Shown here: positions 1 through 64,000 of the stretch, in pieces
Layout of the letters: every line of letters begins with the position of its first letter
Position numbering within the stretch: the stretch's first letter is position 1
From: Haplodiscus bocki
Taxonomy: Eukaryota
DNA: 64,000 bases
Direction: 5' to 3'
Assembly: GCA_965655095.1 (NCBI GenBank)
Contig: OZ296658.1
Location: 53,320,001-53,384,000, forward strand
Translations under genes and position numbers: made by a program
Notes under the pieces: generated by a model
The model's database searches: none
What the model was told of the DNA's origin: nothing
What the model saw: only the letters and a program-made list of their open reading frames with translations

Positions 1-2305
1 AGCCGCGGGACGGTAAGCTTTAAGACTAGTGGTTGTTTTGTTTTTGCGATGTGGTGGAACTCTAAAAGCTTCCATGCTTCAGGGAATATACCGGTTTTAG
101 CTATCAGGTTAATTATGTGTGGCAGTGGGACTGCAAAGTTGTGCATGTTTTCTGAGTATACCCACCAGGACATGCCAAGTGTTCGGTTGGCAGTTTTGGT
201 TTTTCATGCTTTTCCTGTGCTAACCTGGTGTAGACTGAAAACAGGAATTTGCTACCCCTTCATTTCCCTTGGTACCAACAGAGGTGACGTTTCCGCCACA
301 GATACCGAGTTGTAATGGTTGAGCTGTTGCGCCGTAATCTCTGTAATAACAAGTTGTATTGTGCTCTTGGATAATGAAGTCTGCCTCTACATCAACCACT
401 GTTTTAACACTTTTGCACACTTGGATTTTACATTCTGATCCACTAACTTCCTAACGTTGCTTTCTAGACGCCTGCACACGTCCTTTGATGTACATTCCTT
501 TCATCTTCCCAATTATATCTTTCTTTGGCGGATTGACGAACAGTGGGTCGCGTTCTTCTATAATATTTTTTTTAACGTGACATGCATCGTGTATTATGGC
601 TGTCAACAGGCTTGTAGACTCGGCGACAGCAACTGACGCATCACTTTTTTGTTCAACCAAGAAAAAGTTGTTATTACTTAGCGTTTATTCTTGGTTGCGC
701 AGCTCTGATTAATGTAAAGAACAGATCTTCGCTCGTTTCGACTGATGTGGTGGATGCCTTGTATAACCCGATGATCGGACACACAATTCATTTGGTGTTG
801 AAAACTGTCTGCGAAGACGATGCTGTCGTCACAAAGTATGAAGTCAAGCTGGCGGCCAAAGCGTGCGGACTCAATGATAACATTCTCCAATCCAAGATGC
901 AAAAACAAATCGCTTACAACCAGGTTGTTCAGATCTTCCCAACTGATTACTTTCTTTTTTCCGTACCCCTCGAAAGAATCTTCCACTGTTTCGATGATGT
1001 GGTTGACCGAAGATGCTACTTGCCTTACTCCAGGTAGGTACTTGAACGAGGCATAAAAAACTAGTTGCTTCTCGATGAGTGGGTTGAGTCAGATGATTTC
1101 AAACTCATCATGACTCTATAGGACTTGTCGCGTGAAAGCGAGATTTTGCTCCAAATATATATAAACTTCGCCATCAAATGGTTTCTGCGAGCTGCTGCCG
1201 TTCGTGTCGGTTCGTTGCTCACAATAACTGATGATTGTGATGTCTTCGTTGAGAATGCTGTGATTTAGCAACGTTTCTGTAACGGAACATTTCGATATGT
1301 CCTGCAGTGTTACCTCGGTGTTAAGGTGTAGCAGGGCGTTGTCCTCCTTAACGATCTGGCGTCCGTCACCAAGGCGTTTATCGAATTAACTTTTGGTCAA
1401 CAGCTAACCTCATCGTCGTCTGAAAGAAACTTGCTCCTTTCCTTCGTCTAACATCGTCTGTCGCTTCCACCCCTCTCTTCCTTCACCCTTGCGTTCGCAT
1501 TCTGATTGTCTGCATCTGGCAGTTTCCGTTAATTGTAAATTTGGTGTTTGTATGTCTTTAGTGGAGTGCATATATCAAAATTTTCCAGGGATAACCTCGG
1601 GCTATCAAAGTGGACAATCAAGGCTCTGTTCGGCTTAGTTTGTGTGCTTGTCTCAACCCCGAACACGTCCTAGACAGTAACTTTGGATTCTTCGAGGTGC
1701 GTTGGAACGTCATCAATCTGGGACATCTTTTTCCAATAGTTTAGACTGGCTCTCTCTGTTCAGCAGAGGAGTGTAAGTAGCGGTGCCTTTTACCATCTTC
1801 GTACTTCGAACTTGCGAGAAGAGCAGTATATTAAAAACCGCGGTTCTAAAGTATTAAATTAATTCATCGCAAATTATTACTCTACCGATAACATACTTCA
1901 ATGGTCGGAAAACCAACTAATGCATAAGGTAAGAGAAGCAAAAAACAGCAGCTACCCTGAGACACTAGTCAAACTCCTATTTCGAAGTCTGAGAAACTAA
2001 ACTAACAAATACTTCTACATAGCTTTGGAGCTTTCGGGTAGCCTCTCGAAAAGGTTAAGACCTTATAGAGGGTCCTCTACATGTGCATATGCAGGATATT
2101 TCTTTCAAGTGTATATGTCATTTAAGATGCGCATGTGGAAAATAAAGTCTTTCTTTCACCTCGGGCGTTCTCATCCTTAATCCTGTTCCATCGGGTTCGC
2201 GTGACTTTCGTGTGCCGAGTTGAGAAGCGTTCCTATTCGAGTCACTGAGAATCCATTTTTTCCTTGCTTTGACGGGTTCCGATTTTCAGATCATCCCTCC
2301 TAACA
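1..2305. mobile_element. Probable decayed LTR-retroelement fragment: long stop-riddled minus-strand reading frame (~1790 to <220) next to an LTR-like terminus ending ...CCTAACA at 2305
   Basis: ORF-track pieces 678-986, 451-660 and 220-420 read as one continuous minus-strand frame broken by a few stops. Region ~2060-2305 has AATAAA (2141) and ends in TAACA (TGTTA on the minus strand), a typical LTR end. No domain recognised, no PPT or second LTR seen, and orientation is ambiguous. Confidence 0.35.
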
Positions 2306-3458
2306 AAATCTTTTTTTAGATTAAGTTTCGTTATTTTTAGATAAAGTATGAATGGAGGACTTAGCTCGGCGAAGATGTACTATGGTTTCTTTTTACAAGC
2401 CAGCAATTCAGTCCCGTATGATCTTTTCTGTTAGGTGTTGGAATCTTTATCAGAGTGTACAAGTTCCTCCACAGTAGGGTAGTAGTATCTTCCTCCAGGC
2501 TGAGTTGTTTTGGTAGAGTGGGTCCTCGTCGTCAGTTGCCATTTCAGAATATGAACTTATTTAATAAATTTATCTCAGCAATCAGCTAAACAAAAGCATA
2601 ATTCATGCCTGATAAGGGCGAGTTTCAAACACTTTCGTTGATAAGAAATGTAAAAGCTGATTGAGAAGTCGGCCGTCTGATTTGGTGTCAAACGTTTTGA
2701 ATATATTTACTAAAAATTACATCTTAGTAATTACCTCTTCTGAAATATCTTTATTGAAGCAATCTCTTCTGTCACGAAATATATTGCGGCTGCCTTCGCC
2801 TTTTTTCAAAGTTCTGAGGATTACTATACAATGAAACTTGCTGTTAGGCTCCCAATTTTTTACATGGTCACCAATTTCTCCAATCGCTAGCCCTGCTCAT
2901 CATTGGAAGCTCTTACAGTTGAAGGCAGTTTTGTATGCAGTTTTATACAATTTCACAGTATTCTGAACTAAAGCTAAAATGGCCGGTGAAAAAGCTACTC
3001 TTGACTATCAGTTCGACGACACAGCAATTGATGGAACCTCAGAAAGAAGTGAAATTTTATATTAACCAAATCTCTAAATATTCATATGGAGGTAGTATCT
3101 AAAAAGTTGTAGTAAAAATTCACATTCCTTTTTCTAGAACGGTGATTTTTGATGCCTGATCAACTCATTTTCATCTTTAGTTTCGACATATCCTTCAATT
3201 TTAGCTCCATATGGTTGGGAAAAACTTTTGTGCATATCATCGGAAGCCCCGTGGCATTGCAGCCTAGCTCTCGGGCCTATTGGCCGTCGAAGCCGGGCTT
3301 CAATGCCCTCGGGCCTCCAATAGCAATGTCCAAGCATAGTCTTAATGATCTATATATGTATACTGATAGTCAGTTTTCAAAAATTCATCCGTTTGCTGCA
3401 TATAGAAAGGTGATGAAAACGAAAGGCTATTTTCAGATTTTGGCAAGAATCAATATCA

Positions 3459-3712
3459 ATGAAACTTACAGCGACTGTCGGGGACAAGACATCTGAAAGC
3501 TCACAAATAGCCAATCGAGCAGAATCGTCTTTTTCTACACAAGCTCCAAAGTGTGCGAACTGCAATTTGGAAATCAAAGAAAAAACTTACACCAAGGTTT
3601 TGGATCGGTCCTGGCATAATGCGTGTTTCAAATGCTGTGCATGTCGTTCAAAACTGGACTCTAAATGCTTCACACGCGATGGATTCGTGTTTTGTCAAAA
3701 CGATTTCCAAAG
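3459..3712 (+). CDS. Lhx exon encoding LIM domain 1
   Basis: CxxC-x16-WHxxCxxCxxC...CxxDF; acceptor tttcag ends 3436, donor AG|gttact at 3712/3713. Confidence 0.9.
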
Positions 3713-6700
3713 GTTACTTTCAAAGTTATGAGCATCTCCGAATTGATTTTTCTAGAGTTTCCGCTACAGTCTTCAAAAGGTATTGTGCGAGGTCTGTCTT
3801 CTGGATCCCCTTCCTTTTTTTGGTTGAGAAAATAAATAACTCTTTTATTTTAGCCAAGCGTGGTATCGGTGCAGTGGATGTAATAGGAATATTTCACCAG
3901 AGGAGTTAGTACAAAGAATTCACGACTACATTTTCCACGTGTCATGTCTTACGTGTTCTGTCTGTGGATCGCACTTACAAACTGGAGACAAGATTTTTAT
4001 TGTTCACGGTTACCCTTGCAAAGTGTATTGCGACAGTGACTACCGGCAACATATAATTGCCCAGAACCCAAATGAAAGTTCGAAAGTGCCACCTGTTGGA
4101 GGAAAATGGATGCCTTTGATGCCAAATGGCAATCCTCTTCCGTCCAAGTTCAACTGGCCTTCACAACTTGATATGGGAACAAACATCATACCAAGCTCAC
4201 TCCCACCACCACATACGCCTTACAATGGTGGAGCAGGGTTGCCTACAATGCCTGGCTATGCTCCTCACTCACCCGCTCAACATGATCCAAGTTAGTATTT
4301 TTCAAGATGAAAGTGTGGTCCAGAAATTATTCAAGACTAAAGTTTACTTTGAACGGCTGATGTTATTTTCAATTGTAGTTCAAGTTGATCCTTGTTCATT
4401 AAGCTTCAACATCCTTCGATATGAAAAATAATTGTTTGATTTCTAGTGCTTAACCCTTTATCGGCCGTTGTCTTTTATACGCAACATATTATATCTTCAA
4501 GTGTGATGTGTAATTTTTGGCCTGAGAAAACACACTGGAGCTCCACATTACTATGATTCTAACTGGTATGTTTTCGCTTATTGCAAATTGAAAGACCGAT
4601 TGGACAGTCCTATCATATAAGTGTTTTGTGGTAGGTCTGAGTTGAGTATAAAATTACGAAATTTCAGAAATCTACCCAAAAGTTTCGTTCAATCAATTCT
4701 GACCAGATGTCCTCATTTAACTGATTTCACCTGTTCAGGTAACTACGTGTTACACATTACCCCATTGCGTTAAAGACTAAGAACCCAATAGTAGTCCTAT
4801 GTTAGAAGCCTCAGCGGTGTGGCCGCCCGAAGTAGAGGTACCGGGAAAAGAAAAATTTTAAGAGGGCGCATGGCGACAGGGGTTCTCCAAAAAAAGTGAA
4901 AGCTTAATAATACACCTTTTAAATGAGCTATAGATCATATCTCAGTTCAGAGCAGTTTTTGAGAAAATTTAACCTAACATTTTTCCCTCAATTTTTTGAA
5001 AGTCATGAAAACATATTGGTCCATGAAGGATTAACTTGTGATCCGTTAGTTTCTATTCCTGGGTTTTGCCAGTCATTTACATTTAAATCATTGTTCAAAG
5101 CTCATATGATACGATCTTGATCCTCTAAATTTTTGTTTGAGGTCCAAATAAAAACTAGTTCGATTTGACAGCTTCTACACACATTTTCGAGTATCTTCAG
5201 ATGATCAAAACCGATAATTTCAAACCTGATTTCATAGAAAATCACAGAAAAAAAATCACAACCACAGATGAATTTTACAAGCTGAAAGTTGGTTGACGGA
5301 AATGAAAAGTATTTAATAGGAAAATGGGGATAAAATTGCCCATTGTGCGTGCTAATCGATATGTGCTAGTATTGTTGAATTGTGATAAGATCAAATGTCA
5401 TTTTTGACCAGTTTCCTACATCTGAAATAGATAACAAGCTCAGAATACTAACTTCGACGCTGTATGTGAGAATTTTAAAAAGTAGTCGGGGTTGGGGAAG
5501 TATCTTGGGAAGTTTTGGTGTTCACAAACTTTTGTTTTTCGCAAATGAGAAATTGCCAAAAAAAAGTCGGAACTTTTTTTTCTTCATTAATGTTTCGTAC
5601 TAAGCAAGGAGGTGAATGTTTTTCAAGGTGTCGCACGGTTTGGATGAGTAGAAAGCTATTGGGATTTTGGCCTTTCGAGCATGTACTTGTGACTTGAAAA
5701 CCTTTTCGTCTTACCCTATAGACCACCATGGCACGTTGTGCTTTTACCTGCTTGAGTAATGTAGCTGTGAGCTGGCGGCCGACAAAGTTGGCAAAACAAT
5801 AATTAAAGCTAGCAACTCTGAATGTTCGTAAAGATTTAGTTTTGTTATATACGACCAATAATTACGGGGTGTGAAACAAGGTGTTGGTAGTTTGCAGCTC
5901 GAACAATACCTGCCGATAAAGACTCACCATTTTACCATTTTCACACCTCAGCCAGAAATTATAACCTGAATGAATACCTACCCCAATATTCTGCCCCAAT
6001 CTTTAAAAGATTGAGGACAATCATTTGAGAGCTTGAGCAATCCAAATTCACTTCAATTTTACTGCTTGTATTAACGTTACAAATGGAATTCATAAAGTAT
6101 TCACGGGAAAAAGCCATTGTTACTGCTCAAAGACAATGTTTTAACACAAAGGGAACGACGCAGTGACGGTACGCCAGAGAAAGAGCCTGCAAATTACTGA
6201 GAACTTGGAGCGACAAAATTTTCAAAATTAAACATTGAGAACAATCGTCTGCCAGCGGAGGAAAAAAAATTGAAGCGAAGAAATTGATGAACACTACTAT
6301 AAAAGGCCGAGGAAAAACTACCATGGAAAAATTCAGCCCAATGGTGCAGGAGTCATGTGAAAGCACTGTAAAAGACGATATTGACGTAATTCTTCCCAAC
6401 TTCGATGCTGACCTTCAGACAATTACAAGAGAAAAAATCCTCGCAATCACATCGACTAATCCGATCTCCCGGAAAGATGATAGATTGCTCAAACTTCTAC
6501 TGAAATCAGTGAAGCTGTTCTTTTCTATGACAGTGGTATGATAAGGCGAAGAATCATTGTGTTTGCTACGAAAAACGTTGATTTAATGAGAGACTACCGC
6601 GGTTGGCAGTGGGATGGAGTATTGAAAAATTGTCCGCAGCTGTTATCACTTTTTGACATGTCACTGAATTGTGCATGGCTCACTCGTACCTTAAATCGAC

Positions 6701-9700
6701 TTCTTAACCTTGAATTTCTATCAAGTAATTGAATAAATGAAACTCCAAGACTATAAAAACACGTTTCGCTAGATTGATCCACATCTTACGAGTGCCATAT
6801 ATGAATTTATGTCATACATACCAGCAATCCAGGCTTTGCTTTTGAATAAACGAAAGCTTGTGATGAGCAATTGTTTGCCAAATGGATTGCTTGTGGCCTA
6901 TCACGCTAGTTGTTTACTTCAAAGTAGCCGTGACCAACGCCGCTGAAAGAAATTTAGTAGAATAGAACGATATTCCTTTTCCACCGATTGCCGACTTTTT
7001 GCAGTCCAAATTGAGCCCGCGCCTGATCAAAACACCTTTTCTGTTTGTGAATTTTGTGACTTTTAACCGCGAATTAGTTTATGAACGATTGAGAAGCTGT
7101 CCTTTTCTCCGAGAAAAATGTCCAACTTTCTGAAGACAACTATAGTTGAAAACTTCGCAGTGTAGCTAATTATAAACATCTTATCATGGCATTTTCTGAC
7201 GTATTTTGAAGTGTTGGATTTTAATAAACTGCTCTAAGAAGAAATGAGTGGTGTTGACATGGACAAAAGATTGGCAGCAAATGACATGGACTAGTAAGAT
7301 AGTGAAAACGTTTTAAAATGATCTTACGGTCACATCTTGTTAGTAAAACCTGTTAACGCATGGCTTTTATTTCCCCAAGGGCGTTTTTGCCTAGCTTTGT
7401 ACACTTAATGCTCCCGTTGGATGGCAGAAAATCCAAAGGGGATAACAATGGCGATGCGTGTAAAATATTTTGTTTCTTTTGGGCCAAAAGGTGTCCAGGA
7501 AAATAATCGAGGTTGGATGTAATTATTGTGAAATACAACGTATTCTGTCATCAGTATACGTTGACAACTGCGTTAGCTTTCCCGTCCGCAGAAGATGCTA
7601 TCGGAGGCTGCAGATGCATTGCGTCGTCTTCGGACAAAGAATAATATGAAATTCTTGATCCTTCTGAAAAAATTTGCCTCGGAAAGGTAGTTATGTGCAA
7701 GTGAATGCACGCCGTCTCGATGGAGTAACCAACCAGCAAATTTGTGCTAAGAATGCAATGGAAGCTTTCATCATTGTCATCTTCAGCCACAGTGAAAATT
7801 GTAAACAGCCCCGACTATTCCCGTAGGAGAAATTTTGAAGAGAACGCGTTTTCCGAAACGAATTTGGCCCACATTTTCACAGCGTATCCAAGAAAACGAA
7901 CAAGTTGCTCAACGAAAAGTTTGCTTCTTGTGTTCATTTTGGAAGCGCTTTTGCTTGGATGCAGATTCCCCCAGGGTTGTTTTTTAAGAAAGCTAGGCGT
8001 AATTGCAATGAATGTGGCAAGCGCTTACCAACCTTCTAGTCTAGGTCCATGGTTCGGCAGTACTAATTATGAAATTGTTTTCAAAGGTACAACTCAATCT
8101 AAATTTGCGAAACTGCGTAGTTCCCAGTGAAAAATTCCTGGGGGTCTTTTGGTCTAGATGTTGCCTTTCTTCGTGACTGGGTAATGGATTTTTGTAGATG
8201 TCAAAGTTTAATGAGGAGATAATCTTGGTAACTAAAATAGGCAGTTGGGACCTTCAATAAGGTGAGAACGACCTGAGGGTGAAGGACATCATGGAACAAG
8301 TCGGCGCTACTCGTACGGGTCAACATATGTTATGGGGGGATCACGAATTTTCTGCAGTTGATTTTGGAAAATTTGTATTGAGATTTTTGGGTTTTTTGAT
8401 TTTTTCTTATAAGTTTCAGGGCTTTTGTTTCTTTCCAGGACAACCGGAGACTTAGGACCCTAATACTAGGCTGTAGAATTTCGTTGTTTGGATTTTCTTA
8501 AAATACAAAAGCCACTGTAATAGTCGAGCATTTTTCTAGAATGAGCCGCTAAAAATTATGCATTCGTGTTTCAGGGGAATGACTAATTTTGAAATCTTGC
8601 AGCATCGAAAAAATTCGTAGGACTCTGTTGTTTCTGAAGGCCTTCTAAGGAAAGGCAGGTGCTTCTGGAAGGCAAGCTTTAAAAGCAAAGGCATGGAAGA
8701 GAGGACAATTTACAGGAGTCTTTGAAAAAGTCACATCTACGGTCGGCTTCTTCACGAAGCTCTGACTAATTATCACCGAGATTGGCAATGATCAGTTTAA
8801 CTGGGTGTTGTCCAGAATTGAGTTCTATAAAGCCATTAACCATGTTTTATTTTATCAGATGGATATAACAGAGTGCCACCCACCCAACTTTCAGCTGGCC
8901 CTCAGAACGGTTCCTCATACTTGCAACACCCTTCGCATGCGCCTTCACAACCAACTCCAACTCATCACTATGGCCACAGTTACCCCCAACCACAGCAACA
9001 GCAGCCCCCTCCTCCAGCGCCTTCATCTCAAACAGTGGCTCCTCAACAACCTTTTCCCACCTTTCCTCACCAGCCAATTGCGCAGCACCCTCCAAACTAC
9101 AAACAAGCTCCCCTACACCCTAATCAACATACTCCGGCCCCTCAACAACAGTCACAGCAAGCAGCCAGGTACGTAGAAGAATCAGCAACTACTGCGGGGG
9201 GACTACAGAATGGGCACAACTCTAATATTGCATACCAGCAGCAACAGCATCACCAACAACAAACTCCTTTAATGCCGTCTTCCACATCTAACCACAACAC
9301 TTCACAACAGCCGCCGACCCAAACCCACCCACAACCAAGCTACGTCCTATGCCCACAACCCAGTCAAGTCCCAGCATTGCCACCACATATAATACATAAT
9401 GCCGATAGCAACAAGTGAGTACTTCAAATACGTTTTCGTCATCAAAGCTTGACAATTGCGGCGATCAAAATGCTAATTGTCCTGAAAAAAAATAGCCTTG
9501 GTTGCAAACAACTCAAAGGTACGAAGATGTGAAAATTGGATATATGATTTGTTGAGTCGCCCGAAGTTCAAAAGTACTTCAATCCTCATACTTTTTGAAG
9601 TCTGGTGGCTTCGATTGATGTGTGTTTGAAGAGTTTAACAGGAAAATGGATTTGTGATTTATTTGGTCATTTCGGATTTTTTTGTATCCAAATACTATAG

Positions 9701-12700
9701 CCAAGGTTAATCTTTATGATGTTGATAGTGTCGCAATTGAGGGAAATAATGGCCCTTCGGGAACTGCAAGTGGGGATCAATTCCAGCCCAACAATCTCAC
9801 TACTCCTAGTTTCTCTGCAACACAACAGACTTCACAGCTGTCCTCACAGCTACCCCAGCAAGTAGCTCACCTACAAAAAGCAGCAGCAACCCCGGGTCTC
9901 AACTTCGCAGGCAGTAGTGCTTTCAGTCCTTGTTCTTCGTCTCAGGCTCTGGCGTCACACAAGCAACAGCAATCCAACACCGGTCCTGCTTCTCTGACTT
10001 CACTGCTTCATGCGGCTCCTCCCACTGGGTCTGGGCCCAGTAGTGTAGTGGGGGTTCATAATGGAACTGGGACCGTGATTGGACTAGGCATGGGGGTACC
10101 AGCAGCCGGACAGATGAACCCGGCTCACCAGCAAAGTGGTTTCAAAAACAGCAGCGTCAATGGCGACGATGAAAAATCAAGCGATAATCTGTCTGTTTGC
10201 AGCGAGGTATAATCAACTTTTCTGAGTTTAATGCACACTAGCCATTTCAACTCACATTGATGGGAAATTTTCAAAGTACAGTCGTGTTAAAAATAAACGC
10301 ATCAAAGCGCAGATCTCAAATTCGAGTATAAGAAAAACCATTAGAATTTTCAAAATAAACGCTTCCTAAAAGTTTCTTAGAATTTCATCTAGTTTACAAT
10401 CGTTTTTGTTCGAAACGTCTACGGTCAAAATTGCAAAAGTTACACAAGCCATTTGTTGGCAATTTTGGCTGAAATTAGCGGTTTTTTCCAGTTTTGATGC
10501 AGTTTAAAAATTGTTTTCTGGCAAAATTTTCCTGAAAATCTTGAAGGCACTGACATGTTTTCAATCAAAAACTGATTTGAAATTGTGGAAAAAATCGAGA
10601 TCACATCCGAAAAAACCGATTTTTAAATTTACATGCTTCAACATAGGATTTAGAAATTTGCAAATTTTGAAACTTCCATTTTATGGAAAATTTCTGCATA
10701 ACTTTGCTTTTAAGAGGTATCAGTCGCATGAAATTCAGGAGGTTCTTGTGGGGGAAAATTTTTGCGAAGAGCATTCTATAATACACTCAAAATTAGGCAA
10801 AGGTGCAAAATCAATAGAAATTGTCTCAGGTGGACCAATAGTATTTGCGTATTTGTTTTAAATAGCAAGTGAGATTTCTCAAATTAGGTCTATTTTGAGT
10901 TTCTTGATGCGTTTATTTTTAACACGACACTCGTGATCTTGAAGTTTGGCGCGAGCGAATCGTCTGATAACTTCAGATTGCGTATGGGTTCTATCGTTCC
11001 CGGTGTTGAAAAGGAGGATTACTGAATACTTCATTTTACTTTGACCACTCGGTGGTTTGGAGTAGTTTTAGAACGAGGAGTGAATTTAACAAAAACAAGA
11101 CATCAAAACTTGATGTTTAGTGTCAAACATTCAAAGTTCAGTCAAACAGAAATCTCCGATCAATTGGTTGGAAAAATCTTGAACTCGACATGATGACATT
11201 GAATATGTCACAACGACTGTAGAATATATCAATAACTAAATGGAACGTCAAGAAATCTGTTGAGTTCAAAATTTTTCGCATCAATTATGTGAAAGCTGTT
11301 CATTTATTTCTTTCGAATAGGGATCACGTTAATAAGGCTCTCTTCTGCCCGCTGTCAGCCCTCGGTAAACAATCGTTGTATTTAATTTGTTTCAAGTTTT
11401 CGTGATGGATTTATGGCCTCCTGGAAATTGAAATAAATTAGTAAACAAGACACCCGGATACTACCGGGTTATTTTCCGCTCTACAACGTTAAAAATGCGT
11501 TTTGAGGAAAATATACCGTTCTATATGCGTTCTATAACCATATTGACTCGCTTTTTTATTTGAAAAAATCTGATTTTTTTAAAGGAAACCTAAATTTTGG
11601 TTGCAAAAAGGCATATCTAATGGTACCATTTTGTTTGCATTCTAAATCAAGTTTGTTGCTTTTTCCCAAGTTTTGAAAAAATTGTTTTCACAAAATGCCA
11701 ACTTTTTTCACCTATAAACTTCCTCCATACTCTTAGGCGATCATCTCTCTGGTGAAAGTGAAGTCCAACAAGAAATTGCGTACGGATGCCAAATTTTATT
11801 GATTTTGCTGAAATTGAATTCCTTTGTTTGTATCCTAATTCTTTTCAAGGTCTTCGCTATTCAAGGTATTCCAAAATATCCAAGTAGCTATTAATCTACG
11901 GATATCTGTCATCAGCCTATAATCTATTGCTCCTATAGGAATCTCCGTCTGATGGAATGTGTGGGGTTTTGTGCAAGCACTGACTGGTCAAAAATAGTGA
12001 TCCTATTTTGCATAAACGCAGCTTTCGTATATTATTCAATGCAATTATCGACAAACAATTAGGATTTAATCACGTATACATGCAATGCAGTTGAAGATGC
12101 CTGAATTTTCATTAATGACATTAGAATATTTTCATTTCAGTTTCATGCTCATATCGCTCTTTTCAATATTGAAGGCGAAAGATATTATAGGGACTACGTC
12201 GACCTTTTTTTGAGACCATACATTGCTACATTCCGATACTTCTGCCTCACTTACGTGAGGTTGCCTACGTTGCATTTTAAATGGAAATATGGCGGCGAGA
12301 CAGGAAATAACTTTGCACCTTTTTAGCGCCAAGATGCACGCTAATCTGTAAGCTTTTAAGTAAAATGATTGGTAATTTGTTAATCTGTGAGTTTCAATGA
12401 CAGATAATTTAACGTTTTTCCTTAAAATGGCTATTTTTGCCCAAGGTTTTAGAATTTCACCGGCCCAAAGAACTTTTCGCCCAGAATTTACTCGTACTAG
12501 TATAAACGAAGGAATAAAAAAATAACGATTTTGCCGGAAAAAAAAACGCGATTGTGTGTTTTTCATGTGCTTAATCTGGGTTAGTATGTTTTTTTGCCAT
12601 TATCAATCTTTTGCTTTCTCAACTCACTTTCCAACTACGCAATGACAATAAATCAATAAAATCATTGATCTCCATAGACTTCTTCAAATTTTTTGAAAAA

Positions 12701-15700
12701 TGAGCCAAAAATAGCGAATTTTGTGATTTTTCCAGAGTATTGACACTTATCAGCCATAATAGTTTTCTAGAACTAGTGCAAATTAATGCAATACAGAAGC
12801 GCAAAACATTTTTTAGTATTTTTGAGATTTCTCAGTGATGTAAATGGCGGTTTCCATTCTTTAAGCTCCGCTAAACAGCTAATTCGTTGATTTCTCCAGA
12901 ATCAGATTTTGTCGTCTAATACAGCTTTTCAGCTACACGTTTTTCGACAACTGATGCGGACGAAGTTATCAGCTTCGTTGCTACAACTGCTCAAAGTAGT
13001 ATGAAAACGCGTGGGATACCCCTTGGAATATGTTTTTCAATCTTGAGTTTCGATATTCGAACCCCACCGGAAGCCTATTTTTGTATTGGCCCTGAATCCT
13101 TTCTTGTTAACTCCAAATTGTCACCATCAAAGCCTAATCGGATAGCTGGAAACTAAAAATTTTCAATTAAGGCATGATAAGTTGGAATAATGGTGTTGTA
13201 TTCTACACACGTAGCACCGCCATTTCTAAGAATAACGGAAGCAGAAATAATGTAGCTTGGAATTGAACGCTAGCTACAAATTTTTTAGCGATTGATTTCT
13301 CCCAACATTGAATTTCTTGAAAAACGTCAGCTAAAGGTTTCTTGGAGTTAGTTTACAACGGCTTTGTGTGAAATCGTAACGACCAATAATACAAAAGATT
13401 TTCCGGAATTTAGATCAAAAGTTGCAGAGAAAACTCAAACTTACGTGAACTTATCATTCAGTTTTTGTCAATCATCGGGTAATCTGAAAGAAGCCGGGAA
13501 CGGCCTAATTCGGCGCCGCCCGTGTGGCTCAAATTATTCATAGGACGGAGTTGATTTTCATTTTTGAAAAAAATTTATTTTGATTTATTTTTTGTATAAA
13601 ACATAAAAAACAGCTTATGCTGGTATTCGAACCCACTACCTGCCGATTCTTGATTTTATAGGGCCCGAGGTTTCGGAAATATGTAATTTTTGGTATAGTT
13701 TCCAGTCTAAAGTATATAAATTATAGCCTATACTGGGGTTGGAACCCGCGAATTGTGGTTTTGAAACCCGATTGTCCTGTCCACTGTACCATATAAAATT
13801 ATTTCACTTGCGCAAGGAAGTGCTATTGCAGTCTTAAGTTTTTCCTCATATGTTCACAATTGACACAAGTTCCTAGATTTTGACCATCGAGGTGGGAGTG
13901 GCCGGGGCTGGAACCTGCGACCTTTCGCGCAGGAGGCGTTTTGTCTACCAATTCAGCTATTTGAGCTCGAGAATTGCCAATTGCATGTTAAATATAAAGC
14001 GAATTAATTAGTGGTCTGCTGGCTCAAGTGTTGCGAAGCACAACTTCACTTCTGTGCTGAAAAATACAGCCTATTCCGGGGTTCGAACCCGCGACCTGTC
14101 GCTTCGGACCCCTTTTGTCCTATCCACTGGGCCATATAAAATGTAACGAGTACAATCCATCGAAGTGAAAAGGCCTGATTGGCCAAATTACGGGAAAATG
14201 CCCCTTTCCAACTTTTCTAATAATAGTCATTAAGATTTCAAACAAAAGCCTTTGTAAACTAAGTGAAATAATAAGGTTATTATATAACTTAAGCCTTAAG
14301 TGCTACTACTAAATTCTAAGAAACTTTTGTAACTGACGTTTCAAGAAACTCACTGTTTGACAAAAAATCATCTCTGAAAAGTCTGTAACCTTCGCTCAAT
14401 TCCAAGCTACACAATCTCCGCTTTGGTTACTCTCTGACGTGACTCTACTATGGAAAGATGCGAGACAAAAATATCAATGTTGTTTCAAAAAATCCGAGAA
14501 AAACGTTTTTCTGAGAATTGATTATTTTTCAAGAACGACTTGCAATGTTCCCCAAAATCTGGGGCGTCTCTTGGATCCAACAGTGGTGGAATTTGTGGGA
14601 GTGGGAGTAGTTCTAACCCTGGATCAGTGAACTCGAACAACACAACTCCACCCATAGCAACAACTTCCTCTGGTGCAATCGCCGCATCGAATTCAACCCC
14701 CACTTCCAGTAGTAAGCGAGGTCCCGGTCATCACCTGAAGGGACCCCAAGCCGACTATCTGAGGCAGTATTACGTCACTAATCAGAAGCCTAGCAAAGAG
14801 GAGCGTGAAGCAATCGCTGCTAACATTGGCCTCGAGGCTAAAACTGTGGCGGTTAGAAATTGTTTGTTTCTATTAGGTGTCAATCAAATGGTTTCAAGAA
14901 ACCCATATGAAACAGATCAAAGTTTTCTGGATTGAATTTTAATACCAGTTTTTTAATAGTTGTCAATCAATTTTTGGAACTGAAAAGCTACAAATTACTC
15001 AAAACAGTTTGAAGAAGTGAAAAAAGTGAATCTTCGAAGAAAATGCCGAATTAATTCTACTTTTGTCATTCAAAAACTGTGCGGTTGTTGAGTGTTCAAG
15101 TAAACTTTTTGGAAGCTTCGATCATGAGAGCATCTTTTGCAGGTCTGGTTCCAAAACCGACGTTCAAAGGAGAAGATCAAACGCGATAAAGCCGCAGCAG
15201 CTGCAGCCAATGCCCAGTCTTCAGCAGACAGCGGAGTTGTGACTACTTCTGCTCAGAGCCCAGCCGTCATTCAGAGTCCTGTTTCTGTAGATTCGTCATG
15301 CAGCAACAGCAATTTCCCTCCTAGCAACATTAATAATCTATCCGCTTCCTCTGGTAGCTCTTATTCTGTAGATGTAACTGCCAATAGTCCTGCTGGAAAC
15401 CTATCTGGACCCGTTGCGACTAATGTACCCTCGCCTGTAGTTCCAGGAGATCCAACTAGCACACCGACACGTTTACCCGAACCGTCGATAGGAGTACCCG
15501 TCGACTACCTCAGCTCAATGCCACAAAACTCGCCGATGGCACTAAACAACCACGCGCCTTTATCAGATATGGATACATCGGTGTCGGTGTCAGTTCCCTC
15601 CAATGGAAATTTGATGAGTACCACAGATGATAACCGCCTGTATCCCATGGATGTCCAAAGCATGAATGGCAGCTGTCATGTTTCATCATCTGTGAGCCAT

Positions 15701-16579
15701 GCACCGTTGGCTCAAAACATGATGAGAAACCCGCAGACTCTGTCACAAGTACCAGCAGAAGTCAATGCGACTACTCCGCAGTTCCGCGAACCAAATAGTG
15801 GTCCTCCGTCAGTTGGTATTCCCCGTCCAACTTCTGTTCCACCCTCAACGACACCAATGGCGTCATCGTCAGATGCAGCTAACTACCTGCCTTTGCATAA
15901 TCACACCAATGCAGCTGCCGCACCTGTCGCCTATCCACAACCACAGCAGCCATCTTCTGTACTAACTGTATCCAGTAACTTCGCCCTTACACCCGACTTT
16001 AGCCACCCACCGCCACCTACAGCCTCACCAGTGGTCCAAACGTCTAATACCATAACCAGCACTGTGCAGCCTGTTTATGAAATTGTGCAACCAAACAAAC
16101 AACCTGTTATTATCACCACTAAGCAACAACAGCCAGAACAACCTTCCCATATGTATCAGCAAATGCCTCCGCAGCAATCACAACCAGACAGCAACGCTAC
16201 AATGCAATATTACGGAGGCTCACATCAAATAACAGTGCCTACTAACTCCTCTGAAATGGTGATTGACAGTCCCAATGTCAATAACAATGCTGTCAATCAA
16301 AATGAATTTTCCAATTTTGGTTCCAAGAACTGGAACATAACGTCACAACAAGCTGTCCATGCCGTAGCAACACAACAAGCAACGTCGCTACAATTTAATT
16401 CATCAACTCCGCCTGTAAACGAGAATAATGTTGATCTAAATCAAAGGAACTGTCATACCAACGCCCCGCCTTTTAGCAACCCCCCTCAACAAACATCCCA
16501 AACTCTGCCTCCGCAGTTCAGCCCAATGTGTACCACTAATGGAGCACCCCCCACAATAACCCCCGGAAGTGCTAATTAG
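3459..16579 (+). CDS. LHX1/5-like: LIM-homeobox transcription factor, Lhx1/5 (lin-11/Lim1)-like, divergent; spliced model 3459-3712, 3854-4290, 8859-9414, 9729-10206, 14534-14851, 15143-16579 (3480 nt, ~1159 aa)
   Basis: Two LIM domains (CANC..VLDRSWHNACFKCCAC..CFTRDG..CQNDF; CSGC..ISPEELV..FHVSCLTCSVC..TGD..CDSDY) and a homeodomain KRGP...VWFQNRRSKE. KRGP and RRSKE match Lhx1/5. GT-AG boundaries give one continuous frame. An upstream exon is possible (acceptor at 3436), and the 9729 acceptor is the weakest call. Confidence 0.85.
3854..4290 (+). CDS. Lhx exon encoding LIM domain 2 and Pro-rich linker
   Basis: ttttattttag|C acceptor; CSGCNRNISPEELVQRIHDYIFHVSCLTCSVCGSHLQTGD...CDSDY; donor A|gttagt. 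Confidence 0.9.
6080..7150 (+). mobile_element. Highly decayed Mutator-like (MULE) transposase relic in Lhx intron 2
   Basis: Joining frames gives FYDSG..RIIVFATKNVDLM...WQWDGVLKNCPQL (resembles the MULE WxxDGTFKxCP motif). Further on, YIPAIQALLLNK and FKVAVTNA resemble P..ALLPNK and DFExAxxNA. Many stops and frameshifts; boundaries approximate. Confidence 0.5.
8859..9414 (+). CDS. Lhx exon, Gln/Pro/His-rich low-complexity region
   Basis: ttttatcag acceptor, open frame 8873-9418, donor AA|gtgagt; phase matches the preceding exon. Confidence 0.75.
9729..10206 (+). CDS. Lhx exon, Ser/Gln/Gly-rich linker
   Basis: Open frame 9682-10212. Phase-2 acceptor gatag|T was chosen because tatag|C at 9700 would give an immediate stop. 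Donor GAG|gtataa. Confidence 0.6.
10279..10930. mobile_element. Tc1/mariner-type MITE (~650 bp)
   Basis: Left end ta|CAGTCGTGTTAAAAATAAACGCATCAA; right end TTGATGCGTTTATTTTTAACACGAC (10904-10928) is a perfect 25-bp inverted copy, with the last 2 bp and right TA eroded; AT-rich non-coding interior. Confidence 0.75.
13612..14137 (-). repeat. Cluster of four tRNA-derived (pseudo-tRNA / SINE-head-like) units
   Basis: Minus-strand A/B boxes: 14068-14137 TGGCCCAGTGG..GGTTCGAACCC; 13891-13966 TAGCTGAATTGG..GGTTCCAGCCC; 13725-13794 TGGTACAGTGG..GGTTCCAACCC; 13612-13650 B box only, GGTTCGAATAC. Acceptor and anticodon stems do not pair. Confidence 0.65.
14534..14851 (+). CDS. Lhx exon encoding homeodomain residues 1-46
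   Basis: tttttcaag acceptor; KRGPGHHLKGPQADYLRQYYVTNQKPSKEEREAIAANIGLEAKTVA; donor GCG|gttaga. Confidence 0.85.
15143..16579 (+). CDS. Lhx terminal exon: homeodomain helix 3 (VWFQNRRSKEK) and ~465 aa S/P/Q/N-rich tail
   Basis: cttttgcag|GTCTGGTTCCAAAAC; intron between homeodomain residues 46 and 47, a common position; stop TAG ends 16579. Confidence 0.9.
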   Translation, partial: VWFQNRRSKEKIKRDKAAAAAANAQSSADSGVVTTSAQSPAVIQSPVSVDSSCSNSNFPPSNINNLSASSGSSYSVDVTANSPAGNLSGPVATNVPSPVVPGDPTSTPTRLPEPSIGVPVDYLSSMPQNSPMALNNHAPLSDMDTSVSVSVPSNGNLMSTTDDNRLYPMDVQSMNGSCHVSSSVSHAPLAQNMMRNPQTLSQVPAEVNATTPQFREPNSGPPSVGIPRPTSVPPSTTPMASSSDAANYLPLHNHTNAAAAPVAYPQPQQPSSVLTVSSNFALTPDFSHPPPPTASPVVQTSNTITSTVQPVYEIVQPNKQPVIITTKQQQPEQPSHMYQQMPPQQSQPDSNATMQYYGGSHQITVPTNSSEMVIDSPNVNNNAVNQNEFSNFGSKNWNITSQQAVHAVATQQATSLQFNSSTPPVNENNVDLNQRNCHTNAPPFSNPPQQTSQTLPPQFSPMCTTNGAPPTITPGSAN

Positions 16580-17467
16580 AGAAATTAACTTGCACAGGAC
16601 GAATCACGGCGCAGTTTATCAAATAGCATCAGTACACAATGCTTCATGTTTAAAAAGGATAAGGACACTGTTTGTCTAGTCTTAGTAGAAATATTTGTGG
16701 AATCGTTTTTTCCACGTTATAAAAACAATTCTTAGCTTATATTTTGAGATACTGGAGTTCTATTTCTGGCGATAGCTTCAAACTATTATTAACGAGGTAA
16801 ACTTTTCATTAGAAGCTTCTGTCTCCTAATACCAATCTTTCGTCTTGATGAGACCCAAGTTTAATTACTATTTGAATGGAAGCTTTTCCGCTTACCTCGG
16901 AATAATTTCAGTTGATTTTGCGAAGTGAAGCATCTTACTCTTTTCCTCCTGTCCTTCACTTCCTGTATTCTTCTTTCTCTCAACTCTCTTTTTTTTTTCG
17001 TTTTCAAATGCTTTTTTCTATTTTGTATAATTTTGTGTCCAATTGTGAAATATTTGATTTTTCTCTGTTGTATAAGTAGCATGTATGTTGAATTCCTTTG
17101 CGTGTTGTTTAGTCACACTGTGTTCGCATTTCTGGCGGTTTCTCTTTCCATTTTACAGTGTTTGCATCCTAACGATAGTAGGAAAGTGAACCCGTAATTT
17201 GTAAGTGGAGGTTATTAGTGGAGCAAAGTTTATGTATATAGGCAGACACAATAGCACTCCCGGTCTCAATTTCATTTAGTTATAAAGCGTACTTCTCAGT
17301 TTTCTCAAGAGAGAAATTAATAGCTGGCCTCTAATTTTTTATGCTTGTGAAGATTTTTTGTAATGGTTTTCAGGTTTAACAACTGTGGTCGGCAAAGAAA
17401 TTTGAAGGGTCTATGCGAATCCAAACATGCTCATGACACGATGATGATACTGATGAAATGTTACTGC

Positions 17468-17473
17468 ATTAAA
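17468..17473 (+). terminator. Candidate polyadenylation signal (ATTAAA) of the Lhx gene
   Basis: ATTAAA ~890 nt after the stop, followed by T/GT-rich sequence; positional inference only. Confidence 0.3.
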
Positions 17474-20075
17474 TTTGTCTATTTGACTTCTCTAGCTTTA
17501 GAAGCTGCGTTTGCCTCGTTTTGTATTTTCATTCGTTAATGATGAGTGCAACTAGTATGGGTTCGGATCTAAAATCTACTGTGGGCTACTTTTTCTGCTT
17601 CTTCTGATCCGTAGTCATATTTGCATGTTGATTTATTTACACTCACTACAGTTTTACTTCACATTCAATTCAGTCTTTTAAATTATTTGTTTTTGCTAAT
17701 ATACAACCAAAGTGGCATTCGTCTGCTCGACATAGAGGTTTTTCATGAAGATTGAAAACGCAGTTTTTATCGACATTGGAATATAAGCGATATGGCAAAA
17801 TATTTGGGCTCTATAGTACTTCCATTTTGGTTGTTAATTTTGAAAATACTCGTTAGAAAACAGTCAGCAGATGAAGGTATCATCTGGAAAATTTAACAAG
17901 TCAGAAGGCATAAGATAAATGAGAAAAATCATAAGAAATTTTATCGAAAAGAGTTGGTTCCGAAAAAAATGGTATCATGAAAGTTTGTGGTTACTGCAAG
18001 TTTTTCGAGCGATGTGTTTCTGTCGTGTTTTTCCTATCCGTCCGTGAATTCTTCAAATGCTGGGAGAAGACAGTGAAGCCATACTGGCTTATACGAGTTC
18101 CGTAGAATTTCGTCGGTTTCAGAGGCAATAAAAAACAGAAGCCACTGTAATAGTCGGCCCCTTTTCTTCTGAAAAGCGCAAACAGAAATAGTAAAAGTAA
18201 AAGTTTTGCGTCGTTTCAATTGGTCTCCCTCCGAAAAATATTTCCGAAAAGATAAAGCATGGAATGTTTTCGAAAGTTCAACTCAATTTTGACTTGAAAT
18301 CCTAGATAGACGTCGAAAGCGCTGTGATATTCGAAAGGCGACAACTCGCGACAAAACGTAAGAGGCGGTAACTTACCACTATTATTTTCGCCCCATGAAT
18401 AGCTTGATCAATTTGAAGCTTTTTTGAGTTTCAACAAAAATTTGATTTAGTTAGTGGCTTCAACTTTTCACATTCATGGTAGTCACGTCGTAGGTGTTTC
18501 CTTTCTAACTTCCTGACGAGGAATTACACTGAAGAAGTTACAGTACAAAAAGTTTGTGGCGAGTTGTACTGCCCTGATAATTAATGTTAAATTATATATA
18601 TTTGTTTGTGATAGCTCTATAATTCGGCTTTCGGTTCATTTGCTTCGTTACTCGAGCTTTCGTTCGCCACCATCTGTCCAATTGCTATCATCCAGTGGTA
18701 ATAATACGACTCGCTTTTGGGGATTCAGTTGATTATCAGGCACGTCCTGTTTCAAACTTTTCCGCGAAATATCTTGACTTCAAAATGGAAGTCCCTTGCC
18801 TAACTTTTCTTTTTGTTTGTATATTAAGCGCACAACGAAGATGAAATGCTACTGTCTCTCGCACTATTTTCATGTACGAGTGGGTGCTACAGTTCTATGC
18901 CATCTAAATTATGGTACGTTGAAACTCATATTTTGGACTTTGGATTTTAGCTGATGAGTTGTTCTTATTCGGTTGGTGGGTACTTTTGTTATCAAATTGA
19001 TTTTTATTGACGTTTTCGTTATTTTCTGCTCGGATTGATCAGCTGTTTTGAAATTTTTCCAAATGTGTTATTCAATTAGCCTTTTTTCTCATTTTCAAAG
19101 TATTTTTTCGGGAATGTACCCATATTCCTGTTCATAAACCTGTTCGAACTCATTACATTTTTTGAGGGAAAAGGTTGAAAATGCCAGAAAATTTTGGCAA
19201 TTAAGCATCTGCAAAACCGATCATTCGTTTTTTCATCGAGTGCCGAATCAAAGTGGTAAAGGGTCAAAATGAATTCTAGGGAGTGGCTGTCGATTATTAG
19301 AACGAAAAGTTTGGAGAAATGATATTTTATGACTTTATCGGAGTCCTTCGACTCGTTTTCCCTTTTCGCGTGAGTGTATTGGGAGCGTTGCTTCGTCTTT
19401 GTCTATCAATAATTGCGTCAGTTTTTCAAACGGCGTAATTCATTTGAACTGTTTTCATCCTTTCTATTGATGCGCCCTCCTTTTTGCATAACAACAGGCA
19501 GTATTGACTTCATTCCGAGTGAATTTCTCTCTCCGCATTTGTACAATGAATTACGCCACCTTGCGGATAAGAGGCGCCTCAGTTTTGAAGCAAATTTCAA
19601 ACAACTTGAAGTGATTGCCATGCGAAACAATGGAAAGTTAAATGCATCAACTGTGAAACAAAATGAGCGATGTAGATGTGGAAGGAAACTAGCGCGAAAT
19701 TTGCTCATGTTAAACCATCTTCAAGTATACCAAAACTTGATCGAAATGGCACCAAAATGATCGTAATAACAAAAACTTTGCTGTGAGCGGCGCTAATTTT
19801 CAACACATCAACATTCTTCCTTGTTTTTTCGATAACATAGAAAAGGTATTAGTTTCTGGGGTTACGAATTTCGCTGTTTCCAAAGTTACAACGACGGCAC
19901 TTCCCGTACGAATATTGAATTTATTTACTTATTAAGAATTTCAGATTGTTCATGGACAAAAGTGCGGCGTGAATGGTTGCCAGATATCCAGGTGTATTTT
20001 TTGTTCTTATGACCTCGAAAATCAGACGAGCTGTTGCCTTTAAACAAATATAGCTGTGGAGAACTTCTCCATAGA

Positions 20076-20083
20076 ATGTTCAG
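20076..20083 (+). CDS. ARL13B: ARL13B first coding segment (ATG TTC AG)
   Basis: ATGTTCAG|gttagt joined to ag|CTTGCTG gives MFSLL, like vertebrate MFSLM. Confidence 0.7.
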
Positions 20084-23000
20084 GTTAGTATAGATTTTGT
20101 GAAATGACAGATACCCTTGACATTTATCGCACATTTATTAACCTTTCACCTATAAATTAATGCTTCAACTGTTTTTTAATTAACTCATAAAAACTCTTAT
20201 TTGTGTGTGTCAAGCAGCTGACATGAAACTAAATGTACCGAATCTAGCTAGATTTCCATTTTGTTAGCATTCCTTGGTTGGTGAAAGTTACTCAAGTTCA
20301 AATCTGTTGTTTTGAAATGAAGCTGAAGACGTATACAATTTCTGATGCAGTCATTGGGCGGAAACTAAACGGTACAATACAAAGTCCCAGCTAGTAAGTC
20401 GAAAAGTAAAGTTTCTCTGCTATTCAGGCTTGGAAATTTTGAAAAGGTATCCCCACATAAACAAGCCGGGAACGGCTCAAGTTAGCGCTGTATATGTGTT
20501 TATGTATGTTATGAGCCAGCGGAAGCAGTTACCTGCAACCAGTCAAATCTGTCAATACAAGCGGTTCGAAAAGACGTAAAGTTGCCGCAATAGTCGGGCT
20601 TGTTTACACGCGCCGACTAAAAATAATCGCCTGTAGTGATTATCTGCAATTTGAGTATTCGCAATTTTGAAGTTTCGACTGTCCGATGAAACATTAATTG
20701 GATTTAACATCCGAAAATTAGTATTGATGATATCTATATAAAAAAAATCGTTCTTGCTGCCGTGGATTTCTGTCATGTTCGTTTCAAATATCAAGCTGAA
20801 TTTTCTCTCAACTGTCACCTGATTTTAAATTTGCGTATGATGATTTTTCACCCAATATATTCAATTGCAGCTTGCTGGGAAACTGCTATTCATTGCGCAA
20901 GAATAAAGAAACACGAAATGTGACTCTTGTCATTCTGGGATTTGACAATGCCGGCAAAACTACGACAGTTCGAGATCTCAAACAAGGTATTCACTCCTTA
21001 ATTTTTTAACCGCCCATCAGAAAAATAATGCCTCAGTGTGTTGACATCAAAGCAACATTCTATATGAATTTTGTGAATAAACTTTGTTTAGAATATTCGT
21101 TTTTACATGTTCTGACTGAATGGAACAAAGTGTATTGGTGGAAACCGGCTTATGCATAGTTTTTTTTATCCTGTCCAAAACTTGCATTTTGTGACGTCAT
21201 CAGAGAGTCCAGTCATCTAGCATAAACGGTCAAAAAGGGTCCTTTTTGAAACATCTTAGTGGGTACATGCTTATTTTTGCTTTCTCAAAAGTTCAAAACT
21301 TTTGAACATTGGTCTGAAAAATGAATAACAGCCTTCTAAAAGTAAACGTCTCACATAACAATGTTTCGTTTTTGAGACCGTGGGGCAGTGTATCAGGTGT
21401 CCCCGAAAAAAGTTGTATTTAAAAATTACGAGTTTCCAAAATGGTTTTTATTTGTAAACAAGACATCGGAGATGAAAAAACTTTTGAAGTTGTTTTTACG
21501 CCTTGTTGACTAATATTGGCCATTTATGGAGCTAGAGTTTTCACATGTAATACTTTTTTAGGGCACCTTGAATTGTTTATTTTTTTTGGCGTTGTTTATT
21601 ATGAAAGTGCTTGAAACACTGGAGGCATAACGGCGAACCTAAAGTGACATGATTGATAGATCAACTTTTCGAATAGAAGACACTGTGACAGGTACTTGTC
21701 TCAGTTCGACTTTTTGGAACTTCTTTTTGATAGAAATCTGGTGTATTGTTTCTAAAAGTGTCAATCATGTATCCGATCAAAGTTAAAATGTCTCTGAGGC
21801 CCTTTAATCTGTCAACTTCATCTTTGGTTTTAACTGACAAGTCAAAATGTGCGAAGTTCCTTTTCGCCTCTGTGCCTAGTTTCGGAAGAGCTATGTGTTG
21901 TTGAAACTCAAAAAGATTCAGTGTGTATTAACTGACTAACCTAAAGAAAACAAGGGTGAACAATTTGTTAAAATGAAAAACAAAGTAGACAACTGAAGTT
22001 AAAATGAGTCATGCTTAACATGGCAAGCATAATGATTTGGAATCATGTTCAGTAATTTTGATTCTAAGCCGTAGTTAATTGTGTGTTCAACAAAAAATGC
22101 TCCAAGAAACTTTTCAAGGGAAATTGTGGTGATCCAGTTTTTAAAATTTTCATGATGATGTTGGGTTCTGGGACGGTGTAGTGTTGAACATAGTTAACAG
22201 TAACATGTAATGATCAAAACTCCGGATAACTTTTGCATCCAAAAATACCTAAGCCGTATTTTCGCTAGCAAATGATCTTCAACTGCTGTTATCACGACGT
22301 CATCAAGATGAAAAATGTGCTCTTAGCATATAAGATTGATGAAGATTTTCTTTCTAGTGGAAAACAAAATTACTCAATGATACCTTATAATATACCTGAT
22401 GAATGCAACTATAATATACGGGTTGCAAAAACAATGAAGAGACGCTTGAAAGAGGATCCATGCTTTTGTTTCAGAATCGAAGAGTGATATCACGCCCAGC
22501 TTAGGTTTTTCAAATGTGTCTCTCAAGATTGGCAGAATTAACATCACCTTGTTTGATGTGGGGGGAGGAGCCAACATCCGAGACATCTGGTCCAGCTACT
22601 ACGCAGATGTGCATGGGTTTGTGTATGTAGTCGATTCCACAGATTTATCTCGATTGGAAGATGTCAGTGCCAATCTCAAAAGTGTTCTAGCGGAACCGAT
22701 GCTCATGGGAAAACCATGTCTAATGTAAGTTTCTTACTGTAAAAGTAACTCATGCTGCTAAATATTCATTCTCCATCACCCCAAGTGTTTTTGGTGCAGA
22801 TTTTGCATCCCGGAGTAACCACCAGTTCTCAATTTCATACATAAGAGCAACCGTTGAAGTTTGCTCAGAATGGGGGAAAATACCGTTGTGTGAAAAAAAA
22901 GTCGCCCTCTTGAGCGTTTTGACAGCCCATTTTCTCCAAAGACACCGAATATTTCGAAAAACGTCAGTTAGAAAAGTTTCCTTGAACGTTGTATAGTTTG

Positions 23001-25101
23001 TAATAGTTTTCATCTGGAATTTCTGCAGCAATTAGTTCAGAAATTAGAAATTGCCGCTTTTAATCAACTTTCACTAAAGCTAACATTTTACGTCAAATTT
23101 TTAACTGTTTGCAGAAAAATTGTCGATAAGTTGTGTACTTGAAAAATGCCCTCAATCTATTGAGGTGAATGATAAGTTCATTTTTCGAAAATTCAACGAA
23201 TTGCAAAAAATATGATTGTTCGAATAATACTAACTTGTAAAATTACATGGATTAAAATACCTGTATTAATATGGGTTTTTAGGATGACATGCTCTAAATT
23301 TGGGATATTTTTTTATAACCTATGGACTTCTGCCTTATGGAGATTCAGGAGAATTTTTCGAATTATTTTTTTTTCAAAAAATTTTGAGCTCAACTTTGGA
23401 AAAATAAGCTCAAAGTTGGTTGAAAATCGACCAAATGAATTTTGAGTGAAAAGCAAATAACAATTTGATATTGGATTAATTAACATCTAAAAATGCTAAG
23501 GAGAGCTACAATACTGTGATCAAGAAATGGACTAGGAGGCTGTGAAAAAGAAATGGGACAGTTGAATATCTAAAAATCTAGCCAACTTACAAAAAAATTT
23601 CAGGAACAAAAGTCTCGTAGATTTTTACGTAGATTACAATGGTTTTTGAAAAAAAAACTGGAACAATATAATAGAAAATAAGGACTCGCAGTTTTACTCC
23701 TGAAGCCGTCATTTTTTTGCAAATCTTGACATATTTAGTGCTATTTAACCCATTTGGGAAAAAATTGTGCTTCGAGCCTAACATTCCTGAACTTCTAAAA
23801 AGTAGAAAGTGCTTTTTAACCCAAAAAAATCAGTCATTTTTATGGAAATCGACTGCTTAGACAGAGAATTTTGCTTTTACAAGTATTAAGATAGGGTATA
23901 GCACTTTTTGCATGATACTTGTCGATTCTTTCTGCATTTTTTGGCAATTTCAAAAATTCAAATATACTACCATGCCCGCAAAGTGAAAGGATATCGGTTT
24001 GCAAACCATCTAATATCGAGACGTTCAAGCTTTTGAGATAAATTTTGTCAGCACAAGTCTTGAAAGGCAAACAATGAGAAGAGGTTGCGTTAATTAAACC
24101 CTGGATAACTTGCCTACATTGACTATAAAACGACAAAAACTAAAGTGTCCCATTTCTTTTTCACAGCCTTATGTTCCATTTCTTCATCACAGTACTGTAT
24201 TTCATTTTCACAGTAATGCAGTACAATTTACTGAATTTAAGCGATTGATCTGTCACTCGCGATGGTCGCAAAACTTTTGAGTCGGATATGCCAAAATTTT
24301 TGTGTTAAAGAACTATGCGAGTAAATCTAGAGTTTGATGTCAAAAATTTGTTCAGTTTTCTTCCTATTTCAGACTGGCCAACAAGCAAGACAAAGATGGA
24401 GCTCTGAGTGAATCTTCGTTGACTCAAGTTCTGGATTTGGAGAATTTAGCAAAAGCATCTTCATCCATGTGCAGGCTGGTTAGTTAGCATGTCCATCATG
24501 GAGTGTTCTCGTTTGACATTTACAGACACTTATGTACATCCCAGACCGGTCCTTCCCAGACACTTCCTTATCAAAACGTGCGCATTACTGCAATGCCGAT
24601 GATCTCTTCTATTGTACATTTTGTTAATTATCGTAAACATATTCATATATATTCGTCATCAAAGTCTCGTTTGTCAGATTTTTTGTGAGTGTTTTAAGGC
24701 TTGGATTTTTGATAGCATAATTGCTTTGAATTTTCGGTGGTTCACTTTGTTGCATATTTGCCGATCCTTTTGAAACACTGTATGAGTAGTCCGTCCATCC
24801 ACCAAAGACTTCGCAGGCTATGATTGGTTTCTGATTTTTTCCAGGAGTTGTGTTCGGCATTGCAGGGCTCAGGTAATACTTCAGGCGGTAATAAACAGCA
24901 GAAAGGAGGTGCGTCTATGAACATGAGCTCTTACTCGTCAGGAGCAGTGAAGGAGGGCTTTCGGTGGCTAGTCGACAACGTTCTGACTAACTGGGAGCCC
25001 CTCAATGATAGAGTGGTGAGAGATGTTCAGATTCAGAAAGAGCAGCAAGAGAAAGCTCGAAAAGCCAAAGCTGAACGAATTCGCAAGATTAAAGAAGAAA
25101 G
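20076..25101 (+). CDS. ARL13B: ADP-ribosylation factor-like protein 13B (ciliary GTPase), 5' part; exons 20076-20083, 20871-20986, 22475-22724, 24373-24478, 24845-25101
   Basis: Spliced translation MFSLLGNCYSLRKNKETRNVTLVILGFDNAGKTT...PSLGFS...LFDVGGGANIRDIWSSYY...VVDS...GKPCLILANKQDKDGAL...CSA...GFRWL...LNDRV...KAERIRKIKEER. The MFSL start, DxGGG switch II (no catalytic Gln), NKQD and the following coiled coil are ARL13B hallmarks. All junctions are GT-AG and in phase. Confidence 0.92.
20871..20986 (+). CDS. ARL13B: ARL13B exon with P-loop GFDNAGKT
   Basis: ttgcag acceptor, G|gtattc donor; not in the ORF track. Confidence 0.9.
21110..21860 (+). repeat. Dispersed non-coding repeat, copy 1 (uninterrupted)
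   Basis: Colinear with 29850-30533 (shared anchors GGAAACCGGC, GACGTCATCAGAGAGTC, GTCTCACATAACAATGTT, GACACTGTGAC, AACTGACAAGTCA); contains a small internal inverted pair CAGGTGTCCC...GGGCACCT. Confidence 0.8.
22475..22724 (+). CDS. ARL13B: ARL13B exon with switch I/II (DVGGG)
   Basis: tttcag acceptor, AT|gtaagt donor; overlaps ORF 22516-22728. Confidence 0.92.
23509..24197. mobile_element. Tc1/mariner-type MITE (689 bp) with TA target duplication in ARL13B intron 3
   Basis: ta|CAATACTGTGATCAAGAAATGG..GGCTGTGAAAAAGAAATGGGACA at left; TGTCCCATTTCTTTTTCACAGCC..CCATTTCTTCATCACAGTACTG|ta at right (~50-bp TIR). Confidence 0.88.
24373..24478 (+). CDS. ARL13B: ARL13B exon with G4 NKQD
   Basis: tttcag|A CTG GCC AAC AAG CAA GAC; donor CTG|gttagt. 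Confidence 0.9.
24845..25101 (+). CDS. ARL13B: ARL13B exon with G5 CSA and start of coiled coil
   Basis: ttccag|GAG TTG TGT TCG GCA; similarity ends at KIKEER with donor AG|gttatc. Confidence 0.85.
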
Positions 25102-25479
25102 GTTATCATTTTTCGCCCATATCTATAATATGGAAGGAAAATCATCCACGCTAAGCGGTGGGTTCTTCACGCTTATTTGCCATTTGAAAATGTCAGTGTC
25201 CGGCAAAATGACGATTCTGAATGTGAAATTTTTTAATCTCCAAATTATTACAAATTTGCCGTAGAATGCGGCTGAAATGGTTAAGATTTCTCAAAACGTT
25301 CACTATTTGGGTTTTTTGAAAACATAGATGGGTTTTTTCGAGAGAAAAACTTGAATTTTTTCCAAATCGTTAAAGGTGGCAAATTTGTTGTAGAATGCGT
25401 ATCACATGATATTATTTTTCAAAGTGGCTTTTCCACCTTAATTGTGAAGTTTTTTTTTGCAAAAACAGTTTTTTGCAAA

Positions 25480-28400
25480 CAGAGTCCTGTTGAACTCTCG
25501 GTTGGGACTGGCTTTTGGTTTTAGTTCATAACCGGAGTTGCTCATCTTTTTAAACCCAAACTCAACAGCTCAGTACAGAATACTCGGTTGCCAAGCCAAG
25601 CTTTCACTTGAACTCTCAAGTAATCTGACAATGTTTTCGCATTGAATCGCTTGAATATTGCATTACTGATTCTCGATTTAAACCAATTTTTGACAAAAAA
25701 TTGTTTTTTATCCAACATTATCGCGGAAAAATGGACAGGAAATTACGAGAGATAATCCAAGTACCCAAATCAGAACCTGTACTGGTAAGAATCTGCCAAC
25801 TCCTCGAAGGTATGTTAGTTAATTTCAACCAAAAACTTGATTGAAAAGATGCCAGGATAGCAGAGCTTGCGGAAAAAAATCAAATTTTGAAAGAGGCTAT
25901 TTCAGTAACATGACTGTAGTTCAAAACGAGCTCAATGACTTGAAAGAACGAACGTTAAGCACTGAAATGTATAATTCAAAAGTCACTAGAATTGTGAATA
26001 ACCCCCTGAAAGTCAAAATGGAGATCTTCTAGAGACAATTTTTTCATTCTTCAACTCCAATCTGCAATCTGAGCTTTCCGATGTGATATAAAAGCCTGCC
26101 ATTATCTTGGAAAACCCCAGCAGTCCAGTGTAATTGTTAAATTTGTGTATTTTGCGCAGAAGAATATCAGTTGGCTATCAAAAAAGAGTTTGAATGGCAT
26201 CGTCAGCAAGACGGGGGTATGCTGTATATGTCACGGAAAATTTGCCACCAAAATGTCGGGAACCACGGCTTGAAGCCAATCAAATGGGTATCAAAACGTA
26301 CCAAGAATTGTGAACTACAAGTCATATGCCCCAGAAAAGAAGTGGAATCAGTTCTCATCCAATTCACACGAAAGCGGAATACTAAAACTGAAGTATGTTG
26401 GTCTTCCTTTACGGAATATTAGTACAGTGGACAACAGAAGACCTGGCAAAAGAAACAGTAGTAGTTCTACTGGCCTTTCGCCGGAAAATTAAATTGCGAA
26501 TCCGCAAAAAACATCTGGAGAACATATAGTCAATGCATGAGGCATATCTTTGAAAAATATTCTGCAATTGAGTTCATGGATCTGCTTGATTTGGAAAAAA
26601 CACGATGAAAAAGTTTTGTGTTTTCAGTCAAATTGTAAGATCTTTGAGAAAAAACGTCAACGAAAAATATTCCGGCAGACAAATTATCACCACCTGTTGT
26701 TGCTCTGAGTGAAACTTGGCACTCTGATGATACACCATTTGTGTCGGACTTCCAAAGATTTTTCGCATAAACCATGAAACAAAAGCTAGTTGAGTAGCAC
26801 TTTTTGTCGACCAAAAAATTCAAGCTCAAGTGAAAGATTTAAAAAACACTTTCTGTTTTGATATTTCGGTGGTTGATCTTTTCTTACCAAGTTCTCAGAA
26901 GTTTCCGTTGATAGTTGTCTATAACTCACCTTCAATTAGTCCGGAAATGGTTTTGCAAGATTTGAAAAACTGTTGGAAGCGAATCAGGTCTTGCATCCAT
27001 GCGTACTTGTAGGTGACATGAATATAGATTTTTTGAAGCAAAACGCAATATCAAAACCTAACTGAATATGTTTTTATCATTTGTTTTCAAGCAAATGGTT
27101 ACTCAACTTACAAGAGTAACCATTCTTAGCGAGTCATAGTTTTACCACATGCTCACCAATGATCACAACATAATTACACGGGTGCTTAAAACGGATGTTT
27201 CAGATCATTTCGAGGTTTTGCTTGAAACAAACTTCTTGGTCGAGACGATAACTGCAAAAAAGAGAGCATTAACTTTCCGTAATTTTCAGTAGGCTCTGAA
27301 GAATGGCGATTAGTGCTGCAAATTTGTGTTTAAGCTACTTCACGAGCTCCAAAAATTGATTATAATAAAAAGAATCTGGATGAACTATTTGATGACTTCT
27401 CACGTACTTTGCAAACTCAATTAGATGTGTATTTTCGTGAAACTACATCACAGCCGGTGGAAAGCCGCGCGTTTGGAAATCGAAAATTAGGGCGTTTGAA
27501 AAATTGTATTAAACAACGCCAAAATTCGTTTGCAAAATTTTTGAACAATCAAAATGAAATTTGGCAGCAGTACTCGGAACAATGCAAGTTATGTACCAGA
27601 ACCATTCGGCGTGCATGTAAATGAAAAACGCTCGCTTGAGCAGCCGATGAAAAGAGAAAAACGGTTTTTCAAATTTGGTCAGAAGAGCATTGCAAATGGA
27701 ACAAATCAAACAAACATGTTGAGAGATGTTGATAGTCTATAGGATTATTCCGCAAACATTGGTAAGAATTGGACCTCAGGTTGAAATTGTTCCAATTTAG
27801 AAGAAACGATTATATCCAAGTCTATAGACAAAACTATTTTTCTTTATCCAACGGATGCAAACGAAGTTTATAATTTAATTAAGAGTTGCAAGACTACAAA
27901 TTCGTCTGGCCTAGACGGCGTAAGTAACAATCTCCTTAAAAATGCTGGAGCAGTGATATCTGACTTTCTAGCCGTAATATTTATTAGATGCATTCAAGTA
28001 CGATATTTTCCAAGCATTCTAAAAATTGCCAGAATAAAGCCACTTTTCAAAACAGGTGACATGCACAACCCCAAAAACTACCGTCCAATCTCATTGTTAT
28101 CATCGCTGAGTAAAAATTTCGAAAAAATTTTGTTCAAGAGGCTTGAAAGCTTCTGGAGAAAATGTGATGTGCTGAATTTCGAACAATATGGTTTCCGAAA
28201 AGGAAGGTAAACATTGAATGCGGTCATTGATCTAAGAGACCATTCGGGAAAAAATCAGCAAAAGTGAAACAGCTGTCTGCACCGTTTTGGACTTGAGTAA
28301 GGCTTTCGATATAGTCAATCACTGAATTTTGCTCGAAAAACTTGAAGCTTATAGTGCCTGAGGAATTGTTCTCCAACTGCTGGCGTTTTTCAAATGGAAG

Positions 28401-29583
28401 ACAATTTGTACAAATTTAGGAAAAGAACTCAGAAGTTCGAGATATAAACATCGGAGTACAACAAGGATCTGTTCTGGGTCCTTTGTTGTTCCTCATATAC
28501 ATGAATGATGTAACGGACATATTACATGAAAATTCGCAAACTGTCCGTTTTGCAGATGATTGTTCGATTTGGACATCTCACCAACGCAATCCTTTCCTAG
28601 CACATGAAAAGCAATTACATCAAATCATCAAGTGGCTGAGTGCCAACAAACTTACTCTAACTCTTGAAGAGACTTTTCACCTAAAGTTCGGTGGACCAAA
28701 ATCAATGAGGAATACACTTCGAATGAATGAAAAACTTCTGAAAACAGAAACCAGTATTGAATATTTGGCGATCTTCATTGATTCTGACTGGACCTTCAAA
28801 AGCCATGTTTCGTAGGTCTGTCAAAAATATGTAAGTTGATTGGCTTTTTGCGCCGTTGCAATTATACGTTAACGCGAAACTTGAAGCTGCAGCTCTATAA
28901 TTATTATATCAAACCAATAATTGAACATGGTTTGTTAGTTTATGGTTCAACTTCGGAAAGTGAATTGAGACCTAGTTTGATCTTCCAAAAGAAGATTTTG
29001 CGAATTATTTTTAGCCTACCTTTGCACGCGTCCTGTACTGACTTGTTTGCTGAATCAGGTTTTTAAACAGTTTATGTGATGTGCGCGGGTGCGTTACTCA
29101 AGTACCTACTTCTCAATTTTTGAAAAATTGTCGAAAAATGCTTGTCCTCGTCACATAACATGAAAACAAGAAGGCAACTGAGGGCCTTGCTTCACTATGC
29201 TAAAACCAGTAAGCTTACAGAAAACGCAATGCAGTACGAAGGAGTCGAATTGTTTAAAATGTTTGACGAAATTGGTCTATAGCTCGTTGGCATAGGTCTA
29301 GGAAAACAAAATGCTTCGTAGGTTTTACAGAGAAATTTTGAACCTATACTTGAACACGAGTAATAATTTTTCGGCTTTTTTCACGTGAACTGTTCTTTTT
29401 TTATTCAACGATCAACTCATCTTCCATTTCAACGAGTAGCTAATCAATGGGTAACTCATTTTAAGTTCTAGGAACGATGGCATTTTTGTTTTTAATTCAG
29501 ATGAGTGCTTTTGTGACATGTTTATCTTGTAACAGTTCTGGCGTATTCTGAATTGAAAGTTGTTTCCTTTATTCATTCATTCA
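25480..29583 (+). mobile_element. Near full-length but decayed non-LTR retrotransposon, CR1/L2 group (Crack/Daphne-like): ORF1, APE and RT relics
   Basis: ORF1 relic DIKACHYL..SVIVKFV. APE motifs LSETW, VYNSP, GDMNID, TRVT, SDHF. RT motifs SGLDG, KIARIKPLFKTGD..NYRPISLL, QYGFR, DLSKAFD, GVQQGSVLGPLLFLIYMND, FADD. 3' (TTCA)3 tail at ~29572-29583. Many stops and frameshifts; 5' end approximate. Confidence 0.9.
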
Positions 29584-29849
29584 AAGTTTTCAAAGGTTAA
29601 AATGTTGTTTATGGGACTTTGGAAAACTTGATTTTGACGATGTGTTTATGGTGTTACTGGGTTTCGCTTTCCGTACGACGTTTTGTGACTTCATCCAGAA
29701 TGAAGAATTTCGTGCGACTTTTAATTCTTTTTTTTCGATACGCAGCAACGCTGCACGAGAGTGTGGGAGGAACCTTACGGACCGTCATATTAACGGTAAG
29801 AGCGTGCAAATCAAAAATCCTATCCACCTTGGGCAGCTGTGGTTACGCA

Positions 29850-30533
29850 ATGTGATTGAACGGAAGAATTTGTATTGGAAACCGGCTCATGAATATTTTT
29901 TTATCCTGTCTGCAACTTGCTTTTTTCGACGTCATCAGAGAGTCTAGTCATCTGGTGTAAGCGGTCCAAGTGGGCACTTTTTTGTAACATATTGGCAGCT
30001 ACTTGTTTATTTTAGCACTCTTTAAGGTTCAAAATGTTTCAACGTTGGTCTGAAAAACGAGCAACAGCCTTCCTAAAGGTTATGTCTCACATAACAATGT
30101 TGAGAGTATGAGACAGTGTGGCAGTGTATCAGGCGTCTTCGAAAATCTTGAATGTAGTAGTTTGGAAGTTGTTTTGAGGTCTTGATTGATATTGGCCGTT
30201 TTGAGAACTAGATTTTTTTGATGTAAGGTTTATTAGGGCACCTTTTTTTCATTTATTGACGTTGTGTACTGTGTAAATGCTTGAAACACTCGGCTGCATA
30301 ACGGCCAATCTAATAGGACATGATTGACAGACCAACTTTTCGATGAGGAGACACTGTGACTGTTACTTGTCTCAGTTCGACTTTTTCCATTTACCTTTTG
30401 CTAGACTTTTGGTGTTATGTTTCTAAAAGTGTCAATCGTTTGTCCGGTTAAGGTTTAAATGCCTTTCCGCACATTGTTTGTGATTCTTCTTTTTGACATC
30501 AACTGACAAGTCAGAATGTCTTGCGAAGTGCTG
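29850..30533 (+). repeat. Dispersed non-coding repeat, copy 2; target of the LTR-retrotransposon insertion
   Basis: Matches 21110-21860 up to ...AACTGACAAGTCA..TGCGAAGT, where similarity stops and TGTAAC begins. Confidence 0.8.
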
Positions 30534-31444
30534 TGTAACATTGCATGTTTTGAAGTTACTAAAGCAGGAACTGCTTCTCAGGAAGTTGACCAGAAAACAT
30601 TGACCTCTCTTATCTTTAAAGGAACTCTTTTTTAGATTTAAAGATTTCACTTTTGGGAATCAATGGGGGGCTATATTTAAGATAAACTACTCACTCTTTT
30701 CAACAATCAAAAAATATTTAGTATGAATAGCTTAGATTTTTAGGTTAATGGATTCAACAAAATTGCTGATTATCAACTATTGTTGATTTAAACTAACCAA
30801 ATTACTTTTTTTCTGAGAGTAGCTGTGAGTTGCCATTGGTTGCATGTCTTATCGCCGAACCTCGTATCTAATGCTCTCAGCAATAATCTAAAAGAAGAAA
30901 TGAACAGTAAAACCCGCTCCGGCTGAATGAAGATTCAGAAGTAGATGCCCATACAATATATGATGACAGTTCGTGTGCGATAACAAGCTACACAACGAAG
31001 ACCAGCAGCAGCACAAGACGAATGGATGCACTGTTTGGTCTGAAACATAACGAACAGGGCAGTGCGATCTTGTCAAAATGACAAGCAGCCTATATCCTAC
31101 TGCCGAAAAGTTTAACCTAATCTAGACGCCTACAACCTATTGGAGAAGGAAGGGACAAAACACCTACCTGGGCTAAAGCAATCCTATGATGCAGAAAGCC
31201 GCAGTGCTGATTTTCTGTTACTCCTGTTCGTGTTCCTAACCAAGGAAGCTTAACTTGGATGTAGATTGTTAGTTGCGCTGTGATTGTTTTCAAAACGGTT
31301 GTTTTCATCATTTCACAGATTTCATTGGGACGATTGTTCCACAGACTTCATTGGGAGCGCTTGATGACCTGAATTAATAATAAGGTATTAGTTGTGTTTT
31401 TTCTTTCATTCTCACTCATCATTTTCCGAAACTGAATCGTTTCA
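30534..31444 (+). mobile_element. LTR (~910 bp) of a Ty3/gypsy-type element, unit 1; repeated in every unit (e.g. 33764-34673)
   Basis: Starts TGTAAC where host-repeat similarity ends; ends GTTTCA/ATTTCA (imperfect inverted of TGTAAC); TATAAATA box in units 2-9; AATAAG + GT-rich tract near the 3' end; followed by PBS-like TGG and gag. Confidence 0.75.
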
Positions 31445-31506
31445 TTTAGCTCTCATCTTTTGGAAAACTCTCGCGAGTCGTAACTACGTAAATTCGTTTT
31501 GTGACA

Positions 31507-32734
31507 ATGGCAGCTAACGCACAATCAACAATTTCTGTTCCAAAGTACGGAGGAAGTTCAACTGGCAGTTGGACTGACTTTGAGTCCTTGTTTCGAAGTA
31601 TAGTTGATGTTACAGCAAACCAAGCAAACCCAATAGTCGGATTGTTGAAACTCCTTGAGAGATTCAGCATTAAAGTTTTCCCACACCTTAGATGAATACA
31701 CGAAAGGAAACTTAGAGTTAATAATCACAGCAGTGAAAAAACATTTTCGCAGCCCGAATTTGAGAGAATTTCGTCACATAAACTTAGAAAACTTGAAATA
31801 TAACTACAAAATAGAGTCTCCTGAGGAATTTTTAGTCAAATTTCAAATTTTAGCGACGAAATCTTATCAAAGACCAGCAGATCAACCAGTGGCAGCCATT
31901 TGACAATTCTGTGGAAAATGAGCAAGACATGGTTGAGAGAAAATTGGGCTCACGACAAGACAAAGCTTTGCTCACGAAGAGGGAAAGGCATATCATACGA
32001 ATATTCAAAAAAGCACTGCCAATTTTTATCAGACTCAAACTTCTAGAGGAGCCAGAAGATGCCACAATCAATGAATTGTGGACACAAGCCAGGCGAAAAC
32101 TGGTTTTTCGAGGGTTTAGCCCAATTGATGACTAGTCTAAGTTTGGATTCAATGAGATGAGTACAGGTAAGTGCAAAAAATTCCGAAAAATCCTGAACAA
32201 AATTACAGAAAACCAAATTTCTCGAAAACAGAATGAATACATTGACTGAAAAAAATAATCATCCGCAACAAGGCACATCCAGCCGAAACTTCGTTCAGAT
32301 TTTTGACCACAACGTAAATGAAGAGGAAATTCCGGAGGACGCTTTAATCAAATTCGTGGAAACACAAAATATCTTATAATAATCAAGGATCAAATAACTA
32401 CCAGAACCAAAATCAATGTAGATACGGAAACATTTTGAGAGGCAATTTTAGAGGCTGAAATAGTTATAGAGTTAACAATTACAGAGGACACAAAAGTGGA
32501 ATTTTTCAAACATTGAGAATAGAAATTGTAATTATCAACAATTTGATAATCAAAATGCTGAAACGACATTAAACACACGAATTATGTTATGACATATTGA
32601 GACAACAGCATTGATGCAAAAGGTTTGCTATCCTGTGGTTATCCTAAGCACACAGCAAAAAAGCTGAAGCGATAGGAAGAAGCAACTCACGAGTTGGAAA
32701 AGTTCCGTTCGACTCCCAGTCAAAAAACTACTGA
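31507..32734 (+). pseudogene. gag: Decayed gag (unit 1; repeated in all units)
   Basis: MAANAQSTISVPKYGGSSTGSWTDFESLF..LRDSALKF..ESPEEFLVK.. capsid-like region, an N/R/G-rich spacer, then a frameshifted CCHC knuckle (C..CGYPNHTAKK.); several stops and frameshifts. Confidence 0.8.
32722..32728 (+). promoter_or_regulatory. -1 ribosomal frameshift heptamer A AAA AAC at the gag/pol overlap
   Basis: Gag frame reads TCA AAA AAC TAC TGA, and the -1 frame stays open (KKLLTPHTSDSPEGCNLL); heptamer intact in units 1-8, mutated in unit 9. Confidence 0.7.
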
Positions 32735-35700
32735 CGCCACACACGTCAGATAGTCCAGAAGGCTGCAACCTTTTAATTTCAATGCACTACAAATCTAAAT
32801 GTTTCTTCTCCGGAACCAAATTTTTTAACCCAAAATGAACTTGAAGAAACCCCAATCTCTAAAAAAGATGAATCTCAGCATCCAGTAGTTTTGGAAATGG
32901 ACGCGTTCATTCTACTTGAAGGAGAAAATTTGACGTATTTACCGTTAAAGTTTGAAATTGACGTCAAGACGAAAGCAATAATTGACACAGGAGCTTTTGC
33001 TAGCGCCATGCCGGCAGATTTTGATGAAAAAAAGGGAAATGTCGCCGAATTGACTCTCAGAATTAAAGCAAGCTTTTTTTTAAATGTCAAAGTTGCATCA
33101 GGGCGCAATGTTAAAGTTCTTGACTGAATTGACGTGAAATTCAAAATTAATGAACATAAATTTGAGGATACATTCTTCATACTTCCGTCAATGAACAGTG
33201 TTTTCTTAGGCAAGCCGTTCTTTGGCAAACACTGTGTTGAAATTTGCCCGGGAGACAATATGCTTAAAATAACATAAATGACTTCCGAATTGACTGAAGT
33301 AACAACCCCTAGCGAAGGACGCGAAACTTTTCCCAAAAGACTATACCCATTTGTGATGAGCCAGAGAGTCATAATCAAACCTCAGGATCTGGAAATTGTA
33401 CAGACAAATGTAGATTTTCGGAAAAGATCAGAAGGACACACTGGAACGATTATCCCAGATGAAGAAATATTTTTTTTCAGAACATAGGTAATTTGCAAAA
33501 ACGTCCTCTTTTGGATCCGCAAAATAACGAAACCGAGAAGAAAATTTTTTCAGCACAATTTGACTGGTGGCGATTAGGAGACACTGTGACTGTTACTTGT
33601 CTCAGTTCGATTTTTTCGAACTACCTTTTGCTAGACATTTGGTGTACTGATTCTGAAAGTGTTAATCGTTTATCCGATTAAGGTTTAAATGCCTTTCCGC
33701 ACATTGTTTGTGAATGTTCTCTTTGACATCAACTGACAAGTCAGAATGTCTTGGGAAGTTTTGTGTAACATTGCATGTTTTGAAATTACTAAAGCAGGAA
33801 AGGCTTCTCAGGAATTTGCCCAGAAAACGTTGACCTCTTTTATCTTTAAAAGAACTCTCCACTAGTTCTAAATTTTTCACTACTGTCAATCAATGGGCCG
33901 CTATATTTAAGATAAACTACTCACTCCTATCAACAATCGAAAAATATTTAGTATAAATAGCATAGATTTTTAGGTTAATGGATTCAACAAAATTGCTGAT
34001 TATAAACCAATGTTGATATAAACTAACCAAATTACTTTTTTCTGAGACTAGCTGTGAGTTGCTATTGGTTGCAAGTCTTATCGACGAACCTCGTATCCAA
34101 TGCTCTCAGCAATAATCTCAAAGAAATGAACAGTAAAACCCGCTCCGGCTAAAAGAGGATTCAGAAGTAGATGCACATACAATATATGATGACAGATCGT
34201 GTGCGACAACAAGCTACACAGCGAAGACCAGCAGCAGCACAAGATGATTGGATCCAGTGTTTTGTGTGAAATATAACGAACAGGGCAGTGCGATCTTGTC
34301 AAAATGACAAGCAGCCTATATCCTACTGCCAAAAAGTTTAACCTAATCTAGACGCCTACAACCTATTGGAGAATGAAGGGACGAAACACCTACCTGAGCT
34401 AAAGCAATCCTATGATGCAGAAAGCAGCAGTGCTATTTTTCTGTTAGTCATGATCTTATTCCTGACCAAGGAAGCTTAACTTGGATGTAGTATATTGTTA
34501 GTTGCGCTGTGATTGTTTTCAAAACTGTTGTTCTCATCATTTCACAGATTTCATTGGGACGATTGTTCCACAGATTTCGATGGGAGCGCTTGATGACCTG
34601 AATTAATAATAAGGCATTAGTTGTGTTTTCACTTTCATTCGGCATCATCACTTTCCGAAACTGAATCATTTCATGTGGCTCTCATCTTTTGCGAAAATCT
34701 CGCGAATCGTAACGACTTAAATTCGTTTTGTAAATTTGGCAGCTAACGCACAATCAACAGTTTCTCTCCAAAGTACGCAGGACGTTCAACTGGTAGTTGG
34801 ACTGACTTTCGTTCTTTGTTTCGAAGTTCAGTTGATGTTACAGGACTCCAAGCAAACCAAAGAGTAGGATTCTTGAACTCCTTGAGAGATTCAGCACTAA
34901 ACTTTTTCCACACCACAGATGAAAACACGAAAGGAGACTTAGAGTTAACAATCACAACGTTGAAAAATCATTTTCGCAACCCGAATTTGAGAGAAATTCG
35001 TCACATAAACTTCGAAAACTCGAAATTTAACCACAAAACGTTGGAAATCTTGACATTTAACCACAGAAGAGTTTACTGAGGAATTTTTGGTCCAATCTCA
35101 AAATATAGCGACGAAATCTTATCAAAGACCAGCAGATCAACCAGTGGCACCCATTTGACAATACTGTGGAAAATGACCAAGACTGGGTTGAGAGAAAATC
35201 GTGCTAACCATAACAGACGAAGCTTTCCTCACGAAAAGGGAAAAGCATACCATACTAATATTCAAGGAAGCAACGCCAATTTCCATCAGACTCAAACTTC
35301 TAGAGGAGCCAGAAGATGCCACAATCAATGAATTGTAGACAGAAGCCAGGCAAAAACTGGTTTCGAGAGTTTTGCCCAATTGATGACTAGTCTAAGTTTG
35401 GATTTAATGAGATGAGTACAGGTTAGTGCAAAGAGTTCCGAACAGTCCTGACCAAAATGATAGAAAACCAAATTTCTCGAAAAAAGAATGAATACATTGA
35501 CTGAAAAAAAATACTCCTCCGCAATAAGGCACATCCGGCCAAAACTCGGTTCAGAATTTTGACCACAACGAAAATGAAGAGGAAATTCCGGAGGACGCTT
35601 TAATCAAAATCATGGAAACACAAAAGATCTTATAAAAATCGAGGATCGAATAACTCTACCTAAACCAAAATCAAGGTAGTTACGAAAACGTTTTTGGAGG

Positions 35701-35991
35701 CAATTTTCGAGATTGAAATGGTTATAGTGGTAACAATTACAGAGGACACAACAGTGGAATTTATTCAATTATGGACAGTAGATTTTGTAATAATTACCAA
35801 CAATTCAATGATCAAAATGCTCAAACGACATTAAACACACGAAATATACGAAATATAGTAGGACATATTGTGACAAGGGCATTGACGCAAAAGGTTTGCT
35901 CTCTTGTGGTTATCCTAATCACTTAGCAAAAAAGGTGAAGCGATAGGAAGAAGCAATTCACGAGTTGGAAAAGTTCCGTTCAACTCCCAGT

Positions 35992-37207
35992 CAAAAAACT
36001 ACTGATGCCACACACGTCAGGTAGTCCAGAAGGCTGCAACCTTTTAATTTCAATGCACTACAAATCTAAATGTTTCTTCACCGGAACTAATTTTTTTAAC
36101 CCAAAATGAACTTGAAGAAACCCCAATCCCTAAAAAAGATGAATCTCAGCATCCAGTAGATTTGGAAATGAACGCGTTCATTCTACTTGAAGGAGGAATT
36201 TTGACGTATTTACCGTTAAAGTTTGAAATTGACGTCAAGACGAAAGCAATAATTGACACAGGAGCTTTTGCTAGCGCCATGCCGGCAGATTTTGATGAAA
36301 AACAGGGAAATATCGCGGAATTCACTCTCAGAATTACAGCGAGCTTTTTTTTAAATGTCAAAGTTGCATCAGGGCGCCATGTTAAAGTTCTTGACTGAAT
36401 TGACGTCAAATTCAAAATTAATGAACAAAAATTTGAGAATACATGCTTCATACTTCCCTCAATGAACAGTGTTTTCTTAGGCAAGCCGTTCTTTCGAAAA
36501 TACGGTGTTGAATTTTGCCCGGGAGACAATATGCTTAAAATAACATAAATGACTTCCGAATTGACTGAAGTAACAACCCCTAGCGAAGGACGCGAAATTT
36601 TTCCTAAAAGACTATACCCATTTGTGATGAGCCAGAGAGTCATAATCAAACCTCAGGATCTGGAAATTGTACATACAAAAGTAGATTTTCGGAAAAGATC
36701 AGAAGGACACCCTGGAACGATTATCCCAGATGAAGAAATATACATCCCAGAAGAAAATAATACAGAATGAGACTTTCATCATCTGTTGTCACAGTTGGAA
36801 AACACAATACAGTTTCAGTTTTAGCAATCAATTTGAATGATCACGATCTAAGTTTCACAAACAACAAACAGGTTGCAGTTTTTCAATATCTCTCCCCGCC
36901 GGAAGAGGAGGAATTTATCGATATCGGGCCAGAAATTCTGGCACTCGTCAAAATGGAAAAGGCAGTAGTTTCCCGCGAGATTATTCAACTTATACGAATG
37001 CGAAAAACAAAAGCAGGAAAACAACCTCAACGCCCCTTTACCGAATATGATGAAATCTGGTTTCCTACGCCGGAAATATGTCAAAATCTTGTACCTTACT
37101 GAGGAAATTTTTTTCAGAACATAGGTAATTTGCAAAAACGTCCTCTTTTGGATCCGCAAAATAACGAAACCGAGAAGAAAATTTTTTCAGCACAATTTGA
37201 CTGGTGG
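35992..37207 (+). pseudogene. pol: 5' pol fragment: retropepsin protease and spacer, truncated before RT (unit 2; repeated in units 1-8)
   Basis: KAIIDTGAFASAMP (D-T-G active site) ... FFILPSMNSVFLGKPF, then a beta-rich region VIIKPQ...LSSSVVTV...VLAINL...NKQVAVF, ending at AQFDW; no RT, RNase H or integrase in any unit. Confidence 0.85.
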
Positions 37208-40200
37208 CGATTAGGAGACACTGTGACTGTTACTTGTCTCAGTTCGATTTTTTCGAACTACCTTTTGCTAGACATTTGGTGTACTGATTCTGAAAGTGTT
37301 AATCGTTTATCCGATTAAGGTTTAAATGCCTTTCCGCACATTGTTTGTGAATGTTCTCTTTGACATCAACTGACAAGTCAGAATGTCTTGCGAAGTTTTG
37401 TGTAACATTGCATGTTTTGAAGTTACTAAAGCAGGAAAGGCTTCTCAGGAATTTGCCCAGAAAACGTTGACCTCTTTTATCTTTAAAAGAACTCTCCACT
37501 AGTTCTAAATTTTTCACTACTGTCAATCAATGGGCCGCTATATTTAAGATAAAATACTCACTCCTATCAACAATCGAAAAATATTTAGTATAAATAGCAT
37601 AGATTTTTAGGTTAATGGATTCAACAAAATTGCTGATTATAAACCAATGTTGATATAAACTAACCAAATTACTTTTTTCTGAGACTAGCTGTGAGTTGCT
37701 ATTGGTTGCAAGTCTTATCGACGAACCTCGTATCCAATGCTCTCAGCAATAATCTCAAAGAAATGAACAGTAAAACCCGCTCCGGCTAAAAGAGGATTCA
37801 GAAGTAGATGCACATACAATATATGATGACAGATCGTGTGCGACAACAAGCTACACAGCGAAGACCAGCAGCAGCACAAGATGATTGGATCCAGTGTTTT
37901 GTGTGAAATATAACGAACAGGGCAGTGCGATCTTGTCAAAATGACAAGCAGCCTATATCCTACTGCCAAAAAGTTTAACCTAATCTAGACGCCTACAACC
38001 TATTGGAGAATGAAGGGACGAAACACCTACCTGAGCTAAAGCAATCCTATGATGCAGAAAGCAGCAGTGCTATTTTTCTGTTAGTCATGATCTTATTCCT
38101 GACCAAGGAAGCTTAACTTGGATGTAGTATATTGTTAGTTGCGCTGTGATTGTTTTCAAAACTGTTGTTCTCATCATTTCACAGATTTCATTGGGACGAT
38201 TGTTCCACAGATTTCGATGGGAGCGCTTGATGACCTGAATTAATAATAAGGCATTAGTTGTGTTTTCACTTTCATTCGGCATCATCACTTTCCGAAACTG
38301 AATCATTTCATGTGGCTCTCATCTTTTGCGAAAATCTCGCGAATCGTAACGACTTAAATTCGTTTTGTAAATTTGGCAGCTAACGCACAATCAACAGTTT
38401 CTCTCCAAAGTACGCAGGACGTTCAACTGGTAGTTGGACTGACTTTCGTTCTTTGTTTCGAAGTTCAGTTGATGTTACAGGACTCCAAGCAAACCAAAGA
38501 GTAGGATTCTTGAACTCCTTGAGAGATTCAGCACTAAACTTTTTCCACACCACAGATGAAAACACGAAAGGAGACTTAGAGTTAACAATCACAACGTTGA
38601 AAAATCATTTTCGCAACCCGAATTTGAGAGAAATTCGTCACATAAACTTCGAAAACTCGAAATTTAACCACAAAACGTTGGAAATCTTGACATTTAACCA
38701 CAGAAGAGTTTACTGAGGAATTTTTGGTCCAATCTCAAAATATAGCGACGAAATCTTATCAAAGACCAGCAGATCAACCAGTGGCACCCATTTGACAATA
38801 CTGTGGAAAATGACCAAGACTGGGTTGAGAGAAAATCGTGCTAACCATAACAGACGAAGCTTTCCTCACGAAAAGGGAAAAGCATACCATACTAATATTC
38901 AAGGAAGCAACGCCAATTTCCATCAAACTCAAACTTCTAGAGGAGCCAGAAGATGCCACAATCAATGAATTGTAGACAGAAGCCAGGCAAAAACTGGTTT
39001 CGAGAGTTTTGCCCAATTGATGACTAGTCTAAGTTTGGATTTAATGAGATGAGTACAGGTTAGTGCAAAGAGTTCCGAACAGTCCTGACCAAAATGATAG
39101 AAAACCAAATTTCTCGAAAAAAGAATGAATACATTGACTGAAAAAAAATACTCCTCCGCAATAAGGCACATCCGGCCAAAACTCGGTTCAGAATTTTGAC
39201 CACAACGAAAATGAAGAGGAAATTCCGGAGGACGCTTTAATCAAAATCATGGAAACACAAAAGATCTTATAAAAATCGAGGATCGAATAACTCTACCTAA
39301 ACCAAAATCAAGGTAGTTACGAAAACGTTTTTGGAGGCAATTTTCGAGATTGAAATGGTTATAGTGGTAACAATTACAGAGGACACAACAGTGGAATTTA
39401 TTCAATTATGGACAGTAGATTTTGTAATAATTATCAACAATTCAATGATCAAAATGCTCAAACGACATTAAACACACGAAATATACGAAATATAGTAGGA
39501 CATATTGTGACAAGGGCATTGACGCAAAAGGTTTGCTCTCTTGTGGTTATCCTAATCACTTAGCAAAAAAGGTGAAGCGATAGGAAGAAGCAATTCACGA
39601 GTTGGAAAAGTTCCGTTCAACTCCCAGTCAAAAAACTACTGACGCCACACACGTCAGGTAGTCCAGAAGGCTGCAACCTTTTAATTTCAATGCACTACAA
39701 ATCTAAATGTTTCTTCACCGGAACTAATTTTTTTAACCCAAAATGAACTTGAAGAAACCCCAATCCCTAAAAAAGATGAATCTCAGCATCCAGTAGATTT
39801 GGAAATGAACGCGTTCATTCTACTTGAAGGAGGAATTTTGACGTATTTACCGTTAAAGTTTGAAATTGACGTCAAGACGAAAGCAATAATTGACACAGGA
39901 GCTTTCGCTAGCGCCATGCCGGCAGATTTTGATGAAAAACAGGGAAATATCGCGGAATTCACTCTCAGAATTACAGCCAGCTTTTTTTTAAATGTCAAAG
40001 TTGCATCAGGGCGCCATGTTAAAGTTCTTGACTGAATTGACGTCAAATTCAAAATTAATGAACAAAAATTTGAGAATACATGCTTCATACTTCCCTCAAT
40101 GAACAGTGTTTTCTTAGGCAAGCCGTTCTTTCGAAAATACGGTGTTGAATTTTGCCCGGGAGACAATATGCTTAAAATAACATAAATGACTTCCGAATTG

Positions 40201-41949
40201 ACTGAAGTAACAACCCCTAGCGAAGGACGCGAAATTTTTCCTAAAAGACTATACCCATTTGTGATGAGCCAGAGAGTCATAATCAAACCTCAGGATCTGG
40301 AAATTGTACATACAAAAGTAGATTTTCGGAAAAGATCAGAAGGACACCCTGGAACGATTATCCCAGATGAAGAAATATACATCCCAGAAGAAAATAATAC
40401 AGAATGAGACTTTCATCATCTGTTGTCACAGTTGGAAAACACAATACAGTTTCAGTTTTAGCAATCAATTTGAATGATCACGATCTAAGTTTCACAAACA
40501 ACAAACAGGTTGCAGTTTTTCAATATCTCTCCCCGCCGGAAGAGGAGGAATTTATCGATATCGGGCCAGAAATTCTGGCACTCGTCAAAATGGAAAAGGC
40601 AGTAGTTTCCCGCGAGATTATTCAACTTATACGAATGCGAAAAACAAAAGCAGGAAAACAACCTCAACGCCCCTTTACCGAATATGATGAAATCTGGTTT
40701 CCTACGCCGGAAATATGTCAAAATCTTGTACCTTACTGAGGAAATTTTTTTCAGAACATAGGTAATTCGCAAAAACGTCCTCTTTTGGATCCGCAAAATA
40801 ACGAAACCGAGAAGAAAATTTTTTCAGCACAATTTGACTGGTGGCGATTAGGAGACACTGTGACTGTTACTTGTCTCAGTTCGATTTTTTCGAACTACCT
40901 TTTGCTAGACATTTGGTGTACTGATTCTGAAAGTGTTAATCGTTTATCCGATTAAGGTTTAAATGCCTTTCCGCACATTGTTTGTGAATGTTCTCTTTGA
41001 CATCAACTGACAAGTCAGAATGTCTTGCGAAGTTTTGTGTAACATTGCATGTTTTGAAGTTACTAAAGCAGGAAAGGCTTCTCAGGAATTTGCCCAGAAA
41101 ACGTTGACCTCTTTTATCTTTAAAAGAACTCTCCACTAGTTCTAAATTTTTCACTACTGTCAATCAATGGGCCGCTATATTTAAGATAAAATACTCACTC
41201 CTATCAACAATCGAAAAATATTTAGTATAAATAGCATAGATTTTTAGGTTAATGGATTCAACAAAATTGCTGATTATAAACCAATGTTGATATAAACTAA
41301 CCAAATTACTTTTTTCTGAGACTAGCTGTGAGTTGCTATTGGTTGCAAGTCTTATCGACGAACCTCGTATCCAATGCTCTCAGCAATAATCTCAAAGAAA
41401 TGAACAGTAAAACCCGCTCCGGCTAAAAGAGGATTCAGAAGTAGATGCACATACAATATATGATGACAGTTCGTGTGCGACAACAAGCTACACAGCGAAG
41501 ACCAGCAGCAGCACAAGATGATTGGATCCAGTGTTTTGTGTGAAATATAACGAACAGGGCAGTGCGATCTTGTCAAAATGACAAGCAGCCTATATCCTAC
41601 TGCCAAAAAGTTTAACCTAATCTAGACGCCTACAACCTATTGGAGAATGAAGGGACGAAACACCTACCTGAGCTAAAGCAATCCTATGATGCAGAAAGCA
41701 GCAGTGCTATTTTTCTGTTAGTCCTGATCTTATTCCTAACCAAGGAAGCTTAACTTGGATGTAGTATATTGTTAGTTGCGCTGTGATTGTTTTCAAAACG
41801 GTTGTTCTCATCATTTCACAGATTTCATTGGGACGATTGTTCCACAGATTTCGATGGGAGCGCTTGATGACCTGAATTAACAATAAGGCATTAGTTGTGT
41901 TTTCACTTTCATTCGGCATCATCACTTTCCGCAACTGAATCATTTCATT

Positions 41950-41960
41950 TGGCTCTCATC
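41950..41960 (+). promoter_or_regulatory. Primer-binding-site-like motif TGGCTCTCATC (unit 4; equivalent position in all units)
   Basis: TGG 2 nt after the LTR-terminal CA; 8/11 identity to the tRNA-Lys-type PBS TGGCGCCCAAC; primer assignment tentative. Confidence 0.5.
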
Positions 41961-44900
41961 TTTTGCAAAAATCTCGCGAATCGTAACGAGTTAAATTCGT
42001 TTTGTAAATTTGGCAGCTAACGCACAATCAACAGTTTCTCTCCAAAGTACGCAGGAAGTTCAACTGGTAGTTGGACTGACTTTCATTCTTTGTTTCGAAG
42101 TTCAGTTGATGTTACAGGACTCCAAGCAAACCAAAGAGTAGGATTCTTGAACTCCTTGAGAGATTCAGCACTAAACTTTTTCCACAACACAGATGAAAAC
42201 ACGAAAGGAGACTTAGAGTTAACAATCACAACGTTGAAAAATCATTTTCGCAACCCGAATTTGAGAGAAATTCGTCACATAAACTTCGAAAACTCGAAAT
42301 TTAACCACAAAACGTTGGAAATCTTGACATTTAACCACAGAAGAGTTTACTGAGGAATTTTTGGTCCAATCTCAAAATTTAGCGACGAAATCTTATCAAA
42401 GACCAGCAGATCAACCGGTGGCACCCATTTGACAATACTGTGGAAAATGACCAAGACTGGGTTGAGAGAAAATCGTGCTAACGATAACAGACGAAGCTTT
42501 CCTCACGAAAAGGGAAAAGCATACCATACGAATATTCAAGGAAGCAACGCCAATTTCCATCAGACTCAAACTTCTAGAGGAGCCAGAAGATGCCACAATC
42601 AATGAATTGTAGACAGAAGCCAGGCGAAAACTGGTTTTTCGAGAGTTTTGCCCAATTGATGACCAGTCTAAGTTTGGATTTAATGAGATGAGTACAGGTA
42701 AGTGCAAAAAGTTCCGAACAGTCCTGACCAAAATGATAGAAAACCAAATTTCTCGAAAAAAGAATGAATACATTGACTGAAAAAAATACTCCTCCGCAAT
42801 AAGGCACATCCAGCCAAAACTCGGTACAGAATTTTGACCACAACGAAAATGAAGAGGAAATTGCGGAGGACGCTTTAATCAAAATCGTGGAAACACAAAA
42901 GATCTTATAAAAATCAAGGATCGAATAACTACCTGAACCAAAATCAAGGTAGTTACGGAAACATTTTTGGAGGCAATTTTCGAGATTGAAGTGGTTATAG
43001 AGGTAACAATTACAGAGGACACAACAGTGGAATTTATTCAAACATTGAGAATAGAAATTGTAGTTATCAACAATTTGATAATCAAAATGCTGAAACGACA
43101 TTAAACACACGAAATATAGTAGGACATATTGTGACAGCATTGTCGCAAAAGGTTTGCTATCTTGTGGTTATCTTAATCACTTAGCAAAAAAGGTGAAGCG
43201 ATAGGAAGAAGCAATTCACGAGTTGGAAAAGTTCCGTTCAACTCCCAGTCAAAAAACTACTGACGCCACACACGTCAGGTAGTCCAGAAGGCTGCAACCT
43301 TTTAATTTCAATGCACTACAAATCTAAATGTTTCTTCACCGGAACTAATTTTTTTAACCCAAAATGAACTTGAAGAAACCCCAATCCCTAAAAAAGATGA
43401 ATCTCAGCATCCAGTAGATTTGGAAATGAACGCGTTCATTCTACTTGAAGGAGGAGATTTGACGTATTTACCGTTAAAGTTTGAAATTGACGTCAAGACG
43501 AAAGCAATAATTGACACAGGAGCTTTTGCTAGCGCCATGCCGGCAGATTTTGATGATAAACAGGGAAATGTCGCGGAATTCATTCTCAGAATTACAGCGA
43601 GCTTTTTTTTAAATGTCAAAGTTGCATCAGGGCGCAATGTTAAAGTTCTTGACTGAATTGACGTCAAATTCAAAATTATTGAACATAAATTTGAGGATAC
43701 ATTCTTCATACTTCCCTCAATGAACAGTGTTTTCTTAGGCAAGCCGTTCTTTCACAAATACGGTGTTGAAATTTGCCCGGGAGACAATATGCTTAAAATA
43801 TAATTGACTGCCGAATTGACTGAAGTAAAAACCCCTAGCGAAGGTCGCAAAGTTTTTCCTAAAAGACTATACCCATTTGTGATGAGCCAGAGAGTCATAA
43901 TCAAACCTCAGGATCTGGAAATTATACAGACAAAAGTAGATTTTCGGAAAAGATCAGAAGGACACACTGGAACGATTATCCCAGATGAAGAAATATACAT
44001 CCCAGAAGAAAATAATACAGAATGAGACTTTCATCATCTGTTGTCACAGTTGGAAAACACAATACAGTTTCAGTTTTAGCAATCAATTTGAATGATCACG
44101 ATCTAAGTTTCACAAACAACAAACAGGTTGCAGTTTTTCAATATCTCTCCCCGCCGGAAGAGGAGGAATTTATCGATATCGGGCCAGAAATTCTGGCACT
44201 CGTCAAAATGGAAAAGGCAGTAGTTTCCCGCGAGATTATTCAACTTATACGAATGCGAAAAACAAAAGCAGGAAAACAACCTCAACGCCCCTTTACCGAA
44301 TATGATAAAATCTGGTTTCCTACGCCGGAAATATGTCAAAATCTTAACAACTCATGTACCTTACTGAGGAATTTTTTTTCAGAACATAGGTAATTTGCAA
44401 AAACGTCCGCTTTTGGATCCGCAAAATAACGAAACCGACAAGAAAATTTGTTCAGCACAATTTGACTGGTGGCGATTAGGAGACACTGTGACTGTTACTT
44501 GTCTCAGTTCGATTTTTTCGAACTACCTTTTGCTAGACATTTGGTGTACTGATTCTGAAAGTGTTAATCGTTTATCCGATTAAGGTTTAAATGCCTTTCC
44601 GCACATTGTTTGTGAATGTTCTCTTTGACATCAACTGACAAGTCAGAATGTCTTGCGAAGTTTTGTGTAACATTGCATGTTTTGAAGTTACTAAAGCAGG
44701 AATGGCTTCTCTGGAGTTTGCCCAGAAAACGTTGACCTCTTTTATCTTTAAAAGAACTCTCCATTAGTTCTAAATTTTTCACTACTGGGAATCAATGGGC
44801 CGCTATATTTAAGATAAACTACTCACTCCTATCAACAATCAAAAATTATTTAGTATAAATAGCATAGATTTTTAGGTTAATGGATTCAACAAAATTGCTG

Positions 44901-47900
44901 ATTATAAACCAATGTTGATATAAACTAACCAAATTACTTCTTTCTGAGACTAGCTGTGAGTTGCCATCGGTTGCAAATCTTATCGACGAACCTCGTATCC
45001 AATGCTCTCAGCAATAATCTCAAAGAAATGAACAGTAAAACCCGCTCCGGCTAAAAGAGGATTCAGAAGTAGATGCACATACAATATATGATGACAGTTC
45101 GTGTGCGACAACAAGCTACACAGGGAAGACCAGCAGCAGGACAAGATGAATGGATCCAGTGTTTGGTGTGAAATATAACGAACAGGGCAGTGCGATCTTG
45201 TCAAAATGACAAGCAGCCTATATCCTACTGCCAGAAAGTTTAACCTAATATAGACGCCTACAACCTATTGGAGAATGAAGGGACGAAACACCTACCTGAG
45301 CTAAAGCAATCCTATGATGCAGAAAGCAGCAGTGCTATTTTTCTGTTAGTCTTGTTCGTATTCCTAACCAAGGAAGCTTAAGTTGGATGTACTAGATTGT
45401 TAGTTGCGCTCTGATTGTTTTCAAAACGGTTGTTCTCGTCATTCCACAGATTTCATTGGGATGATTGTTCCACAGATTTCGATGGGAGCGCTTGATGACC
45501 TGAATTAATAATAAGGCATTAGTTGTGTTTTTACTTTCATTCGGCATCATCACTTTCCGAAACTGAATCATTTCATGTGGCTCTCATCTTTTGCGAAAAT
45601 CTCGCGAATCGTAACGACTTAAATTCGTTTTGTAAATTTGGCAGCTAACGCACAATCAACAGTTTCTCTCCAAAGTACGCAGGAAGTTCAACTGGTAGTT
45701 GGACTGACTTTCATTCTTTGTTTCGAAGTTCAGTTGATGTTACAGGACTCCAAGCAAACCAAAGAGTAGAATTCTTGAACTCCTTGAGAGATTCAGCACT
45801 AAACTTTTTCCACACCACAGATGAAAACACGAAAGGAGACTTAGAGTTAACAATCACAACGTTGAAAAATCATTTTCGCAACCCGAATTTGAGAGAAATT
45901 CGTCACATAAACTTCGAAAACTCGAAATTTAACCACAAAACGTTGGAAATCTTGACATTTAACCACAGAAGAGTTTACTGAGGAATTTTTGGTCCAATCT
46001 CAAAATTTAGCGACGAAATCTTATCAAAGACCAGCAGATCAACCGGTGGCACCCATTTGACAATACTGTGGAAAATGACCAAGACTGGGTTGAGAGAAAA
46101 TCGTGCTAACGATAACAGACGAAGCTTTCCTCACGAAAAGGGAAAAACATACCATACGAATATTCAAGGAAGCAACGCCAATTTCCATCAGACTCAAACT
46201 TCTGGAGGAGCCAGAAGATGCCACAATCAATGAATTGTAGACAGAAGCCAGGCGAAAACTGGTTTTTCGAGAGTTTTGCCCAATTGATGACTAGTCTAAG
46301 TTTGGATTTAATGAGATGAGTACAGGTAAGTGCAAAAAGTTCCGAACAGTCCTGACCAAAATGATAGAAGACCAAATTTCCCGAAAAAAGAATGAATACA
46401 TTGACTGAAAAAAATACTCCTCCGCAATAAGGCACATCCAGCCAAAACTCGGTACAGAATTTTGAGCACAACGAAAATGAAGAGGAAATTCCGGAGGACG
46501 CTTCAATCAGAATCGTGGAAACACAAAAGATCTTATAATTAATAAAGATTTTGTAATAATTATCAACAATTCAATGATCAAAATGCTGAAACGACATTAA
46601 ACACACGAAATATAGTAGGACATATTGTGACAACAGCATTGTCGCAAAAGGTTTGCTATCTTGTGGTTATCCTAATCACACAGCAAAAAGGTGAAGCGAT
46701 AGGAAGAAGCAATTCACGAGTTGGAAAAGTTCCGTTCAACTCCCAGTCAAAAAACTACTGACGCCACACACGTAAGATAGTCCAGAAGGCTGCAACCTTT
46801 TAATTTCAATGCACTACAAATCTAAATGTTTCTTCAACGGAACCAGATTTTTCAACTCAAAATGAACATGAAGAAACCCCAATCCCTAAAAAAGGCGAAT
46901 CTCAGCATCCAGTAGATTTGGAAATGAACGCGTTCTTTCTACTTGAAGGAGAAAATTTGACGTATTTACCGTTAAAGTTTGAAAATGACGTCAAGAGGAA
47001 AGCAATAATTGACACAAGAGCTTTTGCTAGCGCAGTGCCGGCAGATTTTGATGAAAAACAGGGAAATGTCGCGGAATTCACTCTCAGAATTACAGCGAGT
47101 TTTTTTTAATGTCAAAGTTGCATCAGGGCGCAATGATAAAGTTCTTGACTGAATTGACGTCAAATTCAAAATTAATGAACATAAATTTGAGGATACATTC
47201 TTCATACTTCCCTCAATGAACAGTGTTTTCTTAGGCAAGCCGTTCTTTGGCAAACACGGTGTTGAAATTTGCCCGGGAGACAATATGCTTAAAATAACAT
47301 AAATGACTTCCGAATTGACTGAAGTAACAACCCCTAGCGAAGGACGCGAAATTTTTCCTAAAAGACTATACCCATTTGTGATGAGCCAGAGAGTCATAAT
47401 CAAACCTCAGGATCTGGAAATTGTACAGACAAATGTAGATTTTCGGAAAAGATCAGAAGGACACACTGGAACGATTATCCCAGATGAAGAAATATACATC
47501 CCAGAAGAAAATAATACAGAATGAGACTTTCATCATCTGTTGTCACAGTTGGAAAACACAATACAGTTTCAGTTTTAGCAATCAATTTGAATGATCACGA
47601 TCTAAGTTTCACAAACAACAAACAGGTTGCAGTTTTTCAATATCTCTCCCCGCCGGAAGAGGAGGAATTTATCGATATCGGGCCAGAAATTCTGGCACTC
47701 GTCAAAATGGAAAAGGCAGTAGTTTCCCGCGAGATTATTCAACTTATACGAATGCGAAAAACAAAAGCAGGAAAACAACCTCAACGCCCCTTTACCGAAT
47801 ATGATAAAATCTGGTTTCCTACGCCGGAAATATGTCAAAATCTTAACAACTCATGTACCTTACTGAGGAAATTTTTTTCAGAACATAGGTAATTTGCAAA

Positions 47901-50900
47901 AACGTCTTCTTTTGGATCCGCAAAATAACGAAACCGACAAGAAAATTTTTTCAGCACAATTTGACTGGTGGCGATTAGGAGACACTGTGACTGTTACTTG
48001 TCTCAGTTCGATTTTTTCGAACTACCTTTTGCTAGACATTTGGTGTACTGATTCTGAAAGTGTTAATCGTTTATCCGATTAAGGTTTAAATGCCTTTGCG
48101 CACATTGTTTGTGAATGTTCTCTTTGACATCAACTGACAAGTCAGAATGTCTTGCAAAGTTTTGTGTAACATTGCATGTTTTGAAGTTACTAAAGCAGGA
48201 AAGGCTTCTCTGGAGTTTGCCCAGAAAACGTTGACCTCTTTTATCTTTAAAAGAACTCTCCATTAGTTCTTAATTTTTCACTACTGGGAATCAATGGGCC
48301 GCTATATTTAAGATAAACTACTCACTCCTATCAACAATCAAAAATTATTTAGTATAAATAGCATAGATTTTTAGGTTAATGGATTCAACAAAATTGCTGA
48401 TTATAAACCAATGTTGTTATAAACTAACCAAATTACTTCTTTCTGAGACTAGCTGTGAGTTGCCATCGGTTGCAAATCTTATCGACGAACCTCGTATCCA
48501 ATGCTCTCAGCAATAATCTCAAAGAAATGAACAGTAAAACCCGCTCCGGCTAAAAGAGGATTCAGAAGTAGATGCACATACAATATATGATGACAGTTCG
48601 TGTGCGACAACAAGCTACACAGGGAAGACCAGCAGCAGGACAAGATGAATGGATCCAGTGTTTGGTGTGAAATATAACGAACAGGGCAGTGCGATCTTGT
48701 CAAAATGACAAGCAGCCTATATCCTACTGCCAGAAAGTTTAACCTAATATAGACGCCTACAACCTATTGGAGAATGAAGGGACGAAACACCTACCTGAGC
48801 TAAAGCAATCCTATGATGCAGAAAGCAGCAGTGCTATTTTTCTGTTAGTCTTGTTCGTATTCCTAACCAAGGAAGCTTAAGTTGGATGTACTAGATTGTT
48901 AGTTGCGCTCTGATTGTTTTCAAAACGGTTGTTCTCGTCATTCCACAGATTTCATTGGGATGATTGTTCCACAGATTTCGATGGGAGCGCTTGATGACCT
49001 GAATTAATAATAAGGCATTAGTTGTGTTTTTACTTTCATTCGGCATCATCACTTTCCGAAACTGAATCATTTCATGTGGCTCTCATCTTTTGCGAAAATC
49101 TCGCGAATCGTAACGACTTAAATTCGTTTTGTAAATTTGGCAGCTAACGCACAATCAACAGTTTCTCTCCAAAGTACGCAGGAAGTTCAACTGGTAGTTG
49201 GACTGGCTTTCATTCTTTGTTTCGAAGTTCAGTTGATGTTACAGGACTCCAAGCAAACCAAAGAGTAGGATTCTTGAACTCCTTGAGAGATTCAGCACTA
49301 AACTTTTTCCACACCACAGATGAAAACACGAAAGGAGACTTAGAGTTAACAATCACAACGTTGAAAAATCATTTTCGCAACCCGAATTTGAGATAAATTC
49401 GTCACATAAACTTCGAAAACTCGAAATTTAACCACAAAACGTTGGAAAACTTGACATTAACCACAGAAGAGTTTACTGAAGAATTTTTGGTCCAATCTCA
49501 AAATTTAGCGACGAAATCTTATCAAAGACCAGCAGATCAACCGGTGGCACCCATTTGACAATACTGTGGAAAATGACCAAGACTGGGTTGAGAGAAAAAC
49601 GTGCTAACGATAACAGACGAAGCTTTCCTCACGAAAAGGGAAAAGCATACCATACGAATATTCAAGGAAGCAACGCCAATTTCCATCAGACTCAAACTTC
49701 TAGAGGAGCCAGAAGATGCCACAATCATTGAATTGTAGACAGAAGCCAGGCGAAAACTGGTTTTTCGAGAGTTTTGCCCAATTGATGACTAGTCTAAGTT
49801 TGGATTTAATGAGATGAGTACAGGTAAGTGCAAAAAGTTCCGAACAGTCCTGACCAAAATGATAGAAGACCAAATTTCCCGAAAAAAGAATGAATACATT
49901 GACTGAAAAAAATACTCCTCCGCAATAAGGCACATCCAGCCAAAACTCGGTACAGAATTTTGAGCACAACGAAAATGAAGAGGAAATTCCGGAGGACGCT
50001 TCAATCAGAATCGTGGAAACACAAAAGATCTTATAATTAATAAAGATTTTGTAATAATTATCAACAATTCAATGATCAAAATGCTGAAACGACATTAAAC
50101 ACACGAAATATAGTAGGACATATTGTGACAACAGCATTGTCGCAAAAGGTTTGCTATCTTGTGGTTATCCTAATCACACAGCAAAAAGGTGAAGCGATAG
50201 GAAGAAGCAATTCACGAGTTGGAAAAGTTCCGTTCAACTCCCAGTCAAAAAACTACTGACGCCACACACGTAAGATAGTCCAGAAGGCTGCAACCTTTTA
50301 ATTTCAATGCACTACAAATCTAAATGTTTCTTCAACGGAACCAAATTTTTCAACTCAAAATGAACTTGAAGAAACCCCAATCCCTAAAAAAGGCGAATCT
50401 CAGCATCCAGTAGATTTGGAAATGAACGCGTTCTTTCTACTTGAAGGAGAAAATTTGACGTATTTACCGTTAAAGTTTGAAAATGACGTCAAGAGGAAAG
50501 CAATAATTGACACAGGAGCTTTTGCTAGCGCAGTGCCGGCAGATTTTGATGAAAAACAGGGAAATGTCGCGGAATTCACTCTCAGAATTACAGCGAGTTT
50601 TTTTTAATGTCAAAGTTGCATCAGGGCGCAATGTTAAAGTTCTTGACTGAATTGACGTCAAATTCAAAATTAATGAACATAAATTTGAGGATACATTCTT
50701 CATACTTCCCTCAATGAACAGTGTTTTCTTAGGCAAGCCGTTCTTTGGCAAACACGGTGTTGAAATTTGCCCGGGAGACAATATGCTTAAAATAACATAA
50801 ATGACTTCCGAATTGACTGAAGTAACAACCCCTAGCGAAGGACGCGAAATTTTTCCTAAAAGACTATACCCATTTGTGATGAGCCAGAGAGTCATAATCA

Positions 50901-53900
50901 AACCTCAGGATCTGGAAATTGTACAGACAAATGTAGATTTTCGGAAAAGATCAGAAGGACACACTGGAACGATTATCCCAGATGAAGAAATATACATCCC
51001 AGAAGAAAATAATACAGAATGAGACTTTCATCATCTGTTGTCACAGTTGGAAAACACAATACAGTTTCAGTTTTAGCAATCAATTTGAATGATCACGATC
51101 TAAGTTTCACAAACAACAAACAGGTTGCAGTTTTTCAATATCTCTCCCCGCCGGAAGAGGAGGAATTTATCGATATCGGGCCAGAAATTCTGGCACTCGT
51201 CAAAATGGAAAAGGCAGTAGTTTCCCGCGAGATTATTCAACTTATACGAATGCGAAAAACAAAAGCAGGAAAACAACCTCAACGCCCCTTTACCGAATAT
51301 GATAAAATCTGGTTTCCTACGCCGGAAATATGTCAAAATCTTAACAACTCATGTACCTTACTGAGGAAATTTTTTTCAGAACATAGGTAATTTGCAAAAA
51401 CGTCTTCTTTTGGATCCGCAAAATAACGAAACCGACAAGAAAATTTTTTCAGCACAATTTGACTGGTGGCGATTAGGAGACACTGTGACTGTTACTTGTC
51501 TCAGTTCGATTTTTTCGAACTACCTTTTGCTAGACATTTGGTGTACTGATTCTGAAAGTGTTAATCGTTTATCCGATTAAGGTTTAAATGCCTTTGCGCA
51601 CATTGTTTGTGAATGTTCTCTTTGACATCAACTGACAAGTCAGAATGTCTTGCAAAGTTTTGTGTAACATTGCATGTTTTGAAGTTACTAAAGCAGGAAA
51701 GGCTTCTCTGGAGTTTGCCCAGAAAACGTTGACCTCTTTTATCTTTAAAAGAACTCTCCATTAGTTCTAATTTTTTCACTACTGGGAATCAATGGGCCGC
51801 TATATTTAAGATAAACTACTCACTCCTATCAACAATCAAAAATTATTTAGTATAAATAGCATAGATTTTTAGGTTAATGGGTTCAACAAAATTGCTGATT
51901 ATAAACCAATGTTGATATAAACTAACCAAATTACTTTTTTCTGAGACTAGCTGTGAGTTGCCATCGGTTGCAAATCTTATCGACGAATCTCGTATCCAAT
52001 GCTCTCAGCAATAATCTCAAAGAAATGAACAGTAAAACCCGCTCCGGCTAAAAGAGGATTCAGAAGTAGATGCACATACAATATATGATGACAGTTCGTG
52101 TGCGACAACAAGCTACACAGGGAAGACCAGCAGCAGCACAAGATGAATGGATCCAGTGTTTGGTGTGAAATATAACGAACAGGGCAGTGCGATCTTGTCA
52201 AAATGACAAGCAGCCTATATCCTACTGCCAAAAAGTTTAACCTAATCTAGACGCCTACAACCTATTGGAGAATGAAGGGACGAAACACCTACCTGAGCTA
52301 AAGCAATCCTATGATGCAGAAAGCAGCAGTGCTATTTTTCTGTTAGTCCTGTTCGTATTCCTAACCAAGGAAGCTTAACTTGGATGTAGTAGATTGTTAG
52401 TTGCGCTGTGATTGTTTTCAAAACGGTTGTTCTCATCATTTCACAGATTTCATTGGGATGATTGTTCCACAGATTTCGATGGGAGCGCTTGATGACCTGA
52501 ATTAATAATAAGGCATTAGTTGTGTTTTTACTTTCATTCGGCATCATTACTTTCCGAAACTGAATCATTTCATGTGGCTCTCATCTTTTGCGAAAATCTC
52601 GCGAATCGTAACGACTTATATTCGTTTTGTAAATTTGGCAGCTAACGCACAATCAACAGTTTCTCTCCAAAGTACGCAGGAAGTTCAACTGGTAGTTGGA
52701 CTGACTTTCATTCTTTGTTTCGAAGTTCAGTTGATGTTACAGGACTCCAAGCAAACCAAAGAGTAGGATTCTTGAACTCCTTGAGAGATTCAGCACTAAA
52801 CTTTTTCCACACCACAGATGAAAACACGAAAGGAGACTTAGAGTTAACAATCACAACGTTGAAAAATCATTTTCGCAACCCGAATTTGAGATAAATTCGT
52901 CACATAAACTTCGAAAACTCGAAATTTAACCACAAAACGTTGGAAAACTTGACATTTAACCACAGAAGAGTTTACTGAGGAATTTTTGGTCCAATCTCAA
53001 AATTTAGCGACGAAATCTTATCAAAGACCAGCAGATCAACCGGTGGCACCCATTTGACAATACTGTGGAAAATGACCAAGACTGGGTTGAGAGAAAATCG
53101 TGCTAACGATAACAGACGAAGCTTTCCTCACGAAAAGGGAAAAACATACCATACGAATATTCAAGGAAGCAACGCCAATTTCCATCAGACTCAAACTTCT
53201 GGAGGAGCCAGAAGATGCCACAATCAATGAATTGTAGACAGAAGCCAGGCGAAAACTGGTTTTTCGAGAGTTTTGCCCAATTGATGACTAGTCTAAGTTT
53301 GGATTTAATGAGATGAGTACAGGTAAGTGCAAAAAGTTCCGAACAGTCCTGACCAAAATGATAGAAGACCAAATTTCCCGAAAAAAGAATGAATACATTG
53401 ACTGAAAAAAATACTCCTCCGCAATAAGGCACATCCAGCCAAAACTCGGTACAGAATTTTGAGCACAACGAAAATGAAGAGGAAATTCCGGAGGACGCTT
53501 CAATCAGAATCGTGGAAACACAAAAGATCTTATAATTAATAAAGATTTTGTAATAATTATCAACAATTCAATGATCAAAATGCTGAAACGACATTAAACA
53601 CACGAAATATAGTAGGACATATTGTGACAACAGCATTGTCGCAAAAGGTTTGCTATCTTGTGGTTATCCTAATCACACAGCAAAAAGGTGAAGCGATAGG
53701 AAGAAGCAATTCACGAGTTGGAAAAGTTCCGTTCAACTCCCAGTCAAAAAACTACTGACGCCACACACGTAAGATAGTCCAGAAGGCTGCAACCTTTTAA
53801 TTTCAATGCACTACAAATCTAAATGTTTCTTCAACGGAACCAAATTTTTCAACTCAAAATGAACTTGAAGAAACCCCAATCCCTAAAAAAGGCGAATCTC

Positions 53901-56900
53901 AGCATCCAGTAGATTTGGAAATGAACGCGTTCTTTCTACTTGAAGGAGAAAATTTGACGTATTTACCGTTAAAGTTTGAAAATGACGTCAAGGGGAAAGC
54001 AATAATTGACACAGGAGCTTTTGCTAGCCCCATGCCGGCAGAGTTTGATGGGAAACGGAAATGTCGCGGAATTCACTCTCAGAATTACAGCGAGTTTTTT
54101 TTAATGTCAAAGTTGCATCAGGGCGCAATGTTAAAGTTCTTGACTGAATTGACGTCAAATTCAAAATTAATGAACATAAATTTGAGGATACATTCTTCAT
54201 ACTTCCCTCAATGAACAGTGTTTTCTTAGGCAAGCCGTTCTTTGGCAAACACGGTGTTGAAATTTGCCCGGGAGACAATATGCTTAAAATAACATAAATG
54301 ACTTCCGAATTGACTGAAGTAACAACCCCTAGCGAAGGACGCGAAATTTTTCCTAAAAGACTATACCCATTTGTGATGAGCCAGAGAGTCATAATCAAAC
54401 CTCAGGATCTGGAAATTGTACAGACAAATGTAGATTTTCGGAAAGGATCAGAAGGACACACTGGAACGATTATCCCAGATGAAGAAATATACATCCCAGA
54501 AGAAAATAATACAGAATGAGACTTTCATCATCTGTTGTCACAGTTGGAAAACACAATACAGTTTCAGTTTTAGCAATCAATTTGAATGATCACGATCTAA
54601 GTTTCACAAACAACAAACAGGTTGCAGTTTTTCAATATCTCTCCCGCCGGAAGAGGAGGAATTTATCGATATCGGGCCAGAAATTCTGGCACTCGTCAAA
54701 ATGGAAAAGGCAGTAGTTTCCCGCGAGATTATTCAACTTATACGAATGCGAAAAACAAAAGCAGGAAAACAACCTCAACGCCCCTTTACCGAATATGATA
54801 AAATCTGGTTTCCTACGCCGGAAATATGTCAAAATCTTAACAACTCATGTACCTTACTGAGGAAATTTTTTTCAGAACATAGGTAATTTGCAAAAACGTC
54901 CTCTTTTGGATCCGCAAAATAACGAAACCGACAAGAAAATTTTTTCAGCACAATTTGACTGGTGGCGATTAGGAGACACTGTGACTGTTACTTGTCTCAG
55001 TTCGATTTTTTCGAACTACCTTTTGCTAGACATTTGGTGTACTGATTCTGAAAGTGTTAATCGTTTATCCGATTAAGGTTTAAATGCCTTTGCGCACATT
55101 GTTTGTGAATGTTCTCTTTGACATCAACTGACAAGTCAGAATGTCTTGCAAAGTTTTGTGTAACATTGCATGTTTTGAAGTTACTAAAGCAGGAAAGGCT
55201 TCTCTGGAGTTTGCCCAGAAAACGTTGACCTCTTTTATCTTTAAAAGAACTCTCCATTAGTTCTAATTTTTTCACTACTGGGAATCAATGGGCCGCTATA
55301 TTTAAGATAAACTACTCACTCCTATCAACAATCAAAAATTATTTAGTATAAATAGCATAGATTTTTCGGTTAATGGGTTCAACAAAATTGCTGATTATAA
55401 ACCAATGTTGATATAAACTAACCAAATTACTTTTTTCTGAGACTAGCTGTGAGTTGCCATCGGTTGCAAATCTTATCGACGAATCTCGTATCCAATGCTC
55501 TCAGCAATAATCTCAAAGAAATGAACAGTAAAACCCGCTCCGGCTAAAAGAGGATTCAGAAGTAGATGCACATACAATATATGATGACAGTTCGTGTGCG
55601 ACAACAAGCTACACAGGGAAGACCAGCAGCAGCACAAGATGAATGGATCCAGTGTTTGGTGTGAAATATAACGAACAGGGCAGTGCGATCTTGTCAAAAT
55701 GACAAGCAGCCTATATCCTACTGCCAAAAAGTTTAACCTAATCTAGACGCCTACAACCTATTGGAGAATGAAGGGACGAAACACCTACCTGAGCTAAAGC
55801 AATCCTATGATGCAGAAAGCAGCAGTGCTATTTTTCTGTTAGTCCTGTTCGTATTCCTAACCAAGGAAGCTTAACTTGGATGTAGTAGATTGTTAGTTGC
55901 GCTGTGATTGTTTTCAAAACGGTTGTTCTCATCATTTCACAGATTTCATTGGGACGATTGTTCCACAGATTTCGATGGGAGCGCTTGATGACCTGAATTA
56001 ATAATAAGGCATTAGTTGTGTTTTTACTTTCATTCGGCATCATTACTTTCCGAAACTGAATCATTTCATGTGGCTCTCATCTTTTGCGAAAATCTCGCGA
56101 ATCGTAACGACTTATATTCGTTTTGTAAATTTGGCAGCTAACGCACAATCAACAGTTTCTCTCCAAAGTACGCAGGAAGTTCAACTGGTAGTTGGACTGA
56201 CTTTCATTCTTTGTTTCGAAGTTCAGTTGATGTTACAGGACTCCAAGCAAACCAAAGAGTAGGATTCTTGAACTCCTTGAGAGATTCAGCACTAAACTTT
56301 TTCCACACCACAGATGAAAACACGAAAGGAGACTTAGAGTTAACAATCACAACGTTGAAAAATCATTTTCTCAACCCGAATTTGAGATAAATTCGTCACA
56401 TAAACTTCGAAAACTCGAAATTTAACCACAAAACGTTGGAAAACTTGACATTTAACCACAGAAGATTTTACTGAGGAATTTTTGGTCCAATCTCAAAATT
56501 TAGCGACGAAATCTTATCAAAGACCAGCAGATCAACCGGTGGCACCCATTTGACAATACTGTGGAAAATGACCAAGACTGGGTTGAGAGAAAATCGTGCT
56601 AACGATAACAGACGAAGCTTTCCTCACGAAAAGGGAAAAGCATACCATACGAATATTCAAGGAAGCAACGCCAATTTCCATCAGACTCAAACTTCTAGAG
56701 GAGCCAGAAGATGCCACAATCAATGAATTGTAGACAGAAGTCAGGCGAAAACTGGTTTTTCGAGAGTTTTGCCCAATTGATGACTAGTCTAAGTTTGGAT
56801 TTAATGAGATGAGTACAGGTAAGTGCAAAAAGTTCCGAACAGTCCTGACCAAAATGATAGAAGACCAAATTTCCCGAAAAAAAGAATGAATACATTGACT

Positions 56901-59900
56901 GAAAAAAATACTCCTCCGCAATAAGGCACATCCAGCCAAAACTCGGTACAGAATTTTGAGCACAACGAAAATGAAGAGGAAATTCCGGAGGACGCTTCAA
57001 TCAGAATCGTGGAAACACAAAAGATCTTATAATTAATAAAGATTTTGTAATAATTATCAACAATTCAATGATCAAAATGCTGAAACGACATTAAACACAC
57101 GAAATATAGTAGGACATATTGTGACAACAGCATTGTCGCAAAAGGTTTGCTATCTTGTGGTTATCCTAATCACACAGCAAAAAGGTGAAGCGATAGGAAG
57201 AAGCAATTCACGAGTTGGAAAAGTTCCGTTCAACTCCCAGTCAAAAAACTACTGACGCCACACACGTAAGATAGTCCAGAAGGCTGCAACCTTTTAATTT
57301 CAATGCACTACAAATCTAAATGTTTCTTCAACGGAACCAAATTTTTCAACTCAAAATGAACTTGAAGAAACCCCAATCCCTAAAAAAGGCGAATCTCAGC
57401 ATCCAGTAGATTTGGAAATGAACGCGTTCTTTCTACTTGAAGGAGAAAATTTGACGTATTTACCGTTAAAGTTTGAAAATGACGTCAAGGGGAAAGCAAT
57501 AATTGACACAGGAGCTTTTGCTAGCCCCATGCCGGCAGAGTTTGATGGGAAACGGAAATGTCGCGGAATTCACTCTCAGAATTACAGCGAGTTTTTTTTA
57601 ATGTCAAAGTTGCATCAGGGCGCAATGTTAAAGTTCTTGACTGAATTGACGTCAAATTCAAAATTAATGAACATAAATTTGAGGATACATTCTTCATACT
57701 TCCCTCAATGAACAGTGTTTTCTTAGGCAAGCCGTTCTTTGGCAAACACGGTGTTGAAATTTGCCCGGGAGACAATATGCTTAAAATAACATAAATGACT
57801 TCCGAATTGACTGAAGTAACAACCCCTAGCGAAGGACGCGAAATTTTTCCTAAAAGACTATACCCATTTGTGATGAGCCAGAGAGTCATAATCAAACCTC
57901 AGGATCTGGAAATTGTACAGACAAATATAGATTTTCGGAAAGGATCAGAAGGACACACTGGAACGATTATCCCAGATGAAGAAATATACATCCCAGAAGA
58001 AAATAATACAGAATGAGACTTTCATCATCTGTTGTCACAGTTGGAAAACACAATACAGTTTCAGTTTTAGCAATCAATTTGAATGATCACGATCTAAGTT
58101 TCACAAACAACAAACAGGTTGCAGTTTTTCAATATCTCTCCCCGCCGGAAGAGGAGGAATTTATCGATATCGGGCCAGAAATTCTGGCACTCGTCAAAAT
58201 GGAAAAGGCAGTAGTTTCCCGCGAGATTATTCAACTTATACGAATGCGAAAAACAAAAGCAGGAAAACAACCTCAACGCCCCTTTACCGAATATGATAAA
58301 ATCTGGTTTCCTACGCCGGAAATATGTCAAAATCTTAACAACTCATGTACCTTACTGAGGAAATTTTTTTCAGAACATAGGTAATTTGCAAAAACGTCCT
58401 CTTTTGGATCCGCAAAATAACGAAACCGACAAGAAAATTTTTTCAGCACAATTTGACTGGTGGCGATTAGGAGACACTGTGACTGTTACTTGTCTCAGTT
58501 CGATTTTTTCGAACTACCTTTTGCTAGACATTTGGTGTACTGATTCTGAAAGTGTTAATCGTTTATCCGATTAAGGTTTAAATGCCTTTGCGCACATTGT
58601 TTGTGAATGTTCTCTTTGACATCAACTGACAAGTCAGAATGTCTTGCAAAGTTTTGTGTAACATTGCATGTTTTGAAGTTACTAAAGCAGGAAAGGCTTC
58701 TCTGGAGTTTGCCCAGAAAACGTTGACCTCTTTTATCTTTAAAAGAACTCTCCATTAGTTCTAATTTTTTCACTACTGGGAATCAATGGGCCGCTATATT
58801 TAAGATAAACTACTCACTCCTATCAACAATCAAAAATTATTTAGTATAAATAGCATAGATTTTTAGGTTAATGGGTTCAACAAAATTGCTGATTATAAAC
58901 CAATGTTGATATAAACTAACCAAATTACTTTTTTCTGAGACTAGCTGTGAGTTGCCATCGGTTGCAAATCTTATCGACGAACCTCGTATCCAATGCTCTC
59001 AGCAATAATCTCAAAGAAATGAACAGTAAAACCCGCTCCGGCTAAAAGAGGATTCAGAAGTAGATGCACATACAATATATGATGACAGTTCGTGTGCGAC
59101 AACAAGCTACACAGGGAAGACCAGCAGCAGCACAAGATGAATGGATCCAGTGTTTGGTGTGAAATATAACGAACAGGGCAGTGCGATCTTGTCAAAATGA
59201 CAAGCAGCCTATATCCTACTGCCAAAAAGTTTAACCTAATCTAGACGCCTACAACCTATTGGAGAATGAAGGGACGAAACACCTACCTGAGCTAAAGCAA
59301 TCCTATGATGCAGAAAGCAGCAGTGCTATTTTTCTGTTAGTCCTGTTCGTATTCCTAACCAAGGAAGCTTAACTTGGATGTAGTAGATTGTTAGTTGCGC
59401 TGTGATTGTTTTCAAAACGGTTGTTCTCATCATTTCACAGATTTCATTGGGACGATTGTTCCACAGATTTCGATGGGAGCGCTTGATGACCTGAATTAAT
59501 AATAAGGCATTAGTTGTGTTTTTACTTTCATTCGGCATCATTACTTTCCGAAACTGAATCATTTCATGTGGCTCTCATCTTTTGCGAAAATCTCGCGAAT
59601 CGTAACGACTTATATTCGTTTTGTAAATTTGGCAGCTAACGCACAATCAACAGTTTCTCTCCAAAGTACGCAGGAAGTTCAACTGGTAGTTGGACTGACT
59701 TTCATTCTTTGTTTCGAAGTTCAGTTGATGTTACAGGACTCCAAGCAAACCAAAGAGTAGGATTCTTGAACTCCTTGAGAGATTCAGCACTAAACTTTTT
59801 CCACACCACAGATGAAAACACGAAAGGAGACTTAGAGTTAACAATCACAACGTTGAAAAATCATTTTCTCAACCCGAATTTGAGATAAATTCGTCACATA

Positions 59901-61588
59901 AACTTCGAAAACTCGAAATTTAACCACAAAACGTTGGAAAACTTGACATTTAACCACAGAAGAGTTTACTGAGGAATTTTTGGTCCAATCTCAAAATTTA
60001 GCGACGAAATCTTATCAAAGACCAGCAGATCAACCGGTGGCACCCATTTGACAATACTGTGGAAAATGACCAAGACTGGGTTGAGAGAAAATCGTGCTAA
60101 CGATAACAGACGAAGCTTTCCTCACGAAAAGGGAAAAGCATACCATACGAATATTCAAGGAAGCAACGCCAATTTCCATCAGACTCAAACTTCTAGAGGA
60201 GCCAGAAGATGCCACAATCAATGAATTGTAGACAGAAGTCAGGCGAAAACTGGTTTTTCGAGAGTTTTGCCCAATTGATGACTAGTCTAAGTTTGGATTT
60301 AATGAGATGAGTACAGGTAAGTGCAAAAAGTTCCGAACAGTCCTGACCAAAATGATAGAAGACCAAATTTCCCGAAAAAAAGAATGAATACATTGACTGA
60401 AAAAAATACTCCTCCGCAATAAGGCACATCCAGCCAAAACTCGGTACAGAATTTTGACCACAACGAAAATGAAGAGGAAATTCCGGAGGACGCTTCAATC
60501 AGAATCGTGGAAACACAAAAGATCTTATCAAAATCAAGGATCGAATAACTCTACCGTAACCAAAATCAAGGTAGTTACGGAAACATTTTTGGAGGCAATT
60601 TTCGAGATTGAAATGGTTATGTGGTAACAATTACAGAGGACACAACAGTGGAATTTATTCAATTATGGACAGTAGATTTTGTAATAATTATCAACAATTC
60701 AATGATCAAAATGCTCAAACGACATTAAACACACGAAACATAGTAGGACATATTGTGACAAGAGCATTGACGCAAAAGGTTTGCTATCTTGTGGTTATCC
60801 TAATCACACAGCAAAAAAGGTGAAGCGATAGGAAGAAGCAATTCACGAGGTGGAAAAGTTCCGTTCAACTCCCAGTCAGAAAACTACTGACGCCACACAC
60901 GTCAGACAGTCCAGAAGGCTCTAGCCTTTTAATTTCAATGCACTACAAATCTAATTGTTTCCTCACCAGAACCAAAATTATTAACCCAAAATGAACTTGA
61001 AGAAACCCCAATCCTTAATAAAGATGAATCTCAGCATCCAGTAGATTTGCAAACGAACGCGTTAGTAGTATATAGGCGAGCAAGACAGCCTGTGGGGGAT
61101 GAAGACCCTCATTTTTAACATAGGCTATAGGACCCAAGAGCCGAGAACTATCTTCACCCCCTGTTTTGATATTTTCCAGGGGCCCTGAGGCGGCCGGCGG
61201 AGACTTTAATAGGTATTTTTTCGGCATAGGCCGAGGCGGGCGGCGGAAAATTGAGGCGGAGACTTTATCATGTCAGAATATTGTTCATCCTATTGCGTTT
61301 TAACTCCGCGTCCAATAGGAATAGGGAAAGATTCCCAGTAATATACAAATGTATTAACAGACAAAACGAACACGAATAAAGTTGTTCAGAGAAACACACG
61401 TGCACACGAATGCGAACATCATTTAGTAGTCTTCTTTGTTTTACGAGAGCTGGAATTGATGGACGACATCGCGGAACGATAACGTGCAGCAGTGTAATCG
61501 GATGGTAGCTCACGTTATTATGTGGCGGTGTTCTATTGAACGAGGTGCTGAAAATAACGACTGAATACACAATACTCAGCAGTCATTC

Positions 61589-61945
61589 TTTTTGCATTCA
61601 TGCTAGTCAACATACGCAATTCCATTTCACATTTTCTGGACTTAAATTTATGAGTTCAGATTCCCGAACTTGAAAATATGAGTTCAGTTTTCCGGACATA
61701 AAATTCAGATTTTTGCATTCACGCTACCGTCAACATACGCAATTCCATTTCAGATTTTCTGGACTTAAAATTTTGAGTTCATATTCCCGAACTTAAAAAT
61801 AAAAGTTCAGTTTTCCGAACTTAAAATTATGAGTTCAGATTCCCTAACTTAAAAAGGTTAGTTCAGTTTTCCTGACTTAAATTTATGAGTTCAGATTCCC
61901 GAACTTAAGAATATGAGTTCAGTTTTCCGGATTTAAAACATGAGG
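61589..61945. repeat. Polinton subterminal repeats: ~8-9 copies of a 28-bp unit plus a duplicated ~55-bp block
   Basis: Units such as GAACTTAAAATTATGAGTTCAGATTCCC and GAACTTAAAAATAAAAGTTCAGTTTTCC; block TTTTGCATTCA..GTCAACATACGCAATTCCATTTCA at ~61590 and ~61711. Confidence 0.85.
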
Positions 61946-62235
61946 TAAGAGACTTAGAAAAAAATTTCGAAAAAAATCAAAAAAAATTCAAAATTCCATA
62001 AAAGCCCGAAATCGTTCCCAAAAGTGTCCAAACGTGTTTTGAACATGTTTTGGGGTAATTTTTTCGCCAAAAATATTTTGCCCAGTGTTCCATGGAGGGT
62101 CGAGTCTTGAAAATTTCCAAAAAAATCCAACCATGCAAAATTAGTAGGACTACCCACTAAACGCTATGTAAAATGTTGAATGAAAAATTATATTTGGAAA
62201 ATATCAAACAAAGGATTATAATACTGTCTTCTTAT

Positions 62236-64000
62236 TTACAAAAGAAGTGGCTTCGTGTGAATGCCATCATTGAGTACAATTCTTTTAGGCTAAAAGTATG
62301 ATAAGCCTCTTCTAGTTTGTTCGTACGTGCAGACTGAATGTTGGATAGTTCTGAAGCCTCGATTAGTTGACTGCACATTTATTTTCTCGTCCAGTACGCA
62401 CCTCTACTTTTCCAGAGGTCCAGTTCCAGATTCTTCCAACGTTCTTTTGTTGAGCCCCTTGCTACTGAACTTGATTTTGTCTGTGCTCTGATCGAAGCAG
62501 CAATAGGTTTTACTGCACAAACAGATCGTTTCAGTGCAACGAAATTCCTCCTCAAATAATCCAGGCTCTCGTCTATCATGTTTGATATGCTTGGAACAAC
62601 AAATGCGAGGGAAAAGTTTGTTGCTGTAATCTGCAGCAAAGGTATTGCTACAGTCATTCATTCTGATGTTCCAAACTTCTCTCATGTCCGGTTTGATGCA
62701 ATCTTCAAGCGAATCATGAGCCAGTGCTAGGTAGAGGGAGTCTGTATCCATTTCCATTTATTCGAAGGAGTTAAAACCACAAAACTTTTAGAAAAATTGT
62801 AATAAAATTCAAGCATTCGGAGTTTTGCATACTGTAGGATAAAAAATCCCACAATGATGGGTTCTTTGTGTTCTACATCTGCCTTCACTGATTCGATCTC
62901 GTACAAGTTATCAGTCAGATGGTTAAGTTTTTTGAAAAACTTGCTGTTGATAGCTTTGTGCGCTTTTCCATCATTCAGATACTTAGTTACAGTGTGTCGA
63001 CTTCTATCCATAATTTGATAACCGTAGGAGCTATTCGCTAACAGCTTCATAGTCTCAGCTGCTACACTCGAGTGTTGATTTTCATCACCTTTTCGCCGAG
63101 CATCCACTGCAGACTGAACAAAGCTATTAAAGCATTTCATTGGAGTATACTGAACAAAGCGATAAAATCGGTCACATTCTAATCCAAGATCCAAATAAAA
63201 ATTTAAAAGCGGTGTGATAATTGTACCGTTTATGAGATGAAAATTAGATATTAACATTCTCCGGGATTGAGTCATCAGTTTGTTTTCCTATGCCCATTTT
63301 TTCATGAAGTCGCCAACATCTGAGCGTGAAACGATTATATTTTTGAAAATGGGTGGAAAAGATTCGAATTTCTCTCAAGTTTTCTGGTACTCTAAGATCA
63401 CATTGTACGTAACCAAACAATTCTCCCTTCCGAATGCGAGAAAGTAGGTTCTCAAAGCTCAGAGGACGTTTGTAGGGAAATGTTGATCTGACAAAAGACT
63501 TTGTCTCATGATTCTCGCGCATGTGAAGCTTCCACTGACACTCCCACATCTCAATGATAGAGTAATTTTTTTCTCGCAAGTAAGATCGACATAATTCGTC
63601 CATTTCTATTTTCCTTTGTCCCTTCACAATGTCTGCATCTGTAAGACAAGGTTGCCCTTCCTGACATTCGCAAAAGTGATAGAAGCAACCCAAGCTTCAA
63701 AAATGTATTACAGTGACTGCAAAACCCATCAACGCTAAAGCAGTCAATCTTTCGCTGGGTTCCGGTTGTGTAACAGCTTTCAATATTACATTCCGGTCGC
63801 GAGTTCTGGAAGGAAGCCATAACCATGTTTTCAAACGATCTGGTTTTATTGGATCGAGGTTTGAAACGCTGCAAGTCGGCAATAAATTCCCAATGTGTAT
63901 AAAGTCCAGTCGGCATCGGCTGACACATGGCATAGGGATATAGCTGACTAGCATCGATACCTACTATCGATCTGCAAGTGTTTGAAGATGAACGAATACG
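62236..64000 (-). pseudogene. polB: Protein-primed family B DNA polymerase (pPolB), C-terminal polymerase part, frameshifted
   Basis: Motif A DASQLYPYAMCQPMPTG, motif B KLLANSSYG, ILQYAKLRML, motif C MDTDS, REPGLF, SKTYC, FSSKG, C-terminus IVLNDGIHTKPLLL* (stop 62236-62238); at least 4 frame breaks; 5' part lies beyond the window. Confidence 0.93.

What the first reader, a model, noticed from the sequence alone, without database searches (positions are those of the whole stretch)
30341..61063. 31-kb macrosatellite built from the 5' half of an LTR retrotransposon plus a piece of its insertion-site DNA
Seen: nine head-to-tail ~3.5-kb units, each host repeat (~190 bp)-LTR-PBS-gag-frameshift-protease-truncated pol, all sharing one junction (AQFDW coding sequence fused to CGATTAGGAGACACTG). 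The ~190-bp piece is recognisably the dispersed repeat also found at ~21670-21860, so it is flanking DNA and not retroelement. Inference: the array came from one non-homologous duplication spanning the insertion boundary, then DNA-level amplification (unequal exchange or rolling circle), not retrotransposition. This looks like a retroelement turning into a large-unit satellite inside a gene region.
Basis: partly seen in the sequence, partly recalled or inferred. Interest (0 to 1): 0.8.

Follow-up and report, generated by a model that had tools for sequence, protein, structure and literature searches.

The report
Tandem array from dead gypsy retrotransposon
A 3.5-kb stretch, made of the front half of one long-dead jumping gene plus 190 bases of the DNA beside it, was copied head to tail nine times on the spot; this is a very clearly readable but ordinary case of repeat DNA born from a transposon.

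Summary
Window 30341-61063 is eight complete units (3230-3637 bp) and one partial unit in head-to-tail order. All share one junction, which occurs nowhere else in the 1.5-Gb genome.

Each unit has these parts:
- the 3' 190 bp of a ~370-bp dispersed repeat
- a 423-bp LTR
- a leader
- a gag-like region
- a protease region
- a pol stub that ends before RT

- **Unit 9** is not truncated. A 16.5-kb TIR-bounded insertion splits it, and behind that it runs on into the only RT/RNase H/integrase remnant of the region.
- **Junction:** it has 2 bp of microhomology (CG).
- **DNA-level copying:** all units share two in-frame stops and a frameshift, so a dead copy was amplified as DNA.
- **Stepwise growth:** neighbouring units are 99.5-99.8% alike. 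The edge units are 91-93% alike and mosaic, which fits unequal exchange over time.
- **Second junction:** a rearrangement junction lies 22 kb downstream.
- **Other arrays:** two independent arrays of the same topology exist in this family, on C3 and C8.

Copy number could not be proven, because only short contigs of reads were available.

The scan has already noted many like macrosatellites (hAT, LINE, MULE) on other DNA of this genome. This is a new member of a known kind, of modest interest.

The parts
30160..30530 (+). Complete copy of a ~370-bp dispersed repeat. Its 3' 190 bp (30341-30530) are the 'host' piece of every unit. Its 5' 180 bp occur once, upstream of unit 1.
   Evidence: dispersed copies match query 60-430 of 30100-30533 at 72-78%.
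30341..33570 (+). Unit 1, the old left-edge unit (3230 bp). It is 88-93% like the inner units over offsets 1-2400 and 98.5% like unit 7 over offsets 2778-3172. It has a 376-bp deletion at offset 3172.
33571..44472 (+). Units 2, 3 and 4 in the long form (3637, 3637, 3628 bp). Units 2 and 3 are 99.8% alike; unit 4 is 97.9% like both.
44473..58463 (+). Units 5-8 in the short form (3496-3499 bp). They share a 137-bp deletion at offset 2084 and are 98.8-99.8% alike.
58464..61063 (+). Unit 9, 5' part (offsets 1-2600, long form). Offsets 1-1980 are 99.7-100% like unit 7; the rest is 91-94%. It continues behind the insertion at G000:C11:53397569.
37163..37252 (+). Example of the inter-unit junction: the pol stub ...GACTGGTGG, then CG, then ATTAGGAGACACTG of the flanking repeat. 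The CG is present in both parents, giving 2 bp of microhomology.
37402..37824 (+). LTR of unit 3 (TGTAAC...CATACA, 423 bp). The same part sits at offsets 195-617 of every unit.
   Evidence: homology among independent copies begins at TGTAAC. LTR-only hits end at query 418-424.
38832..39637 (+). gag-like region of unit 3 (offsets about 1625-2430), with many stops and frameshifts.
   Evidence: tblastn with an ORF of dispersed copy L032. No Pfam family was found.
39778..40550 (+). Protease region of unit 3, with a DTGA motif at 39892-39903. Two in-frame stops (40033-40035 TGA, 40183-40185 TAA) and a frameshift near offset 3197 are shared by all units that keep those positions; the frameshift site is deleted in unit 1.
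40551..40844 (+). pol stub of unit 3, ending before the RT domain at the array junction.
   Evidence: dispersed copies and the in-situ parent run on into RT here.
61064..64000 (.). Left end of a 16.5-kb insertion that splits unit 9. Its ~180-bp terminal inverted repeats are 91% alike, its termini read AG...CT, and its 6-bp target duplication reads CGCGTT/CGCGTC. It ends at G000:C11:53397568.
21482..21857 (+).

Best explanation
A Ty3/gypsy-type LTR retrotransposon inserted right beside a copy of a ~370-bp dispersed repeat and then decayed. A 3.64-kb segment was later duplicated in tandem. It runs from the middle of that repeat (window 30341) to a point in pol just upstream of RT. The end-to-start joint used 2 bp of microhomology (CG), pointing to end joining or a replication template switch. 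This step is inferred from the junction. Out-of-register exchange or conversion between units then raised the copy number to nine in several steps and kept the inner units alike, while the two edge units drifted. This step is inferred from the pattern of identities. A 16.5-kb TIR element landed in the last unit and has marked the right limit of homogenisation since then. Nothing indicates a function: the array is decaying, non-coding DNA.
For: - Nine head-to-tail units share one junction, and the junction 90-mer is found only here in 1.5 Gb.
- Left-flank continuity: the 5' half of the same repeat copy precedes unit 1.
- Right continuity: behind the insertion, unit 9 runs through the junction point into RT, RNase H and integrase. 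These occur only once in 94 kb, at extended coordinates 78946-81140.
- CG is present in both parental sequences at the joint.
- Two in-frame stops are shared by all units, including unit 1 and the parent remainder; one frameshift is shared by every unit that keeps that site, which is deleted in unit 1.
- Neighbouring units are 99.5-99.8% alike, blocks about 97%, edge units 91-94%.
- Unit 1 is sister to all the others.
- Both edge units are mosaics with sharp switches in identity.
- Units differ by indels that define blocks, which an assembly error would not create.
- Contigs of reads from two samples bridge the left boundary.
- Arrays of the same topology from related elements exist on C3 (3 units of 7286 bp, 99.8-99.9%) and C8 (2 units of 3456 bp, 99.5%), with different breakpoints.
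Against: - Copy number is not confirmed by spanning long reads. Only short contigs of reads were available, and their word depth (4-7 times the flank's) is a weak measure.
- The target-site duplication of the parent element cannot be checked, because its 3' LTR is rearranged.
- The distal copy at extended coordinate 82999 groups with the inner units, not with unit 1. The full order of events at the locus is therefore not resolved.
- Unequal crossing-over, gene conversion and replication slippage cannot be told apart from the sequence alone.
Confidence: 0.85

Rival explanations
1. An extrachromosomal circle closed at the CG microhomology was copied by rolling-circle replication, and the concatemer went back into its own locus by homologous recombination.
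For: One circle junction would give exactly one shared inter-unit junction. The near-identical block of units 5-8 (98.8-99.8%) could be such a burst. This route is one of the three listed for TE tandems in PMC5932611.
Against: Unit ages are hierarchical, not equal: 99.8%, 97% and 91%. Edge units are mosaics with gradients of identity. Flank and parent element are continuous with the first and last units, as a plain in-place duplication predicts.
Confidence: 0.08
2. The array is an assembly artefact, with one or two real copies over-expanded by the assembler.
For: There are no spanning long reads, and the depth of contigs is not a copy number.
Against: - Units differ by 0.2-10% and by block-specific indels of 137 and 376 bp.
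- The window contains no N.
- Array-type contigs carry 4-7 times the word depth of unique-flank contigs in the runs laid.
- The junction is absent from any other contig.
Confidence: 0.03
3. The unit is a non-autonomous mobile element, or the array comes from LTR-LTR recombination or from repeated insertion into one site.
For: Those routes are common for LTR elements (PMC5932611). The downstream piece at extended coordinate 82999 looks at first like an LTR shared by two internal regions.
Against: - The junction exists at one locus only.
- It joins pol to flanking repeat DNA, not LTR to LTR, and carries no target-site duplication.
- All units carry the same lesions, apart from the frameshift site deleted in unit 1.
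- The LTR at 82999 is itself interrupted by 74 bp copied from the flank at 30228-30301.
Confidence: 0.02

Closest known systems
CRM1TR / CRM4TR, maize tandem repeats derived from centromeric Ty3/gypsy retrotransposons (PMC3648361)
   Same: The monomer is a contiguous 5' piece of one LTR retrotransposon. It started by illegitimate recombination, was then amplified locally, and is homogenised within a locus. In both cases, independent arrays end at nearly the same point of the element.
   Different: The maize monomers are 0.7-0.8 kb of LTR plus UTR only. They hold no flanking host DNA and no gag or protease, they are centromeric, and no parent is left in place. Here the unit is 3.5 kb, crosses the insertion boundary, and the parent's remaining part still follows the last unit.
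Tandem transposons as seeds of satellites in Drosophila (PMC5932611) and the two-stage model cited there (first a small tandem, then unequal exchange)
   Same: A transposon dimer arises by a rare event and is expanded by out-of-register exchange. The arrays are local and variable.
   Different: None of that paper's three routes fits: shared-LTR recombination, rolling circle, or double insertion with a target-site duplication in the joint. The first step here is a non-homologous tandem duplication from pol into the upstream flank.
Other macrosatellites noted by this scan in the same genome (for example s1-366627: a hAT copy plus about 680 bp of flank, about 32 units). These are unchecked AI notes.
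   Same: One dead transposon insertion plus a piece of its neighbouring DNA is copied head to tail at one locus.
   Different: The transposon class is different. This array is smaller and older at its edges, and its parent element and a dated insertion are still attached.
D4Z4-type macrosatellites of mammals (from general knowledge, not tested here)
   Same: A kilobase-scale unit (3.3 kb) contains a retro-derived coding remnant, and copy number is set by unequal exchange.
   Different: D4Z4 carries an intact, expressed ORF and has known chromatin effects. Here every unit is riddled with stops, and no expression data were available.

Membership tests
TE-derived macrosatellite formed by segmental tandem duplication plus unequal exchange | Head-to-tail units that all share one novel junction | tested here: met
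   eight identical junction 16-mers at periods of 3496-3637 bp (3230 bp for unit 1).
TE-derived macrosatellite formed by segmental tandem duplication plus unequal exchange | Junction confined to one locus | tested here: met
   the full 90-mer matches only at the eight array junctions. All other hits are half matches.
TE-derived macrosatellite formed by segmental tandem duplication plus unequal exchange | Parental sequence continuous with the first and last unit | tested here: met
   for the left flank; the last unit runs on into RT, RNase H and integrase.
TE-derived macrosatellite formed by segmental tandem duplication plus unequal exchange | Units share inactivating lesions, showing DNA-level copying of a dead copy | tested here: met
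   two in-frame stops are present in all units tested, including unit 1 and the parent remainder. One frameshift is present in every unit that keeps that site, which is deleted in unit 1.
TE-derived macrosatellite formed by segmental tandem duplication plus unequal exchange | Neighbouring units most alike; edge units most diverged and mosaic | tested here: met
TE-derived macrosatellite formed by segmental tandem duplication plus unequal exchange | Copy number confirmed by molecules that span the array | not testable with these tools
   only short contigs of reads were served. They bridge the left boundary, but depth is only suggestive.
Tandem LTR retrotransposons sharing an LTR (ectopic LTR-LTR recombination) | Unit is one LTR plus the whole internal region, with the joint inside an LTR | tested here: not met
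   the joint links pol to the flanking repeat. RT, RNase H and integrase are absent from the units.
Double-insertion tandem | Complete element termini separated by a target-site duplication | tested here: not met
   the 3' side of the joint is truncated pol, and 190 bp of flank lie between it and the LTR.
Rolling-circle concatemer | Units of equal age (star-like tree) | tested here: not met
   Searches show a hierarchy from 99.8% down to 91%. A burst cannot be excluded for units 5-8 alone.
Ty3/gypsy LTR retrotransposon (the source element) | pol order RT, RNase H, integrase, with the matching Pfam domains | tested here: met
   RVT_1, RT_RNaseH, Integrase_H2C2 and rve in dispersed relatives L039 and L032; the same proteins match the in-situ parent remainder in that order, with stops.
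Ty3/gypsy LTR retrotransposon (the source element) | LTRs with TG...CA ends, a target-site duplication and a PBS | tested here: inconclusive
   The 5' LTR (TGTAAC...ACA, 423 bp) is defined. The parent's 3' LTR is rearranged, so no TSD can be read. The PBS was not verified.
Mobile non-autonomous element | Dispersed, TSD-flanked copies that carry the unit's junction | tested here: not met

The most novel reading that the evidence does not exclude
This genome may have an unusually active, sequence-independent process of kilobase-scale, microhomology-joined tandem duplication. One large gypsy family alone shows three independent arrays that cross the element's 5' boundary, and two of the three breakpoints in the element lie about 65 bp apart. 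If that clustering is real, the region just upstream of RT, or the 5' end of these elements, would be a preferred site of fork stalling or breakage that seeds satellites.
Probability: 0.12. Interest if true: 0.55.

Novelty: new member of a known kind. Interest (0 to 1): 0.3.

Why it matters
Transposon pieces are a recognised source of satellite DNA, but the first step is rarely preserved. Here almost the whole history can be read at one locus:
- the untouched flank
- the 2-bp microhomology joint
- the dead parent element still attached to the last unit
- an insertion that dates and limits homogenisation
- mosaic edge units
- blocks of very young copies

That makes it a good teaching and modelling case for the two-stage birth of satellites, and one data point for a genome-wide census in a genome that seems rich in such arrays. 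It does not reveal a new mechanism or a function.

Tried and rejected
- **Pfam on unit ORF pieces.** The open stretches of the units gave nothing above threshold, only a weak DUF1759 hit at E 0.01. The ORF fragments of the parent remainder gave nothing at all. Domains were therefore assigned by nucleotide and tblastn homology to more intact dispersed copies.
- **LTR pairs.** No LTR pairs were found within the 10-kb loci of dispersed copies. The family turned out to be about 14-15 kb long, judged from a 3' marker segment lying about 14 kb downstream of many 5' ends.
- **Fetching more genome sequence.** The gap at extended coordinates 74001-76068 and the 3' ends of dispersed copies were therefore not read.
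- **Breakpoint hot spot.** DNA folds of the pol region around the breakpoints in three copies are no more stable than shuffles (z -0.4, +1.0, -0.6). The recurrence of arrays that cross the 5' boundary is also expected in part, because my query was the 5' half.
- **Polinton identity of the 16.5-kb insertion.** The termini, 6-bp TSD and size fit, but its ORFs gave only C2H2 zinc fingers and otherwise no Pfam hits. It is not confirmed here.
- **Copy number from reads.** Only contigs were served, so depth is not a copy number.
- **Transposing-unit, LTR-LTR recombination and double-insertion readings.** All were rejected on the anatomy of the junction.
Full report
**Coordinates.** The window is G000:C11:53320001-53384000 of a 1.5-Gb animal genome. 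Positions above 64000 are "extended window coordinates", meaning the C11 coordinate minus 53,320,000. They were read from loci L037, L012, L046, L001 and L038. Two gaps remained unread, at 74001-76068 and 80101-80180.

**1.

A self-comparison of the window shows head-to-tail units starting at 30341, 33571, 37208, 40845, 44473, 47972, 51470, 54966 and 58464, with the last ending at 61063. The window has no N. The unit lengths fall into four groups:

| Units | Length (bp) |
|---|---|
| 1 | 3230 |
| 2, 3, 4 | 3637, 3637, 3628 |
| 5, 6, 7, 8 | 3499, 3498, 3496, 3498 |
| 9 (partial) | 2600 |

- A 90-mer across the joint matches in full at these eight places only in the whole genome. Every other hit covers only the element half or only the repeat half.

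**2. Anatomy of a unit**

- **Bases 1-190** are the 3' half of a ~370-bp dispersed repeat. The family has more than 1000 first-look candidates, and the scored copies are 72-78% alike.
- **The copy at the array** is complete, at 30160-30530. Its 5' 180 bp occur once, directly upstream of unit 1. The array's left breakpoint at 30341 therefore lies inside that repeat copy.
- **The element starts at TGTAAC.** Independent copies on C1, C8 and C11 begin to be alike exactly there, at offset 195.
- **The LTR is 423 bp, TG...CA.** LTR-only hits in the genome end at offset about 611-617.
- **Behind the LTR** come about 1 kb of leader, a gag-like region (offsets about 1625-2430), a protease region (about 2571-3343, with a DTGA motif at 39892-39903 in unit 3) and a pol stub that ends at 3637.
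- **Family.** More intact dispersed relatives, 67-75% alike, carry RVT_1, RT_RNaseH, Integrase_H2C2 and rve in that order, so this is a Ty3/gypsy-type family.
- **Size of the family.** A 3' marker segment lies about 14 kb downstream of the 5' end in at least ten copies, so the family is large, about 14-15 kb.
- **Limits.** The units themselves are too broken for Pfam. I did not verify a PBS.

**3. The parent element is still there**

Unit 9 stops at offset 2600 because a 16.5-kb insertion (61064-77568) splits it.
- The insertion's ~180-bp terminal inverted repeats are 91% alike.
- Its ends read AG...CT.
- The flanks repeat 6 bp, CGCGTT and CGCGTC.

At 77569 the element resumes at offset 2603. 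It runs through the point where all other units jump back to the flank, and continues colinear with the family reference through RT, RNase H and integrase to about 81470.

Proteins of these three domains match the 94 kb examined only once, at 78946-81140, with stops and frameshifts. The array is therefore (flank190 + element 195-3637) repeated, with the last repeat being the original insertion itself.

**4. How the first joint was made**

- The parent reads ...GACTGGTGG-CG-TCCAGCC.
- The flank reads ...CCAACTTTT-CG-ATGAGGAG.
- The joint reads ...GACTGGTGG-CG-ATTAGGAG.

The two parental sequences share only the dinucleotide CG. This is a non-homologous or microhomology joint, as made by end joining or a replication template switch.

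**5. Copying was at the DNA level, from a dead copy**

Read against ORFs of more intact relatives, every unit has the same two in-frame stops in the protease region. In unit 3 these are 40033-40035 TGA and 40183-40185 TAA. They include the oldest pieces, unit 1 and the parent remainder. The same frameshift near offset 3197 is present in every unit that keeps that site, which is deleted in unit 1.

I only compared the copies.

**6. Growth in steps**

Pairwise identities between units:

| Comparison | Identity (%) |
|---|---|
| unit 2 vs 3 | 99.8 |
| unit 7 vs 8 | 99.8 |
| unit 5 vs 6 | 99.5 |
| between the blocks | about 97 |
| unit 1 vs the rest | 91-92 |
| parent remainder behind the insertion vs the rest | 92-94 |

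- Units 5-8 share a 137-bp deletion that units 2-4 and 9 lack.
- In a tree rooted with dispersed copies, unit 1 is sister to all the others, with support 100/99.
- Unit 9 is a mosaic. It is 99.7-100% like unit 7 up to offset about 1980, and 91-94% from there to the insertion.
- Unit 1 is a mosaic too. It is 88-93% like the inner units over most of its length, but 98.5% like unit 7 at offsets 2778-3172.
- This is the pattern expected from repeated out-of-register exchange or conversion inside an array whose edges take part less. It does not fit a single rolling-circle burst.
- Homogenisation stops at the 16.5-kb insertion. The insertion's own terminal repeats have diverged by 9%, so it is old, and the inner units kept turning over after it landed.
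- The 5' LTRs and the 96-bp rest of the 3' LTR are only 82-85% alike. This suggests the element was already old when first duplicated, but the sample is small.

**7. A second rearrangement**

At 82999 the parent's 3' LTR starts but breaks off after 96 bp. Two pieces follow.
- First come 74 bp that match window 30228-30301 at 89%. The next best match in the genome is 80%. This is flank DNA from upstream of the present array.
- Then come LTR offset about 570 onward, the leader and gag, up to offset 1906.
- The right-hand joint of the 74-bp piece shows a few bases of microhomology (GCATAA against GCAATAA).

The simplest reading is a second, larger head-to-tail duplication running from the upstream flank to the 3' LTR, later cut down by deletions. 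A multi-step template switch is an alternative.

Its element part groups with units 2-9, not with unit 1. The order of events is therefore not fully resolved.

**8. The same thing happened elsewhere in this family**

- **C3.** Three units of 7286 bp, 99.8-99.9% alike, each consist of 3.95 kb of upstream DNA plus the element's first ~3.4 kb. The third unit runs on into RT and integrase. The joint has 1 bp of microhomology and lies 60-70 bp upstream of the point equivalent to ours.
- **C8.** Two units of 3456 bp, 99.5% alike, each consist of 231 bp of upstream DNA plus an internally deleted 5' part. The breakpoint is about 900 bp further into pol, and the last copy again runs on.
- **Caution.** My query was the 5' half of the element, so arrays of this sort were the ones I could find. 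Three of three crossing the 5' boundary is not significant. The breakpoint region shows no unusual DNA structure.

**9. Reads**

Only contigs of four runs from two samples of one study were available.
- In all four runs a 435-445-bp contig bridges the left boundary at 30341.
- Contigs of the array type carry roughly 4-7 times the word depth of unique-flank contigs in the three runs of one sample, and less in the other.
- The tool warns that such depth is not a copy number, so this is weak support.
- The divergence between units and the block-specific indels are the stronger argument against an assembly artefact.

**10. Comparison with what is known**

- Satellites that arise from LTR, gag or pol pieces of LTR retrotransposons are a recognised class (PMC12628747).
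- The maize CRM1TR and CRM4TR repeats were explained by illegitimate recombination followed by local amplification. Their two independent monomer ends also lie within 12 nt of each other (PMC3648361).
- The three routes given for transposon tandems in Drosophila are shared-LTR recombination, rolling circle and double insertion (PMC5932611). None describes the first step here, which is a plain segmental duplication across the insertion boundary. The second step, unequal exchange, is the classical one.
- The scan's earlier notes list many like arrays in this same genome, from hAT, LINE, MULE and gene fragments. I did not check those notes.

**Verdict.** The finding is a real, very well preserved but mechanistically ordinary member of a known kind, with no sign of function.

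Noticed in passing
window 14540-14935 and 15137-16579 (+): Two open stretches carry the two halves of a homeodomain (Pfam PF00046 positions 9-46 and 45-56). This looks like a homeobox gene with an intron inside the homeobox, about 14 kb upstream of the array.
   Followed up: partly
window 61064-64000, continuing to G000:C11:53397568 (L037, L012): A 16.5-kb insertion has ~180-bp inverted ends (91% alike), AG...CT termini and a 6-bp target duplication. Its size and ends are Polinton-like, but its ORFs gave only C2H2 zinc fingers (L037 1072-2655, minus strand) and otherwise no Pfam hits.
   Followed up: partly
window 61589-61938: A short tandem repeat (period 123 with a 56-bp sub-period, about 3 copies) lies inside the left part of that insertion.
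   Followed up: no
G000:C3:24819785-24841640 (L034, L009, L011, L007, L035): A second macrosatellite of the same gypsy family: three units of 7286 bp, 99.8-99.9% alike, each 3.95 kb of upstream DNA plus the element's 5' 3.4 kb. The last unit runs on into RT and integrase, and the joint has 1 bp of microhomology.
   Followed up: partly
G000:C8:57820347-57827260 approx. (L036): A tandem duplication of 3456 bp (99.5% alike) consists of 231 bp of flank plus an internally deleted 5' part of a related element. The last copy continues into the rest of pol.
   Followed up: partly
L001 1319-2868 (G000:C11:53402999-53404548): A chimeric LTR: 96 bp of the LTR start, then 74 bp copied from the flank at window 30228-30301 (89% alike; next best in the genome 80%), then the LTR end, leader and gag to offset 1906. 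This marks a second rearrangement at the locus.
   Followed up: yes
L001 458-700 and about 30 places genome-wide: A conserved segment lies about 850 bp upstream of the 3' LTR and about 14 kb downstream of the 5' end in many copies. The family is therefore about 14-15 kb long, with several kb between integrase and the 3' LTR that the copy in this window lacks.
   Followed up: partly
window 23507-24200 and L001/L038 (G000:C11:53405298-53405986): An inverted pair of a 694-bp repeat, 94.5% alike, flanks the whole region at a distance of about 61 kb. It is probably a young dispersed element.
   Followed up: no
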